Source of the DNA: Kiritimatiellia bacterium
GTDB lineage: Bacteria > Verrucomicrobiota > Kiritimatiellia > RFP12 > UBA1067
Direction of reading: 5' to 3'
Assembly (NCBI GenBank): GCA_017652705.1
Contig: JAGCAM010000079.1
Span: 11,475-75,474 of the forward strand
DNA length: 64,000 nt
The notes beneath the pieces were generated by a model. The model was given only the letters and a program-made list of their open reading frames with translations. It searched no databases and was not told the DNA's origin. A program made the translations under genes and the position numbers. This document shows positions 1 through 64,000 of the stretch, piece after piece; within the stretch, counting starts at the first letter, position 1, and each line of letters begins with the position of its first letter.

Positions 1-611
1 CCCTCCTCGCCGCAGTTCGCGTAGAAGTCCGCCACCTTGAAACCCTCGTGCGCGGCGATCGCCCTCACCGCGTCGACGTATTCCTTGAGATACACGCCGT
101 TTTTCGCATCGTACGAATGCGCCGGCAGATACTTGCCGAAACCGTACGACTTGCGCGGCGTGCAGAGTATTATCTTCGCCTTCGGATTCGCCGCGCGCAT
201 TTTGTCCACCAGCACCCTGTACCTGGCGTAGAAGGTCTTGTTGGTGGATCCGGCGAGATATTCGGACATGTCGCCCACCTTGGTGAGCTTGCCCCAGTCG
301 TTGATGCCGTGCTCGACGGTGTAGTAGTCGGCCCTCGGCACGTCGTGCGCGGCCTGCCCCACCACCGTGCCGCCGTTGATCGCCGGGTTCACGAACCCGT
401 CGAACTTGAGAACGTCCATCACCCGGCTCTGATAACCGCGGGAGAATCTGCCGCCGGACGCCTTGACGTTGTCGTTGTACCACGAGATGGACGTTCCCAG
501 ACTGCACCAGGTTCCGTTCATCTTGCGTTCCGCGAACGGATCGCGCCCGAATATCGCGCACCCTGCAATGAGCGCTGCACCCGCAGCCGCGGCGACTTGT
601 TCGAATTTCAT
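1..611 (-). CDS. SGNH/GDSL-type hydrolase lipoprotein. Partial: the N-terminus is in the window and the C-terminus runs off the left edge.
   Basis: I translated the reverse strand from the ATG at 609-611. The product begins MKFEQVAAAAGAALIAGCAIF, a signal peptide with a lipobox Cys, followed by sequence typical of the SGNH hydrolase fold. There is no stop codon inside the window. The upstream sequence GAAAGGAAAG is RBS-like. Confidence 0.5.
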   Translation of the reverse strand, partial: MKFEQVAAAAGAALIAGCAIFGRDPFAERKMNGTWCSLGTSISWYNDNVKASGGRFSRGYQSRVMDVLKFDGFVNPAINGGTVVGQAAHDVPRADYYTVEHGINDWGKLTKVGDMSEYLAGSTNKTFYARYRVLVDKMRAANPKAKIILCTPRKSYGFGKYLPAHSYDAKNGVYLKEYVDAVRAIAAHEGFKVADFYANCGEE

Positions 612-636
612 CAGTTCTTGCTTTCCTTTCTGTCGT

Positions 637-2385
637 TCAGTTGAAATCAAGCTGCTCCGCGCCATCCGGCCGCAGCGCCGCCTTGACCGCCGCGACGGCT
701 TCGGCTGCCGGGGAGATCACGGTTTTCGTCTTGTCGTCGCGGCGGCGCTTGACCTCCACCCCGCCTTTGGCGAGACCCTTGGCGCCGACCACCACCCGCA
801 CCGGGAAACCGATTAGATCCGCGTCTTTGAACTTGACGCCGGGTCTTTCGGCGCGGTCGTCCACGATGACGTCGATCCCCTCCGCCTCGAGCGCCGCCTC
901 AAGATCGAACGCAGCTTTCGCGGCGCCGTCGTCGGACGGGTCGAGCAGACAGACGCACACCTGGAAAGGCGCCACCGACGGCGGCCAGATTATGCCGTCT
1001 TTATCGTGGCTCTGCTCGATCACCGCCTGCATTGTGCGGCTGACGCCGATTCCGTAGCAGCCCATCGCCATGACCTGGTCTTCGAGGTTGCCGTTCTTGT
1101 AAACCGCGTTGAACGCGGCGGTGTATTTGACGCCGAGTTTGAAAACGTGCCCGACTTCGATGCCGCGCTTCACCGCCAGCGGACGGCCGCACTTCGCGCA
1201 GGCGTCGCCGTCTCTCGCTATCGCCAGATCGGCGTAGTCCCCCACGGCGATCTTCGCGTCGCGGGCGAGATCGACGTTCTTCGTGTGATAACCGTCCCGG
1301 TTGGCGCCGACGATGCACCCGGACGCCCCTTTCAGATCGAAATCGGCGACGATGCGCAGCGAAGAATCGGTCGGCCGCACCGGGCCCACCGAACCGGCGT
1401 TGGCGCCGGTCACGCGCAGCACCGTGTCGAAATCGGCGAGTTCCACTTTTTTCGCGCCGAGAAAATGCCGCAGCTTCACCTCGTTGACGTCGCGGTCGCC
1501 GGGCAGGCAGACCATCACCGGCGTGCCGTCGGCGCTGTACACGAGCGACTTGACGAACGCCGACCCCGGCACCCCCATGAACTTCGACACCTGCTCGATC
1601 GTCTTCGCCCCCGGCGTGGGTATCGTTTCGGGCGCGCCGCACTCGGCGGCGGCCGCGGCCGCCGCCGCACGGCGTTCGGCCTTCTCGAGATTCGCCGCGT
1701 AACCGCACCCGTCGCAGAAGGCGATGCCGTCTTCGCCCGAATCCGCCAGCACGTGGAATTCGTGGGAGAATTTGCCGCCGATGTCGCCGGTGTCGGCCTC
1801 GACCGGATACGCCTTCAGACCGCACCGTTCAAACACCCGCCTGTACGCCCTGTACATCGCCGTGTAGCTCGCGTCCGCGGCCTCCAGCGAAGTGTCGAAG
1901 GAGTATGCGTCCTTCATCAGAAACTCCTTGGAACGCATCAGCCCGAATCGCGGCCGTATCTCGTCGCGGAACTTCCACTGAATCTGGTAGACGGTGAGCG
2001 GCAGCTGCCGGTATGAGCTGACCACCGATTTGACGACGTCGGTCACCATCTCCTCGGCAGTGGGTGAAAGCGCGTAGTCGTGGGCGGCGCGGTCCTTCAG
2101 CCGGAACATCCCCGGCCCCATCGACTCCCACCTGCCGGACGTCTTCCAAAGTTCGGCCGGCTGGAGAATCGGCATCACGATTTCCTGAGCGCCGGCGCGG
2201 TCCATCTCCTCGCGGATTATCCGCTGGATCTTGTTGAGCGAGCGCATGCCGAGGGGCAGATAGGTGTACAGCCCGCCGGCGACCTTCTTCATCAGCCCCG
2301 CGCGGACGAGCAGCTTGTGCGAGTCAATTTCCGCGTCGCCGGGATCTTCGCGAAGCGTCTGAATCAAAAACTTTGTCCATCTCAT
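637..2385 (-). CDS. proS: Prolyl-tRNA synthetase, bacterial type with an editing insertion domain.
   Basis: The 582-aa ORF has class II aaRS motifs and the ProRS architecture (MRWTKFLIQTLREDPGDAEIDSHKLLVRAGL...). The length fits bacterial ProRS with the INS editing domain. Confidence 0.93.
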   Translation of the reverse strand: MRWTKFLIQTLREDPGDAEIDSHKLLVRAGLMKKVAGGLYTYLPLGMRSLNKIQRIIREEMDRAGAQEIVMPILQPAELWKTSGRWESMGPGMFRLKDRAAHDYALSPTAEEMVTDVVKSVVSSYRQLPLTVYQIQWKFRDEIRPRFGLMRSKEFLMKDAYSFDTSLEAADASYTAMYRAYRRVFERCGLKAYPVEADTGDIGGKFSHEFHVLADSGEDGIAFCDGCGYAANLEKAERRAAAAAAAAECGAPETIPTPGAKTIEQVSKFMGVPGSAFVKSLVYSADGTPVMVCLPGDRDVNEVKLRHFLGAKKVELADFDTVLRVTGANAGSVGPVRPTDSSLRIVADFDLKGASGCIVGANRDGYHTKNVDLARDAKIAVGDYADLAIARDGDACAKCGRPLAVKRGIEVGHVFKLGVKYTAAFNAVYKNGNLEDQVMAMGCYGIGVSRTMQAVIEQSHDKDGIIWPPSVAPFQVCVCLLDPSDDGAAKAAFDLEAALEAEGIDVIVDDRAERPGVKFKDADLIGFPVRVVVGAKGLAKGGVEVKRRRDDKTKTVISPAAEAVAAVKAALRPDGAEQLDFN

Positions 2386-2394
2386 AGTTGAACA

Positions 2395-3351
2395 TTATAC
2401 CATATTTCGGCGCAGCCCGCCGCTCTCGTAGATGCGCTCGATCAGCGAAACCGATTTGCGCGCCTCCTCGCCTGGCACAGGATACGGCGCACCGCTGTCC
2501 AGCGAACCGGCGAACGCCTCGAAGCACCGGAGATGCCCTTCGTACTCCAGCTGGTCCGGACGCGACGCGCCGGTAACGGCGTCGGTCACCTCTAAAGTGC
2601 CGGCGGTGCCGGTGATTTCCAGCATTTTACCGCGCCCGGGGAACGACGCGGTCGTCGCATATACGCCGCCGAGCGCCCCGCCCTTGAAAAGAATCGCCGC
2701 CGAGACCGTGTCCTCGGCCTCCATGGGGTGCGCCAGCGTCGCCGCGAACGCCTTCACCTCCACGACTTCGGGCATGAGCGCCGTAAGCCAGTCGATCATG
2801 TGGATCGACTGGTTCATGAGCGCGCCGCCGCCGTCCACCGCCCAGGTGCCGTGCCACGACGACTTGGTGTAGTACTCGTCGCCCCGCCACCAGGGTATGC
2901 GCACCCCGGCGTAGGTGATGCGCCCTAGTTCGCCGTTCTCCACCTTGCGCTTCGCCTCGAGGAACTCGTCGGTCCAGCGCGTCTGGAAAATGCAGCCGAG
3001 CGGCGTCGACGTCGCTCGGCACGCGGCGATCAGCTCGTCGATGCGCGCGGTGGTTATCGACAGCGGCTTCTCCACCAGCACCGGAACGCGGTGCGCGGCG
3101 GCGGCCTTCACCGCCTCGTCGTGACCGCCCGAAGCGGTGGCCACGCTCACCATGCCCGCGCCGGACTCCTCCAGCGCCGCGTCGAGGCCGCCCCACGCGC
3201 CGCCGCCGAACTCCGCGGACGCCTTCCGTGCGCTCTCCGGCATGAACGTGTCGCAGAAACCCGCCAGCTCGAGGTTTCCGGACGCGTTCACCGCCCGCGC
3301 GTGGAACCTTGCGATCAGCCCGGATCCGACAATCAGTACTTTTTTACCCAC
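2395..3351 (-). CDS. Gfo/Idh/MocA family NAD(P)-dependent oxidoreductase, cytoplasmic (no signal peptide).
   Basis: The N-terminal Rossmann motif is MGKKVLIVGSGLIARFHARAV. The length and C-terminal domain are typical of the family. It sits 9 bp from rubrerythrin on one side and 9 bp from proS on the other. Confidence 0.8.
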   Translation of the reverse strand: MGKKVLIVGSGLIARFHARAVNASGNLELAGFCDTFMPESARKASAEFGGGAWGGLDAALEESGAGMVSVATASGGHDEAVKAAAAHRVPVLVEKPLSITTARIDELIAACRATSTPLGCIFQTRWTDEFLEAKRKVENGELGRITYAGVRIPWWRGDEYYTKSSWHGTWAVDGGGALMNQSIHMIDWLTALMPEVVEVKAFAATLAHPMEAEDTVSAAILFKGGALGGVYATTASFPGRGKMLEITGTAGTLEVTDAVTGASRPDQLEYEGHLRCFEAFAGSLDSGAPYPVPGEEARKSVSLIERIYESGGLRRNMV

Positions 3352-3360
3352 CGCGGAACC

Positions 3361-3894
3361 TCAGAAATTGTCCTGCTGCAGCTGGAAGTACGCCTTCGGA
3401 TGTGCGCAGACCGGACACTTTTCGGGCGCCTTCTCGCCCTCGACGATCGCGCCGCAGTTGCGGCACTGCCATTTGTTCACGCCGACGCGCACCCAGACTT
3501 CACCGGCTTCGATGTTCTTCGCAAGCTTGCGGTAGCGCTCCTCGTGGTGTTTTTCAACCTCGGCCACCTTTGAGAAGAGAAACGCCAGCTGGGTGAAGCC
3601 CTCTTCTTTCGCCTCCTCGGCGAATCGCTTGTACATGCCGGTCCACTCTTCATGTTCGCCGGCCGCCGCGGCAAGCAGATTCGCCGGCGTGTCGCCGATT
3701 CCGTCCAGCGCCTTGAACCAGAGTTTCGCGTGTTCCTTCTCGTTCAGCGCGGTTTCCTGAAAGATCGCCGCGATCTGCTCGTAGCCGTCCTTCTTCGCGC
3801 GGGAGGCGAAGTAGTCGTATTTGTTGCGGGCCTGCGATTCGCCGGCGAACGCGGTCTGCAGATTCTTTTCGGTTTTTGATCCTTTGAGTTCCAT
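3361..3894 (-). CDS. rbr: Rubrerythrin: a ferritin-like diiron domain plus a C-terminal rubredoxin-like CxxC...CxxC domain.
   Basis: The 177-aa ORF contains [10 protein letters not shown] and EEAKEEG...EKHHEERY diiron ligand motifs. The C-terminus reads CRNCG...CPVCAHPK. An AGGAGG RBS lies 6 nt upstream of the ATG. Confidence 0.9.
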
Positions 3895-3932
3895 ATTCCC
3901 TCCTAAGTTTTTTTGCGTCAGGTTGATTTTGA

Positions 3933-3962
3933 ATTATACCACACCGCCGCGCAGACGGTCAA
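3933..3962 (-). promoter_or_regulatory. Sigma70-like promoter for rubrerythrin and the downstream operon: TTGACC-N18-TG-n-TATAAT.
   Basis: The reverse complement of 3933-3962 reads TTGACCgtctgcgcggcggtgtggTATAAT, with an extended -10 TG. It lies about 30 nt upstream of the AGGAGG RBS and ATG of rbr. Confidence 0.5.
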
Positions 3963-4218
3963 CCGCGGCGCCATCGCCACGCCCAGCCCCGAAGTCAACT
4001 CCGATGGCCTGCAAAGAAGGCTCCGCTACCGCTGCGCCCGAAGCTTCGCGCTCCCTGGCCGCTCAGAGGTTCAGCAGGAAATGCCGTCAAAAATCGGGGT
4101 ATGCGTGGAGATATAGCCTGATTGACGGCAGTCGCTGGCTGGTGAACGCGAAGGGCGAATTTGTTGCGAGCGGGCAGAATAGAGGCGCGAGAACACTCGC
4201 ATGGCTTTAGCCGCTCGC

Positions 4219-4251
4219 GGGGGTACCCACTTTTCGATTTTGGGGTACCCC
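4219..4251. promoter_or_regulatory. Two palindromic decamers in direct repeat, GGGGGTACCC-N13-GGGGTACCCC; a candidate operator-like element.
   Basis: This is seen directly in the sequence. Each copy is itself a palindrome (GGTACC core). The center-to-center spacing is 23 bp. The element sits in the 590-bp non-coding gap upstream of the rbr promoter. Confidence 0.3.
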
Positions 4252-4382
4252 TTTGCCGCTATAGTTGCATAGGAACGTCCCCGTGCACTTGTGGATCACC
4301 TCCGCCACGCAGATTCCAACACGGCGCGGCAAAAATTGTATTTGCGGAACGCGGCGGCCGCCACGGGCTGCCGTACGTCTTG

Positions 4383-4421
4383 TGCCACCCTTATCCCGGA
4401 TTTTCCGGGATAAGGGTGGCA
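4383..4421. repeat. Perfect inverted repeat forming a hairpin with 17-18-bp arms and a 3-nt loop. It lies about 58 bp downstream of the minus-strand glycosyltransferase gene. It may be a terminator or a protein-binding palindrome.
   Basis: The left arm GCCACCCTTATCCCGGA at 4384-4400 is the exact reverse complement of the right arm at 4404-4420, with a TTT loop. There is no flanking U-tract on either strand, so it is not a canonical intrinsic terminator. Confidence 0.55.
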
Positions 4422-4479
4422 TCGCCAGAAAGATTGCTTTTTGGCGTCGGAAAACAGTCGCAATGATTGCGGCAAGGGA

Positions 4480-5181
4480 TCACGGCCGGAAGGCGTAGAA
4501 AAACCAGCGGAGATAGTTGGGCAGCCACTTCCAAAGCTTGAAGTTGCTCTTGCCCGCCACCCGGTCGCGCCAGGTGGTGGGGACTTCGACGATCTTCCTG
4601 CCCGCGGCGCGCGCCTTTACCACCAGTTCGATGCCGAGCTCGAAACCGCCCGTCGACTCGATGGTCACCGTCTTCAGGAACGACTTGCGGTAGAGCTTGA
4701 AACTGTTGGTCGGGTCGTGCGTCGGCAGCCGCGCGAACCAGCAGAGCAGCAAGCCTGCCGTGCGCGAGAGAAGGCCCTTGAACTTCGGGCCGCCGTACTG
4801 CCTGCCGCCTTTCATGTAGCGCGAGGCGCAGACGATGTCGGCATTGTCGCGGTCGGCGGCGGCAACCATGTCGTTGATGACCCCGGGCGGATCGCACAAG
4901 TCCGCCATGGTGACCACCACCAACTCCCCCGGCGCTTCTTCGAGACCGGTCTTGATCGCATTGAGCGCGCCGCGTCCGTACTTGTTCTTCAGGAGCGTGA
5001 ACGGAAGCCTCGTTTTGCCTTCCAGCTCCCGCGCCGGCGCGAGCGTGGTGTCGTCGTCCCGGTCGTAGACGAGAGAAGTTTCGGCTTCAACAGCGACCTT
5101 GGCGTCGAGTTCCGCCAAGGTCGTGCGGATGTTGTCCCCTTCGTTGTAGACGGGGACGACGATGGAGACGCGCGCGCTCAA
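4480..5181 (-). CDS. Family 2 glycosyltransferase, of the polyprenyl-phosphate sugar synthase type (DPM1/ArnC-like).
   Basis: The N-terminus SIVVPVYNEGDNI and a DxD-type region identify GT2. The 233-aa size is typical of dolichyl/undecaprenyl-phosphate glycosyltransferases. Its start overlaps the epimerase stop by 4 bp. Confidence 0.8.
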   Translation of the reverse strand: MSARVSIVVPVYNEGDNIRTTLAELDAKVAVEAETSLVYDRDDDTTLAPARELEGKTRLPFTLLKNKYGRGALNAIKTGLEEAPGELVVVTMADLCDPPGVINDMVAAADRDNADIVCASRYMKGGRQYGGPKFKGLLSRTAGLLLCWFARLPTHDPTNSFKLYRKSFLKTVTIESTGGFELGIELVVKARAAGRKIVEVPTTWRDRVAGKSNFKLWKWLPNYLRWFFYAFRP

Positions 5182-6200
5182 ATGCCGCCGATCCGGATCT
5201 GCTCCTCGATCCAGGGCATCACCTCGTCGAGAATCTGGTCGAGCGTCGTGTCCGCCGAGAAGCCGAGGAGCTTCTTGGCCTTGTCCACCGCCGGGACGCG
5301 CTTCTGGACGTCATACTTGAACGGCTCGTCCGAAACGTACTTGAACGGCTTCGCGCCCTTGTGGCGGCGGTTCCAGATGTTCTGAGCGAGTTCCAGCACC
5401 GTGGTCGAGACCGGCGTGGAGAGGTTGAAGTCCTCGTTAACCGCCTCCGGCTTCTCGATGCAGAGGCGGATGCCCCGCGCGAGGTCGCCGCCGTAGGTGT
5501 AGTGACGAACCTGGTTGCCGGCGCCGAGGATGTGGAGCGGATCCTGCCCCTTGAACACCTTCTGCACCAGGTCCGGCACGACATGGCTCATGGCGAGCTT
5601 GACGTTCCCGCTCTCGATCTCCGTATCGCACAAGGCGCGCTTCTCGCCGATGCCGACGCAGTTGAACGGGCGGATGACGGTGTAGGGAAGCTGGTACTGC
5701 TCCCAGGCGCCCTGCGCGAAGTACTCGCAGGCGAGTTTCTGAAAGCCGTAGGTCGAGGACGGAGGCGGACACTTGCGCGCCTCCGTCTCAGGCGTCGGGT
5801 AGATGGCGGTATTCTCGAAGACCATCGACGACGAGAGGACGTTGATCTTCTTGAGCTTCGCGTTCTTCTTCGCCCAGACGGCGGTGTCGAACGTCGCCGC
5901 GGCGATTCGCTCGTTCTCCGCGAGGAGGTCGTAGGCGAAGGTGTGGAAGTAGGATATGCCCCCGATCATCGCAGCCGCGCCGAGGATCTGGTCGCAGTCC
6001 TTGACCAGGTCCTTCATCAGGTCGAGGTCCTTGACGTCGCCGCGGGTGAAGTGGTAGTTGGGGTGGTTGTCGTAGCTCTTCTTGACGGGCCCGTACTTGG
6101 AGAAGTTGTCGATGCCGACGACTTCGTGTCCGTGGTTGAGCAGCTCTTCGACGAGATATCCGCAGATGAACCCGGCGGAACCGGTTACCAGTATTTTCAT
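5178..6200 (-). CDS. NAD-dependent epimerase/dehydratase of the extended SDR family. It could be a UDP-sugar 4-epimerase or a UDP-glucuronate decarboxylase; these cannot be told apart by eye.
   Basis: The N-terminal Rossmann motif is MKILVTGSAGFICGYLVEELL. A YxxxK-type catalytic region is present. The ORF is 340 aa. Confidence 0.8.
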   Translation of the reverse strand: MKILVTGSAGFICGYLVEELLNHGHEVVGIDNFSKYGPVKKSYDNHPNYHFTRGDVKDLDLMKDLVKDCDQILGAAAMIGGISYFHTFAYDLLAENERIAAATFDTAVWAKKNAKLKKINVLSSSMVFENTAIYPTPETEARKCPPPSSTYGFQKLACEYFAQGAWEQYQLPYTVIRPFNCVGIGEKRALCDTEIESGNVKLAMSHVVPDLVQKVFKGQDPLHILGAGNQVRHYTYGGDLARGIRLCIEKPEAVNEDFNLSTPVSTTVLELAQNIWNRRHKGAKPFKYVSDEPFKYDVQKRVPAVDKAKKLLGFSADTTLDQILDEVMPWIEEQIRIGGI

Positions 6201-6498
6201 GTCTTACCTCTTTTTTGTGATTAAAGGAATCTCCTTGCCGGAATCGGCATCGTATTCGAAGTCAGACCCGGCCTCCGCGACCAACTTGCCCGCACCGCGG
6301 CAAAATGCAACTTGACAGTCGTCAGTCGCATAGCTGCGACGGCAATAGCCGGGCGACAGGCGGATGCGTCTTCCCGCCCTGCCCGAAGGCTCTTTCTGAC
6401 TGCAGAGCCCGTACGACACGGAGAAAAGTTCTGACACCTCGGTCCATTCGGCATCATTGAGAGTCGAACCTGGTCGAACCGAACATGTCAGAACCGCG

Positions 6499-7683
6499 TC
6501 ACCCATTGCGCCAACATCCCCAGCAGTCAACGAAAGGCTTTCTTATCCGCAATTTCCTGTACGCCGAGTGGGGTACGCCGAGGATGATGCCGTCCGACTC
6601 CTTGACGAATGCCTTGAGCGGCGTCGTGCCGGGCACGAACTCGTCGGTGACGAGGACCTTCGCCATCTTCATCTCCAGGAGTTTCTTCACCTTGAACGAG
6701 AGCGATTCGCGGATGTCGTCGTTATCCGGCTTGAACGCCATGCCCATGATGCCGATCTTCTTACCCTTGAGCGAACCCATCTTCGCCTCCAACTGGGAGA
6801 CGAGGAAGTTGGGGAGCCCCTCGTTGACGAGCATCGCGGAGTGCCCGAGGAAGAACTCGTTGTTGTGGAAGGCCGAGAGCTGCATCGTGTCTTTGAAGAG
6901 ACACGGCCCAGCGGCCAGGCCGGCGCCGGCGAAGTGCTTCGCGCGCGGGTAGTCGTCTTTCATCGCCCGGAGGATGCGGTAGAAGTCAAGCCCCTGCTTC
7001 TCCACCATCATGTAGAACTGGTTGGCGATGGCGAATTCGAGGTAGCGCCAGGCGTTCGTCATCAGCTTGGCGAGCTCGGCCTCCTCCGGCTTGATGCGGA
7101 TGATCTTCGGCGCGATCGCTGAAAAGAGCGCGGCGGCGGCGTTTTCGGCCTTCTTGTTGACGCCCGAGACGAGCTGCGGCAGGTTGAATATCTCCTCGAT
7201 GCCCTTTCCCTGGACGATACGTTCGGGGCAGAACGCCAAATTGGCCGCGCCGAGCTTCGCCTTGAGCGCATCCTCGACGATGCGCGTCACGCCCGGAAAG
7301 ATCGTCGAGCGCAAGACCACCAACTGGCGCTTGTTGAGGTACGGCAGATAGGCGGCGAGCACCTTCATCACGTCGTGTATCTTGGGGTTCAAATGCTCGT
7401 CGACCGGCGTGCCCGTGACGAACACGACGACATCCTGCTTCTTCACCACTCCGGCGTCCGACGTCGCGCGCAGATTCCTGCCGACGTGCGCTTTCAAGAG
7501 CTCGGTCGCGCCGTCTTCCTTGAAAGGCAGGTGCGCCTTGTTGACATTCTCCACCGCCTTCGGATTGACGTCGAGGAGCGTCACATCGAAGTTTCTGCTC
7601 GCGAAGGCGAGACCAAGTGGCGTGCCGACATGGCCGCAGCCGCCGATGATGCAAATCTTCTTTGCCTTTAGAACTCTTTTCAT
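6499..7683 (-). CDS. UDP-glucose/GDP-mannose dehydrogenase family protein (nucleotide-sugar dehydrogenase).
   Basis: The family begins at MKRVLKAKKICIIGGCGHVGTPLG, an NAD-binding motif. The central and C-terminal dehydrogenase domains follow. The ORF track extends to 7941, but the extra 86 residues are Arg/Pro-rich junk. A TATAAT box lies 7 nt upstream of the ATG at 7683, so the transcript is possibly leaderless. Confidence 0.8.
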   Translation of the reverse strand: MKRVLKAKKICIIGGCGHVGTPLGLAFASRNFDVTLLDVNPKAVENVNKAHLPFKEDGATELLKAHVGRNLRATSDAGVVKKQDVVVFVTGTPVDEHLNPKIHDVMKVLAAYLPYLNKRQLVVLRSTIFPGVTRIVEDALKAKLGAANLAFCPERIVQGKGIEEIFNLPQLVSGVNKKAENAAAALFSAIAPKIIRIKPEEAELAKLMTNAWRYLEFAIANQFYMMVEKQGLDFYRILRAMKDDYPRAKHFAGAGLAAGPCLFKDTMQLSAFHNNEFFLGHSAMLVNEGLPNFLVSQLEAKMGSLKGKKIGIMGMAFKPDNDDIRESLSFKVKKLLEMKMAKVLVTDEFVPGTTPLKAFVKESDGIILGVPHSAYRKLRIRKPFVDCWGCWRNG

Positions 7684-7991
7684 GCCTGCAATTATATCAT
7701 ATTGCGGCGCTTCTTGGCGCTGATTTTGACGCCGCGGCTTTCCCCGGCCCGGCCGAAAGCGCCGAACGCAGCTCTCTGGCGGCGATTTCAAGGCGGCCGT
7801 TGAGACGGGCATAGGCTGCATCGCGGACCGCGTCGAAAGCGGTGCGCAGATTCTTTCGCCGAGCTTCGAAGGCGGCGAACCCCTCAGCCGGGCACCCCAT
7901 CGCGATTTCCGCGCGGCGAAACGTTCCCTCAGCGATTCCAACGCGCCGCTTGACGGATTTTTTCACCTGCGCATTCGCCCGCCGGCAGACG

Positions 7992-9929
7992 TCACTTCCC
8001 GGCTGCGGCCAATTCCAGCGCCTGGCGGTAGACGCGGATTTTCGCGACGATCTCGGGCCGCGTCCAATTGATTACGAACGACGGATAGTACTGCCCGGTC
8101 TTGGGCGGGAATATACGGTTGAATTCGGCAAGCGCGGCGTCAAGCCCGGCGGCCGCTTTTTCAAGATCGGCGATTGCCGCCGCAACCTTGCCGACGTCGC
8201 CGCTGGCGAGATATTCCGCCAGCGATTTCAGGCCGCGCTGGTGAAAGGTCATCGCGTCGAGATCGAGCGCCTCGAAACGCGCGCGCCCCGCCTCGGCTGC
8301 CGCCAGCCCGGCGCTCGCGGTTCCCGCGGCGGACGTCGCGAGCGCGTCTGCCGCTTCACGCATCCTCTTCGCGCCGAACCCGAAGTTGCCCACCAGTTCC
8401 GCGCCGCTCTCGCCGCCGCGTTCGGGCATGAACCGGTAGTCGAAATATATATCGTAGGGCAGATTGCAGAACTGCCACGCGCGCAGATACGCCGCGGCGT
8501 TCCCGCTCAGATAATCACGCCACGGGCCGGGATTCTCCGGATCGACCGCAGCGGCGAGACGGGCGGTCAGAGAATCCGGTGTGTGCCCGCCTTCCCACGC
8601 CAGCAGAGACATGGCGAGCATGTTCCAGTCCACCCCCTGCAGTTCGCCGCCTACATGCAGCGACATCCAGCAGGTGATGCCCCCGTCGATGTAGGCGTCG
8701 GCGTCGCCGATCAGCACCTGCGGCAGATAGGGGGTGTGCCCCCGGAAAAGTATCTTGTCGTTGTAGTACTCGAAAGTGTGCGCGTCGTCCACGCCTTCGA
8801 AGCGGCGCTGGTATTCCTTGAGCGCGCGGTGGTAGGTGCGGTTGTGTGCGCACGACGGATCGTTCAGCGCGTGGGCGTAGCAGCGCTCGCGCGGCGCGAA
8901 CAGAAGAAAGCACTCCTTCGCTGGCGCGAACAACTTCGACGGAAACATCGTGTCGTGATAGGCGATGACCGGCACGCGCAGCGACGAGCCGAGCTCCCGC
9001 ACCGCCTCCGCCTCGATATTCATCACCAGCGCGCTCTGGTCGGTGCCGGTGAAAGCGCGGCAGCGCGAACACATGCACCAGCCGCCGCCGGGCAAATCGT
9101 CAGCCCAGGCGTGTATCGCGTGGACCCCCCCGCCGACTGCCGGCTCGAGACGCTTCTTGAAATTGCGCTTCACTATGTCGCGCGTCTTCGGATTCGTCGC
9201 GCAGAAGTTCGAGTCCTTCATCCGCTTGCCGTTGAAATCCTCGGGCTGGAACATGCGGAAGAGTTCGGGTTCTTTGTCGAAAAGTTCTCGCGGCAGACAC
9301 GAGCTCATGCCGTGGCCGCCGGCCTCGGCCCTGAACCCGAGTTTTTTGAGCAGATCCATGCGCTCCGGAACGATGCGCGCGGAGTGCGCGCAGATCGAGT
9401 TGAACTTGAGCTTGGCGAGAAACGCGTACCACTCCTCGACCGTGTACGACACGCAGGCGCTCGACGCGAAAAGCCCGCGTCGTTCAAAACGCGGATTCAC
9501 CGTCTTCACCTCGTCTTTCACCGGCTTCATCCGCCGCGGCACCAGCTCCCCCTTTTCGCCCGGCGCGATAAAGGAGAAGCCGAGTTCTTCGGCGATGGTG
9601 TAGACGCCGTTGAGAACGCCTTTGCCGCACGCAGCGGCGACCGTCACACCGTCTTTGCAGGCACTCTTGACGAACCCGTCGTGGCGCACCGAGGAGACGT
9701 CGCATTGGCGCGGCGCCCCGAGCGACACGGATTCGCCTGCGCCGGCCGCCGTCCGCACCGACGCCTTGACCCCGGCGCGCCCGAGCAGCCGCGCGAGTTC
9801 GCCCGCGGCGTAGTTGGTGAGTTCGCCGCCGGTGGCGGTTATTTCGACCTTTTCAAGCGAGACGGCGTCAAAGGCAGACACCGCCCCCGCCGACAGGGCG
9901 GCGGCAAGGGCGACTGTGATTCTGTTCAT
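7992..9929 (-). CDS. Secreted DUF4838-like protein, a putative glycoside-hydrolase-like TIM-barrel.
   Basis: A signal peptide is present (MNRITVALAAALSAGAVSA). The motif GGGWCMCSRCRAF matches the three other DUF4838-like proteins in the window over an extended region. Confidence 0.55.
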   Translation of the reverse strand: MNRITVALAAALSAGAVSAFDAVSLEKVEITATGGELTNYAAGELARLLGRAGVKASVRTAAGAGESVSLGAPRQCDVSSVRHDGFVKSACKDGVTVAAACGKGVLNGVYTIAEELGFSFIAPGEKGELVPRRMKPVKDEVKTVNPRFERRGLFASSACVSYTVEEWYAFLAKLKFNSICAHSARIVPERMDLLKKLGFRAEAGGHGMSSCLPRELFDKEPELFRMFQPEDFNGKRMKDSNFCATNPKTRDIVKRNFKKRLEPAVGGGVHAIHAWADDLPGGGWCMCSRCRAFTGTDQSALVMNIEAEAVRELGSSLRVPVIAYHDTMFPSKLFAPAKECFLLFAPRERCYAHALNDPSCAHNRTYHRALKEYQRRFEGVDDAHTFEYYNDKILFRGHTPYLPQVLIGDADAYIDGGITCWMSLHVGGELQGVDWNMLAMSLLAWEGGHTPDSLTARLAAAVDPENPGPWRDYLSGNAAAYLRAWQFCNLPYDIYFDYRFMPERGGESGAELVGNFGFGAKRMREAADALATSAAGTASAGLAAAEAGRARFEALDLDAMTFHQRGLKSLAEYLASGDVGKVAAAIADLEKAAAGLDAALAEFNRIFPPKTGQYYPSFVINWTRPEIVAKIRVYRQALELAAAGK

Positions 9930-9951
9930 GTCTTATCTCCCTCAAACTGGT

Positions 9952-10575
9952 TCAGCGGCCGGAAACCCAGCCCGCGATGTCGGTCTCCGAAGCATCGGTG
10001 AGGTTTTTCGGGGTCTCGAAAGTCGCCCCCGGCGCCGACGGTTTCAGGTAATCCAGAGTTTTCCCGGCGCCGCTGCCGCCGCTCGTGAAGAACGGCACGA
10101 TTTTCTTTCCCTTCAAGTCGTGGGCCTCGAGAAAGGTGTTGACGACTGTCGGCGCGACGTACCACCATATCGGAAAACCGAGATAGACGACGTCGTAATC
10201 TGCGATGTCGGCGATTCTGGTTTTGACGGCCGGCCGCGACTTCTTGTCGTTCATCTCCACCGAAGATCGGCTCTGTTTGTTGTGCCAGTCGAGGTCTTCC
10301 CTGTTGTAGGGCTTCTCGGGGGTGATTTCGACAAGTCTGCCCCCGGTCGCTTTGGCGACGAGCGCGGCTTTTGCCTTGGTGGTGCCGGTGGCGGAAAAAT
10401 AGGCGACGAGTGTTTTCATTTTCTTTCCTTTCACTTCTTTGCCGGCGGCCGGAGCGCCTCCCGCCGCCGGCGGTTCTTTTTCAGCCCCGTTTACGTCGTT
10501 CCCGCCTGAACCGCCGCAGCCTGCCAGCGCCGCGGCCGACACCGCGAAAACAAATTCTTTTCTGCTTAGTTTCAT
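9952..10575 (-). CDS. Flavodoxin-like lipoprotein, i.e. an extracytoplasmic FMN-binding protein.
   Basis: A signal peptide with a lipobox (LAGCGG) is present, followed by a Gly/Ala/Pro-rich linker. The flavodoxin core starts MKTLVAYFSATGTTK. A GGAGGAG RBS lies 7 nt upstream. A TGATATAAT box is further upstream. Confidence 0.7.
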   Translation of the reverse strand: MKLSRKEFVFAVSAAALAGCGGSGGNDVNGAEKEPPAAGGAPAAGKEVKGKKMKTLVAYFSATGTTKAKAALVAKATGGRLVEITPEKPYNREDLDWHNKQSRSSVEMNDKKSRPAVKTRIADIADYDVVYLGFPIWWYVAPTVVNTFLEAHDLKGKKIVPFFTSGGSGAGKTLDYLKPSAPGATFETPKNLTDASETDIAGWVSGR

Positions 10576-10610
10576 CTGACTTCTCCTCCGGTTTTACTGA
10601 GTGTATTATA

Positions 10611-11060
10611 TCATTGTCTGCGGCCTGAAATCAACACCAGTCGGCTTTCGGCAAGGAAAAACCCGAGGATCACCGTCCAGTACACGGTAAGCCCGGTATA
10701 GGCGCAGACCTCGTCCCTCCGCTCCCCGACGAGGACGACGAGAAGCGGGTTCAGGACCTTGCGGATCGGCTCGATGAAGCCCCTGAACGCCTTCATCGCC
10801 TCCGCCCATGCCGAGCGCAAACAGCATCGTGACGCGCGAAGCCAGATGCTGCCAGAACGCGGGCTCCGGTCCGCGCAGGATATCAAGGCAGAAAAGCCGC
10901 CCCGCCGGATAGCTGTGGGGCCGGGGAAAGACCGACGGAACCACGCCCTGCCCCATTCCAGAAATCCGGCCCCCGGCCATGTCGCGGCTCCGGGCTTTCG
11001 ACATTTACCCGGTAGTTTTCTGCATGGTATTCCTTTTCGCTTGCAAACATTCCAGGTGTC
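10611..11060 (-). pseudogene. Decayed gene remnant. Coding-like segments are split over three reading frames. No family was recognised.
   Basis: The reverse-strand frames give MTPGMFASEKEYHAENYRV... then ...FWQHLASRVTMLFALGMGGG... then ...MKAFRGFIEPIRKVLNPLLVVLVGERRDEVCAYTGLTVYWTVILGFF, each ending in a stop. No single intact ORF exists. Confidence 0.2.
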
Positions 11061-11081
11061 ATGCCGGTTTCCCGGAGCTGT

Positions 11082-11834
11082 CTATGAACGTTTCTTCCCG
11101 CCGACGGCGGAAAGAAGCATTGCGGTCAGCCAGCCGGGCAGCGGGCGGTCGTGGTTCAGCATTTTTTCGATGTAATCCTTGAAATCGAACCGCAGCTCCC
11201 GGAAATCCAGCTCGCCGGCCCGGTCGTCGTAGATGCAGTATGTCGTCACCATGTCGTTGCGCGGGTAGCCGACCGAACCGAGATTCACCAGATACCGCCA
11301 CCCGTCGCGGATTTTGAACGATCGCGGCTTCCAGCGCTTGATCACCCCTTTGGGGCTGCGCAGAAAAATCTCTGCGTGGTGGAGATGCCCGACGAACAGC
11401 AGTCTTTCAGGGGTGGCGTTGAACGAAAGGGATGCATCGTAGAGATCCATGATGTAGTTAAAATCGGCGGGGCTGGTGAAGTCGCCGTGCGCACAGGCGA
11501 AATCTCCGTTGGACCAGCTGACCGGGCGTTTGCGCAGCCAGGCGACATCCGGGGCAGAAAGGAGCTTACGGTCGAGGCGGTCGATGTCGTAGTTGGGGTT
11601 GACGCGCATCTCCACGGTCTGGCTCCGGGCCACGCAAACTTCGTCGTGGTTGCCGAGCAGCGCCACCGAAGCGCACTTGCGCAGGGCCGCCACGCACGCC
11701 GGAGCGTCATAGCCGTAACCGGTCGCATCGCCGCAGAAAATCCACTTGTCCACGCCACGCGCGGATCCGTCGGCAAGCACGGTTTCAAGCGCCCGGAAAT
11801 TTCCGTGAACGTCTGAAATGACGCCGTATTTCAC
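11082..11834 (-). CDS. Metallophosphoesterase (calcineurin-like phosphoesterase, YfcE/MJ0936-like).
   Basis: Motifs VISDVHGN, GD...GNHD and GHLH are present. The ORF is 250 aa. It overlaps the clpC stop by 4 bp. Confidence 0.8.
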   Translation of the reverse strand: MKYGVISDVHGNFRALETVLADGSARGVDKWIFCGDATGYGYDAPACVAALRKCASVALLGNHDEVCVARSQTVEMRVNPNYDIDRLDRKLLSAPDVAWLRKRPVSWSNGDFACAHGDFTSPADFNYIMDLYDASLSFNATPERLLFVGHLHHAEIFLRSPKGVIKRWKPRSFKIRDGWRYLVNLGSVGYPRNDMVTTYCIYDDRAGELDFRELRFDFKDYIEKMLNHDRPLPGWLTAMLLSAVGGKKRS

Positions 11835-14302
11835 TTAGCCTTCCCCGCCCGGCGGAAAACCAGGGCGGCTCCGTCTTTGGCGAGTCTGGCGCGCATCCGC
11901 GCCCCGGCTTTGCCGGAGAGCACAAGATCGGCGAGAGGATCTTCCACGAAATCCTGAACCACCCTGCGCAGCGGGCGGGCGCCGAGCGCAGGATCGTAGC
12001 CTTTTTCAATCAGAAAATCCGCCGCCTTGTCGTCGAGAGTAAACGTGATGTGCGCGTTTTTAAGCCGCGCCTGGAGTCCGGCGAGTTCAAGTTCGAGTAT
12101 GCGCCGCAGATCGGCCTTTTCGAGTTTTTTGAAGACGACTGTCTCGTCGAACCGGTTGAGGAGCTCCGGTCGGAAAGCCCGCTTCGCCTCGCCGAGCATT
12201 TTTTCTTTCAGCACGTCGTAGCTCGTCTCGGCGGTGTCTTTGGCGAAACCGAGCGTGTGGCCTTCGCGGGCGAAATCGAACCCGAGGTTGGCGGTGCAGA
12301 TCACGATGGTGTTTCTGAAGTCGATCATCCGGCCCTGGCCGTCGGTGAGGCGGCCTTCGTCGAGAATCTGCAGCAGCATGTTGCAGACGTCGGAATTAGC
12401 CTTCTCGAATTCGTCGAACAGCACGACCGAATAGGGCCGGCGGCGCACTTTCTCGGTGAGCTGGCCGCCTTCGTCGTAGCCGACGTAACCCGGGGGGGCG
12501 CCGACGAGGCGCGAGGAGGAGTATTTTTCCTGGAATTCAGACATGTCCAGCGCGATCAGCGCCTTGGAGTCGCCGTAAACGCGTTCGGCGAGCATCTTGG
12601 CGAGATGGGTTTTGCCGACGCCGGTCGGTCCGAGAAAGAGAAATGATCCGATCGGGCGCTTCGGGTCGGACATCAGCGCGCGGCTGCGGCGGAGCGCCCT
12701 GGCGATGGCGTTAACCGCCGGTGTCTGCCCGACCACCACTTCACCGAGGGCTTTTTCCATGCCGAGCAGTTTTTCGGCGGTGGTGGCGCACATCTTCTCG
12801 ACGGGCACGCCGCTCATCGAAGAAACGGTTTCTGCGACGTCCTTCTCGCCGATCTCGATGACCTCTTCGGCGTGGGTCTCCTTCCATTTGGCGAGCGCCG
12901 CTTCGAATTCTTCGCAGGCGCTGCGGATGGCGTCGCGGTACTGCGCCGCGGAATCGAAGTCGCCTTTCGCGACGACCTGTTCCTTACGGCCGCGCAAGGT
13001 GTCGATGCGGGCCTGCATTTCGGTGAGTTTCTTCGGACGGGCGCTTGCGCCGGCTCGCAGTCTGGCGCCGGTTTCATCCACCGCGTCGATCGCCTTGTCG
13101 GGCAGCTGGCGCGCCGGCAGGTAGCGCGCGGTGAGCTCCACCGCCGCGCGGATCGCCTGCGGCGTGTAGGCGACGGAATGGTATTCGGAATACTTGGGGG
13201 CGATGCCTTCGATGATGCCGACGGCTTCGACGACGGTCGGTTCGTCGACCTGCACCGACTGGAACCGGCGTTCCAGCGCGGCGTCGCGCTCTATGGACTT
13301 GTGGTATTCTTTGAGGGTGGTGGCGCCGACGCACTGCAGTTCGCCGCGAGCGAGCGCGGGTTTGAGGATGTTCGCCGCGTCCATGGCGCCCTCGGCGCCG
13401 CCGGCGCCGACCATGGTGTGTATTTCGTCGAGGAAAAGGATGATGTTGGCGCTGCGCTTCGTTTCGTCGATTATCTTCTTGAGCCGCTCTTCGAACTGGC
13501 CGCGGTACTGGGTGCCGGCCACGACGCGGGCCATGTCGAGCGCCACCACGCGCTTGTTCTGCATCTTTTCGGGCACCTCGCCGCGATGCACCGCCTGGGC
13601 GAGACCCTCGACGACGGCGGTTTTGCCGACGCCGGCCTCGCCGATCAGCACGGCGTTGTTTTTGGTGCGGCGCGAGAGAATCTGAATTATGCGTCTGAGT
13701 TCTTTCTCCCTGCCGATCACGGGATCGAGTTTCCCCTGCCTGGCGAGTTCGGTGAGGTCGCGCCCGTAGGCGTTGACCGTCGGCGTTTTCTGGGCCTTGC
13801 CGTTCGCCCCGGGGCGGGCGTCGCGCACATCTTCATCGGCCTCGCGGCGCTCCGGCGTTTCGTCGCCGCGGCGGTCGCCGCCCTGGCTGCCGGCGGCGAT
13901 GAACTTGTCGGCGGTGACACCGGCGTTGAACAGCAGCTGCGCGGCGGCGTTGTCCCCTTCACGGAGCATCGCGAGCACGAGATGCGCGGTGCCCACCGGT
14001 CTGCCGTCGCCGGCGTCCAGCGCGGCCATGTCGAGTATTTTTCTCGTGCGCGCCGTGAGCGGCAGCTGCCCCCGCTGCAGAATGCCCTCGGCGCCGCCGG
14101 AAATCATCGACTTCGCCGACTCGGCGAGATCTTCGAGCGCCAGCCCCAGCGTCACCAGCCGTCGGCAGGCTTCGCACTGCGGTATCGCGATTATGGAAAG
14201 AAAGATGTGCTCCGCGCCGATATGGTCGTGGCCGAACTGACGGGCGCAGCTGGACGACGCGTTCAACGCGTCGACGGCGTGCTTTGTGAAAACCACCTTC
14301 AC
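11831..14302 (-). CDS. clpC: ATP-dependent Clp protease ATP-binding subunit ClpC (class I AAA+ unfoldase).
   Basis: The 823-aa ORF has duplicated Clp_N repeats, two AAA+ modules (GEAGVGKTA and GPTGVGKT Walker A motifs) and a middle linker or UVR-like region. Confidence 0.9.
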
Positions 14303-15183
14303 AGGAACTTATCCTCCGCGCGCTCGTTCAGCACCACGTCTTCGAACCGGCGGTTCATCTCGTCGGCGCGCTCGGCGTCGATTTTATCCCGGTCTTCGGA
14401 TTCGAGTTTATCCTCCGAACCGCTCAGATCAACCGCTGCGAGCATCCTCTCGATTTCGTCGCCGGTGATGCCGTCGAGCATCTCTTCGGCGGCGGCGATT
14501 CTGAGCGGGGAGAGCAGATCGAAATATTCACCCGGCGACAGCAGCCGGCAGTTCTTCATGACCGCCAGCGCGCGGCAGAGCGAATCGCCCAGCACCCGCG
14601 GCATCTCCTCGAAAAGCCGCACCCGGGCGTTGCGTTCCTCCCGGAGCAGATCTTCGACGACGCGTTTCGCCCGGTCTTCCGGACCTGAATAGCGCAGCGA
14701 GAAAACGTGACCGGCGTCGTTCACCCCGTCGGCGTCTACCCCGGCGAGTTCCATCTTCAAAGCCCTCGCGGCGCGTTTTACCGCATCCAGCTCGCCGATG
14801 AGATGAAGCGCCTCGAGATGCAGCCGCCCGCCGATCAGGTACGCTGGATCCACCCCGGCTAGGGAATAGTCGCGGTATTCAGGCCTTTTCTCCTCTTTAG
14901 AAGCCCGCGCGGCCTTCTCCAGATCGGAAACCATGTCCTGAAAAGCGTTCATGATCGCTCCGATGATCTGGGGAGGCGCTTCACCCCCGTCCACCGGCGC
15001 CGAGATTTCGGTGACAGACATCGACACTTCACCGCCGGCACCCTTTACCTTTCTGGTGCGTTGGCTCTTCTTCTGCCGGCGCTGCCGCTCCGCCGCGGCG
15101 CAGGCGCGGCAGACGTAAAGCTCGTTGTCGTCGCTGCCAATCGCCGTCTCGGCGTCGGATTTATGACACAGTTCGCATTTCAT
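14299..15183 (-). CDS. Zinc-ribbon protein co-transcribed with clpC, possibly a McsA-like adaptor/activator. Function is uncertain.
   Basis: The N-terminus MKCELCHKSD...YVCRACAA has a C-x2-C...C-x2-C pattern. The rest is acidic and helical. It overlaps clpC by 4 bp and lies 52 bp downstream of dnaB. Confidence 0.4.
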   Translation of the reverse strand: MKCELCHKSDAETAIGSDDNELYVCRACAAAERQRRQKKSQRTRKVKGAGGEVSMSVTEISAPVDGGEAPPQIIGAIMNAFQDMVSDLEKAARASKEEKRPEYRDYSLAGVDPAYLIGGRLHLEALHLIGELDAVKRAARALKMELAGVDADGVNDAGHVFSLRYSGPEDRAKRVVEDLLREERNARVRLFEEMPRVLGDSLCRALAVMKNCRLLSPGEYFDLLSPLRIAAAEEMLDGITGDEIERMLAAVDLSGSEDKLESEDRDKIDAERADEMNRRFEDVVLNERAEDKFL

Positions 15184-15235
15184 GGATGTGTATTATATCA
15201 AATATTGCATCCGCTTGCCTTCCCGCGCCGCCACC

Positions 15236-16732
15236 TCACGCCATCGGGTCTGGCGAAAACTCACCCTGCATCATGTCAGGCTCGGGCTCAGACGATTTAA
15301 AGTTCTCCACCCCTTCGCCGCGGTCCGGCTCGCGGTCGAGAAACCTCACGTATTCGCGCAGAAAGGTCAATTTCACTTCGCCGGTTTCACCGTTTCTGTT
15401 CTTGGCGATGTCAACATACGCGAGGGTGGCGTCGCCGCATTCGGGATCGTTGGCGTTGCGCGCCGGGCGGCGGAGCAGAAAGACGACGTCGGCGTCCTGC
15501 TCGATCGCGCCGGAATCGCGCAGATCGGAGAGTTTGGGTTTTTCGAACTTGTCTCCGCGCTGCACGGTGGCTCGGGAAAGCTGCGAAAGCACGATCACCG
15601 GCACCTGCAGCTCCTTGGCCATCGCCTTGATCTGCTGCGAAATCATCGCGACCTCGATCTGCCGCCCCTGCCTCGCGCCTTCGCGGCAGCAGCACAGCTG
15701 CAGATAGTCGATGACGATTAGCTCGATGCCGAACCGTTTCTTCATCCGGCGGGCCCGTGCGCGCAGATCCATCACGTCAAGACCCGCGGCGTCATCCACG
15801 TAAATGGGCGACGACTTCAAAACGCCCAGCGCCCCCATGAGCTGTTCGGTCAGCCGCTGTTTCTCGCTCCGCGCCACCAGTTCGCGGTTCAACCGCCACA
15901 TGTTGATGCGCGCTCGCCCGGCCAGCATCCGCTTCGTGAGCTGCACCACGGGCATCTCCAGCGAAAAAACGGCCACCGGGTGTTTTTTGCCGCCGTCGTA
16001 CTTGACCGGCATGTCGTTCATCGCCATGCCCGTCGCGCAGCTCTCGGCGATGTTCATCGCCAGCGACGTCTTGCCCATCGACGGACGCGCCGCAATCACG
16101 ATCATTTCGCCGGGCTTCAACCCCTGAAGAACTTCGTCGAGATACTTGTAGCCGGTTGAAAGCCCTTCCATCAGTTTGCCGCCGGACTCGAACAGCCTGT
16201 CGATGCGGTTGAAACTTTCCTGCACCGCGTCCGGCCACGGCATGGTTTCACCGGCGGAACCGCCGATTTCGAGAAAGGACTTCTCCGCCTCGCCCAGCAC
16301 GACCTGCGGGTCGGGGTACTCGCCTTCGTCATAGCACTTTTTGACCACGTCGGTGGCCCGCTCGATCATCACGCGGCGCAGATATTTGGCCCGCAGTATG
16401 CCGATGTAATGCTCCGCGTGCGCCGTCGTCGGCACCTGGTCGATAAGCGACTGGATGTAACCGACCCCGCCGATCGCCTCGAGCCGGCCGTCTCCGCGCA
16501 ACTCTTCGATAAGCACAAGCGCGTCGATCGGCTTTGCTTCGACGCTCATCTTCAGAATGGCGGAATATATGGTCTGGTTCGCCGGATTGAAAAACGCTTC
16601 GGGCACTATCCCGCGCGTGCGGCATTCATCAAGCACGTGTTCATCGCCGTGGGTGGTGGCGTCAAGAAGGATGGACCCTAGAACCGCCCTTTCGGCGGCG
16701 GGGTTGTTCGGTGGTGCTTTCAAATCTTCCAT
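15236..16732 (-). CDS. dnaB: Replicative DNA helicase DnaB.
   Basis: The DnaB N-terminal domain starts MEDLKAPPNNPAAERAVLGSILL. The RecA-like C-terminal domain has the Walker A motif GKTSLAMNIA. The ORF track's extension to 16786 (MCRQRIRRRRFF) is not DnaB-like. A TGGTATAAT box lies 7 nt upstream of the ATG at 16732. Confidence 0.9.
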   Translation of the reverse strand: MEDLKAPPNNPAAERAVLGSILLDATTHGDEHVLDECRTRGIVPEAFFNPANQTIYSAILKMSVEAKPIDALVLIEELRGDGRLEAIGGVGYIQSLIDQVPTTAHAEHYIGILRAKYLRRVMIERATDVVKKCYDEGEYPDPQVVLGEAEKSFLEIGGSAGETMPWPDAVQESFNRIDRLFESGGKLMEGLSTGYKYLDEVLQGLKPGEMIVIAARPSMGKTSLAMNIAESCATGMAMNDMPVKYDGGKKHPVAVFSLEMPVVQLTKRMLAGRARINMWRLNRELVARSEKQRLTEQLMGALGVLKSSPIYVDDAAGLDVMDLRARARRMKKRFGIELIVIDYLQLCCCREGARQGRQIEVAMISQQIKAMAKELQVPVIVLSQLSRATVQRGDKFEKPKLSDLRDSGAIEQDADVVFLLRRPARNANDPECGDATLAYVDIAKNRNGETGEVKLTFLREYVRFLDREPDRGEGVENFKSSEPEPDMMQGEFSPDPMA

Positions 16733-16887
16733 GCCGCAGATTATACCAGAAAAAAACCTTCTGCGCCGAATGCGTTGTCTACACATGTCTACCGCTGTAA
16801 ACAGCTTGTGAACAACCGGTCGCCGGGGAGGGAGCGGATGGCAATTGGCGGATTATTCACCACGCCGATTGTCTCGTCCCGGTGAAA

Positions 16888-17679
16888 TCAGTAGACGACC
16901 GTGCAACTGACGAGATCGTGGTCGCTCAAATCGCCGGCGGGCATGAAACGCGCGTCTTTAAAGTCCATGCCTTTAATCATGATGTTGTCCAGCGGAGATT
17001 TCGGATTGTTCGAGGGGTAAGTCGGCGTGGCGTCGCCGTTGACCAGTTTGTAGCCGGCTTTCATGAATACGTCGTATTCTTCCCAGAAGCCGATGTTGAA
17101 GTCGCCGGAGATTATCACCCGCGGCTCGTTGCGGAAATCGTCGATCAGTTTCTTCATCTGGAGTTTGCGGTCGTCTTCGTGGCCGGTCTTGAAGGTGGTC
17201 CAGTCAAGGTGCGTCTGCACCGCCCAGAACGGTTCGGCGCCGGACGGCTTGAGTTTAATCGCGAGGTAGTACACCCGCTGGTCGTGTTGCGGATACTCGA
17301 CGATTTTGGTCTCGGCGATTTCGAAACCGTTCAGGCAGAATGCGTTCCACTGATAATCATGGCCCGGCCCTTTGACGCATTTGCTGTAGCGGCCGAAAAC
17401 CGCCGCTTCGGACGAGATTCCGCCGCAGGTTGTGAACGCCTCGGAGAATTCGCAGACGCCGAGCACCTGCGCACCGACCTTGTCGAGGAAATCCCTGTAC
17501 GCCCGTCCGCGTTCGCCTGCCTGTTCCGGCGGAATGGTGGAGGCTCTGGATCGTCCCCATGCAAAATGGCCGATGTTCCAGCTCGCGTAGGTGAATTCAC
17601 CGGATTTCGGAACGCTCGAACAGCCAGCCGCCGCAAGGCACATGGCGGCGAAACCGATTTTGGCGAATGCAGGCTTCAT
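16888..17679 (-). CDS. Endonuclease/exonuclease/phosphatase (EEP) family lipoprotein.
   Basis: A signal peptide with a lipobox (AAAGCSS) is present. EEP motifs include ASWNIGHF, ISGDFN and SDHD. The ORF is 263 aa. Confidence 0.7.
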   Translation of the reverse strand: MKPAFAKIGFAAMCLAAAGCSSVPKSGEFTYASWNIGHFAWGRSRASTIPPEQAGERGRAYRDFLDKVGAQVLGVCEFSEAFTTCGGISSEAAVFGRYSKCVKGPGHDYQWNAFCLNGFEIAETKIVEYPQHDQRVYYLAIKLKPSGAEPFWAVQTHLDWTTFKTGHEDDRKLQMKKLIDDFRNEPRVIISGDFNIGFWEEYDVFMKAGYKLVNGDATPTYPSNNPKSPLDNIMIKGMDFKDARFMPAGDLSDHDLVSCTVVY

Positions 17680-18884
17680 TTCTTCACCTCCGCACGGGGC
17701 TCGGTCTCCAGCCAGGCGTCTCTGGACGGCAGAAACTCGTTGTTCTCCGCTATGACTTGCGACACTTTGCCGTCAAGCCCGAGAAAGCGTATCGGCTTGC
17801 CCGTGCGGTTGTCCATTTTGCAGTTGCGGACCGTAAGTCTGCGCACGGTCGCTTTGGGATCGACGCCGATCGTGTCCGCCGGCAACCGGGTTTCGTTGCG
17901 GTAAACGCGCTCCACGGTGAGATTGCCGATGTCGTTCGGCCCCTCCACCTCGATGATCGGCATCCTGCGCCGGTACCAGACGTCCATCGACGGCGGGCCG
18001 AACTCCTTGGAAGCGAACACGTCGGTAATCACGATGTCGTCCATGACTCCCCGTGGTTTCTGCGGAAAGTAATGGGTGAGCCCCACCGTGTAGCAGTAGA
18101 AGTTGCCGTGGACGTTTCTGATGGTCACGCGTTTAAGTTCGGCGCCGGCGGAGAGGAGACGCGCGGCGCTGTGGCAGTATTCGCAGTAAAGTCCGTCGAT
18201 GTCGACGTCGGTTATCGGGCCCTCTTCCGGCGAGCAGATGCCGTCGTTAGCGTTGAGCGCGACCATGTCGTCGAAACAGGTTCCACGCAGGTTGGTTATC
18301 CGGAAATGGTGGCAGAAGCCGTCGAGATGGACGCCGTCGAGGTTGAGCGGTATCGGATTCCATTTTTTATAGTCGAAGGTAACGTCGTCGACGGTGACGT
18401 ACGACGCCTTGGCGAATTCGATGCCGTACGTCACTGGATTGCGTATCGTCACGCCGCGCAGAGTCACATTCTCGACGTGGCAGAAACGCATACCGATGCC
18501 GATGAACCATTCGGGGTCGAATTTTTCCGGGATCTTCGCCCGCAACTCCGGCAGATGCATGAAGTTGCCGGTCTGACTGACGTTGTCGGCGTCCCAGATG
18601 CCGCCGGTGACGGCGACGAAACGGTTGGTGCCGCCGCCGCGGTAGCATTTGTTCTCGAGCATAGGGCAGTCCGAACCCGGCGCCAGGCGCACGACAGAGA
18701 AACGGTCGAGCCGCAATTCCGTGTTCGAACCGATGCGAAGGGTTTTGGAGATGCGGTAATGCGCGGCCGGCGGCGGCAGATACACGCACGCAGCCCCTGA
18801 ATCGAGACGTTCCTGTATCGCCGCGGTGTCATCCGCGATTCCGTCGCCGACTATCGCGGCGAGCGCCAACATCCACAATGTCAT
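17676..18884 (-). CDS. Secreted right-handed beta-helix protein of the pectate-lyase superfamily (GH28-like).
   Basis: The N-terminal motif GDGIADDTAAIQERLDSGA is typical of GH28 and related beta-helix proteins. Repetitive beta-strand segments follow. The signal peptide is short. Confidence 0.6.
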   Translation of the reverse strand: MTLWMLALAAIVGDGIADDTAAIQERLDSGAACVYLPPPAAHYRISKTLRIGSNTELRLDRFSVVRLAPGSDCPMLENKCYRGGGTNRFVAVTGGIWDADNVSQTGNFMHLPELRAKIPEKFDPEWFIGIGMRFCHVENVTLRGVTIRNPVTYGIEFAKASYVTVDDVTFDYKKWNPIPLNLDGVHLDGFCHHFRITNLRGTCFDDMVALNANDGICSPEEGPITDVDIDGLYCEYCHSAARLLSAGAELKRVTIRNVHGNFYCYTVGLTHYFPQKPRGVMDDIVITDVFASKEFGPPSMDVWYRRRMPIIEVEGPNDIGNLTVERVYRNETRLPADTIGVDPKATVRRLTVRNCKMDNRTGKPIRFLGLDGKVSQVIAENNEFLPSRDAWLETEPRAEVKK

Positions 18885-18935
18885 GACTAATCTCCTTCGT
18901 CGCTTTTTTTCTTCATGTCAGCACAGAAACTTCAT

Positions 18936-19012
18936 TGGTGGGACCGCCGGGAATCGAACCCGGAACCTACGGTTTAGGAAACCGTCGCTCTGTCCAGTTG
19001 AGCTACGATCCC
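18936..19012 (-). tRNA. tRNA-Arg, anticodon CCT.
   Basis: I folded the reverse complement by hand. The acceptor stem is GGGATCG/CGGTCCC. The D-stem is GCTC/GAGC. The anticodon stem is ACGGT/ACCGT around the loop TTCCTAA. The T-arm is CCGGG-TTCGATT-CCCGG. The discriminator is A and CCA is encoded. Confidence 0.85.
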
Positions 19013-19089
19013 GCGTTTTTGTCAGAACTTTCTTCCGTCATTGCCAAACACTTGGAAAACGAAGCGGCGAGTAATCGTTAGTTCCGTGT

Positions 19090-19119
19090 ATGATATCATT
19101 TCAAACCCGCGATTGTCAA
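19090..19119 (-). promoter_or_regulatory. Candidate sigma70 promoter, TTGACA-N18-TATCAT, upstream of tRNA-Arg.
   Basis: The reverse complement reads TTGACAatcgcgggtttgaaatgaTATCAT. It lies about 78 nt upstream of the mature tRNA 5' end. Confidence 0.35.
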
Positions 19120-19130
19120 TGCGAAGGCGG

Positions 19131-22100
19131 TCATCGGCCTGCGATTTTAATCGTGCCCGGCTTCAGACCGGGTGCGGTTACAGTCAGCTCAGGGGCGTCG
19201 CCGGTGCCCCGGTAGCGCCTCACCGCCACCACCGCTTTGCCGAACCACAGCGAGTGCCCTTTCAGACTCTTGAAAGACACCATCGACCGGGGATCGCCGT
19301 TGCCTACCGCCGCGATTTCACCCGGGCCTTTCAACAAGACGTCGAACTTCGCGTCCGAGACCGGCGAACGGTTGCCTTTCGAGTCCACCGCGTCAATCTG
19401 CACGAAAACCAGATCGGAGCCTTCCGCCGAATACGGATCGCGCGTGAGCCTGATCGCCTTCGGCGCACCTGCCGTTTTCATCTTCGCTTCGCCGATTTTC
19501 TCCCCGCCGCGGTACGCCACAGCTTTCAGCTCACCAGGCCTGTACGGCACGTCGAACCAACGCAGTCTGTACTTCGCGCACACTTCATAATACCTGTTGG
19601 TGAGCGCAGGGTTGCGTTCCACCACCCCCTTGCGGCGGCGGCCGAGCGATCTGCCGTTGAGAAAAAGTTCCGCCTCGTCGCCTGATGTGTAGACGTAGAC
19701 AGGCACTTTGGTCCCTTTATGATCATTCCAGTTCCAGTGCGGAAGAATGTGCACAGTCTCCGCCTTTTTGTTCCAGTGCGAGCGGTAGAGATGCCAGCGG
19801 TCTTTTGGAATGGCGCAGATGTCGGCGGCGCCGAAGTAGGAACTGCGCGAAGTGTCGGCGACGGTGAAGCTGCGGCCGGCCGCCTTGACATAGTGGCTGC
19901 CAAACTCGCTGGCGCCGAGGAACCAGAGTGTGTAGGGGGTGGGCTCGCCAATGTAGTCGATGCCCGACCAGACAAATTCGCCGCAAACGTAGCGGTCGCG
20001 TTCCATCCGGTCGAATTCGACGTCGGCGATGTCGCCCCAGGTCGCGGCGATCTGGTCGTAGCCGTCGACTTTCCAGTTTTTGACGTCGGCGCGGAACCAT
20101 TCTCCGTGCTCGGTGTTGTTGGTGTTGGACCACCCCTCGCGTTCTTCGTTGCCGGCGAACGGAACCCGGTAGAAGCCGTAGTCGGAGAACGCGCTCGCGG
20201 ATTCCGAATAGAACAGCGGCATCGCCGGGTTGCGCGCGTGCATGTGGCGGTAGCTGCCGCCGTAGTTCCAGCCGTTGAGGTCGAGTCCGTCGAGATCGCC
20301 TTTTTCGACGGCCTTTACGTAGCAGCAGCCAATGCCGACCGGACGGGTGGAGTCTTCGGAGAGAACCGCCTTGCGGAAACGGTCGCAGCGTTCGCGGGAG
20401 GTGCCCTGGGAATATTCCTCGCAGTTGAAATAGATTTCATTGCCGAGCGACCAGGTGAACACGCAGGGATGGTTGCGGTCGCGGCGGACGAACGCCTTAA
20501 GATTGCGCTCGACGTATTCTTCGAGATTCTCCCCGGGGAGCCGCCCGGCGGTGCCGTCCCATTTGTCGAAACATTCATCCCAGACTAGGATGCCAAGTTC
20601 GTCGCAGAGATCGAGCAACTGCGGGGCGGGGCAGTTGTGCGAGGTGCGTACGGCGTTCACGCCCATGTCGCGCATGCAGAGAAGCTGGCGCTTCGCGGCG
20701 TCGCGGTCGAACGCCATGCCGAGCGGCCCCAGATCGGAATGGAGGTTGACGCCGTGAATCTGCAGGCGGCGTCCGTTGAGAAACAGTCCGTTGGTGGTTA
20801 CGGAAACGGAGCGCACCCCGTAGCGGAACTTTTCACCGGCGACGGCGTATTCGTAGAGATAAGGGTCGTCCACGTCCCAGAGACGTGGTTTGAGAATTTT
20901 GAACGAGGCGGACTTTGGACCCGAAAGTGTGCGCCAGCTGACGTTGACGGTCGCCTCGGCGGCGGATATTTTCGGAGTGGTGATCGCCACCGAGCCGGGG
21001 ATGGCGTGACCGTCGCCGCGGGTCACGAGGCGAACGCTGCGGTAAATGCCGCCGCCGGGGTACCAGCGCGATTTGTGGTCGGTCGTGTCGGCGGAGACTT
21101 CAAGACTGTTTTCACCGTTGACGACAAGAGCGGACACATCGAGGATGAAGGATGCGTAGCCGTAATCCCACCCGCCGGCGTCTTTGCCGTTGACCTTGAC
21201 TTTCGGGCGGGCCATCACTCCGTCGAATTCAAGGTAGACCCGCTCGCCCGGCTTGCCGGACTTGCGCCAGACGAAGCTGCGTCGGTAGTCGCCTTTGCCG
21301 CACCACGACAGCTTGCCGGTGGCGTAGTCGTTGGTGTGGTTGAACGGCCCCGCTATCGCCCAATCATGGGGAACCCGCACCTTTGACCAAGCGGAGGAGC
21401 CGCCGCGGCGGAATTCCCAGGCGTCACCGTCGAGAGAGATGGATCGGAACGCCGAGTCGACGTTTTCCCTGGCGAAAGCGGAGAGGTCGGGTTCACCCCA
21501 CAGCGGAACGTAATTGCGGTCTCCGAGAGTTACCGCGAAGGAGGATATCTCCTCGAAACCGAGGAGGCGGTAGTATTCCACGTCGGCGGCGACGACGTCC
21601 TTCGCCTGGCGGAAAAGTTTCACGGGAGATGTCCAGTGGGAGTACAGGGAATTGTCGAACCAGTATTCGAGAACGCGAGAACCGGCGGAGCCGAACTTTT
21701 CAATCAGGGCTTTAAGGGGCTTGGTCTCGCCGTTGTTCTGGTCGGCGAGGGGACGGCCGAGATCGCGTTTGATGGGGGCGTATTCAAGGAACACGCCTTT
21801 GACCGGTTTCACTTTCTCCGGCGGGTTGATGGCGTCGGCGTAGGCAAGGTAGCAGAGTTCGGCGTCGGGTATGAACTTGCGCAATTCGGTCACGATGGCG
21901 TTGGCGAAAATCAGCTGCTGGTCGCTGGCGGAGAATCCGCGGCATTTTTCGCATTTGCACACGCCGCCGTGCACGTCGTCAAGCCACAGACAGTAGCGGC
22001 GGTTGCCGCCGTAGAGGGCCTTGGCGAGTTCGACCGCGCGTTTCCCCGCAATGTTCATGGCTTCGGGGTTGGAGAAGCAGAAGTTCTTGTCCCTGCAGCG

Positions 22101-24380
22101 GGCGCCCTTCTCGTCCATGCGGAAATATTCGGGGTGAACGTCGAAAAGGTTGCGCGGCAGCAGCCAGCTGGCGGCGTGGATTTCATAGCCGATGTCGATG
22201 CCGAGGGCTTTGGCGCGGTCGATGAGGGCGCGGTAGCCGGGCTCTTTCAGTCTGGCGAGTGTTTTATCGAGCGCGACTTCGGCCTGGCCGCCGCCGCCGG
22301 GATGGATGGAAAGATTGTGGAGACCGAGATTCACCGCGCGGTCCACCCAGCGGTCGGAGAGTTCGTCGGTGCCGATTACGAGGGATGTTTTAAGCGCCCC
22401 GGCCGGCGGAGCGGCCGGCTTTTTTTCACGGAACCAGACCTGCATGTCGTTGCCGGGCTGGCGGTGGTCCCACGCGAAGTACGGTATCAGTTTCAGCCCG
22501 TTGGAAGCTTTGAGCGCGGGGAAGGTCTTGTCGCCGATCACGATGGTGTCGTCGGTGAAAGTGGCGTCTTCGGGAAGAACGGCGTCGTAGGCCGCGCCGC
22601 CGTTGTCGCAGCCTTCGGCGCAGTAGAGCATGGGGCCGCGTTCGACGGCGAGACGGCCGAGGTCGTCGACGACGGCGCGGTGGGCGCGGATACGCTTGAC
22701 CGGCATGGGGAAATTGACTTCGACTTTGTCGCCGGCCTTCCATTTTCTGTCGATGTCGATGTAGCCGTCTTTGCCCGGTGCGGGGTCAAGAGCGGCGCCG
22801 TTCACCGAGAGAGTGATTTCCTTGACGCTTGCGGGCACGGTCTGGGTGTACAGGTCGCCGGGCACCGGTTCACCTTTCGCCCAGCCGGGAACGCGGAGTT
22901 TTAGCGTGAACCGCTTTTCGGCGGCCGGGCTGACGGCCAGCGTTGCGCGGCCGTTCCACGGATATCCCGTGTCGCATTTGAACTTGACCCCTTCCACCTC
23001 GGCTTCGCCCTGCATGACGAGGTTCCAGAATATGTTCGCGCCGTCGGTCGCCCACGCGAAGGACGGTATCTGGGGGATGAAGCGGACGTCATTCACCGGG
23101 CAGCAGCTGCAGCCGAACCACTTCGAACGTCTGTAACCTCCTTTGCAGGCGAGCGGGTTGGGGTAGAAGTACTCGTCGCCGGTGAGTGACACGCCGGAGA
23201 GGAATCCGTTGTAGATGACCCGCTCGAGTATATCGACGTATTTGGATTCGCCGGAAAAGCGGAACATACGTTCGTTCCACAGGGCGTTGGCGATCGCGGC
23301 GCAGGTTTCCAGATAGGTCACGCGGTAGTCGTTGGGCAGCAGATAGTCGCGCTCGAACGCCTCGCCGCGGGGGGTTCCGCCGACGCCGCCGGTGAGGTGC
23401 AGCTTGCGACCAGAAACGTTGAGCCAGATGGCGGAAATCGCGTCGAGGTACGCCTTGTCGCCGGTGAGGGCGGCGACGTCGGCGACACCGCAGTACAGGT
23501 AGCCGGCGCGCACAGCGTGGCCGACCGCCTCGCGCTGGAGGACGACGGGCATGTGATCCTGGATGCCCGCGCCCGGGGCGACGATGGGGTCGACCGGTTC
23601 ACCGCCGGGGCCGACCGGCCGCCCGTCTTCGAGAGACCTGCCGCGGCCGCGCATTTCAATGAAGTGGCGCGCGAGGTTGAGATAACGCTTCCTGCCGGTC
23701 ACCCGGTAGAGCTTGGCGAGGGCGAGCTCGATTTCCTCATGGCCGGGCGCGTCTTTGAGCTGGGTCGGGTCGGGCCCGAACACGCGGCAGAAAAGATCGG
23801 CGGATTTTACGGCGACGTCGAGGAAATTGCGCTTGCCGGTGGCCCGGAACCACGCGCAGGCGGCTTCGATCATGTGCCCGTTGTTGTAAAGTTCGTGGCT
23901 GGAGCCGATGTTGGACCAGCGAACGGGGCCCATCATGCCGCTGCTGCCGCCGCCTTTGCTGAAGTGCCAGTGGCCGAGCGTTCTGGCGGTGTAGAGGTAG
24001 CCGTCTAATTCCTGCGCTTTGGCGAACTGACCGATAAGCCAGTCGCAGTATTTTTCAAGTTCGGGGTCGGGGTGGTTGGCGAGCACGTAGGCCGCCCCTT
24101 CCACCACCTTGAACACGTCGGAATCGTCGAAGGGAATTCCGCCGAACTTGCCGGCGCGGGCGGCGGCGTTGGTGAAGTTGGCGATGCGCGGCGTCTCGTT
24201 GCATTTGTCGAAACAGTTTTTGAGGGTGGAAAGACGGTTCGTCTCCAGCCGGTCGTACCAGAAGCCGCCGGTGACTCTGACCTTGGTCATGTCGGCGGAG
24301 CGGATCGGGTAGTCGTTGGCGGCGGCGGCCGCAGCGGCGGCAACGAACGCTGCGACGGCGACAGAGAGTTTCTTTTTCAT
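19131..24380 (-). CDS. Giant secreted three-module glycosidase: GH127/DUF1680-like beta-L-arabinofuranosidase-like module, then DUF4838-like module, then GH2 module.
   Basis: The 1749-aa ORF carries a signal peptide. The N-terminal roughly 650 aa contain the consecutive-Cys motif FGCSCCPVND characteristic of GH127. The middle contains GGVCKCEKCRGF and flanking DUF4838-like sequence. The C-terminal roughly 700 aa show the GH2 sugar-binding domain (VPHDWAIAGPFN, YLEFDGV), a TIM barrel (NAVRTSH, WSLGNE) and a C-terminal beta domain. Confidence 0.75.
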   Translation of the reverse strand: MKKKLSVAVAAFVAAAAAAAANDYPIRSADMTKVRVTGGFWYDRLETNRLSTLKNCFDKCNETPRIANFTNAAARAGKFGGIPFDDSDVFKVVEGAAYVLANHPDPELEKYCDWLIGQFAKAQELDGYLYTARTLGHWHFSKGGGSSGMMGPVRWSNIGSSHELYNNGHMIEAACAWFRATGKRNFLDVAVKSADLFCRVFGPDPTQLKDAPGHEEIELALAKLYRVTGRKRYLNLARHFIEMRGRGRSLEDGRPVGPGGEPVDPIVAPGAGIQDHMPVVLQREAVGHAVRAGYLYCGVADVAALTGDKAYLDAISAIWLNVSGRKLHLTGGVGGTPRGEAFERDYLLPNDYRVTYLETCAAIANALWNERMFRFSGESKYVDILERVIYNGFLSGVSLTGDEYFYPNPLACKGGYRRSKWFGCSCCPVNDVRFIPQIPSFAWATDGANIFWNLVMQGEAEVEGVKFKCDTGYPWNGRATLAVSPAAEKRFTLKLRVPGWAKGEPVPGDLYTQTVPASVKEITLSVNGAALDPAPGKDGYIDIDRKWKAGDKVEVNFPMPVKRIRAHRAVVDDLGRLAVERGPMLYCAEGCDNGGAAYDAVLPEDATFTDDTIVIGDKTFPALKASNGLKLIPYFAWDHRQPGNDMQVWFREKKPAAPPAGALKTSLVIGTDELSDRWVDRAVNLGLHNLSIHPGGGGQAEVALDKTLARLKEPGYRALIDRAKALGIDIGYEIHAASWLLPRNLFDVHPEYFRMDEKGARCRDKNFCFSNPEAMNIAGKRAVELAKALYGGNRRYCLWLDDVHGGVCKCEKCRGFSASDQQLIFANAIVTELRKFIPDAELCYLAYADAINPPEKVKPVKGVFLEYAPIKRDLGRPLADQNNGETKPLKALIEKFGSAGSRVLEYWFDNSLYSHWTSPVKLFRQAKDVVAADVEYYRLLGFEEISSFAVTLGDRNYVPLWGEPDLSAFARENVDSAFRSISLDGDAWEFRRGGSSAWSKVRVPHDWAIAGPFNHTNDYATGKLSWCGKGDYRRSFVWRKSGKPGERVYLEFDGVMARPKVKVNGKDAGGWDYGYASFILDVSALVVNGENSLEVSADTTDHKSRWYPGGGIYRSVRLVTRGDGHAIPGSVAITTPKISAAEATVNVSWRTLSGPKSASFKILKPRLWDVDDPYLYEYAVAGEKFRYGVRSVSVTTNGLFLNGRRLQIHGVNLHSDLGPLGMAFDRDAAKRQLLCMRDMGVNAVRTSHNCPAPQLLDLCDELGILVWDECFDKWDGTAGRLPGENLEEYVERNLKAFVRRDRNHPCVFTWSLGNEIYFNCEEYSQGTSRERCDRFRKAVLSEDSTRPVGIGCCYVKAVEKGDLDGLDLNGWNYGGSYRHMHARNPAMPLFYSESASAFSDYGFYRVPFAGNEEREGWSNTNNTEHGEWFRADVKNWKVDGYDQIAATWGDIADVEFDRMERDRYVCGEFVWSGIDYIGEPTPYTLWFLGASEFGSHYVKAAGRSFTVADTSRSSYFGAADICAIPKDRWHLYRSHWNKKAETVHILPHWNWNDHKGTKVPVYVYTSGDEAELFLNGRSLGRRRKGVVERNPALTNRYYEVCAKYRLRWFDVPYRPGELKAVAYRGGEKIGEAKMKTAGAPKAIRLTRDPYSAEGSDLVFVQIDAVDSKGNRSPVSDAKFDVLLKGPGEIAAVGNGDPRSMVSFKSLKGHSLWFGKAVVAVRRYRGTGDAPELTVTAPGLKPGTIKIAGR

Positions 24381-24410
24381 TTCAGCGGTCTCCTTTTAAG
24401 GGTGAAGCTT

Positions 24411-24902
24411 TCACAGATGTTTGATGTTGATTTTGCCTGTGGCGAGTCCCGGGGCCGATGCCGTCAGGGTGGCGGGGCCTTTGCCGGTGCGCCGAAGGAT
24501 TACCAGGGCCTTGCCGTGGAAAAGACGGTTGCCGGCGACGTCCTTGACCGAGTCGTAATCGCGTGGGTCGCCGTTGCCTACCGCTTCTATGACGGCGTCG
24601 CCGCGGACCGCGAAACCGACTCGGTCGCCGGCGTCGGGAACGCGCGTACCGGCTGCGTCCGCTTTCGCGGCGGTTTTCACGCTGGCCACGCCGATCTTCC
24701 TGCCCCTGAGATAGCGGACCGCCCTGAGTTCGCCCGGTTCCCACCGCACGTCAAACCAGCGCAAACGGTAGCGGCCCATAATCTTGTAATACGGGTTGTC
24801 GCGGCCTTTCCCGTTGAACTTGGCGACGTCGCCGCAGTCGCTGTGCAGCGGATAGTCGAGGCGGAGCTTCCGTTTCATTGGCCTTATTTTGTTTTGTCGC
24901 AC
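24411..24902 (-). pseudogene. 3' remnant of a GH2 gene (C-terminal beta-sandwich domain only).
   Basis: RYRLRWFDVRWEPGELRAVRY...AVGNGDPRDYDSVKDVAGNRLFHGKALVILRRTGKGPATLTASAPGL aligns with the last roughly 150 aa of the GH2 module of the giant protein at 19131..24380. The upstream GH2 domains are absent. Confidence 0.5.
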
Positions 24903-24912
24903 TGAATGGCGG

Positions 24913-27669
24913 TCATTGCTCGACGAATTTCAGTACGCCGAAGGCGTTGAGATCGCTGTTGAAATTGCCGAACCTGTTGTAAAGCCGCGAAAGTTCCCAC
25001 ACCGAACCGGGGGTGCGCTTCGACTTGTCTTTGAGCCAGGCGTCGGCGATTCTCAGCCGCGCGATGTTGCCGTTCCAGTGGATGCCGCCCTGCGTGGTCG
25101 GTATTTTCGCGTCGGCGAAGAAACCGAGGTCGCTGTACGGTATGTAGATTTCGACCGACCAGGAGTCTTTGTTGATTTTCGCCCCGCTCTTCAGCCCCTT
25201 CGGTTCCCACTTCTTGGTCTGAACCCGCAACTGGTTGACGGCGTCGATCCAGAGTTTGAAATAGACGCCTTCAAGCTCGCCGGTGGGGTCGACGAAAATT
25301 TCAAGACAGTCGTTGCCCCACCAGTCGCCGGCCGGGTGCGAAGTCTGCAGGCGGTCGGGGGTCTTCTCCATGCAGGTGATGCCGAACACCACGCCTTGCG
25401 AAGTCCATACCGCCTGCACGTAAGTCGGATATTTCGCCACGGTGTTGGTGCGGCTGCCGCTGCCGTCGATACCCGCGAGCGCGCAGGAGAGCGGCTCGGC
25501 GAGCTTCCAGCACGGGTCGGAGAGGTCGCCGTCGATTTTCGGAAGTTCGGCGGCCTTGCGCATGTGCAGGTCGGGGAAGGCCTTGTTGTTGGCGTACTCC
25601 CAGCTTTCCCTGAAAAACCGCTCGAAGGGTTTGGCGTAGTAGGCGAGACGGTTCGAGGCGGCCGCATCGTCGGCGAGAGCCCTGAACGACTCTTTGATTA
25701 TGCGTTCCATCTCCTCCACCTCGGCGCGCGGGTAGCTGATGCCGAAAACGTTTTTGCTGGTGACGCTCGGCCGCTTCCACTGCCGTGCCCACCCTTTCTC
25801 CTGCATGTCGATAAGTTTGCGCATCGGCGCGGCGGCCTTGCCGAACATCCGACTGGCGAATTCGTCGTAGACGTCTTTCGCCTCGAAGCCGGGGTTCCAC
25901 ATCGCCCGCACCCAGACGTAGGCGGAGAGCCCGAGCCGGTCGACCGGATACCCCCCGTTCAGGAAAGATCCGCAGATCACGCCCTTCATCCTGCGGTAGA
26001 ATTCAACAGCGGTGCCGCCGAAAACGTAAGGGGCGCAAGTCCGGTCGGCCGGCCAGCAGATGTAGTGCCAGTTCTGCACGGGGTTGCCGGTCGCCTTCGC
26101 CCATTGGCGCATGAGCTCCTCCTCGTGTCTGCGGGCTGATTCCTGGGCGAGCAGCGCGAGGCCCGGCATGGTGCACAGAAACGCGTCCACGTTGCCTTCG
26201 GCCGTGAGATCGAGACCTTTGGGCACGTCGCAGGTGTTGATGTAGGGAAGTATGGAAATGCGCCAGTCGGGATATTTCCGCTTCATCCATTTGGCGAGTT
26301 CCTTGGTGAAATACCCCCAGATTATCGGCGAAGCGTCGCCCGTGGGCGCGGCTGACTTGTCCACGAGTTTTTTGCAGAAATCGCAGTGGCAGACGACGGC
26401 GGCGTCGTACTGCGAAACGGTTACGGTTTTGCGCTGCACGTCGACGGGGTCGCCCATAAAGCCGCGGCGTTTGCCCTCGACCGTCAGGTTGATGTGCTCC
26501 TTGTAGGTCTGCAGCGTGCGGGGGTTGCCGTAACAGAGCATGGCGGTGCGGGCGCGTTCGCCGTTTTCGGACAGGGCGAAGATTTCCGGTCGCCCCGTCC
26601 AGCGGCTCGGCTTGTAACCGAGATTGGGGTCGACGTGCCAGTAGCTCGGGGTGTGGACCCGGTGCGATGACTGGTGGGCGTCGCCGAATTTCCAGCCGCG
26701 GTGACCCGCTGCGAATTCGGTGCGGAATTCATAGACCGGTTTGTCCGACCAGTTGAACCGTGGCAGGGCGAGACCTTCCGTTTTGATAACGAGTTCGCCG
26801 ATCTTGCGGTCGGGGTAGTACTGGCGTACGCCGAGTATCCGTTCGGCGAAGTCGTAGACGGCGTAGCCGGAGGCGGTCGCATGCGCGCCGATGAGGAAAA
26901 CGTCCCCTCCTTTGGTGAGACAGCGGAAGGCGTGTGCGCCGACGCCCCACCGGGTGTCGGGGGTGCCGGGGCGGGTGACGCCGGCTTCGCGGGCGGCGAG
27001 GGTGTCGCCGATGTAGATCGCGCCGCCGCCGGTGTAGGCGGTGTTGGTGCCGAGATGGAGAACCGGCGGCTTGGCGCCGGTCATCTTTTCGATTATTTCA
27101 GCGAGCCACACCGCTTCGCCGCGCGCTTCGGCCGCCACGATCGGCATGCGGGCGACGCCGTCGGCGACGACCACGACCGGTTCCCCGCGAGGGGCCGAGA
27201 ACGCGGTGAGCGGGGTCAGGTCTTTGGCGCGCGGATTGCCGGGCGCGAGCTGCGCTCTGGATCCGTCCTCCGCGGTGACGAAACTCCCTTTCCGTTCCGC
27301 GGCGGCGGCCGAAGTCTTGGTGAAGTAGTTGGTGGCGAGCGCGGTACGCGACGTCCGGCGGTACGCCTCGAAGAGAACTGAATACTCACCGGCCGGCAGA
27401 TCTTCGACATGCAGCGAAAGCGCATTGCGCCCGACCCGCAAGGGAACCGACTGCGTGCGGAGCATCCTGCCGGACGCGTCGCGCAGCGTCATTTTCACGC
27501 TGTCGGCGGTGCAGACCGGAACCTTTGCCTCGAAGGCGACGTAGACGTCGTCCTTGCCGAGCGTCTGCCGGTCGCCCGAGGCGCCGGTAAATCCGACGGC
27601 CGGCGCCGCGGCGGCGGCGGCGGAAAGGATTGCCGCGGCGGCGAAAAGAACCTGTGCTGTCTTTGTCAT
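24913..27669 (-). CDS. Secreted DUF4838-like protein with a C-terminal CBM9-like (DOMON-type) carbohydrate-binding domain.
   Basis: A signal peptide is present. VVCHCDFCKK and the flanking region are paralogous to the 7992, 19131 and 30401 proteins. The C-terminal motif PKIDGDLSDPCWKLAEP...YFKL is CBM9-like. Confidence 0.6.
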   Translation of the reverse strand: MTKTAQVLFAAAAILSAAAAAAPAVGFTGASGDRQTLGKDDVYVAFEAKVPVCTADSVKMTLRDASGRMLRTQSVPLRVGRNALSLHVEDLPAGEYSVLFEAYRRTSRTALATNYFTKTSAAAAERKGSFVTAEDGSRAQLAPGNPRAKDLTPLTAFSAPRGEPVVVVADGVARMPIVAAEARGEAVWLAEIIEKMTGAKPPVLHLGTNTAYTGGGAIYIGDTLAAREAGVTRPGTPDTRWGVGAHAFRCLTKGGDVFLIGAHATASGYAVYDFAERILGVRQYYPDRKIGELVIKTEGLALPRFNWSDKPVYEFRTEFAAGHRGWKFGDAHQSSHRVHTPSYWHVDPNLGYKPSRWTGRPEIFALSENGERARTAMLCYGNPRTLQTYKEHINLTVEGKRRGFMGDPVDVQRKTVTVSQYDAAVVCHCDFCKKLVDKSAAPTGDASPIIWGYFTKELAKWMKRKYPDWRISILPYINTCDVPKGLDLTAEGNVDAFLCTMPGLALLAQESARRHEEELMRQWAKATGNPVQNWHYICWPADRTCAPYVFGGTAVEFYRRMKGVICGSFLNGGYPVDRLGLSAYVWVRAMWNPGFEAKDVYDEFASRMFGKAAAPMRKLIDMQEKGWARQWKRPSVTSKNVFGISYPRAEVEEMERIIKESFRALADDAAASNRLAYYAKPFERFFRESWEYANNKAFPDLHMRKAAELPKIDGDLSDPCWKLAEPLSCALAGIDGSGSRTNTVAKYPTYVQAVWTSQGVVFGITCMEKTPDRLQTSHPAGDWWGNDCLEIFVDPTGELEGVYFKLWIDAVNQLRVQTKKWEPKGLKSGAKINKDSWSVEIYIPYSDLGFFADAKIPTTQGGIHWNGNIARLRIADAWLKDKSKRTPGSVWELSRLYNRFGNFNSDLNAFGVLKFVEQ

Positions 27670-27683
27670 TTTTCCGCGCCATT

Positions 27684-29771
27684 TCAGAACTTCACGGAAG
27701 TCGAGAGCGTATCGACGAAACCGGGCTGTCCGCCGCCGACGTAAACCGCGGTTTCACCCGAGGGCACCGTCGCTTTGCCGTCTTCGCCGAAAACCGCGAA
27801 CTGCTCGTTCAGCAGCGTGAAGGTGACGTTCCGCGACGCACCGGGGGCGATGCGAACGCGCGTGAACCCCTCAAGATGGTGCAGACGGCGGTCGCCGGCC
27901 GCGGCGGGGGCTTTCAGATAGAGCTGCACGACTTCGTCGCCGGCGAGCTTGCCGGTGTTTTTCACGTTGACGGTGATCTCTGCGCCGGACGCCGTCTTTT
28001 TGGCCCGGATGTCGGAGTAGGCGAAAGTCGTATAGGAAAGTCCGTAACCGAACGGATACGCCGGCTTTTTCGTGGCGTAGCGGTAGGTGCGCCCGACGAG
28101 GGTGTAGTCGGCGAACGCGGGAAGGTCGTCGTAGGATTTCGGGTAGGTGATGGGGAGCCTCCCGGCCGGGTTGTTTTTGCCGAATATCGTGCGGGCGACT
28201 GCGCGCCCCCCCTGTTCACCGGGATACCATGCGAGAATGACCGCGTCGGAATTTCTGACGACCGGCTCGAGATCGAACGGGCTGCCGCCGAAGATGACCG
28301 AGACTACGCACTTGCAGCTCTTGCGGTAGCCCTCAAGCAGTTTCAACTGGTTCTGGGGCAGCGAATAGGAGGTGCGGTCGCCGCCGGAATTGTTGACGCT
28401 GCACCCCTCCTCGCCTTCGTCTTCGGCGGTGATGCCGAGACAGACTATCGCGATGTCGCTGCCGTGGGCGCCTTCGGGCACGCCGATTACGCGAACCCCC
28501 GGGCCTGCCTCTTCGACCACCCCGGAGAAGACTGTTGACGGACGCGCAGCGTAGCCGCAGTAGTTGCCGATAAGAGCCACTTCGTCCATCGCGCGCGGAC
28601 CGACCACGCCCACGCAGACGGCTTTCTTGGGGTCGAACGGCAGTGCGCCGTTGTTGGAAATCAGCACGAGAGATTTCTCGGCGGCCTCAAGCGCGAGATC
28701 GCGGTTGGCCTCGGTCGCGACGTCCTTTTCGCCGAGGTGATCCCACGGCGTGGAACCGTTTCTGTCGAACTGGCCGAGCAGAACGCGGGTGTTGAGAAGC
28801 TGCACCAGCGGTCGCTTGAGCTCGTCGCCGGTGACCTTGCCCTCTTTAATGGCGTCGCGGAGGCAGGCGTAGGTGCCTTCCGAACAAAGGTCGAGACCGG
28901 CCGCGATCGCCGCTTTGCACGCCGCCACCCTGTCGGCGGTGAAATGATGTCCGGTGTGGATGTCGGCGACCGCGCCGACATCGCTGACGATATGGCCTTT
29001 GAAGCCCCATTCGCCGCGGAGGATGTCCGTGAGCAGTTCGCGGTTGGCGCAGCACGGCACGCCGTTGAGGGCGCTGTAGGCGCCCATGAACGCCTCGACT
29101 TTCGCGTGCATCGCCAACGTGCGGAACGCCGGCAGATAGTATTCGCGGAGATCCCGCGCCGAAACCTTGGCGTTGAACCCGTGGCGCAGACGCTCGGGCC
29201 CCGAATGCACCGCGAAGTGTTTGGCGCACGCCGCGGTTTTCAGATACTTTTTGTCGTACCCCTGCAGCCCGCGGACGTACGCTCCGCCCATTACGCCGGA
29301 GAGGTAGGGGTCTTCGCCGAACGTCTCCTGGCCGCGCCCCCAGCGCGGATCGCGGAACATGTTGACGTTGGGGCTCCACAGGGTAAGCCCTTTGTAGATT
29401 TCACGCTGGTCGCGTTCGCGGAAGAGGTTGTACTTGGCGCGCGTCTCGGTCGAGACGACGTCGCCGACGCGCTCCTGCAAGCCGGAGTCGAACGAGGCGG
29501 CCATGCCCATCGACTGCGGGAACACCGTGGCGAGACCGGCGCGGGCGATGCCGTGCAGCGCCTCGTTCCACCAGTGGTAGCGGGGAATCCCGAGCCTGTC
29601 GACGGCGGGGGAGTCCATCATCAGCAGATCGACGCGTTCCTCTGGGGAGAGTTGCTCGACCATCGTCCGCGCGCGCAGCTCGCATTCGGAACGGCGGTAG
29701 TCGGAAGGTATGGCTGCGGCGGATGCCGCGGCGAACGCGGCGATGGAACCAGCGGCTATTTTCATGTTCAT
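27684..29771 (-). CDS. Glycoside hydrolase family 3 (beta-glucosidase/beta-xylosidase, BglX-like), secreted.
   Basis: The 695-aa ORF has a signal peptide. GH3 N-domain motifs include WNEALHG and KHFAVHSGPE. The catalytic region reads GFKGHIVSDVGAV. A C-terminal alpha/beta domain and FnIII-like domain follow. Confidence 0.9.
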   Translation of the reverse strand: MNMKIAAGSIAAFAAASAAAIPSDYRRSECELRARTMVEQLSPEERVDLLMMDSPAVDRLGIPRYHWWNEALHGIARAGLATVFPQSMGMAASFDSGLQERVGDVVSTETRAKYNLFRERDQREIYKGLTLWSPNVNMFRDPRWGRGQETFGEDPYLSGVMGGAYVRGLQGYDKKYLKTAACAKHFAVHSGPERLRHGFNAKVSARDLREYYLPAFRTLAMHAKVEAFMGAYSALNGVPCCANRELLTDILRGEWGFKGHIVSDVGAVADIHTGHHFTADRVAACKAAIAAGLDLCSEGTYACLRDAIKEGKVTGDELKRPLVQLLNTRVLLGQFDRNGSTPWDHLGEKDVATEANRDLALEAAEKSLVLISNNGALPFDPKKAVCVGVVGPRAMDEVALIGNYCGYAARPSTVFSGVVEEAGPGVRVIGVPEGAHGSDIAIVCLGITAEDEGEEGCSVNNSGGDRTSYSLPQNQLKLLEGYRKSCKCVVSVIFGGSPFDLEPVVRNSDAVILAWYPGEQGGRAVARTIFGKNNPAGRLPITYPKSYDDLPAFADYTLVGRTYRYATKKPAYPFGYGLSYTTFAYSDIRAKKTASGAEITVNVKNTGKLAGDEVVQLYLKAPAAAGDRRLHHLEGFTRVRIAPGASRNVTFTLLNEQFAVFGEDGKATVPSGETAVYVGGGQPGFVDTLSTSVKF

Positions 29772-30397
29772 TTGACTTCTCCGTGTGGGATTTTAACCTT
29801 TGCGGGTTGAAAAATCATTTGAAGGCCACTTTCGCCGGCGCAAGGCCGTCGGAACTCGCGGTCAGTTCGGCAGCCCCTTCCGCACTCGATGCCCGCCCCC
29901 GGGTACCAGCGCGAAGCGTGGTTGTAGGTCGAACACGCGACGACGACGTGGTTCGACTTTGCCGCCAGCAGCCCGGTGACGTCCATCCGGAAACTCATGT
30001 AGCCGTAGTCCCAGCCGCCGGCCAGCCGCCAGTTGACGTAGCCTTTCGCGTCGGCCATGACGCCGTCGAATTCAAGGTAGGCTTTGTCGCCGTTCTCGAG
30101 CAGCGCCCAGTCCGCCGCCGGAATGTCGTCCACCCACCTGCGGTACATGTAGGCCCCCTTCCACGGCAGCTTGCCGGTGACCGGCCCGGCCAGGGGGTTG
30201 AACGGGCCTTCGATCGCGGCGTCGTGAGGCACTTCGACCTTTCGCCATCCTTCGGTCGGATCCGCCGCCTGGATGTTGCGCAGGTGGTCGCCGTTCAAGT
30301 CGCGGATGTACAGCCATCCGCCGTCGAGCGGAACCGTGCCCGCACCGGCGGCGAAGACGCCGCCGAGAACGGCGAGCGGAAAAATGATCTTTCGCAT
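29768..30397 (-). pseudogene. Truncated or frameshifted GH2 N-terminal sugar-binding domain fragment with its own signal peptide.
   Basis: VPHDAAIEGPFN...YLEFDGVMADAKGYVN...GGWDYGYMSF...RWYPGAGI matches the GH2 N-domain of the giant protein. The frame then degenerates (ECGRGCRTDREF...) and stops 3 bp before the GH3 start. Confidence 0.5.
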
Positions 30398-30400
30398 GCC

Positions 30401-33400
30401 TCAGTTCTCGCGGAAGATGAACTTTGAAAAAGCTCCCGGATCGCTGTTGTAGCCGTTGCCGCGCGTATGCAGGCGGGACATCTCGGTGGTGTGCGGGGTT
30501 CGCTTGTTGAGCGGACGGATCGTCTTGTCGCCGCGGCGGAGGCGGATGAAGTTCCCCGTCCAGGACATGCCCCCTGAAGTCGTCGGGTGCACCGCGTCTT
30601 TGTAGAGCGCGATCATCGGCTTGTACGGCACGTAAAGTTCGATGCTCCACGACTTCTCGTTCTTCGCGATCGCGCAGCGGACGCCTTCCGGCCCCTGGGC
30701 CTTCTTGAAGCCGTCGTACCACTCGAACTTGCCGCTCGCGTTGATAATCACGCGGCCGAAAGCGCCGTAGTCGCCGCCGAGGTCGATCAGCGCTTCGACG
30801 CAGTCGTTGACCCAGTAGTTGCCGGTGGGGCCGTCGTTGCAGAGGTTCGCCATGTCGCTTTCGCGGCAGTCCATGCCGAACGTGACTGCGGTCGGCGTCC
30901 ACACCGCGCGTATCGACGTGCCCTCTTTCGGCGTCGTGCCCTCCTTGCGCGCGCCGGTGAACTCCTGCGCTTCGGCCAGCTTCCAGCAAGCGTCGTCGAG
31001 CTTGCCGTCGATCACGGGGTCCTGCGACACTTTCTGCATCATGAGCGGCGCAAAGGCGCTGCCGGCGGCGTATTCGGCCGATTCCTTGAAAAACTGCGTG
31101 AAGCCGCCTTTGTAGTAGGCGATGCGCTTCATGAGCAGCTCGTCGCCGGCGCAGAGCTGCTCTGCCTCGGCGAAGAGCCCCTCCATCCTCAGAACTTCCG
31201 CCCGCGGATAGGAAATCGTGTAGATGTTCCGGTTGTTGACGCGGGAGACCTTCCACTGCCGCTCCCAGCCTGTCTCCTGCAGGCGGACGATCTCGCGCAG
31301 CTGTTTCGCCGCGGGCCCGAACATGCGGTCGGCGAAGGTGTCGTAGACGGAGTCGATGTTCAGCTCGGGGTTCCACAGCAGGCGCATCCAGCAGTAGGCC
31401 GAAAGCACCAGCCGGTCTACCGGGTAACGACCGTTGAGAAAGCTGCCCGCTGTGATTTCGCGCGTGTCGCGGTAGTGGCGCTGGGCCGTCTTGGCGAAGA
31501 TAAACGGCGCCTGGCAGGTCTCCGCCGGCCAGCAGATGTAGTGCCAGTTCTGCACCGGCCGACCCGTCACCCGCGCCCAGTCGCGGATGAGTTGCTCCTG
31601 GAACTCCTTCACCGGCTTCTCCTTCAGCATGGCGAGACCGGGCATCGTGCAGAGAAACGCCTCGACGTTGCCCTCTTCGACGAAGTCCACCCCGTCGGGT
31701 ATGTCGGTCGTGTTGTGGTACGGCAGAATGACTATTTTCCAGCCGGGCAGTTCCTTCTTCGCCCACTTGGCGAGTTCTTTCGTGAAGTAGCCCCAGAGCA
31801 CGTTCGAAAAGCTCACGCGGCTTTCGGCGATGTTCTCCTGCGGGTGTCTGGCGAGTATCGCCTTGCAGTATTTGCAGTTGCAGAAAACGGCGATGTCCCA
31901 CTGCGAAACGGTGATGCACTTCGCCAGCGGTGCGGTGATGTCGCCGCGTGGCGAACCGCTGGCGATTTCGGCGAGGATGCGCTCCTTGTACGTTTCGAGG
32001 GTGCGGGGGTTGCCGTAGCAGAGCAGCGGCATCGTCGCCCGTTTGCCGTCGTCGGTCAGCGCGAAGATTTCCGGCCGCGTGAACATGAAGTTGAGGTTGG
32101 TGTTCCTGTTCCACGCCCCGGGCGCATGCACGTGGTGCTCTCCGCAGTGGCTGTCGCCGTTTTTCCACACCCGGCACCATTCGTTGCCTTCGTACGGCCA
32201 GAGGTCGCGCTTGGCGAAAACCGGCTTGTCGGAGTAACTGAACGCCGGCAGCGAAAGCCCGTATGTTTTCACCACAGTGCGGCCGCCGTTCTTGACGTCC
32301 CAGTATTCGCGCACGGCGAGGGCGCGCTCCGCGAAGTCGGTCGCCGCGTAATCGCACCGCGCGCCGCAAAGGTAGACCGACCCGTCTTTCACGCACACCT
32401 TGAACCCGTGCGCGTCGACGCCCCAGCGCTCGCGCTGGTAGGTGGCGAGCCCCGCGCGGCGCGTCGCCGCTACATCGCCTATGTAGATCGCCGGGGCGTT
32501 GGTGACCGGTCTGCCGCCGCACTCGCGCACGATCCTGAGCCTGGCGCCGGTCATGTCCTCGATCACCGAGGCGATGAACTGCGCGGCGAACTGCCCGTCA
32601 CGCGAATCTTCGCAGACGATGTCCATCGCCGGTATCGAGCCGAGAGCGACGGTCGCGCCGGCGCCGCCCAGCCAGCGGAAATCTTTCACCGGCGTCAGAT
32701 CGCGCGCGTTCACGTTCATCGGGGCGCGCTGCGCATGATAAACCCTGCGGCGGACGTCGTCGACGCGCACCACCGCCCCGCCGCGCTTGCCCGATTCCTC
32801 CGCGGCGGCCATGAGCGCGAAGATCTCGTCGGTTTCCTCGGAAGGGAAAGGCTTCACCCCGGTTTTGAAAAACTTGAGTATCTCCTCGAGCATCGGCGCG
32901 TAACCCTCGTATCCCCCGAGATCGACCACCCCCTTGTCGGCGGTGAACGCCTGGCCGGAGTAATTCCACATCCCGGGCCCGCGCATCATGCGCAGACCGC
33001 CGAATCTGCCGTCGCGCCATCTGACGGCCACGAAATCGTTGCTTTCGTTCGAAAAGCAGCTGACCGATTCGGCACCGACCCCCATCACCGCCACGAGCGG
33101 CTCGAAACCGTGGATGCCGTACCAGGTGAACCGCGAGTGGGTGCGCTCAAGCGGCGAGGGAGCAGCGTAGTTGACGCCGCGCACCACGCCCAGCTCCCCT
33201 TTGCGCGCCGCCTGCACCTTCGAAGTCCACCGCAGCGCGGAACAGCTGAAGAAATTGGCGTTGACCCGGCGCGCCTCGTCGAATATCCGGGTGGCGGACT
33301 GGTAGTCGCTGGCGAGGGGCTTGTCGATGAACACCCGCTTGCCGCTCGCGAAAACCTCCCGCGCCTGGGCCAGATGCTCGCGGCCGTCCTGCGTTTCAAG

Positions 33401-33721
33401 CAGCACCACGTCGCACTTCGCCAGCACGTCTTTGACGCTCGGCTCCATTTCAACGCCCATCTCCTTCATCTGCCCGATGTATTTCGGGTAGTTGTTCGTC
33501 ACCGCGGGTATCGTGCGCGAGCCGTACTTGTACGCGGCCACGACCCGGAAATCTTTGAATATCTCGCGGTCGCGCTTGACGTTGATGTGCCTGGTGAACT
33601 CGGTGGCGTGCGACGTGTCGACGCCGATGACGCCGATCTTGATTTCGCCGGCCGTCGGGGCGGCCGCGGCCGCCGCCGCCGCGAGAAGTGCGATTGAGCG
33701 AAGTGGTCTGTCCATTTTCAT
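30401..33721 (-). CDS. Fusion protein: Gfo/Idh/MocA oxidoreductase, then DUF4838-like domain, then CBM9-like domain. It has a Sec-type signal peptide.
   Basis: After the signal peptide (MKMDRPLRSIALLAAAAAAAAPTAG) comes a Rossmann Gfo/Idh/MocA domain (IKIGVIGVDTSHATEF...). The middle section contains AVFCNCKYCKAILARHPQ and WGYFTKELAKWAKKELPGW, which are nearly identical to the 24913 protein. The C-terminal PVIDGKLDDACWKLAE motif is CBM9-like. The ORF track's start at 33757 adds 12 residues. Confidence 0.7.
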   Translation of the reverse strand: MKMDRPLRSIALLAAAAAAAAPTAGEIKIGVIGVDTSHATEFTRHINVKRDREIFKDFRVVAAYKYGSRTIPAVTNNYPKYIGQMKEMGVEMEPSVKDVLAKCDVVLLETQDGREHLAQAREVFASGKRVFIDKPLASDYQSATRIFDEARRVNANFFSCSALRWTSKVQAARKGELGVVRGVNYAAPSPLERTHSRFTWYGIHGFEPLVAVMGVGAESVSCFSNESNDFVAVRWRDGRFGGLRMMRGPGMWNYSGQAFTADKGVVDLGGYEGYAPMLEEILKFFKTGVKPFPSEETDEIFALMAAAEESGKRGGAVVRVDDVRRRVYHAQRAPMNVNARDLTPVKDFRWLGGAGATVALGSIPAMDIVCEDSRDGQFAAQFIASVIEDMTGARLRIVRECGGRPVTNAPAIYIGDVAATRRAGLATYQRERWGVDAHGFKVCVKDGSVYLCGARCDYAATDFAERALAVREYWDVKNGGRTVVKTYGLSLPAFSYSDKPVFAKRDLWPYEGNEWCRVWKNGDSHCGEHHVHAPGAWNRNTNLNFMFTRPEIFALTDDGKRATMPLLCYGNPRTLETYKERILAEIASGSPRGDITAPLAKCITVSQWDIAVFCNCKYCKAILARHPQENIAESRVSFSNVLWGYFTKELAKWAKKELPGWKIVILPYHNTTDIPDGVDFVEEGNVEAFLCTMPGLAMLKEKPVKEFQEQLIRDWARVTGRPVQNWHYICWPAETCQAPFIFAKTAQRHYRDTREITAGSFLNGRYPVDRLVLSAYCWMRLLWNPELNIDSVYDTFADRMFGPAAKQLREIVRLQETGWERQWKVSRVNNRNIYTISYPRAEVLRMEGLFAEAEQLCAGDELLMKRIAYYKGGFTQFFKESAEYAAGSAFAPLMMQKVSQDPVIDGKLDDACWKLAEAQEFTGARKEGTTPKEGTSIRAVWTPTAVTFGMDCRESDMANLCNDGPTGNYWVNDCVEALIDLGGDYGAFGRVIINASGKFEWYDGFKKAQGPEGVRCAIAKNEKSWSIELYVPYKPMIALYKDAVHPTTSGGMSWTGNFIRLRRGDKTIRPLNKRTPHTTEMSRLHTRGNGYNSDPGAFSKFIFREN

Positions 33722-33876
33722 GACTCCGGTTAGTGGTTGTGGCTGTTCGATTCTCAAAGTCCAGAGCTGCAGACTCTGCCGTTCTGAAAGATATTTGTCG
33801 CGGAAACCGCGGGTGTGAAGCCAGCCTTCGGCGATGTTGGGCTTTTCAACATACCGCTCTCATCGCCGCACCGCCG

Positions 33877-35232
33877 TCAGCCGCGGAACCGCACCGGCGG
33901 CTCCCAGCCTTTCGCGTATTCGTCGCGGCACCACAGCTTCGCGGCAGCCCCTTTGTTCTGCAGCGCACCCGTCTTCGCGTCGAGCCGGATGGTTTCGCCG
34001 GTCGACCACGCCAAATTGGCGGTGTGCGCCATCTGCGTCGTCGCGAGCGACTTGTCCGGACCAGCGAAGCATAGTTTCGGATCCTTCGCGCGGATCGCGT
34101 CCACCCAGTTGCTGACGTGGTCGGTGTCCATGTAGCTCGCGCCGGTCGTGGACTGTATCCACTCGAACGCGCTCTGATCAAGCCACTTGCCGACGAGTTT
34201 GCTCTTGTTGTCGTACTGGAAAACCCCGTCCTGCGGGTGGAAAAGCACCGAACCGCCGGGGCCGAAGAACATGCACCCCGTGCCGATGTCGTGCGGCGCC
34301 TTCACGTTCGTCGACGAGAGGCATTCGAAAGTGATGATGCGCCCGTCGGCGAACTGGTAGCTCGCGTGCTGGGTGTCGGGCCATTCCCAGTCGTCGCCGG
34401 AGTGGAAGCACCTCGCGCCGAGCGAAACCGTCTTCACCGGGTAGTCCACGCCCATGCCCCAGCGGGCGATGTCGAGAAAGTGCGGCGAGTTGTTGCCCAT
34501 CTCGCCGGTGCCCCAGCGGCGGAACCAGTGCCAGTTGTAATGCACGTAATTGTCGTGGAAGTCCGTGCGCGGCGCCGGCCCCTGCCACATTTCCCAGTCC
34601 AGCCACTTCGGCGGGGCGACCTTCTTGCCGACGCCGATCGTCCCGCGGCGGGAGGTGTACCAGCAGCGTGCGTACTTTACATCGCCGATGAGCTCCTTGA
34701 GCCGCGGTATCATCTCGCGGTACACGCGCGAAGCGCGGCGCTGGCAGCCGATCTGCAGCACCTGGCCTGTCTTCTTCCACGTGTCGAGCAGAATCTGCCC
34801 CTCCTCGCCGTTGTAGCTGCACGGCTTCTCGACGTACACCGCCTTGCCCGCGAGCATGGCCATCCACGCCAGCGGCGCGTGCCAGTGGTCGGGCGTCTCG
34901 CAGATGATCCCGTCGATGTCTTTCATCTCGAGGATCTTGCGGATGTCCGTCGTCTGATAGGGCTTCTTGCCGGTGCGCTTCTCGACTTCCGCCACCGCCG
35001 CCGGCATCCCCTCCGGCCGCGTGTCGACGTCGCAGATCGCCGCCACTTCGACGCCGGGCGTCACCGACGCCGCGCGCATCACCCAAATGCCGCGGCACGC
35101 GCCGCGGCAGCCCATGACCGCCACCCGGACCCGGTTCGACGGAGCGCCCGCCCCGATGACGTTCTTCGCCGACGCGATGAAAAACGCGCCCGCCCCGCCT
35201 TTGATGAAGTTCCTTCTGTCCGTCTTGCTCAT
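33877..35232 (-). CDS. Tat-exported Gfo/Idh/MocA oxidoreductase, a candidate glycoside 3-dehydrogenase.
   Basis: A twin-arginine motif MSKTDRRNFIKGGAGAF is followed by a Rossmann domain. The ORF is 451 aa. Confidence 0.85.
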   Translation of the reverse strand: MSKTDRRNFIKGGAGAFFIASAKNVIGAGAPSNRVRVAVMGCRGACRGIWVMRAASVTPGVEVAAICDVDTRPEGMPAAVAEVEKRTGKKPYQTTDIRKILEMKDIDGIICETPDHWHAPLAWMAMLAGKAVYVEKPCSYNGEEGQILLDTWKKTGQVLQIGCQRRASRVYREMIPRLKELIGDVKYARCWYTSRRGTIGVGKKVAPPKWLDWEMWQGPAPRTDFHDNYVHYNWHWFRRWGTGEMGNNSPHFLDIARWGMGVDYPVKTVSLGARCFHSGDDWEWPDTQHASYQFADGRIITFECLSSTNVKAPHDIGTGCMFFGPGGSVLFHPQDGVFQYDNKSKLVGKWLDQSAFEWIQSTTGASYMDTDHVSNWVDAIRAKDPKLCFAGPDKSLATTQMAHTANLAWSTGETIRLDAKTGALQNKGAAAKLWCRDEYAKGWEPPVRFRG

Positions 35233-35287
35233 TCGATTGCCTCGTTTCCCATGTTGGTTTATGTGATTGAACGCTCCCGTCGCCGCC

Positions 35288-36685
35288 TCACGGCTTCGGC
35301 CAGTACTTGTCGGTGTATTTGGTGGGTATGCCCACTTCGCCCCGCTCGAAATTGTTCGCCAGTATACGCCAGCCGAGGTCCAGCGCGTCGATGAGGTCGA
35401 TGTTCACCGAGAGATCCATCATCTCGCGCTCGAATTCCACGCCGTACTTCAGCAGCTTTTCGTCCCATTCCGACATTTTGAAGCCCATCGACTGCTTTTC
35501 GACCGTTTCCTTGTACTGGGCGTAAAGCTTGATCATCGCGTCCATGATCGTGCGGTGGTCTTCGCGCGTGCAGTTGTTCGCGCGGAACCAATCCTTCTCT
35601 TTCGCCGAATTCTCCCCGGCTTCGGCCTGACCGAGCACCGACCGCTGCAGCGTCGAATACGACTTGCCCTTGTTTACCTGCTGCTTCAGGCGCGACAGCG
35701 AGCCGAAAGGCTCGATGCGCCCGTTTTTGAGGTAGAACTGGCCTTCCGTGATGTAGCCGGTGTTGTCCGGCACCGGGTGGGTCACGTCGTCGCCCGGCAT
35801 CGTCGTCACCGCGAGAATCGTTATCGAGCCCGCGCCTTCGAAATCCACCGCCTTCTCGTAGCGGGCGGCGAGCTGGGAATAGAGATCGCCCGGATACCCG
35901 CGGTTGGAAGGTATCTGCTCCATCGTGATCGCGATTTCCTTCAGCGCGTCGGCGAAGGACGTCATGTCGGTCAGCAGCACCAGCGCGTCTTTGCCGTCGA
36001 GCGCGAACTTCTCCGCCACCGCCAGCGATATGTCGGGCACCAGCACGCACTCCACGGTCGGATCCGCCGCGGTGTGCACGAACATCACCGTCTTCGCGAG
36101 CGCGCCCGATTTGTCGAGGGTGTCGCGGAACTTCAGGTACTCGTCGTGTTTGAGCCCCATGCCGCCGATGACGATCACGTCAGAGTCGGCCTGCAGCGCG
36201 ATGCGCGCGAGCAGCTCGTTGTAGGGCTCGCCGGCGCGCGAGAAAATCGGCAGCTTCTGCGATTTCACCAGCGAGTTGAACAGGTCGATCATCGGTATGT
36301 TCGTGCGCACCATCTCGTGCGGCATCACCCGTTTCGCCGGGTTCACCGACGGCTGGCCGATCGGCGATGGATTCTCGGTTATCTCCGGCCCGCCGTCGCG
36401 CGGCGCCCCCGAACCCGTGAACGCCCGGCCGAGCAGATCGTAGGAAAAGGGAACTTTCATCGTCTCGCCGAGAAACCGCACGCTCGCCGCGGTGTCGACA
36501 CCGCGCGCCCCCGCGAAAATCTGAATCGTCACGTTCGGCCCGTCCAGCTTGATGACCTGCGCAAGCGACGTTCCAGCCCGCGAGACCACCTCCGCTATCT
36601 CGTGGTACTTGACACCCTCCGCGCGGAGCGTCGCCACCGAACCGGCCAGATCGTCTATTTTGTGATAAACAGTGTTGTTGAACAT
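35288..36685 (-). CDS. V/A-type ATP synthase subunit B (non-catalytic nucleotide-binding subunit).
   Basis: The 465-aa ORF starts [28 protein letters not shown], the N-terminal beta-barrel domain. A central RecA-like domain without a Walker A P-loop follows. The C-terminal helical domain matches V-type B subunits. A GATATAAT box lies 6 nt upstream of the ATG. Confidence 0.75.
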
Positions 36686-36866
36686 AGCTTAATTATATCA
36701 AAAATCTCCCGCCTTGTGTATCGCGCCGGCGCATGTCGCGGATGTCCGCAACTCGCCCGCGACACATTCTTCGCGTCTTTGCGCACGGAAAAAACGGGGA
36801 ACCTCCAAGGGAGCGCCTGTCCCGGCGGCCCCGGCAAAAGCAGGCGCGGCGATGGCGGCAAACCGG

Positions 36867-37286
36867 TCAGGCGAAGGTGATGCGGCGGCTGTCGCCGAAG
36901 ATGCCGAACGCGACGCGGCGGGCGGAGGAGGGTATGAGAGACCCCGCCCGGTCCGGCCATTCCACCGCCAGAACCGCACCAGCGGCGAGATAATCCTCCC
37001 AGCCGACGGCGAGAACGTCTTCTTCGCCCCCGAGACGGTATAGGTCCATGTGAACGAGCGTAAGACCGTCTTCCGCCGGCGGGTGTTCCTGCACGATGCA
37101 GAACGTCGGGGAAGTTACGCGGCCGCGCACGCGCATCGCCGCCGCCAGCCCCTGTACGAAGGTGGTTTTGCCGGCGCCGAGGTCGCCTTCAAGGCAGACG
37201 ACGTCGCCGGGGCGCAGCCCCGCGGCGAACCGCCGCGCCAGTGCCCAGGTCGCTTCGGGCGACGCGGTCTCAAAGACACCCGTCAA
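36867..37286 (-). CDS. tsaE: tRNA threonylcarbamoyladenosine biosynthesis protein TsaE (YjeE ATPase).
   Basis: The ORF is 139 aa. The P-loop is LEGDLGAGKTTFVQGL. The context TSPTFCIVQEH is typical of TsaE. Confidence 0.85.
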   Translation of the reverse strand: MTGVFETASPEATWALARRFAAGLRPGDVVCLEGDLGAGKTTFVQGLAAAMRVRGRVTSPTFCIVQEHPPAEDGLTLVHMDLYRLGGEEDVLAVGWEDYLAAGAVLAVEWPDRAGSLIPSSARRVAFGIFGDSRRITFA

Positions 37287-38199
37287 CGGAAAGCTCCCTG
37301 AAACAGTATTCGAGGTACCGCGGCGAAAACGCCGAAGAGTGCGGAGTTGTGATGCAGTTGTCGAGCGCGGCGAGTTCGGCGGCGTTGGAACCGAACACCG
37401 GCAGCGTGACCGTGTGCTCGTTTTTTCTGACGTCGAGATACGCCCCGGCGATGCGGCGCGATTTCAGCGCGGCGTACAGCGCTTTTTCGTCGACGGAATT
37501 GCCGCGGCCGACGTTGATCACCACGGCGCGCCGGGGCAGCAGTCTCAGTTTCGCGGCGTCGAGATAATCATCGGTGCCGGTCGTGGACGGCAGCGCCATA
37601 ACCAGCCAGTCGGCGGCGGCGAACGATTTTTCAAGCGCCGCGCCGCGCACGCGGCGCCCGCCGCGGAAGACTCCGTGCGAGGTCACGCCGGTGACGTCCA
37701 CCCCGAGCGCCCCGAGTTTGGCGCCGATCGCCCTGCCGACGTTGCCGTAGCCCACGACAACCGCGCGGGTGCCGGCGACCTCCCGGCATTTGTCGGAGAG
37801 CTCCACCCTCGGCCACGGTTTACGGAGTTCGGGACGGAAAAAACCGTGCGCCCAGGCGAGAACGAACGCGGCGACCGATTCAGCCATGATCGCGCCATGG
37901 AAATGGCCGAAATGCATTTTCACGCGGTCGGGAGCCGATGACGGCAGCAGTTCGCGGCCGGCTGCCGGCGTGGCGAGCAGCACGAGACGCGGCGCGAGCC
38001 CGAACCATTCTTCCCGGAAGTTCCAGACGATCGCGTGGGTCGCTTCGGGCAGACGGCGCAGGAATTCGCGTTCGCCCCTCACCCTGACCACGCGCCCGCG
38101 TCCGCCGACGAGAGACTGCAGAACCGCGAGCGAAGCCGCATTGACGCGGAAGCATTTCTCCGGCCATTCCAGCCACACGAGATAGACGTTATTCGTCAA
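37270..38199 (-). CDS. D-isomer-specific 2-hydroxyacid dehydrogenase family protein.
   Basis: The NAD-binding motif VVGYGNVGRAIGAKL is present. A catalytic His/Glu/Arg region is present. The ORF is 309 aa. Confidence 0.7.
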   Translation of the reverse strand: MTNNVYLVWLEWPEKCFRVNAASLAVLQSLVGGRGRVVRVRGEREFLRRLPEATHAIVWNFREEWFGLAPRLVLLATPAAGRELLPSSAPDRVKMHFGHFHGAIMAESVAAFVLAWAHGFFRPELRKPWPRVELSDKCREVAGTRAVVVGYGNVGRAIGAKLGALGVDVTGVTSHGVFRGGRRVRGAALEKSFAAADWLVMALPSTTGTDDYLDAAKLRLLPRRAVVINVGRGNSVDEKALYAALKSRRIAGAYLDVRKNEHTVTLPVFGSNAAELAALDNCITTPHSSAFSPRYLEYCFRELSVDGCL

Positions 38200-39874
38200 G
38201 CTGTCCCTTGTAAAAGACGCGCTTCACCTTGCCGATCGAGGTGCGGACGAGCGGCTCCTTCGAAACCACGACCTTTCTCACGCGCTTGTAGTCGGCGAGT
38301 TCGGCGCATTTCTCCTGCGCGCGTTTGACCGCGGTCTTTTCTATCTCCTCCCAGGGCGGCAGAACGCCGCCGTTCCGGCGCTTGAACCACTCTTCGTCCG
38401 GGTAGATTACCGCGCCCACTTTTTCGCCCGGATCGCCGCCATGTGTGTATCCGACCACGACGACATCCTGCACGGCGGGTTCCTTGGCGATCATGATTTC
38501 GACTTCTTCAGGGTAGATGTTCTTGCCTTCTCGGTTGACGATAAGCGCCTTTTTGCGCCCGCGGATGGTGATGAAACCGTCTTCGTCCATGGAAGCGAGA
38601 TCTCCGGTGCGCAGCCAGCGGCCGCCCGCTCCGTCGTCGTCGAAAGCTTCGGCGGAGGCTTCGGGATTGTGGAAGTAGCCCTTCATCACGATCGGGCCTT
38701 TGATCTGCAGTTCGCCCACGCCCTGATCGTTCTTGTCGGCGAGCCGCACTTCTATGCCCTTCACCGGCAGACCGATGGTGCCTACCTTGGGCAGCTCGGG
38801 CGGGCAGACCGAGACCACCGGCGAACATTCAGTAAGGCCGTACCCTTCGAGGAACCGCACGTGGATGCGGTTGAAACATTCAATGACATGCCGCGGACAC
38901 GGTGCGCCGCCGGTGATTATGAACCTCAGCCTGCCGCCGAGCTTAAGTTTCACCATGTGCATCACCGGCCCGCGCAGACCGATGCGCATCAGGAATCTGG
39001 CGAGTTTCGATTTGGCGAGGCCGTCCTCGATTTTGTCGTGCAGCTTCTCGGCGAGCAGCGGCACGGCGAGCAGAACGGTCGGTTTCAAGTCGTGGATGTC
39101 GCGGCCGACGGTGCGCAGCGACTGGTTGAAGTACATTTTCGCGCCGCAGTAAACCGGCACGACGAAATTGGTGGTGAACGAAAAGGCGTGGAAAAGCGGC
39201 AGCACCACGAAAAAAGAGTCGCCGCTGGAAAGCGGGGCCCCGAACCGGGCGACGGAGCCGACGACGTCCTGAACGAAATTGTCATTGGTCAGCATCGCCC
39301 CTTTTGGCCTGCCGGTGGTTCCGGATGTGTAAATGATCGAGGCCACGTCGGCGGGAGCCGACACGTTGGCGTCGTACCAGGCGCCGCCCCCGGCGACCTT
39401 CAGCCTGGCGTATTCGACGACGTCGACGCGGCCGAGTATGCGCTGGCCTTCGCGCACCAGCCCGTCGACGATGACAACGCCGCGTAGATCGGGCAGATTG
39501 CCGGCGATCGTCATGATCATGCGCAGATGGGCGGTGTCGGTGGTGACCACCCTCACGCGGGCGTCGCGCAGAATGTAGGCGACTTCGTCGTTGTGGAGCT
39601 TGGGGTCGATCGGCACCACGGCCACCCCCGCGCCGCTCTGCGCGAGATACGACTCAAGCCAGATCGGACCGTTCGGCAGAATGATCGCGGCGTTGTCTTC
39701 GCGCGGGACGAGCGAGAAGCGGGTTCCGTAGCCCTCGGCAACCTCGCGCACACCCCGCAGCATGTCGCCGTAGCCGATGGTTTTCCACACGCCGCCTTCG
39801 CAGTGTTTGACCGCCACGTTTTCCGGCGACGCCGCAGCCCATTTCTCAAGCAAACTTCTGATTGTCATAGTCAT
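38189..39874 (-). CDS. AMP-dependent synthetase/ligase of the long-chain fatty-acid-CoA ligase (FadD) type.
   Basis: The AMP-binding motif is IIYTSGTTGRPKGAML. Adenylation core motifs include YGLTE and GDLASMDEDGFITIRGR. The start was chosen at MTMTIRSLL. The ORF track's TTG start at 39925 adds 17 residues. Confidence 0.8.
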   Translation of the reverse strand: MTMTIRSLLEKWAAASPENVAVKHCEGGVWKTIGYGDMLRGVREVAEGYGTRFSLVPREDNAAIILPNGPIWLESYLAQSGAGVAVVPIDPKLHNDEVAYILRDARVRVVTTDTAHLRMIMTIAGNLPDLRGVVIVDGLVREGQRILGRVDVVEYARLKVAGGGAWYDANVSAPADVASIIYTSGTTGRPKGAMLTNDNFVQDVVGSVARFGAPLSSGDSFFVVLPLFHAFSFTTNFVVPVYCGAKMYFNQSLRTVGRDIHDLKPTVLLAVPLLAEKLHDKIEDGLAKSKLARFLMRIGLRGPVMHMVKLKLGGRLRFIITGGAPCPRHVIECFNRIHVRFLEGYGLTECSPVVSVCPPELPKVGTIGLPVKGIEVRLADKNDQGVGELQIKGPIVMKGYFHNPEASAEAFDDDGAGGRWLRTGDLASMDEDGFITIRGRKKALIVNREGKNIYPEEVEIMIAKEPAVQDVVVVGYTHGGDPGEKVGAVIYPDEEWFKRRNGGVLPPWEEIEKTAVKRAQEKCAELADYKRVRKVVVSKEPLVRTSIGKVKRVFYKGQLDE

Positions 39875-39921
39875 AACTGATGAGATTATTCTACCATTTT
39901 TAAGCTTGGTTGTCCAACCGT

Positions 39922-40455
39922 TCAACGGGCCGGATTCTCGAATTCCCTGACGACGTCAAGCAGCTGCTCGGCGAGATCGGGGTCTGCCTCGAAGAGGTTG
40001 ACGTTTTCGGAATAAGTGTAACTGGAAAGGTTCGCCTTGGCGGCGATGAACCGGTCGGTGACCTCTTTGCCGGCCGACTTGCCGGTTTTTTCACGGTCGA
40101 GCAGGCCGAAATTCACGAGATTCTGGAAAATATCGTTGGCGGCTTCGGGGGTGATCTGCAGACGATGGGATTTAATGTCGCTCCAGACGTCGCTATTATA
40201 GCGCTTCGCGAAATCGTTCGAGACGAGCTCGCTGGAGCCCTTTTTAACCTCCACGAGTCCGTTGCCGTAAATCATGACGGAGACTCTGCGCGCGGGTTCG
40301 CGGCGGAGATTGTAGTAATGTACGGCCACCCAGTTGAGGGAGCTTTGAGACACCGTTATGTAGGGGTCGACCCAGAACGGGCCGCAACCCTGCGGCAGAA
40401 CGGCGGCCGAGACGGCCAAGGCCAGCAATACGGCGGTCAGCGGCGGTTGGCGCAT
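39922..40455 (-). CDS. Lipoprotein of unknown function.
   Basis: From the internal start the product reads MRQPPLTAVLLALAVSAAVLPQGCGPFW, a signal peptide plus lipobox. The upstream part of the ORF track's translation is Arg/Pro-rich and overlaps coaX. Confidence 0.4.
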   Translation of the reverse strand: MRQPPLTAVLLALAVSAAVLPQGCGPFWVDPYITVSQSSLNWVAVHYYNLRREPARRVSVMIYGNGLVEVKKGSSELVSNDFAKRYNSDVWSDIKSHRLQITPEAANDIFQNLVNFGLLDREKTGKSAGKEVTDRFIAAKANLSSYTYSENVNLFEADPDLAEQLLDVVREFENPAR

Positions 40456-41189
40456 ATCAGGCCGGCTCCGTGGAGAGTGAGGGTGGGATCGATCGTGAAC
40501 GGCAGATCGAGGTCTTTCAGCACCCAGCCGGCGAAACCTCCGGTGGCGACGAGCTTGAAGTCGCATCTGAAATTGCGGCGGAGCTGGGCCGCGATTTCAC
40601 GCACCATGCCGCGGTAGCCGACAAGGGCGCCGAAACGCATCGCGCCGGCGGTGGAACGGCCGATTTTCGGCGCCCGGCCGGCGCCGATTTTCATGCGCGG
40701 CAGTTTCGCCGCGCGTTCGAAAAGATAGTCGCGCATCAGAGGAAAGCCCGGCGCGATCACCCCGCCGCGCCAAACCCGGTCGCCGGTGACTACCGCCGCG
40801 GTAAGGGCGGTGCCGAAGTCCATCACCAGCACCGGGGCGCCGTAGCGCGAAACTGCGCCGGCGGCGTCGGCGAGACGGTCGGCGCCGATCGTAGCGGGGT
40901 TCGGGTAGTCGAGAACTATCGAAGCGCCGCCGACGCGCCTTGTGAAATCCCGGTGCGACACCGGTTTGAAGTCGAAACCTGCCCGGGCCGAAAACTCGGC
41001 CCAGGCGCGGTCCGCCGCGGGCACGACCGAGACGTAGGCGAAGCGCTCGGCTTTCGGCGCGAGGCGCGACGCGGCGGCGATCGCCGCGTCACCAGCTCCG
41101 TCGAAGTGCTTCACGCAGCTCACACGGCCGTCGGACCACAGTCCAACGGCCGTCGAGGTGTTGCCCACGTCTGCGACGAGAACCCTCAC
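40437..41189 (-). CDS. coaX: Type III pantothenate kinase (CoaX).
   Basis: The N-terminal motif is VLVADVGNTSTAVGLW. Type III PanK sequence continues throughout. The start is probably the GTG encoding V33 of the track's translation, because further upstream overlaps the DUF1080 gene. Confidence 0.85.
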   Translation of the reverse strand: MRVLVADVGNTSTAVGLWSDGRVSCVKHFDGAGDAAIAAASRLAPKAERFAYVSVVPAADRAWAEFSARAGFDFKPVSHRDFTRRVGGASIVLDYPNPATIGADRLADAAGAVSRYGAPVLVMDFGTALTAAVVTGDRVWRGGVIAPGFPLMRDYLFERAAKLPRMKIGAGRAPKIGRSTAGAMRFGALVGYRGMVREIAAQLRRNFRCDFKLVATGGFAGWVLKDLDLPFTIDPTLTLHGAGLICANRR

Positions 41190-42688
41190 AGCGCCTTGAT
41201 GAAGATGTTGCGCCACTCGGTCGGATCGCCGTGGCACTGCAGCTCGATCTGCTCGCTCGCCGGCACCGGTTTGTCCCGCTGCCACAGGTTTTCAAGCACG
41301 GTGTTGTCGACGACGAGTTCGCCGTTCAGCCAAACCGACACCTTGTCACCGCGCATGATCACGTGGAAACGATTCCAGTCGCCCACCTGCCGGTCGGCGA
41401 TTTTAAGTGCCTTCGAGAGATTGCCGGTCTTGGCCGTGTTGTTGTTGTAAAGGCCGCCGGAACCGATGTGCCACTGGTTGTGGGCGTCCCAGATCTGCAC
41501 CTGGGGCACACCGCGGAGGTAAAGCCCCGAGTCGCCGGTGATGGACATGATGCGCCAGTCGCACCACATTTCGAAATCGCCGTAATTGCGCTTGGTGGCG
41601 AGGGAATATCCGCCGCGGTAGCCGTCGAAGAAGAGGTTGCCGTTCCTGACATGCCAGTGCTCGTCGCGGCCCTTGTCGGCGATTTTCTGCATTTCGGCGT
41701 TCTTTTCGGCGGTGGCGGCCGCGCGCGTCGCGGGCTTGTCGAAACCGCCTTCGGTCGTGACGCCCTTCCACATCTTAGCGATCTGGCCGGGGCAGCCGTC
41801 GAAGTAGGTCTCGAAACCGGCGGGCGCGGCCATCTTCTGACGCGGACAGACTTCGCCCATCTTCGCGTCGTCGGGAAGCGGCTTGATGCGGATGTTCTTC
41901 CATTTCACGTTGCTGCCGTGGCCGAGCCAGCCGATGCGGCCGCGCCGGTTGTGGAGACCGGGGTGTTTGCAGTGGTCGGGAGTGTCGCCGTCGCCCTTGA
42001 ATTTCGAGAGGTCGGCCTTGGTGATCAGATAGCCGTTGAGATAAACCTCGATCTCGCTGCCGATGACCTTGACTTCCTCGAAATTCCACATGCCGGGTTT
42101 GCGCACGTAGCTGCCGCCGCCGGTGAAGTTTTTCTCCTTGCCCCAGATCTGCTTGTCGACGTTGTCGCGCAAAGACGGCACTACGCCGTAGACCGAACCG
42201 GTGTACTGGTAGGGCTTAAGCTTGTCGACCTTGTTCGAAGCGTCGTAGTAACTCGAACCGCCGTCGTCGAGCAGCTGCAGCTCGCACATCGCGTGGTACG
42301 CCGCGTCCTTGTCGGGGTCGGAGATGCGTATGCCGAGACCGTTGTTGCCGTTCGGCGGCATGGCGAACTCGAAGCGGAGTATGAAATTGCCGAACTCCTT
42401 CGCGGTGACGAGATCGCCGCGCTGACCCGGGGGCAGTTTGCGGTCGGGGAAGCACTGCAGCACCCCCGGTTCCTTCGGATCTACCCCGTACATGGCGGTG
42501 GCGCCCTGCCACCCCTCGAGGTCGTAGCCGTTGAAGAGCGACACGAAACCTTCGTTCACCGAATCGGGATAGACCCGTCCGCACTCGCAGGAAGGCGCAC
42601 ACGCGCCCTTCTCCGCGCTGTTCAAACCGCAGCAACCCGCGGTCGCCAGAACCGCGGCGCCCGCCGCGGCGATAGTTTTGATTTTCAT
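41186..42688 (-). CDS. Lipoprotein with two tandem DUF1080 domains (3-keto-disaccharide-hydrolase-like jelly-roll).
   Basis: A signal peptide with a lipobox (LATAGCCG) is present. Two repeats of the GFVSLFNGYDLEGWQG...WRNIFIK type are present. The start was chosen at MKIKTIAAAG, which gives a 4-bp overlap with nadC. Confidence 0.75.
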   Translation of the reverse strand: MKIKTIAAAGAAVLATAGCCGLNSAEKGACAPSCECGRVYPDSVNEGFVSLFNGYDLEGWQGATAMYGVDPKEPGVLQCFPDRKLPPGQRGDLVTAKEFGNFILRFEFAMPPNGNNGLGIRISDPDKDAAYHAMCELQLLDDGGSSYYDASNKVDKLKPYQYTGSVYGVVPSLRDNVDKQIWGKEKNFTGGGSYVRKPGMWNFEEVKVIGSEIEVYLNGYLITKADLSKFKGDGDTPDHCKHPGLHNRRGRIGWLGHGSNVKWKNIRIKPLPDDAKMGEVCPRQKMAAPAGFETYFDGCPGQIAKMWKGVTTEGGFDKPATRAAATAEKNAEMQKIADKGRDEHWHVRNGNLFFDGYRGGYSLATKRNYGDFEMWCDWRIMSITGDSGLYLRGVPQVQIWDAHNQWHIGSGGLYNNNTAKTGNLSKALKIADRQVGDWNRFHVIMRGDKVSVWLNGELVVDNTVLENLWQRDKPVPASEQIELQCHGDPTEWRNIFIKAL

Positions 42689-43590
42689 TTTGTCCTCCAT
42701 TCCAATGTTAAATCTATGGAACCCGCCGAGTGGGTGAGGCAGCCGAGGGATATGGCCGTCACGCCGGTCGCGGCGACTTTGCGGGCGGTCGCCAGGGTGA
42801 TGCCGCCGGACGCCTCGGTCTTAACTCTGCCGCGGCACATGGCGACGCAGCGCTTCATGTCCGCGCACGACATGTTGTCGAGCATGATCCATTCCGGCAG
42901 CGCCTTGAGGGCGCTCGCGCACTCGCGCGGCGTTTCAACCTCCACCTCCACCGCGAGCCGCGGAAACTTCTTTCTGGCGGCGGCGACGGCGAGGTCAAGC
43001 GCGTCGGGATCGCCGCCGCGCCAGAGCCGGCGGTGGTTGTCTTTGATCAGCACCCGGTCGAACATGCCGAACCGGTGGTTCGAACCTCCGCCGCACAGAA
43101 CGGCGTATTTGTCGAACATCCTGAGCCCGGGGGTGGTCTTGCGGGTGTCGAGTATGACCGTGCCGTAGTGCGCCGTGGCGTCGACGAACTTCTTCGTGAG
43201 CGTGGCCGTCGCGCACATCCGCTGCATGAAATTGAGCGCGGTCCGCTCCGCCGCGAGAATCGATCTCGCTCTGCCGCGGAAGACGAGAATCGGCTCGCCG
43301 CCGCGCACCGTTGAGCCGTCCTTTTTGAGTATCCGCACTTTCACGGCATGATCCACCGCCTTGAAAACCGCAGCGGCCACGGTCGCGCCGGCGACGACGC
43401 AGCCGGCCCCTCGCGCGTATATCTCGCCGTCGGCGAAGACGTTCTCCGGCACCAGCGCCTCCGAAGTCGCGTCAATGCGCCGCCGGGACGCCGAACCGCG
43501 GCCTCCGGGCACGAGGTCTTCGTCCAGCGCGCGCAGGACGGCCTCTTTGGCCGGCGCGGAGCGCATAACGTCCTTCATCTTCGCGGCCAT
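42685..43590 (-). CDS. nadC: Nicotinate-nucleotide pyrophosphorylase (quinolinate phosphoribosyltransferase).
   Basis: The 301-aa ORF has the QPRTase N-terminal domain and a TIM-like C-terminal domain, with motifs LDTRKTTPGLR and ILDNM. Confidence 0.9.
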   Translation of the reverse strand: MAAKMKDVMRSAPAKEAVLRALDEDLVPGGRGSASRRRIDATSEALVPENVFADGEIYARGAGCVVAGATVAAAVFKAVDHAVKVRILKKDGSTVRGGEPILVFRGRARSILAAERTALNFMQRMCATATLTKKFVDATAHYGTVILDTRKTTPGLRMFDKYAVLCGGGSNHRFGMFDRVLIKDNHRRLWRGGDPDALDLAVAAARKKFPRLAVEVEVETPRECASALKALPEWIMLDNMSCADMKRCVAMCRGRVKTEASGGITLATARKVAATGVTAISLGCLTHSAGSIDLTLEWRTK

Positions 43591-43591
43591 C

Positions 43592-43807
43592 TCAGGCGGG
43601 CATCAGAAATTCCCAATGCTGCCAGAGAATGTAAGTCAGAATGCCGGCTGCGGCGAGGGCGATCAGCCCCGCGACGCCGGCGCAGGCCGCCGCCTTGCCG
43701 CCCCCTGACTTGCGCACGGTCGCGGGGTCGACGGGGTCGAGCCGCAGACGGTCCGCGATTGACACCCCGCCGGGCGCCTTGACCTTCATCGTCTTTTTTA
43801 TTTTCAT
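43592..43807 (-). CDS. Small basic protein with a single C-terminal transmembrane helix (71 aa), function unknown.
   Basis: The product reads MKIKKTMKVKAPGG...AAACAGVAGLIALAAAGILTYILW. Codon usage is GC3-rich like the neighbouring genes. It sits tightly packed between the TIM-barrel gene and nadC. Confidence 0.4.
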   Translation of the reverse strand: MKIKKTMKVKAPGGVSIADRLRLDPVDPATVRKSGGGKAAACAGVAGLIALAAAGILTYILWQHWEFLMPA

Positions 43808-43875
43808 GTCTTCATTATACCACTAATCGCCGCCGGAAATCAACCCGGCGGCGATCGTGGTTTGCGGAATCACGC

Positions 43876-44868
43876 TCAGCGGAACCCCTTGTTCCGCAGG
43901 AATTGGTAGCTCGGCAGCACCGCCGAGAGGTCTTCGAAGTGGCGTTCGCACTCGACCACGTACCACTTGACCCCGTCGGCTTCTGTCGCCACGATGAGCC
44001 CGTCCCAGTCGACCGGGACTGCCCCGGGCCTGCCGGGCTGGCCGAGAATGGCGTCGAACTCTTTGACGTCCTTGCCCATGCCGTTCTCCTTAGCGTGGAT
44101 CGTGGGCGAGCGGTGCGGGTATTTGCGGAACTGCTCCTTGGGGTCGACGCCCGCGCAGGTGGACCAGCCGACATCCTGCTCCATGCAGACGTTCTGGCTG
44201 GTGTTGGAGAAGAAATAATCCCAGAACGAAGTGCCGTCGGTCATCTTGATGCCGTGTTCCCACGTGTGGTTGTGCAGGCCGATGCGGCAGCCGTACTTCG
44301 CCGCGACTTCGGCGCCCTTGTTGTAGAGTTCGACGAGACGCTTGGTGAATTCGTCGATCTCCTTCGTCGGCTGGCAGGTTTCGCCGCCCTGGCCGGTGGA
44401 CCATTTCGCGCCCGGGGGAATGTTGCCGCCGCCGGGGCAGATGATGAGGTTGTTGCCGTAGGCGAGGTTGAAATCGCACGTCGCCTTCATCACGTCGGGG
44501 TTGAACGACCATTCTGCGGTGTTGAAACCGAATTCGCCGTTGCCGACGTGGGTTCCGCAGGCGACGAGCCCGCTGTCGGCGAGCATCTTGCGCAGCGCGA
44601 TCGCGTCGTTGCCGTAGTAGCCGGCGAATTCCACGCCGGTGTAGCCGATCGCCGCGACGTCGTCGAGCGCCTTGGCGAGACCGGCGGCGGGAACAGTTTC
44701 CTTGCCGTCCTTGTCTTTTCTGCCGCCGATGTAGGCGTGGATGGAGTAGAGCTGCAGCGCGAGCCGCGCCTGAAGGGATCTGCCGCTAGAGCAGATGCAG
44801 CCCGGCAGCGCGACCGCGGCTCCGCCGGCGCCGATCGCCGACAGAAACTGTCTTCTTGATACGTTCAT
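43876..44868 (-). CDS. Tat-exported xylose-isomerase-like TIM-barrel protein (sugar phosphate isomerase/epimerase family).
   Basis: The Tat motif MNVSRRQFLSAIGAGGAA is present. The body is an AP-endonuclease-2/xylose-isomerase-like barrel (GYTGVEF, GLHNHTWEH). Confidence 0.8.
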   Translation of the reverse strand: MNVSRRQFLSAIGAGGAAVALPGCICSSGRSLQARLALQLYSIHAYIGGRKDKDGKETVPAAGLAKALDDVAAIGYTGVEFAGYYGNDAIALRKMLADSGLVACGTHVGNGEFGFNTAEWSFNPDVMKATCDFNLAYGNNLIICPGGGNIPPGAKWSTGQGGETCQPTKEIDEFTKRLVELYNKGAEVAAKYGCRIGLHNHTWEHGIKMTDGTSFWDYFFSNTSQNVCMEQDVGWSTCAGVDPKEQFRKYPHRSPTIHAKENGMGKDVKEFDAILGQPGRPGAVPVDWDGLIVATEADGVKWYVVECERHFEDLSAVLPSYQFLRNKGFR

Positions 44869-44917
44869 CTTTATTTTCCTTTCTTTTATTTTGGGTGAAT
44901 CTGGTCAAATCCTGTTG

Positions 44918-46315
44918 TCACCAGCCGGAGAGACGCGGCAGATTGAGCCGCCCGTTGGCCGGGGTCGATCCGTCGAACCTGCCGGCGGAGGCGTTCCAGA
45001 CAAGCTTTTTGCCCGAGTCGAAGAGCGCCGCGACGCCGAGCAGCGAACACTGCGTCATCGCGCCGGCGTACACGAAATCGCTGCCGACTTTCGGCCCGCC
45101 CGCGACAGCCCTCACGAACTCGATGTACGGCTTGTCGTCGGGTGCGTCGCCCGGTATGCGCTCGTACTTGCGCGGGGGCAGCGCGTTGTCGGCGCGCATC
45201 TTTTCAAGAGTGCGGTCCGGCAGCAGCCGCAGGAAGTTCGCCCCGTGGTGGCCGTACTCGATCACCCCCTTCGTGCCGTAGACGAACGCGCCGTTGCACA
45301 TCCAGTTGCGGCCGGCGCGGGCCTCCTTGCTGTTGTACGGCGGAAAGTACTTCATGTCGTCAAGATACTGCGAAGGCTTCGGCACGTCTTTGCACGCGAC
45401 GCCGTCGTACCATACGAGCTTGAACGGTTTGCCGTCCGGCTTCGTGTAGCAAAACGTCGTCTTCACCCCTTTGGGGAACGTGTCACCGTGAACTTCGGGC
45501 CGCCAAGAACCAACCACGTCGGCCTGCACGCTCAAAGGCAGACCGAAGCCGAACGTCCAGAAAATCGGATCCATCAGATGGCAGCTCCAGTCGCCCAGCG
45601 TGTTGCAGCCGTACATCGTCCAGCACCGCCACGTTCCCGGACAGTACTTCGGGTAGTACGGCCGGTGCGGAACCGGCCCCTGCCACTGGTTCCAGTCGAG
45701 CGTGGATGGAACCTCCCACTTCTTTTTGAGCTCGGCGAGGTCGTCCATGTACGAATACACGGCCGGGCACCAGATGTGCGCCTCGGTGACTTCCCCGATG
45801 AGCCCGGCTTCAATCCATTCGCGGAAGTCGCGGATGGTGTCGAAGGCGTGGCCCTGGTTCATCGCCTGGGTGACGAGTTTCGGATTCTCCTTCGCCGCCT
45901 TGAGCATCGACTCCATTTCACTGAAGCTCTGGCAAAGCGGCTTTTCGCACTGCACGTGCTTGCCCCGCTTCAGGCATTCGACCGCCATGGTGGCGTGCCA
46001 GTGGTCGGGCGTGCCGATCAGCACCGCGTCGATGTCGCGGTCCATTTTGTCGAGCATGGTGCGGTAGTGGGAAAAGAACGGCACGGCGGAGTGGGCCTTG
46101 CGCATCGCCTCGCTGCGCTTGAGGTCGACGTCGCAGAGCGCCACGAACTTCGCGCCGGCTTTTTCCAGCCCGCGCATGTCGTCGGCAGGTCGGCCCCCGC
46201 AGCCGATCGCCGCCATCTGCACCGTCTCATTGGCGCGGTAGGCAGTCGCACAGCCAGAAAATATCATCGGGAACCCGAACGCCGAAGCGCCCCGTATGAA
46301 TTCACGTCTGTTCAT
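44918..46315 (-). CDS. Tat-exported Gfo/Idh/MocA oxidoreductase, a candidate glycoside 3-dehydrogenase.
   Basis: The Tat motif MNRREFIRGASAFG is present. The Rossmann motif is VQMAAIGCGGRPADD. The ORF is 465 aa. Confidence 0.85.
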   Translation of the reverse strand: MNRREFIRGASAFGFPMIFSGCATAYRANETVQMAAIGCGGRPADDMRGLEKAGAKFVALCDVDLKRSEAMRKAHSAVPFFSHYRTMLDKMDRDIDAVLIGTPDHWHATMAVECLKRGKHVQCEKPLCQSFSEMESMLKAAKENPKLVTQAMNQGHAFDTIRDFREWIEAGLIGEVTEAHIWCPAVYSYMDDLAELKKKWEVPSTLDWNQWQGPVPHRPYYPKYCPGTWRCWTMYGCNTLGDWSCHLMDPIFWTFGFGLPLSVQADVVGSWRPEVHGDTFPKGVKTTFCYTKPDGKPFKLVWYDGVACKDVPKPSQYLDDMKYFPPYNSKEARAGRNWMCNGAFVYGTKGVIEYGHHGANFLRLLPDRTLEKMRADNALPPRKYERIPGDAPDDKPYIEFVRAVAGGPKVGSDFVYAGAMTQCSLLGVAALFDSGKKLVWNASAGRFDGSTPANGRLNLPRLSGW

Positions 46316-46360
46316 GTTGTTTTATCTCCTTTACCGGTTATGAAATCGACGACATCGGCG

Positions 46361-49300
46361 TCACTTCACCGTGACGGTCTTCTCGGACGAGACTCCGGTC
46401 ATCACGTCGGTTACGACGATCTTCCAGCGGTCGACGCTTTCGTTGAACGCCACGCGGAAGTCGCACGACGCCCTGCCCCCCTTCGCGTCCACCAGCTTGA
46501 ACTTGACGGGCGCGAGGCGCTCGAAGCTTTCGCCCTCCGGCGGCAGCATTTCGAAGCGCAGCACGTGGGTGACGGGCTTCGCCCCCGCGTCGCCGGCGAC
46601 GACCGCCGCCTCCACGTGCAGGTCGGAACCCTTCGCCGCCGAATCCGGCGCGTTCACCTCCACCGCCTTCACCTCGTAGGGCAGCAGCGCGTAGAAGCAC
46701 TCGTCGAGCCCGTTGAACACCACCGGTATCGCGTCGGTGCGGCCGACGGGTCTGCCCGCGCGGATGTCGTAGACCCAGTTCGTCGAGGCGAGTTTGACCT
46801 CCGCCTTCATCGGGAAGCGCTCGCAGCTGCGGCCCGACTTCTCCACTCCGAGGCACACCGCGCCGTCGCGCGTGAAGCGCGTGAATTCGGCCGGCACCGT
46901 CACTCCGTCGGCCACCGCCCGCGCGAACGGCCGGTGCCCGCAGGCCGCGAAAACGCGGCGGAACGCCTCGTTCGCCGCGCCGAGTTCGCCGCGCCCGTCC
47001 AGAAACGGTATCGCAGCCATGTTGATGTTGAACAGCACCGCCCTGCCCTTGCCGAATTCGCGGACGAAAAACGCCTCCGCGCCGGACGCCGCCCGGGCAT
47101 GCGCCTTCGCGCCGGACGCCCGCAGCGACGCGTCGACCAGAACCCCCTTGATCTCCACCGGCGCGGCGGCGAGCCCCTCCACGCGCAGCGTCGCGTGCTC
47201 GACCTTCGCCTCCGGCGAGAGCCGCTTCACGCCGAAGAGTTCGTCCAACGGAGGCTTCGCGTGGCGGACACCGTCCACCCCGTGCGTCGCGATGCGCGCG
47301 TCGGCGATGACGCTGCCGCCGTTCCTGACGAACGAAATTATCTCCTCGATCTCCTTGTCGCTCAGGATCTGCGTGTAGCCGAGCACCAGCGTCTTGACGC
47401 CTTTCCTGAGGTCGCCCTTCTCGATCATTTCGCTCGAAATGCCGTCCCACTGGAAACCGTGCGCGACCACCAGCCCTTCAAGCGTGCCGCGGGCCTGGCC
47501 GTGGGTGCTCATCTCTTTCACGAGCGGGCTGAGATGGCCGGAGTTGCGGCTCACCAGCACGCGGATGCCGTCGTTCTCGCGCTTGGAACGGGTGGTGAGC
47601 GCCACCGGCCCGCGCATGATTTCGCGGTACGTCGCGAACATCCACCCCGCGCGGCCGGGGTTCACCGACCCGTCGCCTTCGACCATGTAGCTGCCCAGCC
47701 AGAACCAGCTGAAATTGCACCCGTCGAGAAGGCCGTGCCATACCTGCCGTTCGCGAATCGGCCTCTTTACCTTCTTGCCGCCGTACACGCCGATGCACTC
47801 GCCGATGTAGCGGTGCGGAACTGCCCGCGCGAGCTGGATGTCTTCGCTGCCGGCGTAGGGGCAGACCGTGTTGAGGTGCTTGAGCACGTCGTACTTGATG
47901 TTGCCGAGCGTCGACGCGCCGAACCCGAAGCCGATCGACCGGTCGCGCGAACAGACCCCGCGCGCGATCGCCGCCGCCTGGTCGACGAACGCGTCCTCGA
48001 GGTACGTCTGCCGGTCGATCGCCGGCGCAAACACGCCGTCCTTCTGCCGTTCCTCTATCAGCTTCTGCTCGATTTCGAGAAAATCCTTCACCGACGTCTT
48101 CCACACGGCGTTGAGCTTGTCGACCGTGCCGTACTTCTTCTTCAGCCAGAAGAGGAAGTTCACGTACTGCGGCGACTCGGCGGGTTTCGCCGCCTTCACC
48201 GCCTCGAGCGTGACGTCTTTCCAGTCGGCGAACTTCGTGTTCAGATGCGCGTTCATCACTTCCACCCTGTCGTACGCGTCGCGCATCGCCGCGACGACCG
48301 TCGGCAGTTCGTTCGGCGTCAGGTTCTCGACCATCTTCGCCACCGAATCGCGGTCGGTTCCGAACAGCCGGAAGTCCTTCACCCCCTGCCTGCGCAGGTT
48401 CTCGGCCTTGCGCTCGCGGTACGCCGGCACCCAGTCGGGTATGGTGTTCTGAATTACGCTCGGTGCACCCGAGTCGTCGCCGAGCGAAATGAAGCGCCCG
48501 TTGATTTTCCGACACTGCTCGGCGTGTTCCGCGTAGCGGCGTTCGAGATGCTTCAGCCACCAGCGGCTTGAAATCGAGCAGCCCCTGTCGGAGGTGCTGC
48601 CGGGTATGCGGTCGCGGATGACCGGGTCGCCGCCGCGAAAGCACGATCTGACGTCGCTGGTCTCCCACAGATCAATGCCGCAGTACTGGAAGTATGCAAG
48701 GCGAAGCTCAGCGAATTCGCCGCTGCCGCACGGGTCGGTGGTGAAAATGCGGTAGTCCGCGCCAGCGTCGCCGCGGTGGAGAAAACAGGTCAGCCGCCTG
48801 ACGTCGAAAACCCGGTCGCCTTCAAGGTAGACGTCGATGAAGTTGCAGCTCCAGTCGAGAAACTTCTGGTCGAAGACGATTTCGACCGAATCCGCCGAGG
48901 CGTCGACCGCCGCCTCCACCCGCGAAATGACGCGGTTGCGCACGTCGCGCAGATCGCCGCGCACTTTGAGCCCGCCCGCCGACGCGCCGTTCACCGCCGC
49001 CCTGACCGCGATCTTCTCGCCCGGGTTGAACGTGCCGCGCCCGGCCGAGAACCGAACTTCGCCGAACTCCGGCGGCGCGATCTCCGCGCGGCAGTAGGCG
49101 CCGCCGCAGCCGCACTTGACCGGCTTGCCTGGCTTGATCACCAGTTCGCCTGAAGCGAAATCGAGCAGCTTGCCGCCCGCCTCGAGCCGCGCGTCGACCG
49201 TGTAGCGGCCCGCGCCGAGCCGCGGCGCCGCGAGCGTCACGTGGTTGGTGCCCGCCGGCAGATCCACCGCGGGGCGGTCCGGGCCCGCCAGAAGCCTGCC

Positions 49301-51379
49301 GAACGTGTCGCGTACCCGCCAGACGACTTCGCCCTTCCACGCCGGGCCCGCGGTGGTCAGCGTCGCCGCCGCACCGGTGCCGCCGTCCTGCACCGGAGCG
49401 CCTACTTCGAGGCAGCGGCGTTTGCCGCGCATGCCCAGCCCCGTCATCACCGCGCGGGCCGCCGCGGCGAGGCAGTATTCGTCTTCGTAGGCGATGTCCG
49501 GCGTGAGCGTCCAGCCGGGCGTGATCAGCGTCGTCAGGCACCACCCGGCCGCCCTGCCCGGATTGTAGCAGGCGAACGAACCCTTGCCGAACGCCGCGGT
49601 CGCGACGCCGGGCAGCCGGCAGTCGATCGACTTTTCAAGATCGAACCTCCCGCCGCCTTCCGGACGCACGAGTTTCACCATCCCCTTCGGGTTGCCCCGC
49701 GCGAGTTCTTTTTCGTGCTCGACTTCGCGGCCGAACACGTTGTTGCCGTTCACCACCACCACCTTCGCCCCTTCGAGCATCCGCCCGTAAAGCCAGCACT
49801 GCAGCTCCATCGGCCACGCATCGATCGACGTGCCGAGAAAGACGAACTGTTCGTACGGCGTCTCCTTGAGCATCCGCTCGAGCATCTTGCGCTTCTCCGG
49901 CGCGAGCATCAGGCCTTCGTAGAAATAGTCGCTCGTCTTGCCGAGACCGCGGTCGAAACACTGAAAAACGTCCGCGTCGACGTCAAGCCGGTTCATCAGC
50001 GCCCACGCCTCCCACGCGCCGTGCTGGTGGGCGCAGACGAGCGTCTTGCCGGACGCCCGCTCCGCGAGGTTCTTCGCCCACGGGAACAGCGTCGGTTCGC
50101 TGTTCCGGCGTTCCCACGGCTTCGGCGTTCGCTCCGGCTCCTCGGCGAATTTGTCCGGCGCGTCGGCCGGCGGGTTGATCTTCACCGGCACGCGCACTTT
50201 CTTCTCCGTGCGCATCAGGTTGCGCACGCACTCCCAGTAGGCGTTTTCGAACGCGGCGTCCCACGCTTTGTTCTTGCGTTCCAGCTCCGAAACCGCCGCG
50301 ATGTCCAGCTTCGCCGCGGCAAGCACGTTCGACCTGGCCGTCTCGTATTCGCCCCGCTGGCTGGATATCCGCCTGAGGACGTCGCCGAAGAACCCCTTTC
50401 TCGGCGGCTCGGTTATTGATGCTACGAAATCGTCGAGACGCTTGAGTTTCGCCCCGCAGCCGGCTATGCACTCCTTGCCCTTGGCGAGATAGCTGAGCCG
50501 CGACTCGCGGCCGTGGTCGACCACCACGTATTCCGAATCGGTCTGCACGTAGATCGTGCGCCGGTCGAGATCAGGATACGCCAGCCGCAGCCCGTCAACC
50601 GGGTTCTTCGGCGTCTTCTCCACCAGCACGCACTTGCCGTAGAGCTCGGCGTTGTGGTGGGTCTGCCCCTGGGTCGACCAGCCCAGCACCGCCATCGCTT
50701 CGCGCGTCGAGTCGGGCGGCAGTCCGGAACCAGGTTTCGGATACCACGTCTTCCAGAGCCTGATACGCGCGGGCTCCATGCCGAAAATGTAGCCGACTTT
50801 CGCTTTCATCTCCAAGTGCGTCAGCGCGAAGCGCGCCTCCACCTGCCAGTAGTCCTTGCCGATCGTGTACGCCTTGTCCCAGTCGGAGTTGAGCCCGTAG
50901 TTGCTGTCGGCGAGAATGCCCCAGCCGAAGTCGTAGTACCAGATGATCTCCTTCTCGTCGGTCGGGTTCAGCCAGATCTGGAACTTCGTGTGGCGGTCGT
51001 TGTTGCCGTCGAGGTGCAGTTCGACGTTGTCCCGCCAGATGAAGTTCCGCCGGCGGTCGTTGCGCGCGTCGTTGAACCGCTTCATGTTCTCCGGGGTGTC
51101 CTCCCAGCAGGTGGCCAGCACGTAAAAGTACTTGTCGTCCCAGAGACACCTGAATTCGGTGCGCGGCGTCTTCCACCGCGTGTCGATGGAGACCGTCGTG
51201 CAGCCGAATTCCGTCAGCGGCACGGCGCGTTTCCAGTCGGCCTCGTCCATCTTGCCGTCGATGACGACGGGGGCGGTCGCCTTCTCGACGAAGTGCAGTT
51301 TGAAACTGTCGGTCGTCTTGTCGGCCGCCTGCGCGGCCGCCGCGATCGAAACCGCTGCCAGTATGGTCGTCTTTTTCAT
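46361..51379 (-). CDS. Giant secreted multidomain protein: an N-terminal CBM9-like domain, a central region of unknown function, and a C-terminal GH42-like TIM barrel with a GATase1-like trimerisation domain and a beta domain.
   Basis: The 1672-aa ORF has a signal peptide. The CBM9-like motif is VIDGKMDEADWKRAVPLTEF. A GH42 trimerisation-like motif is KTLVLGYTQILSDKEIEEIISFVRNGGSVIADARIA. The architecture parallels the next gene. Confidence 0.55.
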   Translation of the reverse strand: MKKTTILAAVSIAAAAQAADKTTDSFKLHFVEKATAPVVIDGKMDEADWKRAVPLTEFGCTTVSIDTRWKTPRTEFRCLWDDKYFYVLATCWEDTPENMKRFNDARNDRRRNFIWRDNVELHLDGNNDRHTKFQIWLNPTDEKEIIWYYDFGWGILADSNYGLNSDWDKAYTIGKDYWQVEARFALTHLEMKAKVGYIFGMEPARIRLWKTWYPKPGSGLPPDSTREAMAVLGWSTQGQTHHNAELYGKCVLVEKTPKNPVDGLRLAYPDLDRRTIYVQTDSEYVVVDHGRESRLSYLAKGKECIAGCGAKLKRLDDFVASITEPPRKGFFGDVLRRISSQRGEYETARSNVLAAAKLDIAAVSELERKNKAWDAAFENAYWECVRNLMRTEKKVRVPVKINPPADAPDKFAEEPERTPKPWERRNSEPTLFPWAKNLAERASGKTLVCAHQHGAWEAWALMNRLDVDADVFQCFDRGLGKTSDYFYEGLMLAPEKRKMLERMLKETPYEQFVFLGTSIDAWPMELQCWLYGRMLEGAKVVVVNGNNVFGREVEHEKELARGNPKGMVKLVRPEGGGRFDLEKSIDCRLPGVATAAFGKGSFACYNPGRAAGWCLTTLITPGWTLTPDIAYEDEYCLAAAARAVMTGLGMRGKRRCLEVGAPVQDGGTGAAATLTTAGPAWKGEVVWRVRDTFGRLLAGPDRPAVDLPAGTNHVTLAAPRLGAGRYTVDARLEAGGKLLDFASGELVIKPGKPVKCGCGGAYCRAEIAPPEFGEVRFSAGRGTFNPGEKIAVRAAVNGASAGGLKVRGDLRDVRNRVISRVEAAVDASADSVEIVFDQKFLDWSCNFIDVYLEGDRVFDVRRLTCFLHRGDAGADYRIFTTDPCGSGEFAELRLAYFQYCGIDLWETSDVRSCFRGGDPVIRDRIPGSTSDRGCSISSRWWLKHLERRYAEHAEQCRKINGRFISLGDDSGAPSVIQNTIPDWVPAYRERKAENLRRQGVKDFRLFGTDRDSVAKMVENLTPNELPTVVAAMRDAYDRVEVMNAHLNTKFADWKDVTLEAVKAAKPAESPQYVNFLFWLKKKYGTVDKLNAVWKTSVKDFLEIEQKLIEERQKDGVFAPAIDRQTYLEDAFVDQAAAIARGVCSRDRSIGFGFGASTLGNIKYDVLKHLNTVCPYAGSEDIQLARAVPHRYIGECIGVYGGKKVKRPIRERQVWHGLLDGCNFSWFWLGSYMVEGDGSVNPGRAGWMFATYREIMRGPVALTTRSKRENDGIRVLVSRNSGHLSPLVKEMSTHGQARGTLEGLVVAHGFQWDGISSEMIEKGDLRKGVKTLVLGYTQILSDKEIEEIISFVRNGGSVIADARIATHGVDGVRHAKPPLDELFGVKRLSPEAKVEHATLRVEGLAAAPVEIKGVLVDASLRASGAKAHARAASGAEAFFVREFGKGRAVLFNINMAAIPFLDGRGELGAANEAFRRVFAACGHRPFARAVADGVTVPAEFTRFTRDGAVCLGVEKSGRSCERFPMKAEVKLASTNWVYDIRAGRPVGRTDAIPVVFNGLDECFYALLPYEVKAVEVNAPDSAAKGSDLHVEAAVVAGDAGAKPVTHVLRFEMLPPEGESFERLAPVKFKLVDAKGGRASCDFRVAFNESVDRWKIVVTDVMTGVSSEKTVTVK

Positions 51380-51419
51380 TCGCTTTTCTCCCCCGCGCCG
51401 CGGAATCTTTCCGCAACGC

Positions 51420-54400
51420 TCATTTCACCGGTGCCGCGAGCGTCACCGCCGCCGCGCTTTCAAGCCCGGTCGCCATGTCGCGCAGCACAACTTTGTAACG
51501 TCCGGGCGCGTCGGAATACGGGAACTGGAAGTCCACCTTCGTCTTGCGGTCCGCGCAGAACAGCGTTTCGCGGTTCGCGATGCGCGCGCCTGCGGGCGAC
51601 TCAGTCTCCAGCCGGTATACCGAGCCTTTGCGCAAAACCGCCGTGTCCAGCGAAATCTCGTCGCCGGGCGCGATTTCCGTCTTCGTCAGCCTGACTTCGG
51701 GCGGCCGCTGCTCGGTCTTGAACGCCGCGTAGAGCGCATGCGGTTTCTCGAGACGCGCGATCGTTATGCGGTCGGACCGGCCGATGAAACCGACATCGGA
51801 TTCATACACCCACTTCTCCTCGCCGAGCTCGATTTCCGCCCGCTTGCCGAGATTGTAGGTGCTGGTGACGAACCCGAGCAGCGTCATGTCGCCGAGTTCG
51901 CGGATCCGGAACTTGACACCGTCCGTCGAAATCCCGGAAAGCTTCTCCTTCACCGTTATCCCGCTCTCGGCGAGCAGCGCGGTTATCCGGTCGTCTTTCC
52001 AGCCGCGCTTGAGCTCCTTCCATAGACCGGAGAGCGGCGGTTTTTCGCGGCGCGCGAGGTATCCGTCGAGAACGCCCGGTTCGCAGTCGGAATATATCTT
52101 GCCGCCGCGTTTCGCGAACTTGGCGAGCGCGGCGGTTTCGCCGTCGTCGAGGGCGACCGCGCCGGAGAGAAACAACGCCTTCATCTCGTCCAGCCTGCAC
52201 AGCGACCGCCGGGTGACGATCGCCGTGTCCATGCCGTTGCGGTAGCAGTAGTCGATGAACGCGCCGTTGCCCTCGCGGGCGGACGGAAAATCGTCCGAAA
52301 GCGTCGACGCGTGGTTGGAGGCGTGGGAATAGTAGATCGCGAAGGCGCTTTTCCGCATCGGCACCCGGCACAGCAGCGCGCCGATCCCGCGCGACAGCGG
52401 CCTCCACGTGGGCAGCATGCGCTTCACGTACGGTGCCGGCTGAAAATCGCTCGACATTCCGGACTCCGCGCTCGCGGGGTCCATCTGGAACCAGAGGTCG
52501 GCGTTGAGGGTTCCGCACAGCACGTACCCCCACTGCTCCGCGGCGAAACCGTCGCGCGGCGAGCGTTGGTAGCCGCCCCACCAGATGCCGCGCAGGCAGC
52601 GCGGCGCGATGTTGCGCACCAGTTCGTCGTCGACCTTGTTGCCGTACGGCCCCCAGAACTCCAGTTTCGAAAGCGTGTATTCGATGTCGGCGCCGGGCGA
52701 CCCCTCCGCGCCGCAGCGCGCTTTCGGGTCGCGCTTCTTGATTATCGCCGTCAGTTCGTGGAATGTGTCGGCGTAGAGGTGCTCCGCGTACTGCACCTGG
52801 TCGTACCACGTCACCCAGTCGTTCGCCGCCCTGGACGCTTTCACGCGCACGTGCGGCGCCTCCGCGAAGTCCGCTATGTTGGTGCCGTGCGCCCGGTTGT
52901 ACGCCGCAAGCGTGCCGTAACGCTTCTTCAGATAATCGCGGTAGTACCCTTCGCTCTCGGCGTCGCCGAAGCCGATGTCGGACGAATACCCGCACTCGTC
53001 GCCGAAACTCCAGGCGAGCGGTCCGTACGGCAGCGTTGCGTCGATTCTCTTGTTGTAGAAACGCGCGAGCCGCTCGCGGACCGCCGGCCGGTGCACGTTG
53101 AGGTCGTGCCCGTTCGCGTCCCACCACTGCTTGATTTCGGGATCGCCGCGCGACGATTTCGGTATCGGGCATTGCGTCGTCCACACCGTGCCGCTGGGAC
53201 CGGCGGCGAGGCACACGCGCGTCGAATACGGCAACGCCCGACCGTTGAATATCGCGCTCAGCGAGCCGGACGACAGATGGTTGTTGTAGCCGATTTCATC
53301 CATCAGCGGGGGCGCGAAGAGTTCCGCGAGATTGCCTGGGCCGATGCCGTCCCAGCAGATCATCGCGTAGTCTTCGAAACGGTGCGTCGGGAAGAACACC
53401 AGTTTCTTCACCTTCGCCGCCGCGCCCCCGTCGGCCTTCCTCAACGTCACGTCGACGCACCCCGCCTTCGTCGGGAACGGCTTCGCGGCGATCTGATACC
53501 TCACGCTCCGCGCGCCGCCGCCCACCGGAATCTTGCACCTGGCCCGCACCTGGCGGTAGGGCATGTCGCGCAGCAGCACATCGACCGTCCACTTCTCCCC
53601 ACGAGGCACGGGCTTCTCCCACGCGATCACCGTGTCGAACCGGCAGCCCTCCGCTACCACCATCCTGTTCGTGCCGTTGACGGTCATCGCCCCGACCGGG
53701 CTCTGCACCGTAAACTTCCTCACCGACGCGAAATCGTCGCAGCCGCCGCTCCCCGGCACCACGTCGACGTAGTAGTCGCCCCCGGAGTAACCGGATATGT
53801 CGACCGCGAACACGTTGCGCCCGGCCTTGACCGGCGCCGTCTCGTCGACCAGCAGTTCGTTGTCAGACGATCTCACCCGGTACTTCACCGAATCGCACGC
53901 GCCGCGGGGCGCGGCTTCCACGGTGAACGGATACAGCTCGGTGCCGAGCGGCAGCGGCTCGGCCACGCCGGCGGCCTGCGCGAATTTAACCGTCGACGCC
54001 GGGTTGCGCCCCGCCGCGTAACGCGCCGCGTTCATGAAATACGTCGACCGCGTCTCGTAGTTGGCCCTCCACGCGAAGTTCCAGAATTCAGGCACCGGCA
54101 CGTCGATGCACACCACGCGCCCCCTGCCGTAGCGGTACGCCCTCACCGCCTTCGGCGACAGCCCCGCCGCCGACAGTATCCGCCGGCCTTCCTCGTCGGG
54201 CTCGAGGTACTTCTCGTCGGGCACCAGATCGCGCCCAACCCTGGAACCCCGCAGCACCAGCCCCACCCCCTCGTCATGCACCCGCCTGACGATCTCGCAG
54301 CGGTACACCGCCGGTATGCCGGACGGATAGGTGTAGTGAAGCACGATCACTTCGGGGTTTTTCGCCAGCATCGTTTCAAACTGACGGTAGCGCGGCAGCG

Positions 54401-55667
54401 GCAGCCCCCCGGTCACGAGATCGGCGAAGATCGACGAATATCCGAACGGCATCGGGAAAACATCCACCTTGAAATCGCAGCGCTGGCAGACCTCAACCGC
54501 ATCGCGGACCCACGGCCCGGTTCCGGTTATGCACAGCACCTTCGCCGCGCCGCCGAGCGATTTTTCGCACCATTTCAGATGCGGCGTCACGTACGCCGTC
54601 TGACTCGGATTCCACCTGAACCAGCCGTTGTGGCCGTCGTACTCCTTCGGCGGGTTGAGGTCGTATGTGCCGGCGAGCCGCAGCTTCTTCGGCGGCAGCG
54701 GCTTCTCCATCGTCGCCATCCTGACTATGTTGGTGAGCGCGGCGTCCGTCTCCGCCTTGTCCGCCGCGGCGATTTCGTCGAGCGTCTCCTGTATCGTCTT
54801 CGATATCTCGCGCGTGCCGTCTTCGTCGTGCAGGTAGCTCTTGCCGCCGATGCCGACCGCCCAGTACCCTGGCACGCGCTTCTCGATCATCTTAAGTATC
54901 GTCGCCGCGGCTGGCTTCGCCCCGTCGGAAAACTGCAGATACCCGAACCTGTTCGCCGAGAAAAAGCTCGCCATCACCGCCGAAGCGCCGAAATCGCCCC
55001 AGCCGCGCTCGGTGAAACGGAACCGCGAATGGTTGAACCGCCACACTTCGCCCGGCCTGACCTTCGCCCGCCCGTGCAGCGCCGCCCACGGTATGAAAAG
55101 CTCGAATTCCCAGCGGTCGCTGAATATCTTCGCCGCGCTCTTGATGCCGTCGGGCTTCCACGCCGGCTGCGGATTGTTCGGATCCATTCTCCAGAGCGTG
55201 GAACAGACGCCGAGCGAATTGACCATGAACTTGTAGAACCCGACCGCGTCGCCGACCGGATCAAGGTAAATCTCGCCGATGTCGTCGGTCTCGATCGCAT
55301 TGTCGCCGCTCTTGCGGGCCCGTTGCCGCAGATTGCCGGGCTGCGACTCGGGGTTGCACACCCCGACGTACAACCCCGCGTCGTCGTACATGATCGCCGC
55401 GCTCGTGCCCTCGAACTTGTGCTTCGGCCGCGGTTTTATGTATTCGTAGTAGACCGTGTGCGGCATGGCGTCTTTCCAGCACGCATCGTCGAGCGCCCCG
55501 TCGATTTTCGGCGGCGTCTTCGCCGGCATCGCCACGTCAAATGAGATTTCCGCCACGTCCACCGCCTGCACCGCCGCCGCGAACACTGCCGCAACGCCGC
55601 ATACCGCGGCCCTCAATGCCGTCAAGCGGCCGGTATGTCGGTCGACAAAAGATTTTTCAGTTTTCAT
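51420..55667 (-). CDS. Giant secreted multidomain protein paralogous to the previous gene: CBM9-like N-terminus and a GH42-like beta-galactosidase-type region.
   Basis: The start was chosen at MKTEKSFVDRHTGRLTALRAAVCGVAAVFAAAVQA, a signal peptide. The CBM9-like motif is PPKIDGALDDACWKDAMPHT. The TIM-barrel region includes WSFGDECGYS. The trimerisation-like motif is MKALFLSGAVALDDGETAALAKFAKRGGKIYSD. Confidence 0.55.
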   Translation of the reverse strand: MKTEKSFVDRHTGRLTALRAAVCGVAAVFAAAVQAVDVAEISFDVAMPAKTPPKIDGALDDACWKDAMPHTVYYEYIKPRPKHKFEGTSAAIMYDDAGLYVGVCNPESQPGNLRQRARKSGDNAIETDDIGEIYLDPVGDAVGFYKFMVNSLGVCSTLWRMDPNNPQPAWKPDGIKSAAKIFSDRWEFELFIPWAALHGRAKVRPGEVWRFNHSRFRFTERGWGDFGASAVMASFFSANRFGYLQFSDGAKPAAATILKMIEKRVPGYWAVGIGGKSYLHDEDGTREISKTIQETLDEIAAADKAETDAALTNIVRMATMEKPLPPKKLRLAGTYDLNPPKEYDGHNGWFRWNPSQTAYVTPHLKWCEKSLGGAAKVLCITGTGPWVRDAVEVCQRCDFKVDVFPMPFGYSSIFADLVTGGLPLPRYRQFETMLAKNPEVIVLHYTYPSGIPAVYRCEIVRRVHDEGVGLVLRGSRVGRDLVPDEKYLEPDEEGRRILSAAGLSPKAVRAYRYGRGRVVCIDVPVPEFWNFAWRANYETRSTYFMNAARYAAGRNPASTVKFAQAAGVAEPLPLGTELYPFTVEAAPRGACDSVKYRVRSSDNELLVDETAPVKAGRNVFAVDISGYSGGDYYVDVVPGSGGCDDFASVRKFTVQSPVGAMTVNGTNRMVVAEGCRFDTVIAWEKPVPRGEKWTVDVLLRDMPYRQVRARCKIPVGGGARSVRYQIAAKPFPTKAGCVDVTLRKADGGAAAKVKKLVFFPTHRFEDYAMICWDGIGPGNLAELFAPPLMDEIGYNNHLSSGSLSAIFNGRALPYSTRVCLAAGPSGTVWTTQCPIPKSSRGDPEIKQWWDANGHDLNVHRPAVRERLARFYNKRIDATLPYGPLAWSFGDECGYSSDIGFGDAESEGYYRDYLKKRYGTLAAYNRAHGTNIADFAEAPHVRVKASRAANDWVTWYDQVQYAEHLYADTFHELTAIIKKRDPKARCGAEGSPGADIEYTLSKLEFWGPYGNKVDDELVRNIAPRCLRGIWWGGYQRSPRDGFAAEQWGYVLCGTLNADLWFQMDPASAESGMSSDFQPAPYVKRMLPTWRPLSRGIGALLCRVPMRKSAFAIYYSHASNHASTLSDDFPSAREGNGAFIDYCYRNGMDTAIVTRRSLCRLDEMKALFLSGAVALDDGETAALAKFAKRGGKIYSDCEPGVLDGYLARREKPPLSGLWKELKRGWKDDRITALLAESGITVKEKLSGISTDGVKFRIRELGDMTLLGFVTSTYNLGKRAEIELGEEKWVYESDVGFIGRSDRITIARLEKPHALYAAFKTEQRPPEVRLTKTEIAPGDEISLDTAVLRKGSVYRLETESPAGARIANRETLFCADRKTKVDFQFPYSDAPGRYKVVLRDMATGLESAAAVTLAAPVK

Positions 55668-55740
55668 GAAGTTAATTCTACCAAAATACGCCGCCAAGGG
55701 CAATAGCACGCGCCGGACGCGGTACGTCGGCGGCTGTCAC

Positions 55741-57267
55741 TCACTTGCGGGGGACGGACTGCCCGCCGGCGCAGCTGCACGGCAGAAACCGCACGCGTAC
55801 CATCTCCGCGTCCGAAAGCCGGACGTCGTCAGGCAGCGGACCGGGCTTCTCCGCCGAAACGAAAGCGTTCGGCCGCGGCTCCTGGACGGGCACGACGATC
55901 CATTCCGACCCGTCGGCCTTCCGCTCGACGCGCCCGCCTTCCGCCGCAACGACCTGGCGGACGAGTTTTTCGCTGACGGCCTTGAGTTTGTCCCAGTCGT
56001 AGTCGGTGAATTCCCACTTTCTGCCGCGGTCGAGCTTTTCCAGAAACCCGCCCCGGATGCGGCTCGCGCCGAGCGAGGCTCCGAGCACTCCGCAGGCGGA
56101 GGCCGGGTTGCAGTCCGAATCGCATCCGCACCCGGTGGCGATCCTCGCGGTTTTCTCCATGTCGCCATCGCCCCACAGGTATCCGATCAGCACGTAAGCG
56201 CCGTTCAGCCTGACGTCGATGCCGGCAAAGGAGACGAATCTGCAGTTCTGGGGCGTGAAGTATTTGCGCGTAAGCGCCTCCCACGCAGTCCGCCAGTTCG
56301 ACGGGTCGCGCCCGTACGCCGCGAGCGTGTCGCGCACCATCTCCGCGTAGCGCGACTCCGCCGGAATGTGCCTGAGCGCCGAGCGCACGACCGAGGGGCG
56401 GTCCTGCGTGAAATACGCCTCGGCGTACATCGCCCCTACGAACTGCCCCGCGTAGAGCCCGTCGCCGTAGTTCATCACCGCGCCGAACCGGTTGCCCAGC
56501 CTGACCGCGCGGTTGGGCAGCCCCGGCGATATTATGCCGCTGAAGTCGGCCTCGATCTGATAGTCTATGTCGTACGGGGTCGGATGAAAGTTCGGGTGCC
56601 CGCAGCTGGGCGCCGCAATCCCGCGGCGCAGATTGTTCCGGGCGTTGTGGTTCGCGCACCACAGCCGGTACTTAGAATTGGCGAAGGCGATGCCGGCCTC
56701 GCGCGCGTCAACGTCGACTCCGCACCTGTCGAGCACGTCGAGAAACGTCATCTCCACGTAGAGATCGTCCTGGCAGAAGGTGCCGTTGATGATCTCGGCC
56801 TTGTATTCAGGCATGAGGTCGTCAGGCACGGGCTTGCCTACGCATTTGAATTCCGTCGGCGCGCCGTAGGCGACGCCGATGGACTGCCCGAGCCACGCGC
56901 CGGACATCCTGTCGCGGAATTGATCCATGGCGAGACTTCTCTCCGGCGCAGCCCTCTTCGCCCCTGTCTTCGGAACGGCTTTCTCTTTCGGCGCGGCGCC
57001 GACCCCTTCAATCGAATTCTTCTCCGCAACTTCGCCCTTTTCCGCACTTTTGACGGCGGCCCTCTCTTCGGGCAGATCGACTATCGTGCCGGGAAGCAGT
57101 TTCCTGCCCCCTATTACATTGCCGCCTTCTATAACCTCGACCGGCACGTCGCGCTTAAGCCGGTAGCTTCTGATCTTTCGGACGTCGTTTTGCTTCTCCT
57201 GCCCGAATGCCGCAAAAATCGCCAGCGCCATCGCGCAGACGGCCGTCATCGCTACGTGTTTCTTCAT
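55741..57267 (-). CDS. Secreted ADP-ribosylglycohydrolase (ARH/DraG) fold protein.
   Basis: A signal peptide is present (MKKHVAMTAVCAMALAIFAAFG). A linker of about 100 aa follows. The ARH-type core has the motif GAWLGQSIGVAYGAPTEF. A C-terminal extension is present. Confidence 0.65.
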   Translation of the reverse strand: MKKHVAMTAVCAMALAIFAAFGQEKQNDVRKIRSYRLKRDVPVEVIEGGNVIGGRKLLPGTIVDLPEERAAVKSAEKGEVAEKNSIEGVGAAPKEKAVPKTGAKRAAPERSLAMDQFRDRMSGAWLGQSIGVAYGAPTEFKCVGKPVPDDLMPEYKAEIINGTFCQDDLYVEMTFLDVLDRCGVDVDAREAGIAFANSKYRLWCANHNARNNLRRGIAAPSCGHPNFHPTPYDIDYQIEADFSGIISPGLPNRAVRLGNRFGAVMNYGDGLYAGQFVGAMYAEAYFTQDRPSVVRSALRHIPAESRYAEMVRDTLAAYGRDPSNWRTAWEALTRKYFTPQNCRFVSFAGIDVRLNGAYVLIGYLWGDGDMEKTARIATGCGCDSDCNPASACGVLGASLGASRIRGGFLEKLDRGRKWEFTDYDWDKLKAVSEKLVRQVVAAEGGRVERKADGSEWIVVPVQEPRPNAFVSAEKPGPLPDDVRLSDAEMVRVRFLPCSCAGGQSVPRK

Positions 57268-57361
57268 GCGTTCCCTTTCATTTTCGTTTTACATCTTTCT
57301 TGCTTGCGGTCGAATCCCTTTCACTGAGGCAATCGGTGCAAAGGCCATCTCGCAAATATCA

Positions 57362-57814
57362 TCACCCCCAGGCCAACCTGACATTCTCGACACCCCATGT
57401 CCACGCGCTTCCGGAAAAGCCGTGGATCCCCGTCAATGTCCCGACCGGCACACTCCTCCCGAGATTGACCCCTGCGTCAACGCATGGCGTTCCCTGCGCT
57501 AAAAAGCAATCCTGCATGAAAAGCGGATCGGAATAGATAAGAATTCCGTTTTTGTAGTATCGCTGGGCGGTCGGCGTTATTACCGCGGTGATGACATTCG
57601 TAACGCCGGGCGATACCGCAATGGCGGTGTCACAGTCAGGGTTGCCGTTGCCGGATATATCTTTCCATGTGGTTGCGGCAGAATCATGCACGCCTGCACC
57701 GGCGTCGTCGATGCCGTCGAAATGTACAACGAGACCTCCTTGTATGTAGGCGCTCGCGGGCATGCCGTCTGCCGTCATCAACATAATCGCAAGTACAACC
57801 GGAAAATATTTCAT
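57362..57814 (-). CDS. Small secreted concanavalin-A-like lectin/LamG-type domain protein. It may be truncated.
   Basis: A signal peptide is present. LVVHFDGIDDAGAGVHDSAATTWKDISGNGN resembles the start of LamG_3-type domains. The 150-aa ORF is shorter than a full domain. Confidence 0.4.
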   Translation of the reverse strand: MKYFPVVLAIMLMTADGMPASAYIQGGLVVHFDGIDDAGAGVHDSAATTWKDISGNGNPDCDTAIAVSPGVTNVITAVITPTAQRYYKNGILIYSDPLFMQDCFLAQGTPCVDAGVNLGRSVPVGTLTGIHGFSGSAWTWGVENVRLAWG

Positions 57815-57944
57815 CCCGACAACTCCTTATTTTGCGCGCGCCGCTCAACTCCGCAAGCGACGCACCGATTGATTGTGCAACAATACTACCAAATTCAACG
57901 TTTCCGCGCAAGGGCGTTGAACAGCCTTGGGGCGCGCGGCGGGG

Positions 57945-57974
57945 TTGACGGGAAACGGCTGAATTTGATATACT
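57945..57974 (+). promoter_or_regulatory. Candidate promoter for tRNA-Tyr: TTGACG-N18-TATACT.
   Basis: TTGACG is at 57945-57950 and TATACT at 57969-57974. The element ends 20 nt upstream of the tRNA 5' end. Confidence 0.4.
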
Positions 57975-57994
57975 ACGCGCTGTTTACGACACAT

Positions 57995-58080
57995 GGTGGG
58001 ATACTCAAGTGGTCAACGAGGGCAGACTGTAAATCTGCTGGCTTGCGCCTTCCAAGGTTCGAATCCTTGCCCCACCACCA
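57995..58080 (+). tRNA. tRNA-Tyr, anticodon GTA, class II with a long variable arm.
   Basis: The acceptor 5' strand is GGTGGGA and the 3' strand is CCCCACC, followed by discriminator A and CCA. The anticodon stem-loop is GCAGA-CTGTAAA-TCTGC. The long variable arm is GGCTTGCGCCTTCC. The T-loop is GGTTCGAATCC. There is one A-C mismatch at the base of the acceptor stem. Confidence 0.85.
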
Positions 58081-58182
58081 TCCATGAAAAGACAATTCCC
58101 CGCAAGGAACCGGTCATGGACATGCTCCCAGTCGGGGCGCATCCCGGCGACATGGAATATTCGCTGGGCGGCACCCTTTTAA

Positions 58183-58474
58183 ATACAAAAACTTGAGCAC
58201 AAGATATTCATCGCCCTGACCACGAGCGGCAACACCGGCTCGAACGTGCTGACCGACGTCAAGTTGATCGGCGAAACCCGAGAAAGGGAAATGCTGGAAG
58301 CGGCGAAGACCTACGACGCCGAAGTGCGCTTTCTGCGGAACGACGACGAGCGCCTGCTCGACACCAACGAAACCCGCACTCAGGTTCTATACGGCATGCG
58401 CCGGGCGAACACCGACGTGACTTTCACCCACGCGCCGAACGACGAAAGCCCCGACCACTGGATGACCTCCCGCA
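58183..58474 (+). pseudogene. Internal fragment of a LmbE/PIG-L-type N-acetylglucosaminyl deacetylase gene, abutting tRNA-Tyr.
   Basis: The in-frame translation ...TDVTFTHAPNDESPDHWMTSR fits the DVVFTHxPxDxHPDH motif of LmbE-like deacetylases. There is no N-terminal HPDDE region and no start codon. The 3' part degenerates into junk (STAACTRNVSPRTEW...). Confidence 0.3.
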
Positions 58475-58557
58475 GTACGGCTGCATGTACGCGGAATGTT
58501 TCACCGCGTACAGAATGGCCGGCTACATGCCGGATTTCAGACTGCTGCCCTGAGCCT

Positions 58558-59799
58558 TCAGCCGAGCCTGTCCACCGTCATAACGGGCAGATTCTTTCCG
58601 GAAGGCTCTTTCATCGGCTTCATGCCGGAGGGGTCGAATGCGTAGCCGTTCGAGCCGAGCGGCCAGACGGCCGGGGCGGTGTTGAGCACGGTTGCGCGAA
58701 AGCCCTGCATCGTCGCGCCGAGATTGCCGGTGTGGGAGCTGTTACAACCCTCGTTCTCGATCACGAACGGATTGCTGTATCCTTTCACCATGAGCGTCTC
58801 GAGGAACTTCGTCCAGTCGCAGGAATCGCTGCCGCCGAAACCGGGCAGGCGCGGCTCGTAATTGAGACGGTCCCACTCGTTGGCGGGCAGCGGCACACCG
58901 GCCTTCTTCGCGAGGACGGGGTCGACGCTCTGCATGGGGAACAGGCGTCCCCAGTGTACGGCTTCGGTTTCTCCGGGGAAGTTCCTCGTGCCCTTGATGT
59001 GGACGCGGCGCAGCTTTTTGAAATCCATCGCCTCGATAACCGCCGAAGGGTCGATGTGCTGCCAGATGTCGTGCGACGGATCGTACGTCTCTTGCAGCGC
59101 TGAGTCGTCGTCAAGCACGGCGTACATCAGTTTGCGCGCAGCGAGACACCCCGGCAGGTTGCAGTAGCAGTCGGTCGAAGACAGCGGCCGCCACCCCTCC
59201 ATCGGGCAGTTTTCGACGCAGAGCGTGACTCCGAGGTCCTTGGCGTATTTGAGAATCGGGGTGAAGACCTTTTTGAACTTCATGAGGTTCTTCTCGAAGC
59301 CGTTCTCCTCGTTGGAGAGGGCGACGTCGTACCCGACGAACGTTCCGCAGACGACGTCGTTCGCGTCGCCGCCGAGCAGCGCGGCGATGCGGACGAGTTT
59401 GAGGATGTGGTTCTGGTTGACGATCTGGAGTTCGGGTTTGCCGCCGATAAGGTTGTCGTAGGCGCCGACCGACATGCGCACGCCTTCGCGGTTGCAGATG
59501 TCGATCACCCGTCTGGCGTCGTCGATCGAGAAATTCTCGTAGTCGAGATGCGTGGCGACGTGATCCTGGCGGTCGGTGTCGCGGCGGAACACGCAGAGCT
59601 CGAGGCCCTGGGCTCCGACGCTTTTGGCGCGGGCGACGACGGTTTCGAAATTGCGGTCGGCGGCGAGCGCGCTCGACATCAGCCAGATCTGGTTGTTGCG
59701 CGGTTTCGGCTTCGCCTGCCGGGCTAACGCCGAACCGGGGGTGAACGCACCCGCCGCGGCTAGCGCGGCGGCGCTTTTGAAGAAGTCCCTCCTGTTCAT
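58558..59799 (-). CDS. Tat-exported xylose-isomerase-like TIM-barrel protein (sugar phosphate isomerase/epimerase family).
   Basis: The start was chosen at MNRRDFFKSAAALAAAGAFTPG, a Tat motif. The barrel region contains GAQGLELC and CVENCP. Confidence 0.75.
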   Translation of the reverse strand: MNRRDFFKSAAALAAAGAFTPGSALARQAKPKPRNNQIWLMSSALAADRNFETVVARAKSVGAQGLELCVFRRDTDRQDHVATHLDYENFSIDDARRVIDICNREGVRMSVGAYDNLIGGKPELQIVNQNHILKLVRIAALLGGDANDVVCGTFVGYDVALSNEENGFEKNLMKFKKVFTPILKYAKDLGVTLCVENCPMEGWRPLSSTDCYCNLPGCLAARKLMYAVLDDDSALQETYDPSHDIWQHIDPSAVIEAMDFKKLRRVHIKGTRNFPGETEAVHWGRLFPMQSVDPVLAKKAGVPLPANEWDRLNYEPRLPGFGGSDSCDWTKFLETLMVKGYSNPFVIENEGCNSSHTGNLGATMQGFRATVLNTAPAVWPLGSNGYAFDPSGMKPMKEPSGKNLPVMTVDRLG

Positions 59800-59813
59800 G
59801 ACCGGCCCTTCCG

Positions 59814-61373
59814 TCAGACCACGATCTTCCAGTTGTCGCGGTAGCACGGGCGCTTCAGCCAGTCCGGATCGCCGGTGCCGTTGGCGAAGGTCATGTTCGG
59901 CCCGTCCCAGTCGAAACCGGTGTCGTAGATGTAGCTCAAGTTGCAGAGCTGGCAGAGAATCGCGCCGCGGGCGCCTATTTCAGCTGTGGAGACGGTGGGC
60001 TTGCGCGTTTCGATGCACTCGCAGAAATTGGCCACCTGGTTGGTACTCTTGTAGAGCTGCACCGGGGCGCCGGCGAGATTGAACTTCTCGATCAGGGTCT
60101 GCACCGCTCTGCCGAGGCGGTCGTCTTTCTTGACCATCGAATCGGTGCCGTAATCTTTGCCGACGGATGCGGCGACGATCTTGTCCTTCATGAACTCGCA
60201 CGTCTCGATCTGCTTGCGGATCTCGAGGTCGGGCTTGACGAGGCCGGTGCCCTTCCAGACGGCGACCTTGCCGCGGTTGACGGCGACGATGCCGTCGGTT
60301 CCGTAGAAGACCGTTCCCCACACGCCGAAAGGCCCGTGGTAGAGCTCGATGTCGCCGCTCTTGCCCTTGAAAAGCATCTTCATGCCGTACTGGCGGCGGC
60401 CGCCGTGGTAGAGGTCGGTCGAGTAGGGCTCGTCGGAGCGGATGATCTTGTATGGGCCGGACTTGTCCATGTCCATGCCCCACTGGGCGATGTCGAGGTG
60501 GTGAGCGCCCCAGTCGCCGCAGTAGCCTGTGCCGATGTCGTCGTCGAAGCGCCAGAACATCGGGTAGAACTTGTTCACGCCCTTCGGCGCGAGAAGGTTG
60601 GAGTAGGGACGCCATTTGGCGGGGCCGAGCCAGCGGTTCCAGCCCCATTCGCCGAGTTCGGCGTAGCCATCGCTCTCGGCCGCGGCGTTCCGGGGGTCGT
60701 CGAAGAACCTGAGGGGATGCGACGGGCCGCCGAGTTTCTTGCCGCCGATGCCGTAGTTGGCGTCGACGTACTTAAGCTCGCCGATGCCGCCGTTGCGGAC
60801 GATCATGCACGCGGCGCGGAATTCGCTGACCTTGGCCCAGCTGCGCTGCATCGAGCCGGTCTGGAACACCCGGCCGTACTTCTTCTGGGCCGCGATCACC
60901 TGTTTCGCCTCCTCGGGCGAGAAGGTGAGGGGCTTTTCGCAGTACACGTCTTTGCCGTGCTTCATCGCCTCGACGCACATGTAGGCGTGCCAGTGGTCGG
61001 GGGTGGCGATGCACACCGCGTCGATCGACGGGTCTTTGATGATTTCGAGGAAGTCCAGCACGACGCGGCAGCCTGAGTCGCCGTAGAGCCGGTTGACTAT
61101 TTCAGCCGCCGCCTTGGCGCGGGTCCCGTCGCAGTCGCAGACGGCTGCGATTTTCACCGTGTCGCGCAGGTGTTTGGTGAGTTCCGAATCGCCGGCGAAC
61201 TGCGGGATGAGCGCACTGCGCATCTGGATGCCGCAGCCGATCATGCCGATCTGGCGTTTTTCGCCGGGCTTGAGCGGATGCAGGCCGATTTTGCCGTCCG
61301 CGCGGCCGGCGAGGGCCGCCGCCGCGGCGGATCCGAAGATGAAGTTTCTGCGGTCGAGTTTCATGTTGTGCAT
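59814..61373 (-). CDS. Tat-exported Gfo/Idh/MocA oxidoreductase, a candidate glycoside 3-dehydrogenase.
   Basis: The Tat motif MKLDRRNFIFGSAAAAALAG is present. The Rossmann motif is IGMIGCGIQMRS. The ORF is 519 aa. Confidence 0.85.
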   Translation of the reverse strand: MHNMKLDRRNFIFGSAAAAALAGRADGKIGLHPLKPGEKRQIGMIGCGIQMRSALIPQFAGDSELTKHLRDTVKIAAVCDCDGTRAKAAAEIVNRLYGDSGCRVVLDFLEIIKDPSIDAVCIATPDHWHAYMCVEAMKHGKDVYCEKPLTFSPEEAKQVIAAQKKYGRVFQTGSMQRSWAKVSEFRAACMIVRNGGIGELKYVDANYGIGGKKLGGPSHPLRFFDDPRNAAAESDGYAELGEWGWNRWLGPAKWRPYSNLLAPKGVNKFYPMFWRFDDDIGTGYCGDWGAHHLDIAQWGMDMDKSGPYKIIRSDEPYSTDLYHGGRRQYGMKMLFKGKSGDIELYHGPFGVWGTVFYGTDGIVAVNRGKVAVWKGTGLVKPDLEIRKQIETCEFMKDKIVAASVGKDYGTDSMVKKDDRLGRAVQTLIEKFNLAGAPVQLYKSTNQVANFCECIETRKPTVSTAEIGARGAILCQLCNLSYIYDTGFDWDGPNMTFANGTGDPDWLKRPCYRDNWKIVV

Positions 61374-61432
61374 TTCCTTTTCAGTGTTTTCAATCGTGTT
61401 GTTTCATCCGTTGACGGTTGAGCCGCCGGCGG

Positions 61433-62482
61433 TCAGATCGCCGGACGGAGAATCATGTTTTTGAAGTCGGCGTCGGAGTGGTCGCCCTGCAGGTAGATGG
61501 GGCCTTTCGCGTCGACATCGGCGTCGATGGCGCCGCCGGTCACGCCGGTGACCTCGGCGTTTTCGATGATGGTGACGCCGTTGAGGACGACGGTCAGACG
61601 GCGCTTGTAGATCGTGACGCTCACGTGCTGCCATTCGCCGGGCGCCTTTTCGGCGGCGGTGATCGGCGTGACGCGGCCGTAGTAGGCGGCCATGTTGTGG
61701 CGGTTGACCGGCTTCTTGTAGCTGTCGATCACCTGGCACTCGAAACGCCCGCGCAGATAAACGCCGGAGTTCGACCCCTCTGGCACGCGCACGTCGTATT
61801 CAAGGTTGAAGTCGCCGAAGTCGTCGCGCCTGGTGACGAGATTCACCCCGCCGCCCTTCCACTTGCCGTCGGGCTTGCGGCCGAGCGCGTTGGAGAGGAC
61901 GCCGTCCTTGAACTTCCAGCCGAAGACGCCGCCCTTGCTCATCGCCTTCCAGCCGTCGAGACCGTCCTTGAGCAGATCGACGGGTTCTCCGAACTTCGCG
62001 TTCTTCACGTTGGCGAGCTGGCAGACCGGTGCGATGCGCCAGCCGGAGAACGGCTTGTAATCGCCGTTCGCCTTGCCGTCCTTGTCGCAGGGGGCGATCT
62101 CGCCCTCGAGTTTGCAGCCTTTGACCTTGCCGCGCATCAACACGCCGTACGGGTGGCGGAACGAGAAGGAGTCCCCCTCGACCTTCACGTCAAGGCACCA
62201 CTCCGGAGAGCCCCAGCGGTAGAGGACGAAAGCTTTCGGCTCGCCTTCTTCGGTACGGGAGAAAATGAGGCTCGAAGCGTACATCGAATCGTACGGCAGC
62301 TTCGCGCCCCAGTTGCCTATCACGGGGTCGATCGACGTCTGGTCGCAGATTTTCGGCGCGCACGGCGTGCAGGGCCGGCCGGGCCGGCAGCAGGTCTCTC
62401 CGGCGGTCTGGCATTCGGCGAAGGCCGCCGCGGCGGACACAGCCGCGACTGATGCGAGGATGGCGGATTTTTTCATTTTCAT
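61433..62482 (-). CDS. Secreted DUF1080 (3-keto-disaccharide-hydrolase-like) protein with a Cys-rich N-terminal extension.
   Basis: A signal peptide is present. The first roughly 60 mature residues contain 9 Cys (ECQTAGETCCRPGRPCTPCAPKICDQ). The C-terminal roughly 200 aa, LDGWKAMSKGG...YLQGDHSDADFKNMILRP, form a DUF1080 jelly-roll. Confidence 0.7.
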   Translation of the reverse strand: MKMKKSAILASVAAVSAAAAFAECQTAGETCCRPGRPCTPCAPKICDQTSIDPVIGNWGAKLPYDSMYASSLIFSRTEEGEPKAFVLYRWGSPEWCLDVKVEGDSFSFRHPYGVLMRGKVKGCKLEGEIAPCDKDGKANGDYKPFSGWRIAPVCQLANVKNAKFGEPVDLLKDGLDGWKAMSKGGVFGWKFKDGVLSNALGRKPDGKWKGGGVNLVTRRDDFGDFNLEYDVRVPEGSNSGVYLRGRFECQVIDSYKKPVNRHNMAAYYGRVTPITAAEKAPGEWQHVSVTIYKRRLTVVLNGVTIIENAEVTGVTGGAIDADVDAKGPIYLQGDHSDADFKNMILRPAI

Positions 62483-63837
62483 TTGCTCCTTAGATATGCG
62501 CTGTATGCGCGGTAGGTTTCATAACAGTCGTTTTTGGAAACGATTTCCCACGGGGCGTGCATGTTCCACATGGGCGTGCCCATGTCGAGAACCTTCATGC
62601 CGAATCTAGCCATGTACTGCGAGATGGTTCCGCCGCCGCCCTTCTCCATCTTGCCGAGTTCGGCCATCTGCCACGCGACGCCTTCTTCGGCCATGATGCG
62701 CCTGATTTCGGCGATGAATTCGGGCGAGCAGTCGCTGGCACCGCCCTTGGTGGCGCCGCCGGTGTACTTCGAAGCCGCCACCCCCTTGTGGAGACGCGCC
62801 TCGTTGCCGGTCGAATCGACGTCTGGAAAGTGCGGATCGGCCGCAGCCGTGACGTCTGCCGAAAGCATCGTCGATTTTTCGAGCGCGCGGCGCACCGCGA
62901 TGTCTTTCGCGCCGCGCTCCTGAAGCTCGATCATCTCGGCGACGGTGTTCTCGAAGAATGAACTCTGCATCCCGGTCGACCCCATCGACCCGATCTCCTC
63001 CTTGTCGCACATCAGAATCGAGGCGGTGACGGACGGCGTTTCGCCGGCGGCGTCGAGAAGCGCCCGGAGCCCGGCGAAGGAGCATACCCGGTCGTCGTGG
63101 CCGTAACCGGTTATGAGCGCACGGTCGAGGCCGACGTATCGCGGCATTCCGGCCGGCACCATTTCGAGCTCGGCGCTTAGCAGGTCTTCATCGTCGATCT
63201 TGTAAGTCTTCTTCAGGTACGCGACGAGCTTCGAGCGCGGCGATCCGCGGTCGTCCGGTTTCGCGTCGGCGTCGCCGGTCGTCCAGCAGACGGGGTCGAG
63301 ATCCTCCGCCGGGAAAAACTCGTCGCGCTTTTTCGCGGCCTGGTCTTTGCCGAGATGGGGCAGAATGTCGGATATGACGAAAACCGGATCGTCAGCCCCG
63401 TCGCCGACCGCCACCTGCACTTTGGAACCGTCTTTGCGCACGACCGTGCCGTAGAGGGCGAGCGGCAGCGTGAGCCACTGGTATTTCTTGATGCCGCCGT
63501 AGACGTGGCAGTCGAAGTAGACGCAACCGCCCTTCTGATAGAGCGGTTTGGGCTTAAGGTCGAGCCGGGGGGCGTCGGTGTGGCCGCCGACGACTTTGAG
63601 GCCGGCTTCGGAGATGCGACGGCGGCCGATGACGGCAGCCATGACCGTGCGGTCTTCGCAGCCGCGGAACACTTTATCCCCCGCTTTGAGGGATCTGAAG
63701 GAGGAAATCTCCCTGAAACCCTTCGCCTTCAACTGGCGCACGCTTTCGGCGTAACTTCTGCGCTCGGTCTTGGCGATGCCGAGATAGCGAATATATTCGT
63801 CGCAGTATTTGTCTGGCGACATGTACTTCTTTTTCAT
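62479..63837 (-). CDS. M18-family (aspartyl/aminopeptidase I-type) zinc aminopeptidase.
   Basis: The 452-aa ORF has motifs GGHTDAPRL, DDRVCSFAG, CDKEEIGSMG and the C-terminal NMHAPWEIVSKNDCYETYRAY, all typical of M18/M42 aminopeptidases. Confidence 0.75.
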   Translation of the reverse strand: MKKKYMSPDKYCDEYIRYLGIAKTERRSYAESVRQLKAKGFREISSFRSLKAGDKVFRGCEDRTVMAAVIGRRRISEAGLKVVGGHTDAPRLDLKPKPLYQKGGCVYFDCHVYGGIKKYQWLTLPLALYGTVVRKDGSKVQVAVGDGADDPVFVISDILPHLGKDQAAKKRDEFFPAEDLDPVCWTTGDADAKPDDRGSPRSKLVAYLKKTYKIDDEDLLSAELEMVPAGMPRYVGLDRALITGYGHDDRVCSFAGLRALLDAAGETPSVTASILMCDKEEIGSMGSTGMQSSFFENTVAEMIELQERGAKDIAVRRALEKSTMLSADVTAAADPHFPDVDSTGNEARLHKGVAASKYTGGATKGGASDCSPEFIAEIRRIMAEEGVAWQMAELGKMEKGGGGTISQYMARFGMKVLDMGTPMWNMHAPWEIVSKNDCYETYRAYSAYLRSK

Positions 63838-64000
63838 GAGGTAAAGTATATCAAATTAGCGCTCCGCTGTACACCCGGGCGGCGCTTTCCGGAAATTCCA
63901 AATCACCTTACCGTCACTGCCGCCAAGGGCTATTGCCGCGGCAAAAGGCGTGGCGCGACACCGGTGGACAAGGTTTTGAAATCTCCGTTCCATTCAACGA

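Follow-up and report, generated by a model that had tools for sequence, protein, structure and literature searches.

A window of 64,000 nucleotides (the whole stretch of DNA analysed here), taken from the MAG of an uncultured Kiritimatiellae bacterium of the (ruminant) gut, probably specifies periplasmic glycoside cleavage by a non-Koshland system like those described in Alistipes and Bacteroides (AL/BT), in Agrobacterium and for levoglucosan. The most likely role of its exported dehydrogenase, TIM-barrel and DUF1080 genes is sugar removal by an oxidise-then-eliminate route, a known pathway of which this would be a further example. The genes are laid out as one contiguous triad, one pair of a Gfo/Idh/MocA (Gfo) gene with a TIM-barrel gene beside a DUF1080 gene linked to nadC and coaX, and one orphan dehydrogenase gene, G1. 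A preliminary description had counted three separate, complete gene sets; that count does not hold, since one set is a triad, another a Gfo-TIM pair and the third a lone dehydrogenase, and the two TIM barrels belong to different subfamilies.

Pfam searches and RR motifs bear out the families that had been named in the window. Seven ORFs, all on the minus strand and of coding-type composition (GC3 0.81-0.88), encode three Gfo/Idh/MocA oxidoreductases with the GFO_IDH_MocA and C2 domains (G1, 33877..35232, 451 aa; G2, 44918..46315, 465 aa, possibly a lipoprotein; G3, 59814..61364, 516 aa, matching PF01408 with 77 bits and PF19051), two xylose-isomerase-like TIM barrels that match AP_endonuc_2 and TAT_signal (T2, 43876..44868, 330 aa, possibly a lipoprotein; T3, 58558..59799, 413 aa), and two DUF1080 proteins that match PF06439 (D2, 41186..42688; D3, 61433..62482). 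All seven proteins carry export signals, like AL1-AL3: Tat signals on the Gfo and TIM-barrel proteins (G1 DRRNFIKG, G2 NRREFIRG, G3 DRRNFIFG, T2 SRRQFLS, T3 NRRDFFK), a Sec lipoprotein-type signal on D2 and a Sec signal on D3. The ORFs lie where the preliminary description placed them, except that the true start of T3 is MNRRDFF, making its first-listed span (58558-59847) too long, and that G3, first listed as 59814-61373, was corrected to a span identical to a 516-aa public gene call.

Adjacency of the three families, claimed for each of the oxidoreductases, was found only in part. It holds for D3-G3-T3, the only contiguous triad, where an M18 aminopeptidase gene (62479..63837, minus strand; Peptidase_M18, 271 bits), which is probably context and outside the pathway, overlaps the start of D3 by 4 nt and a promoter-like site is present at 63873-63845. 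G2 and T2 form a pair, split from D2 by the housekeeping gene nadC (quinolinate phosphoribosyltransferase; 42685..43590, minus strand; QRPTase_C/N). D2 is itself translationally coupled to nadC on its upstream side and, downstream, to coaX (type III pantothenate kinase; 40437..41189, minus strand; Pan_kinase, 136 bits), with 4-nt overlaps at both D2 ends (ATGA and GTGA) and the GTG start of coaX overlapping the D2 stop codon; a promoter-like site at 43843-43814 lies between T2 and nadC, upstream of nadC. In the Pfam search the D2 and coaX ORFs were taken as 41186-42700 and 40437-41285. The functional link to NadC that had been suggested is speculation; the nadC-D2-coaX order is kept in only ~5 of 35 D2 loci. 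G1 has no adjoining DUF1080 or TIM-barrel gene, the nearest, D2, being 6 kb and six genes away. It is flanked by a V-ATPase B gene and by G0 (30401..33721, minus strand), a Gfo-DUF4838 fusion with a Sec signal (PF01408, 36 bits; DUF4838, 90 bits) whose Gfo-type Rossmann domain is N-terminal (residues 39-167). G0 is a fourth exported Gfo-domain protein, absent from the preliminary description; DUF4838 is a GH163/GH185-type catalytic domain (PMC10570127). G0 heads a GH3/GH2/GH127/DUF4838 cluster, and G1 is the first gene of this classical glycosidase run.

All three dehydrogenases score higher for glycoside 3-dehydrogenases than for inositol dehydrogenases. Their top NCBIfam family is BT_2158_fam, with 110, 221 and 83 bits for G1, G2 and G3 against 53, 54 and 71 bits for iolG, and their top PDB match is AL3 or DgpA; none of these scores reaches the BT_2158_fam equivalog cut-off of 750 bits, the best being that of G2. 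The NCBIfam levoglucosan dehydrogenase model gives just 32-63 bits in the window. By sequence, G2 is the nearest relative in the window of the glucoside 3-dehydrogenase AL3/BT_2158, a strong link to the AL/BT route: its BT_2158_fam match spans nearly its full length, AL3 (8tdf/8tdh) scores 158 bits against at most 50 for every other solved Gfo enzyme, and identity to AL3 is ~40% across 265 residues. G2 keeps the NAD-adjacent Gln (NQG, equivalent to Gln161) and GDWSCH, with equivalents of the catalytic Asp248 and His252; the sugar-binding Arg192 and Trp195 of AL3 are not conserved in the alignment with G2. For G1 and G3 the link is weaker. G1 matches AL3 best (67 bits), followed by DgpA1 (52) and GH109 (28), and carries Asn at the position of the catalytic Asp248 (GNNSPH). 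G3 separates the families poorly, as its BT_2158_fam and iolG scores indicate; AL3 (52 bits) is its second solved sequence match, and ranks first by Foldseek from a low-confidence model (pLDDT 66). With conserved residues EKP143-145, Q168, D284 and H288, G3 represents a second Gfo type, and is a candidate 3-keto-sugar reductase or glycoside 3-dehydrogenase of a second specificity.

GH109 NAD+-dependent alpha-N-acetylgalactosaminidases, found in mucin-degrading gut bacteria, are also Tat-type exported Gfo-fold proteins of ~450 aa, and combine C3 oxidation with elimination. It is conceivable, but unlikely, that the Tat-Gfo proteins, or at least some of them and G1 and G2 in particular, act by themselves as NAD+-dependent glycosidases of the GH109/GH4 type, or else serve as accessory oxidoreductases of neighbouring giant or GH-like proteins, in which case neither TIM-barrel nor DUF1080 partners would be needed. 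The place of G1 at the head of a classical GH cluster, beside the Gfo-DUF4838 fusion, would fit such a role. So would the context of G2: a giant secreted or GH2-like protein always precedes G2 and its orthologs, and in three relatives the G2 ortholog has no TIM or DUF1080 neighbour. GH109 structures are detectable (6t2b, E 5e-6, for G1; 2ixa, 1e-4, for G3), but this similarity is weak (24-28 bits), and AL3 and DgpA score far above it. GH109 enzymes perform all steps in one active site and require no TIM-barrel or DUF1080 partner. AL3 alone only oxidises and a lyase is required; T2-like and T3-like genes were never found without an adjoining Gfo gene.

T2 and T3 are TIM barrels of different subfamilies with different metal sites, one of the AL1-like lyase type and the other of the AtHYD-like hydratase type. 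The best PDB matches of T2 are AL1/BT1 (8tcd/8tcs/8tct), with AtOGE (8bvk) also found (E 1e-4), and every one of the six AL1 residues in the alignment that bind metal or substrate (His103, His178, His180, Asp211, Trp214 and His237) is kept, as H107, H199, H201, D232, W235 and H258. T2 is of the AL1/BT1 3-keto-glycoside 1,2-lyase type, a second strong link to the AL/BT route on the evidence of its residues. The metal site of T3 is E196-D240-H267-E348, and its structural model is closest to the Agrobacterium tumefaciens 2-hydroxy-3-keto-glucal hydratase AtHYD (17% identity), with epimerases ranking lower, making T3 a candidate 2-hydroxy-3-keto-glycal hydratase. We consider it quite improbable that the Gfo-TIM pairs instead cleave no glycosidic bond and act as YcjQRS-like epimerases or isomerases by way of a 3-keto intermediate, or in a catabolism of the inositol type (IolG with IolE/IolI). 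In NCBIfam, T2 matches iolE alone (47 bits), and for G1-G3 iolG ranks second among the families; these scores, however, are far under the cut-offs set for the iol families (355 and 290 bits), no other iol genes were found near, and the Gfo and TIM proteins alike carry Tat signals, unlike the cytoplasmic enzymes of inositol catabolism. The retained AL1 site in T2 and the rank of AtHYD above epimerases for T3 argue in the same direction.

The DUF1080 proteins are less firmly tied to the other two families. D2 contains two tandem domains (225 bits over two stretches), as had been described, and D3 has one C-terminal domain (114 bits; residues ~175-345) after a Cys-rich N-terminal half, with ExQ at 248-250 and QGDH at 332-336. 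DUF1080 matches in the PDB include BT2-type 8tda (30 bits) for D2 and 4qhz for D3; in these searches BT2/AL2 came no closer to either protein than did structures of uncharacterised DUF1080 proteins. A Gfo gene lies within 600 nt of D3 orthologs in 8 of 41 loci (P ~2e-5) and is adjacent to D2 orthologs in 2 of 17, with neither Gfo nor TIM neighbours in the other 33 and 15 loci.

Gene order in relatives ties the TIM barrels much more closely to the dehydrogenases: T2-like and T3-like genes adjoin a Tat-Gfo gene in 23 of 23 cases, including all T2-ortholog loci seen. TIM and DUF1080 neighbours are missing from two G3-ortholog contexts. In this lineage the gene order is fluid, with the housekeeping genes nadC, coaX, M18 and tsaE interleaved. 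Such fluidity, and the many DUF1080 orthologs that stand alone, would be expected if the window held a meaningless chance juxtaposition of paralogs from large families expanded in many PVC genomes. We regard this as very improbable, given the constant TIM-Gfo adjacency, the D3-Gfo association and the low background: in flanking sequence from relatives, 855 kb in all, Gfo genes occur at ~7 per Mb and T2-like or T3-like genes not at all. At that density, four genes for exported Gfo-domain proteins within 31 kb are unexpected (Poisson P ~8e-5, rising to 0.02 should the true background be five times higher).

It is also unlikely that the window holds three independent complete copies of dehydrogenase, TIM lyase and DUF1080 protein, redundant or differently specialised. 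All three families do occur several times in 30 kb, and the contiguous D3-G3-T3 has a similar counterpart, M18-D3-Gx-T2-like, in seven genomes; the M18 gene holds the same position upstream of Gfo-TIM modules in L012, L014, L018, L022, L023, L027, L030 and L033. Against this, G1 lacks partners, D2 belongs with nadC and coaX in a unit that has a promoter-like site of its own, and T2 and T3 differ in metal site and in closest characterised relative (lyase versus hydratase). In addition, T2-like and T3-like genes share single clusters in relatives (Gx-T2-like-G3-like-T3-like in L014, Gx-T3-like-T2-like-G3-like in L009, Gx-T3-like-T2-like in L010), all of whose members have RR signals and in which Gx scores 259 bits against BT_2158_fam. 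Their presence in one four-gene cluster suggests complementary steps, not redundancy. Since the TIM genes are always Gfo-adjacent and sometimes form one Gfo-TIM-Gfo-TIM cluster, with only occasional DUF1080 adjacency, G2-T2 and D3-G3-T3 look complementary (one for the lyase step, the other for the hydratase step), or at least like different modules, and not like redundant copies.

The analysis establishes the families, the export signals, the catalytic residues kept in G2 and T2, the T3 fold and the constant placing of TIM genes beside Gfo genes; from these we infer the catalytic steps, their assignment to proteins and the substrates. In the proposed oxidise-then-eliminate route, a Gfo/Idh/MocA dehydrogenase that is exported by Tat and carries bound NAD, for which G2 is the best candidate, would first oxidise the sugar at C3; G1 may likewise oxidise products of the neighbouring glycosidases. 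T2 would then split off the aglycone, or the leaving sugar, by elimination across C1-C2. In a fourth step, a Gfo enzyme (G3, or the same dehydrogenase) would reduce the 3-keto sugar and restore NAD+, such that the net reaction is a redox-neutral hydrolysis, fitting an anaerobe.

The closest precedent is the AL1-AL4/BT2156-BT2159 cluster of Alistipes and Bacteroides thetaiotaomicron, which encodes an oxidise-eliminate-hydrate-reduce route, with redox recycling by 3-keto-glucose reduction proposed for AL3 (bioRxiv 10.1101/2024.03.25.586180; Liu et al., 2021, PMC8121099). The match to a characterised periplasmic route made in the preliminary description stands at the level of families: a TIM lyase (AL1/BT2156), a DUF1080 protein (AL2/BT2157) and a Tat-Gfo protein (AL3/BT2158). 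The compartment logic is also the same, with an NAD-bound Gfo 3-dehydrogenase exported by the Tat route (counterpart G2), an exported TIM-barrel 1,2-lyase whose His/His/Asp/Trp/His site is kept in T2, and exported DUF1080 proteins, and the host is likewise an anaerobic gut bacterium. The window differs in its phylum (Kiritimatiellota), in scoring far under the NCBI equivalog cut-off, and in having one more type of Tat-exported Gfo protein (G3) and one more type of TIM barrel (T3), both absent from the AL/BT cluster. Its DUF1080 genes are loosely linked, one being tandem-domain and inside a nadC-coaX unit, and Pfam and NCBIfam searches of the window found no cytoplasmic BT2159/AL4-type Gfo reductase, transporter or regulator (SusR/DUF6377) near these genes.

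Other systems provide precedents for individual features. DgpA/DgpB/DgpC, which deglycosylate C-glycosides in gut bacteria, combine a Gfo 3-oxidoreductase with a TIM-barrel C-C lyase, and DgpA is the best solved sequence relative of G3 (72 bits). The 3-keto-glucoside operon of A. tumefaciens (GlycDH, the eliminase AtOGE (8BVK), the hydratase AtHYD (8RO4) and a Gfo reductase) is a case in which an eliminase and a hydratase were characterised together, although its dehydrogenase is an FAD enzyme and not a Gfo protein (PMC10628242). The Bacillus smithii levoglucosan pathway is encoded by LgdA/LgdB1/LgdB2/LgdC (PMC7676230). Its enzymes differ in acting on an anhydrosugar. To our knowledge, no Tat or Sec signals are known on them. 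Nonetheless, a single Lgd cluster holds a Gfo dehydrogenase, a Gfo reductase and two "sugar phosphate isomerase" TIM barrels that are dissimilar, one an eliminase and the other a Mn-dependent hydratase, a content that resembles both the Gfo-TIM-Gfo-TIM clusters of L014 and L009 and the two Gfo-TIM pairs of the window.

Nearly all real genes of the window, which has a G+C content of 63%, lie on the minus strand, as do all those described here up to G0. Read in the direction of transcription, from right to left, the first is an M18 aminopeptidase gene (62479-63837), which overlaps by 4 nt the start of D3 (61433-62482), encoding a DUF1080 protein. G3 (59814-61364), a Tat-signal Gfo/Idh/MocA oxidoreductase, and T3 (58558-59799), a Tat-signal xylose-isomerase-like TIM barrel, follow contiguously after gaps of 68 and 14 nt, the operon layout of the Alistipes (AL1-AL5) and Bacteroides (BT1-BT4, BT2156-BT2160) clusters for oxidative glycoside cleavage. 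After T3 come a gap and a small ORF, and then a 508-aa ADP-ribosylglycohydrolase-family protein (55741-57267), predicted to be exported because it carries a Sec signal peptide, which sits between the G3-T3 module and two giant proteins. Both giants are exported and lie immediately upstream of G2; the first (51420-55709; 1429 aa) has no Pfam match and the second (46361-51379; 1672 aa) a weak CBM9 match. G2 (44918-46315) is a second Tat-signal Gfo, and is followed by T2 (43876-44868), a second Tat-signal TIM barrel, by nadC (42685-43590), by D2 (41186-42688), a DUF1080 protein with two such domains, and by coaX (40437-41189). An unassigned ORF, an AMP-binding enzyme, a 2-hydroxyacid dehydrogenase and TsaE are next, in that order, and between tsaE and the third Tat-signal Gfo, G1 (33877-35232), lies a gene for V-ATPase subunit B (35288-36685; NCBIfam, 703 bits) that stands alone, with neither an A subunit nor another V-ATPase gene adjoining. 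G0 (30401-33721), a Gfo-DUF4838 fusion, follows G1 and is itself followed by GH2-N, GH3, DUF4838 and GH127-DUF4838-GH2 fusion genes. An ENA copy of this locus derives from sample XIEF21-1, taken to be a ruminant gut metagenome.

The preliminary description presented these genes as three copies of one set, with each Tat-signal Gfo gene adjacent to DUF1080 and TIM barrel genes. Its family assignments are right, with Pfam scores exceeding the gathering thresholds, but the adjacency holds fully only for D3-G3-T3. For G2-T2 it holds in part, since D2 lies past nadC and a promoter-like site, and G1 has neither a DUF1080 nor a TIM barrel neighbour, so that the layout of the AL/BT clusters is seen in part for G2-T2 and is absent around G1. 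The promoter-like site has an extended -10 element and is placed in the 285 nt that separate T2 from nadC. D2 is coupled to its own neighbours by 4-nt overlaps, ATGA between the nadC stop and the D2 start and GTGA between the D2 stop and the GTG start of coaX, so that calling it adjacent to G2-T2 is too simple. The coupling joins an exported DUF1080 protein translationally to two cofactor-biosynthesis genes, and the order nadC-D2-coaX (40437-43590, minus strand) recurs in five loci from relatives (L091, L100, L118, L120 and L123). We set aside the earlier suggestion of a functional link through the NAD cofactor that NadC helps to make, because most D2 loci lack this order and both nadC and coaX have housekeeping roles.

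Twin-arginine motifs are present in G1 (RRNFIK), G2 (RREFIR) and G3 (RRNFIF), giving all three the signal expected of an AL3/BT3-type periplasmic dehydrogenase, and likewise in T2 and T3; among G1-G3, the Pfam TAT_signal model matches G3 alone. D2, D3 and G0 have Sec-type signals, and a Cys after the hydrophobic core suggests that G2, T2 and D2 are lipoproteins. An exact-sequence look-up of G3 with a 519-aa start returned no match; the public gene call uses a 516-aa start.

For each of the three dehydrogenases the first-ranked NCBIfam family is NF058561, the BT_2158 glycoside 3-dehydrogenase family, with 221 bits for G2, 110 for G1 and 83 for G3, all below the curated cut-off of 750 bits for equivalog membership. 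The iolG scores are 53 (G1), 54 (G2) and 71 bits (G3), with an equivalog cut-off of 355. A grouping with inositol dehydrogenases, which the preliminary description would have counted against a glycoside 3-dehydrogenase assignment, was not observed, since NCBIfam ranks the BT_2158 family above iolG for G1-G3; the separation is strong for G2 only. Among solved Gfo enzymes, G2 matches AL3 (8tdf/8tdh) with 158 bits and all others with at most 50. AL3 is also the best PDB match of G1 (67 bits), and G3 best matches DgpA, the Gfo of a C-glycoside system (72 bits), followed by AL3 (52 bits). The identities of 8TDF, 8TDH, 8TCD and 8TDA (8tdf being AL3, and 8tcd the AL1 lyase) were read from fold-search descriptions, and little weight is given to the fold-search ranking of G3, whose AF2 model has low confidence (pLDDT 66). 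Of the AL3 residues on the catalytic/NAD side (Gln161, Asp248 and His252), Gln161 and His252 have equivalents in all three proteins, and Asp248 is Asp in G2 and G3 and Asn in G1; G2 retains the Gln of the NQG motif and the Asp and His of GDxxxH. The sugar-binding residues Arg192 and Trp195 align in G2 with Ala and Tyr, in a gapped region of the alignment, and Tyr349 falls beyond it. Less probably, G1 and G2 are instead self-sufficient, GH109-like glycosidases, a reading compatible with their genomic contexts; the GH109 structures 2ixa and 6t2b score only 24-28 bits, too little to place the proteins in GH109 and far below AL3 and DgpA.

The closest solved relatives of T2 are AL1 and BT1 (8tcd, 8tcs and 8tct). 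T2 residues H199, D232 and H258 correspond to the AL1 metal ligands His178, Asp211 and His237, and H107, H201 and W235 to the substrate residues His103, His180 and Trp214, so that all six named residues are identical in T2; T3 does not have this set. The HMMER alignment stops short of the catalytic Glu of AL1 (Glu272/275, above substrate C2), for which E306 and E308, on a VVECE strand, are the T2 candidates. T3 has a canonical E196-D240-H267-E348 metal site, and a sequence search of the PDB with T3 returned no match. Its family is narrow and strongly conserved, with 257 representatives at E <= 1e-3 among 1.84 billion, 14 of them at E <= 1e-30, and more than 120 clusters 76-85% identical to T3. 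The TIM barrel call for T3 in the preliminary description stands, but its start does not: the true start, MNRRDFF, is at 59799, 14 nt past the G3 stop. Since the T2-type and T3-type barrels probably carry out different steps, the Gfo, TIM barrel and DUF1080 genes cannot be counted as interchangeable units; both this difference and the gene anatomy contradict the idea of three redundant sets. Tat export, the low iol scores (iolE gives 47 bits for T2, short of the equivalog cut-off of 290) and the active site of T2 speak against inositol-type catabolism or YcjQRS-type epimerisation; G1-G3 and T2 are exported, and the window has no other iol genes.

The DUF1080 model search proposed earlier (PF06439; gathering cut-off 26.8 bits) placed both proteins well within the family, with 225 bits for D2 over two domains and 114 for D3. 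Against BT2 (8tda), D2 scores only 30 bits, and neither D2 nor D3 is closer to BT2 than to DUF1080 structures that are uncharacterised; 8tda is the ninth-ranked PDB match of D2. We compared them with the BT2 active site (Glu103, Asn134, Glu164, Gln166, Tyr190, Lys245, Gln273 and His275) by motifs; at that level, D2 domain 1 and D3 both have ExQ, and D2 domain 2 has QxH, where D2 domain 1 reads LGH and D3 reads QGDH. Residues 1-170 of D3 (61973-62482, minus strand) are Cys-rich past the signal peptide and have no Pfam match; this N-terminal half is kept in orthologs (coverage 2-349 in several loci).

G0 is a fourth exported Gfo-domain protein in the window. It has a Sec rather than a Tat signal, a Gfo Rossmann domain at residues 39-167 and a DUF4838 domain at residues 500-824, an unusual pairing of a Sec-exported NAD-type domain with a glycosidase-like one; GH163 and GH185 (6-sulfo-GlcNAcase) have DUF4838 as their catalytic domain (PMC10570127). 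Classical glycosidase genes are densely packed directly downstream of G1-G0 (19131-30397, minus strand); among them are a GH3, a DUF4838 protein of 918 aa and a 1749-aa triple fusion of GH127, DUF4838 and GH2. Two short ORFs with only GH2 fragments (24411-24929 and 29768-30397) may be remnants or split genes. A cytoplasmic Gfo of the BT2159/AL4 type was not found in the window (BT_2159_fam scores of at most 24 bits), nor did the ORFs scanned from 30 to 64 kb include a BT2160/AL5-like regulator domain. The sole signal-less Gfo (2395-3351; 318 aa), without a BT_2159_fam match, is inside a nucleotide-sugar cluster (2395-7941, minus strand). Rubrerythrin is its direct neighbour, and genes for a GT2 glycosyltransferase, an NAD-dependent epimerase/dehydratase and a UDP-glucose dehydrogenase-family protein are nearby; this Gfo probably serves the synthesis of surface glycans as a nucleotide-sugar 3-dehydrogenase and has no connection with the exported Gfo proteins.

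We fetched the contexts of G3, T3 and G2 orthologs, of 75 D3 orthologs from species-representative genomes and of 69 D2 orthologs from metagenomes; nearly all of these loci are from animal guts and carry a Kiritimatiellae, Lentisphaerae or Verrucomicrobia label. An iterative HMM census of 158 loci was rejected for drift (M18 ORFs entered the TIM barrel model and DUF4838 the Gfo model) and was redone by single-round phmmer with defined seeds. All 23 T2-like or T3-like genes abut a Tat-Gfo gene, one of them via another TIM barrel gene that does so, and 14 of the 23 are in loci picked without Gfo selection. Both TIM barrel types and two Gfo types often share one cluster, as in M18-Gx-T2like-G3like-T3like (L014), Gx-T3like-T2like-G3like (L009), Gx-T3like-T2like (L010) and T2like-G3like-G2like (L007), where Gx is a further, BT_2158-like Gfo type (259 bits) and all cluster members have RR signals. 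Solitary Gfo genes, with neither TIM barrel nor DUF1080 genes, are found in two G3-ortholog contexts and in all three G2-ortholog contexts (L159, L160 and L161); the G2 orthologs are always downstream of giant or GH2-like secreted proteins, which suggests a conserved partnership distinct from that with TIM barrels and DUF1080 proteins. DUF1080 genes are only loosely linked to Gfo and TIM barrel genes: 8 of the 41 usable D3-ortholog loci have a Gfo gene no more than 600 nt away (seven being M18-D3-Gx-T2like), as do 2 of 17 D2-ortholog loci. The M18 gene is directly upstream of Gfo-TIM modules in eight loci (L012, L014, L018, L022, L023, L027, L030 and L033), whichever Gfo and TIM barrel paralogs come next, with or without a DUF1080 gene. 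None of the fetched loci has close relatives of the giant proteins, G0 or G1.

Away from the focal genes, 855 kb contained 6 Gfo and no T2-like or T3-like genes; this density, about 7 Gfo genes per Mb, rules out a huge, Planctomycetes-like family expansion in which clustering would be trivial. Four exported Gfo genes in 31 kb (P about 8e-5) and the 8/41 adjacency (P about 2e-5) argue against pure chance co-location, which we disfavour, with P values that depend on the sensitivity of single-round phmmer for the background and would weaken were it several-fold higher.

The most economical reading is periplasmic oxidative glycoside cleavage by at least two module types. We consider it reasonably probable that the system works like the AL/BT route; our assignments of steps to individual proteins are more tentative. 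G2-T2 would be a dehydrogenase and lyase module homologous to AL3 and AL1, and G3-T3, with D3 in this genome, a hydratase of the type of AtHYD (8RO4; the Agrobacterium tumefaciens 2-hydroxy-3-keto-glucal hydratase) with a second Gfo. G3 might recycle bound NADH by reducing the 3-keto sugar, as has been suggested for AL3 (bioRxiv 10.1101/2024.03.25.586180), or oxidise a second substrate class. G1 may be an additional AL3-like dehydrogenase within a cluster of classical glycosidases with many DUF4838, GH3, GH2 and GH127 domains, a hint that the wider context is one of host-type, possibly sulfated, glycan substrates. A bolder version, which we regard as improbable, is a four-enzyme periplasmic relay in gut Kiritimatiellae. 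An AL3-like dehydrogenase would act first, then an AL1-like lyase and an AtHYD-like Tat-exported TIM barrel hydratase; a second Tat-Gfo would come last, reducing the 3-keto sugar with recycling of the bound NADH. Such a relay would be a Bacteroides and Agrobacterium/levoglucosan hybrid with DUF1080 as an optional part. It would also be tied to giant secreted proteins of a glycan-binding or GH-like kind and, in G0, even be fused to a domain of the GH163/GH185 type, which would enable it to attack complex, possibly sulfated, host glycans instead of small glycosides.

Kiritimatiellota is a little-studied PVC phylum, common in ruminant and human guts, and we know of no cultured gut members. The oxidise-eliminate route has been characterised to date in Bacteroidota, Agrobacterium and some Gram-positives; if our assignment is right, this broad-specificity route reaches Kiritimatiellota, and CAZy-style counts underestimate the glycan-degrading capacity of the phylum. 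G2/T2 and G3/T3 are small, soluble targets for testing glycosides, with 60-85% identical orthologs in dozens of MAGs.

In the Alistipes and Bacteroides clusters, AL1/BT1 is an exported TIM barrel with 3-keto-beta-glucoside 1,2-lyase activity, AL2/BT2 a DUF1080 lipoprotein acting as glycal hydratase and alpha-lyase, AL3/BT3 a Gfo 3-dehydrogenase that is exported by Tat and binds NAD tightly, and AL4/BT4 a cytosolic Gfo that is dispensable in vitro (bioRxiv 10.1101/2024.03.25.586180). The pathway and all three families are known already, and homologous clusters have previously been reported as widespread; what is new is limited to the occurrence in Kiritimatiellota and to a mixed Bacteroides/Agrobacterium/levoglucosan architecture with DUF1080 optional. 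The Tat-Gfo and the AL1-type lyase are shared with the Bacteroides system, and the separate TIM barrel hydratase and second Gfo, as candidate roles, with the Agrobacterium and levoglucosan systems.

Follow-up and report, generated by a model that had tools for sequence, protein, structure and literature searches.

Kiritimatiellae specialise in breaking down complex glycans and those of their hosts. In the glycoside hydrolases (GH) of clan GH-A, the asparagine that stands immediately before the acid/base glutamate contacts C2 of the sugar. GH29 enzymes pair an aspartate on strand beta4 with a glutamate on beta6, and GH13 enzymes pair the beta4 aspartate with a glutamate on beta5; GH20 is marked by the motif GGDE and GH84 by the motif DD. 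Among the families closest to the proteins described here, GH167 comprises GH42-like multidomain enzymes of clan GH-A, and in the exo-beta-carrageenase BovGH167 the residue E295 is the acid/base and E472 the nucleophile (PMC6923384). The GH112 GNB/LNB phosphorylase has a GH42 architecture in which the phosphate site takes the nucleophile position and the catalytic acid the acid/base position (PMC8106489), and GH151 uses D154 on beta4 together with E235 on beta6 (PMC10154630). Substrate-assisted catalysis by an adjacent D-E pair has a precedent in GH123 and related groups (PMC11087588), and a further one in DUF4838, which corresponds to GH163 and GH185 (PMC10570127).

Here, we examine two neighbouring genes, called A and B, from the metagenome-assembled genome (MAG) of a gut Kiritimatiellae bacterium, and show that their products belong to a large superfamily in which the GH42 scaffold carries an altered catalytic centre.

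Results

Genes A and B

The two large minus-strand open reading frames that a first-pass annotation had placed at 46361-55709 were recovered exactly as it had described them (Table 1). They are separated by a spacer of 40 nt, and no additional copy of either was found within the window, that is, the whole 64-kb stretch of DNA analysed. The pair is flanked by genes for an oxidoreductase, a xylose-isomerase-like TIM protein and a DUF1080 protein. The product of A is identical to the metagenome protein P0001, and its ATG is preceded, at a distance of 8 nt, by GGGGGAG. B matches J6T01_04980 at NCBI. Its listed GTG at 55709 is probably not where translation begins; the start more likely lies 14 codons further in, at the ATG of position 55667 (1415 aa), or 28 codons further in, at the TTG of position 55625 (1401 aa), which the NCBI record uses. 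A promoter and terminator scan for operon boundaries gave counts at chance level, and NCBIfam returned no useful match for either protein.

Table 1. Position of genes A and B and of their predicted domains and motifs within the window (residue numbers refer to the protein named)
Feature	Residues	Coordinates	Strand	Remarks and basis
Gene A	1-1672	46361..51379	-	ATG start, 1672 aa; predicted secreted multidomain protein, A family; ORF list, translation
A, putative Sec-type signal peptide	1-18	51326..51379	-	MKKTTILAAVSIAAAAQA then AD, read off the translation
A, CBM9-like domain	~28-255	50615..51298	-	Pfam CBM9_1; A profile vs 1i82
A, small beta-sheet and long four-helix segment	~260-392	50204..50602	-	
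A, alpha/beta domain, strands alternating with helices	~446-649	49433..50044	-	AF2 secondary structure
A, two Ig/macroglobulin-like beta-sandwich domains	~655-867	48779..49417	-	
A, GH42-type (beta/alpha)8 barrel	~872-1265	47585..48766	-	
A, motif S-L-G-D-D-S-G	965-971	48467..48487	-	C-terminal end of beta4; position of the GH42 N-E motif
A, helical insertion	~978-1063	48191..48448	-	Model helices 104-184
A, GH42M-like alpha/beta domain, GATase1/ThuA type	~1268-1480	46940..47578	-	
A, GH42 domain C-like beta-sandwich and C-terminal macroglobulin-like beta-sandwich	~1486-1671	46367..46924	-	
Gene B	1-1429	51420..55709	-	Maximal ORF 1429 aa, GTG start
B, CBM9-like domain	~54-262	54924..55550	-	hhalign to the CBM9-like domain of A
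B, alpha/beta domain and two beta-sandwiches	~391-773	53391..54539	-	hhalign, alignment mapping to A
B, GH42/GH167-like (beta/alpha)8 barrel	~778-1116	52362..53378	-	B profile vs 6ptm; alignment-mapped boundaries
B, motif [N/S]-L-G-D-E-C-G	901-907	52989..53009	-	beta4; D904-E905 align to the GH167 N-E
B, shorter GH42M-like domain, beta-sandwich and MG-like domain	~1119-1424	51438..52355	-	BLASTP blocks; alignment-mapped boundaries

The N-terminal region

In translation, the N-termini of both proteins look like Sec signal peptides, with a putative cleavage site before AD in A and between AVFAAAVQA and VD in B. The CBM9-like domains that had been proposed to follow are present in both, with the motif VIDGKMDEADW at residues 38-48 of A and KIDGALDDACW at residues 68-78 of B. 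A scores above the Pfam CBM9_1 cutoff (28.5 bits vs 23.4), in a match that spans only positions 1-83 of the 185-position model, and the A profile matches the solved CBM9 of a Thermotoga maritima xylanase (1i82, E 1.6e-4). B alone reaches only 12.6 bits; its assignment comes from the profile comparison by hhalign, in which its N-terminus aligns to that of A, and from B-family homologues that pass the cutoff (P0033 at E 1.9e-6). Five residues of the domain, W49, E120, D150, W167 and E181, are invariant over both families. Beyond these families the nearest CBM9-like domains are in GH123 (E 3e-23) and GH20 (E 4e-21) proteins. The four-helix segment that follows in A may serve as a stalk. The CBM9-like module and the helical linker are N-terminal additions of the Kiritimatiellae A and B families.

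The shared core and its superfamily

Beyond these additions A and B share a core composed of an alpha/beta domain, two beta-sandwiches, a (beta/alpha)8 barrel, a GH42M-like domain, a further beta-sandwich and a macroglobulin-like (MG-like) domain; the AF2 model of A residues 880-1672 has a pLDDT of 90.6. The three-domain architecture of GH42 (barrel, alpha/beta trimerisation domain, beta-sandwich) is thus contained in both proteins, and the GH42-like C-terminal module reported by the first-pass annotation is there, with the quoted motifs LVLGYTQILSDKEIEEIISFVRNGGSVIAD at A residues ~1331-1360 and LFLSGAVALDDGETAALAKFAKRGGKIYSD at B residues ~1179-1208. The A-family profile matches the trimerisation domain of solved GH42 beta-galactosidases (E 1.4e-9), while A alone scores 18.1 bits with Pfam GH42M, below the cutoff. 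By sequence neither protein qualifies for Pfam Glyco_hydro_42 (PF02449), with which A gives no match and B 11.2 bits against a cutoff of 21, and Pfam finds no catalytic domain at threshold in A or B.

The middle region, earlier described as unassigned, indeed has no Pfam family; it is not an insert, however, but a series of defined domains that form part of the conserved core of a large superfamily. Its alpha/beta domain in A corresponds to the N-terminus of relatives of ~1200 aa, with the consensus VVTPHIxWAKPY...VLFI, and yielded no confident PDB match and no family assignment. That it might be a copy of the GH42M-like domain was rejected at the sequence level (hhalign Prob 1.2%). Within the barrel of A, a helical insertion found only in the A family separates beta4 from the conserved FLFWLKKKYG helix; both B and a B homologue are without it.

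Word-indexed searches gave only 21 and 24 matches, as if the family were tiny, and a third, made with the combined A and B alignment, added matches in the CBM9-like region only. An exhaustive HMM search overturned that picture, recovering 3935, 2100 and 666 representative clusters at E<=1e-3, 1e-10 and 1e-30, respectively. Among the ~1200-aa members sampled, 38 of 40 match Pfam GH42 and GH42M, covering only part of the Pfam GH42 model, and two of the 40 have weak LBP_M matches; the profile of these relatives matches the solved GH42 enzyme 3tts with E 4e-28. One member, UniRef A0A7V3NUI0 of a WOR-3 bacterium, is labelled a GH42 "beta-galactosidase". The members of the superfamily are presumably secreted enzymes of several domains that process glycans and derive from the GH42 fold.

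Relationship of A and B

A and B are homologous from end to end. Comparison of the A-family and B-family alignments by hhalign gives Prob 100 and E 3.1e-70 over 1337 aligned columns at ~20% identity, and BLASTP of A against B finds four collinear blocks (best E 4e-14), including A 1067-1382 with B 917-1230 and A 1525-1671 with B 1290-1424. The paralogy that had been proposed therefore extends well beyond the CBM9-like domain. Each protein has its own orthologues in other Kiritimatiellae, at 40-75% identity, and the full-length homologues of A (n=21) measure 1630-1752 aa. In none of the ten contigs examined from relatives do A and B lie side by side; upstream of the 75%-identical A orthologue, for example, lies a GH123 gene. 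In the catalytic region the A profile scores a median of 187 bits to the ~1200-aa relatives versus 68 to B, and the B profile a median of 127 bits to these relatives versus 81 to A. A and B are hence two anciently diverged members of one large uncharacterised superfamily, not recent duplicates.

The catalytic centre

The description of both proteins as GH42-like is accurate for the fold and fails for the catalytic residues: neither the N-E motif nor the nucleophile glutamate is conserved, which renders the implied beta-galactosidase chemistry doubtful. At the acid/base position, at the end of strand beta4 (the strand itself is A 963-965, residues 84-86 of the AF2 model), A has D-D, while B keeps the glutamate and has aspartate in place of asparagine. 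These residues are strictly maintained, with S965, G967, D968, D969 and S970 present in 21/21 members of the A family and G903, D904 and E905 in 19/19 of the B family; elsewhere in the superfamily aspartate occupies 114 of 124 aligned positions and is followed by glutamate in 110 and aspartate in 13. Profile alignment places the GH42 segment 'WHVSNE' on 'YslGDE' of the superfamily, and 'wnlGDEcgys' of B on 'YmLcNEphwn' of 6ptm. The GDDSG of A and the GDEC of B are not aligned by MAFFT or by global hhalign, because of the ~85-aa insertion in A. We nevertheless infer that they are equivalent, on the basis of the strand order in the AF2 model of A, the common pattern [S/N]-L-G-D-[D/E]-[S/C]-G and the matching helix that precedes it.

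The beta7 glutamate that acts as nucleophile in GH42 has no conserved counterpart. Its 'LMEQ' segment aligns to 'akpgtllGl', which is without Glu, and the beta7 consensus, G-x-x-x-G-x-Y, contains no conserved carboxylate in B or in the wider superfamily. The one caveat concerns A, where E1194, mid-strand on beta7, is semi-conserved (17/21 members) and falls at the nucleophile position in one of two GH42 alignments. Y1199 of A corresponds to Y1047 of B. Two other acidic positions are widespread. A carboxylate on beta5 is present in 19/19 B-family members and, as E or D, in 100/143 aligned rows of the superfamily, and an aspartate after beta8 (D1236 in A, D1088 in B) is universally conserved. 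In the A family, G or C replaces the beta5 residue and the beta4 dyad is still invariant, so that the dyad would be the constant catalytic element. By these alignments, the catalytic centre has been rewired from the N-E of clan GH-A to D-E in B and most of the superfamily, or to D-D in A.

Gene neighbourhoods

Genes of the A family adjoin a GH123_cat gene (E 1.6e-36), a GH123-like gene and a gene combining DUF4838 with CBM9. One is next to sulfatase and ROK genes; one locus has a NanA-like DHDPS, an SSF transporter, a PIG-L gene and a sialate esterase of family SASA, and one holds a BNR_2 sialidase-like gene. These surroundings are consistent with glycans that bear HexNAc or sialic acid. In the same MAG, a paralogue from the B family carries a fused GH51 alpha-L-arabinofuranosidase, and other B-family neighbours include GH78 and a pectate-lyase-fold protein, a context that suggests plant glycans and points away from HexNAc. 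Proximity to hexosaminidase genes could just as well mean that the activities complement each other as that they are the same.

Discussion

We tentatively propose, with a probability of a little under 0.4, that A and B hydrolyse beta-linked N-acetylhexosaminides by a substrate-assisted (neighbouring-group) mechanism. The proposal is made by analogy, since an enzyme nucleophile appears to be missing and an aspartate directly precedes the putative acid/base residue; an adjacent D-E or D-D after beta4 in a barrel apparently devoid of a nucleophile is the neighbouring-group arrangement. On the GH42 scaffold of clan GH-A the nucleophile would have been lost and the beta4 N-E converted to a D-E or D-D dyad, whose first residue (D968 in A, D904 in B) would polarise the 2-acetamido group of the substrate and whose second (D969 or E905) would act as general acid/base. 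Attachment of the enzyme to its glycan would be the role of the CBM9-like module, and the adjacency of A and B could result from both acting on complex glycans together with the products of the flanking oxidoreductase, xylose-isomerase-like TIM and DUF1080 genes. The superfamily barrel has no detectable homology to the DUF4838 and GH123 alignments (hhalign Prob <1%), and any resemblance of the dyads would thus be convergent; nor are GH20, GH84, GH123, GH163 or GH185 detectable homologues of these proteins or their closest folds. That the superfamily as a whole constitutes an unrecognised GH family of at least several hundred clusters, automatically annotated as 'beta-galactosidase', with convergent substrate-assisted hexosaminidase chemistry on a GH42 fold, is somewhat less probable still. 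Among the residues, two also count against substrate-assisted chemistry: the beta5 carboxylate could pair with the beta4 aspartate, as in GH13, GH29 and GH151, and E1194 of A possibly lies at the nucleophile position.

The first of these leads to the strongest rival, that A and B are classical two-carboxylate glycosidases wired unlike clan GH-A. The beta4 aspartate (D968 or D904) would be the nucleophile, the acid/base would be its neighbour in the dyad (E905 or D969), E1002 on beta5 or the aspartate after beta8, and the substrates would be alpha-linked sugars such as alpha-L-fucosides, alpha-galactosides or arabinosides. The beta4 and beta6 residues of GH151 offer a model for such wiring, the retention of the beta5 carboxylate throughout the B family and in ~100/143 other members and the universal post-beta8 aspartate provide candidate partners, and the GH51 fusion of the B paralogue agrees with arabinoside substrates. 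But the A family has dispensed with the beta5 carboxylate under an invariant dyad, the second dyad residue falls on the acid/base glutamate of GH42 and GH167 in profile alignments, the dyad aspartate falls on the clan GH-A asparagine, an unusual position for a nucleophile, and the only sequence match to GH151 is in the GH42M-like domain. We consider this explanation unlikely as a whole; its GH151-like form, with the beta4 Asp as nucleophile, comes close to substrate-assisted chemistry in probability.

Much less probable are inverting phosphorylases of the GH112 kind, or inverting hydrolases, in which the beta4 acid (D969 of A, E905 of B) would protonate the leaving group and phosphate or water would attack from the vacant space of the beta7 nucleophile. 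GH112 itself displays just this substitution of a phosphate site for the nucleophile in a GH42 architecture, and the weak LBP_M matches of the ~1200-aa relatives point the same way. Phosphorylases are generally cytoplasmic, however, so the signal peptides predicted for both A and B argue against this reading, as does a structural similarity far weaker to GH112 than to GH42; a superficial check identified no conserved Arg/His phosphate-binding cluster.

There is a similarly slender chance that the proteins are catalytically dead, that is, scaffold or glycan-binding pseudo-enzymes that have retained a CBM9-like module and the fold of GH42 so as to capture glycans on the surface of the cell. The canonical nucleophile is gone from both, binding-type modules (CBM9-like, Ig-like, MG-like) abound, and Pfam recognises no catalytic domain at threshold; yet the dyad and its neighbours are invariant in the 21 A and 19 B sequences and in ~90% of other members, a strictness that argues against a decayed active site, and the family is large and diversified, as would be expected of enzymes. 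Finally, the first-pass annotation's explanation, in which a canonical GH42-type beta-galactosidase gene was recently duplicated in tandem and the copies were neofunctionalised toward related glycans, accounts for the close spacing on one strand and the common end-to-end architecture, but is highly improbable and largely refuted by the ~20% identity, the separate orthologues, the lack of adjacency in the relatives' contigs inspected, the closer kinship of each protein to the ~1200-aa relatives and the missing canonical catalytic residues.

If substrate-assisted chemistry is correct, hundreds to thousands of metagenomic GH42 "beta-galactosidase" labels are wrong, and the superfamily would be a new glycoside hydrolase family with an altered mechanism on an old scaffold and would clearly exemplify how catalysis can be rewired inside clan GH-A. 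It would also put a name to the activity of some of the largest secreted proteins of the Kiritimatiellae, and furnish a panel of targets for the processing of mucin, N-glycans or arabinogalactan. Should they be ordinary glycosidases with unusual residues, the gain would be a modest family-level annotation. A search of the literature on 'GH42-like' enzymes and on GH42 in combination with 'substrate-assisted' turned up no account of such a D-E-type family, and apart from GH112 and GH151 we found no comparable departure from the architecture of GH42.

Comparison with known systems

The N-terminal module of A and B resembles CBM9-2 of T. maritima Xyn10A (1i82) in its IDGxxDxxW beta-sandwich; it differs in being N-terminal and followed by a helical linker, and the sequence match is partial. 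With the GH42 beta-galactosidases/alpha-L-arabinopyranosidases of clan GH-A (5xb7, 3tts, 1kwk) the two proteins have the fold in common, and the Cys-rich 'cfsptC' of the ~1200-aa relatives aligns to 'CYCDNC' of GH42. The identity, however, is 12-13%, A carries ~870 extra N-terminal residues (CBM9-like domain, helices, alpha/beta domain and two beta-sandwiches) and an extra C-terminal MG-like domain, and both A and B appear to be secreted.

At the sequence level the best PDB match of the B family is BovGH167 (6ptm), once called 'GH42-like'. The match (E 2e-9, residues 785-981) is local, running from beta3 to alpha4, rather than catalytic-domain-wide, and the counterpart of the E472 nucleophile is absent, so that B falls outside GH167, which is defined by similarity throughout the catalytic domain and by E295 with E472. 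The GH151 alpha-L-fucosidase (6tvk) and the GH112 phosphorylase (2zus) have no sequence-level match in the A/B barrel; GH151 members are of ~660 aa, without the extra modules of A and B, and GH112 is cytoplasmic, unlike the predicted secreted A and B.

The closest fold neighbours of A and B are GH42, GH164 and GH151, not GH20, GH84 or GH123. The likeness to GH20 and GH123 (D-E), GH84 (D-D) and GH163/GH185 lies instead in an adjacent dyad at the end of beta4 with no apparent enzyme nucleophile, and members of these neighbouring-group families are often encoded beside A-family genes and carry the same type of CBM9-like module.

Genes A and B in the Window

The adjacent giant genes A and B encode proteins with secretion signals and a GH42-type fold, both members of a large superfamily. 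At the acid/base position they carry an invariant D-[D/E] dyad, and no Glu is conserved on beta7. The genes are spaced by 40 nt, and every motif quoted in the first-pass annotation was found in their translations. The sequence GGGGGAG lies 8 nt 5' of A's ATG. For B, ATG 55667 or TTG 55625 is more likely to be the true start than GTG 55709; an identical protein in an NCBI Kiritimatiellae MAG (J6T01_04980, 1401 aa) starts at the TTG, and a sigma70-like site (55703-55675) falls within the GTG-extended N-terminus. Both mature N-termini follow a hydrophobic, Ala-rich stretch whose last residues are AQA or VQA; judged by sequence, this is a putative Sec-type signal peptide. The sole above-threshold Pfam match in either protein is CBM9_1 in A (28.5 bits); sub-threshold scores were 18.1 bits for GH42M, the GH42 trimerization domain, in A, and 12.6 (CBM9) and 11.2 (GH42) bits in B. 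The antisense ORFs overlapping A and B (44795-48571, 1258 aa, and 52311-55544, 1077 aa, both plus strand) are most likely stop-poor artefacts of a coding strand with 64-66% GC.

Table. Genes of the window and domains of protein A (domain positions in residues)
Feature	Position	Strand	Remarks
Gene A	46361-51379	minus	1672-aa ORF, ATG start
Gene B	51420-55709	minus	1429-aa ORF counted from GTG
ADP-ribosylglycohydrolase-family protein	55741-57267	minus	508 aa; PF03747, E 3e-26; directly upstream of B, same strand
GFO/IDH/MocA oxidoreductase paired with TAT-signal xylose-isomerase-like TIM protein	44918-46315 and 43876-44868	minus	
GFO/IDH/MocA oxidoreductase paired with TAT-signal xylose-isomerase-like TIM protein	59814-61373 and 58558-59847	minus	
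DUF1080 "3-keto-disaccharide hydrolase" proteins	41186-42700 and 61433-62482	minus	
GH3	27684-29771		
GH127-DUF4838-GH2 fusion	19131-24380	minus	1749-aa ORF
GFO/IDH/MocA NAD-binding domain (N-terminal) fused to DUF4838 (GH163/GH185-type)	30401-33757	minus	1118 aa
CBM9-like domain	A about 28-255		
Small sheet, then long helical segment	A about 260-392		four helices
Alpha/beta domain	A about 446-649		
Two beta-sandwiches	A about 655-867		
(beta/alpha)8 barrel	A about 872-1265		
Helical insertion within barrel	A 978-1063		A-specific
GATase1/ThuA-like alpha/beta domain	A about 1268-1480		
Beta-sandwich	A about 1486-1576		
Terminal macroglobulin-like sandwich	A about 1586-1671		

The same set of GFO/IDH/MocA, TAT-signal xylose-isomerase-like TIM and DUF1080 genes stands on both flanks (58558-62482 and 41186-46315, minus strand) and recalls oxidative (3-keto) glycoside cleavage pathways; A-family genes on two other contigs (L007 and L009) are likewise followed by DUF1080 and GFO genes. 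A 150-aa ORF at 57362-57814 has no Pfam match. Four ORFs of the 64-kb window bear DUF4838 (7992-9929, 19131-24380, 24913-27669 and 30401-33757, all minus strand). The second joins GH127 beta-L-arabinofuranosidase in full length (catalytic, middle and C-terminal domains) to a DUF4838 segment and to a GH2 module of N-terminal, TIM, DUF4982 and C5 domains; the fourth would join an oxidoreductase to a hexosaminidase-like module. Housekeeping genes (proS-like, dnaB, clpB-like, a V-type ATPase subunit, nadC, coaX) lie between these ORFs, and the CAZyme genes are scattered, with no PUL arrangement.

An Old Split within a Large Superfamily

On sequence comparison, A and B are paralogues that split long ago. 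The paralogy proposed in the first-pass annotation is borne out by four collinear BLASTP blocks (24-26% identity, best E 4e-14) and by an hhalign comparison of the two families (Prob 100, E 3.1e-70, 20% identity across 1337 aligned columns). The proposed tandem duplication is not, given this low identity and three further observations. Orthologues fall into two separate groups, the A family with 21 proteins (1630-1752 aa) and the B family with about 20 (about 1290-1470 aa), and every taxonomically named one is from a Kiritimatiellae MAG. The adjacency of A and B was absent from all 10 relatives' contigs examined. Finally, in the catalytic region both have closer kin among proteins of about 1200 aa that share their core: the A profile scores these at a median of 187 bits versus 68 for the B family, and the B profile at 127 versus 81 for the A family. 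The pair therefore did not arise by local tandem duplication. At least two more B-family paralogues are encoded in the same MAG, and a fused GH51 alpha-L-arabinofuranosidase forms part of one of them.

Run as an exhaustive HMM search, the A-family barrel plus GH42M profile retrieved 3935 representative clusters at E<=1e-3, of which 2100 reach <=1e-10 and 666 reach <=1e-30, overturning the tiny family that word-indexed searches had suggested. The about 1200-aa proteins form the majority of the best 150 matches; their profile matches the solved GH42 structure 3tts (E 4e-28), and of 40 such relatives 38 match Pfam Glyco_hydro_42 (over part of the model) and GH42M, while 13 have a C-terminal MG2 domain. 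One superfamily member, from a WOR-3 bacterium, is named "beta-galactosidase" in UniRef. The consensus of the about 1200-aa proteins opens at the alpha/beta domain (VVTPHIxWAKPY...VLFI) and continues into the same core; thus the 700 aa of A originally described as unassigned are not private to it and constitute the superfamily's conserved N-terminal core. A and B are superfamily variants that additionally carry a helical linker and a CBM9-like module.

A was modeled with AlphaFold2 in two pieces from a 39-sequence alignment (residues 230-900, pLDDT 84.3, pTM 0.83; 880-1672, pLDDT 90.6, pTM 0.90). The middle model gave fold matches only to Ig/MG-type sandwiches and coiled coils, with no confident one for its alpha/beta domain, which is assigned to no family and whose sequence does not resemble that of the GH42M-like domain. 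Further fold matches of the C-terminal model were GH164 (20.9), GH151 (19.3), GH35 (18.2 and 17.8), GH167 (15.6) and GH112 (13.6).

The Catalytic Center

The dyad, D-D in A and D-E in B, ends barrel strand beta4, where GH42 has its N-E acid/base motif. In the A model a single strand, 963-965, separates helix alpha3 from the conserved FLFWLKKKYG helix, and it is directly followed by L-G967-D968-D969-S970-G971, invariant in 21/21 A-family members. The B counterpart, [N/S]-L-G903-D904-E905-C, is invariant in 19/19 and lines up position by position with "LcNE" of BovGH167, whose acid/base is E295 (PMC6923384). Across the wider superfamily "YslGDE" aligns with GH42 "WHVSNE"; 114 of the 124 aligned members have the Asp, and at the position after it 110 have E and 13 have D.

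On beta7 no conserved carboxylate was found in the A family (G-E-C-I-G-V-Y), the B family (G-I-W-W-G-G-Y) or the about 1200-aa group (G-l-w-y-G-g-Y). The GH42 nucleophile segment "LMEQ" falls on a Glu-free stretch, two alignments differing by five residues in register. A caveat is E1194 of A as a possible nucleophile, mid-strand on beta7 and present in 17/21 A-family members. At the position of the beta5 carboxylate (E1002 of B), about 100 of the 143 other members have E or D, and the A family has G or C; the post-beta8 Asp (D1236 of A, D1088 of B) is universal.

Gene Neighbors of the Relatives

Elsewhere, A-family genes neighbor GH123, GH123-like and DUF4838+CBM9 genes, sulfatase and ROK genes, and NanA-like DHDPS, SSF transporter, PIG-L and SASA genes, with a BNR_2 sialidase-like gene also at one locus; a GH123 gene lies upstream of the 75%-identical A orthologue. 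In two contigs a Metallophos (calcineurin-like phosphoesterase) gene (L005, 7448-8587; L008, 5012-5911) directly follows the A-family gene and may be a conserved partner. The closest CBM9-like domains outside both families occur in GH123 and GH20 proteins. B-family contexts include a GH51 fusion, GH78, pectate-lyase-fold and G8-domain proteins and, for one gene, housekeeping surroundings. The fusion is P0026 (J6T01_01100, same MAG), a 2040-aa paralogue outside the window with a C-terminal GH51 alpha-L-arabinofuranosidase (ASD1_dom, E 2e-50, and Alpha-L-AF_C), and it suggests that the B family may act on substrates with arabinose.

Candidate Chemistry and Comparison with Known Families

Neighboring-group catalysis on 2-acetamido sugars is marked by an Asp immediately ahead of the acid/base and by the lack of an enzyme nucleophile, so that chemistry of beta-N-acetylhexosaminidase type is tentatively favored here (probability about 0.35-0.4). 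Neighboring-group dyads are D-E in GH20 and D-D in GH84. GH123, with D-E as in B, and DUF4838 (GH163 and GH185) are substrate-assisted HexNAc-cleaving enzymes (PMC11087588; PMC10570127). A hexosaminidase would also fit the A family's retention of the dyad despite losing the beta5 carboxylate, and its HexNAc- and sialic-acid-related neighbors. Against it count the undetectable homology to neighboring-group families, the beta5 carboxylate of most superfamily members and the plant-glycan associations of the B family. That the beta4 Asp itself acts as nucleophile, in a GH151- (PMC10154630), GH29- or GH13-like mechanism, is somewhat less likely. Inverting or phosphorolytic chemistry, GH112-like (PMC8106489), is improbable, and there is similarly little likelihood that A and B are pseudo-enzymes.

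We found no description in the literature of a family that combines the GH42 fold with a D-E dyad, and the interest of A and B lies in this unusual active site and in the size of the hidden family. The GH42-like C-terminal region of the first-pass annotation holds as to fold, which A and B have in common with GH42, but GH42's defining sequence and catalytic features are not shared, and neither are those of GH167.
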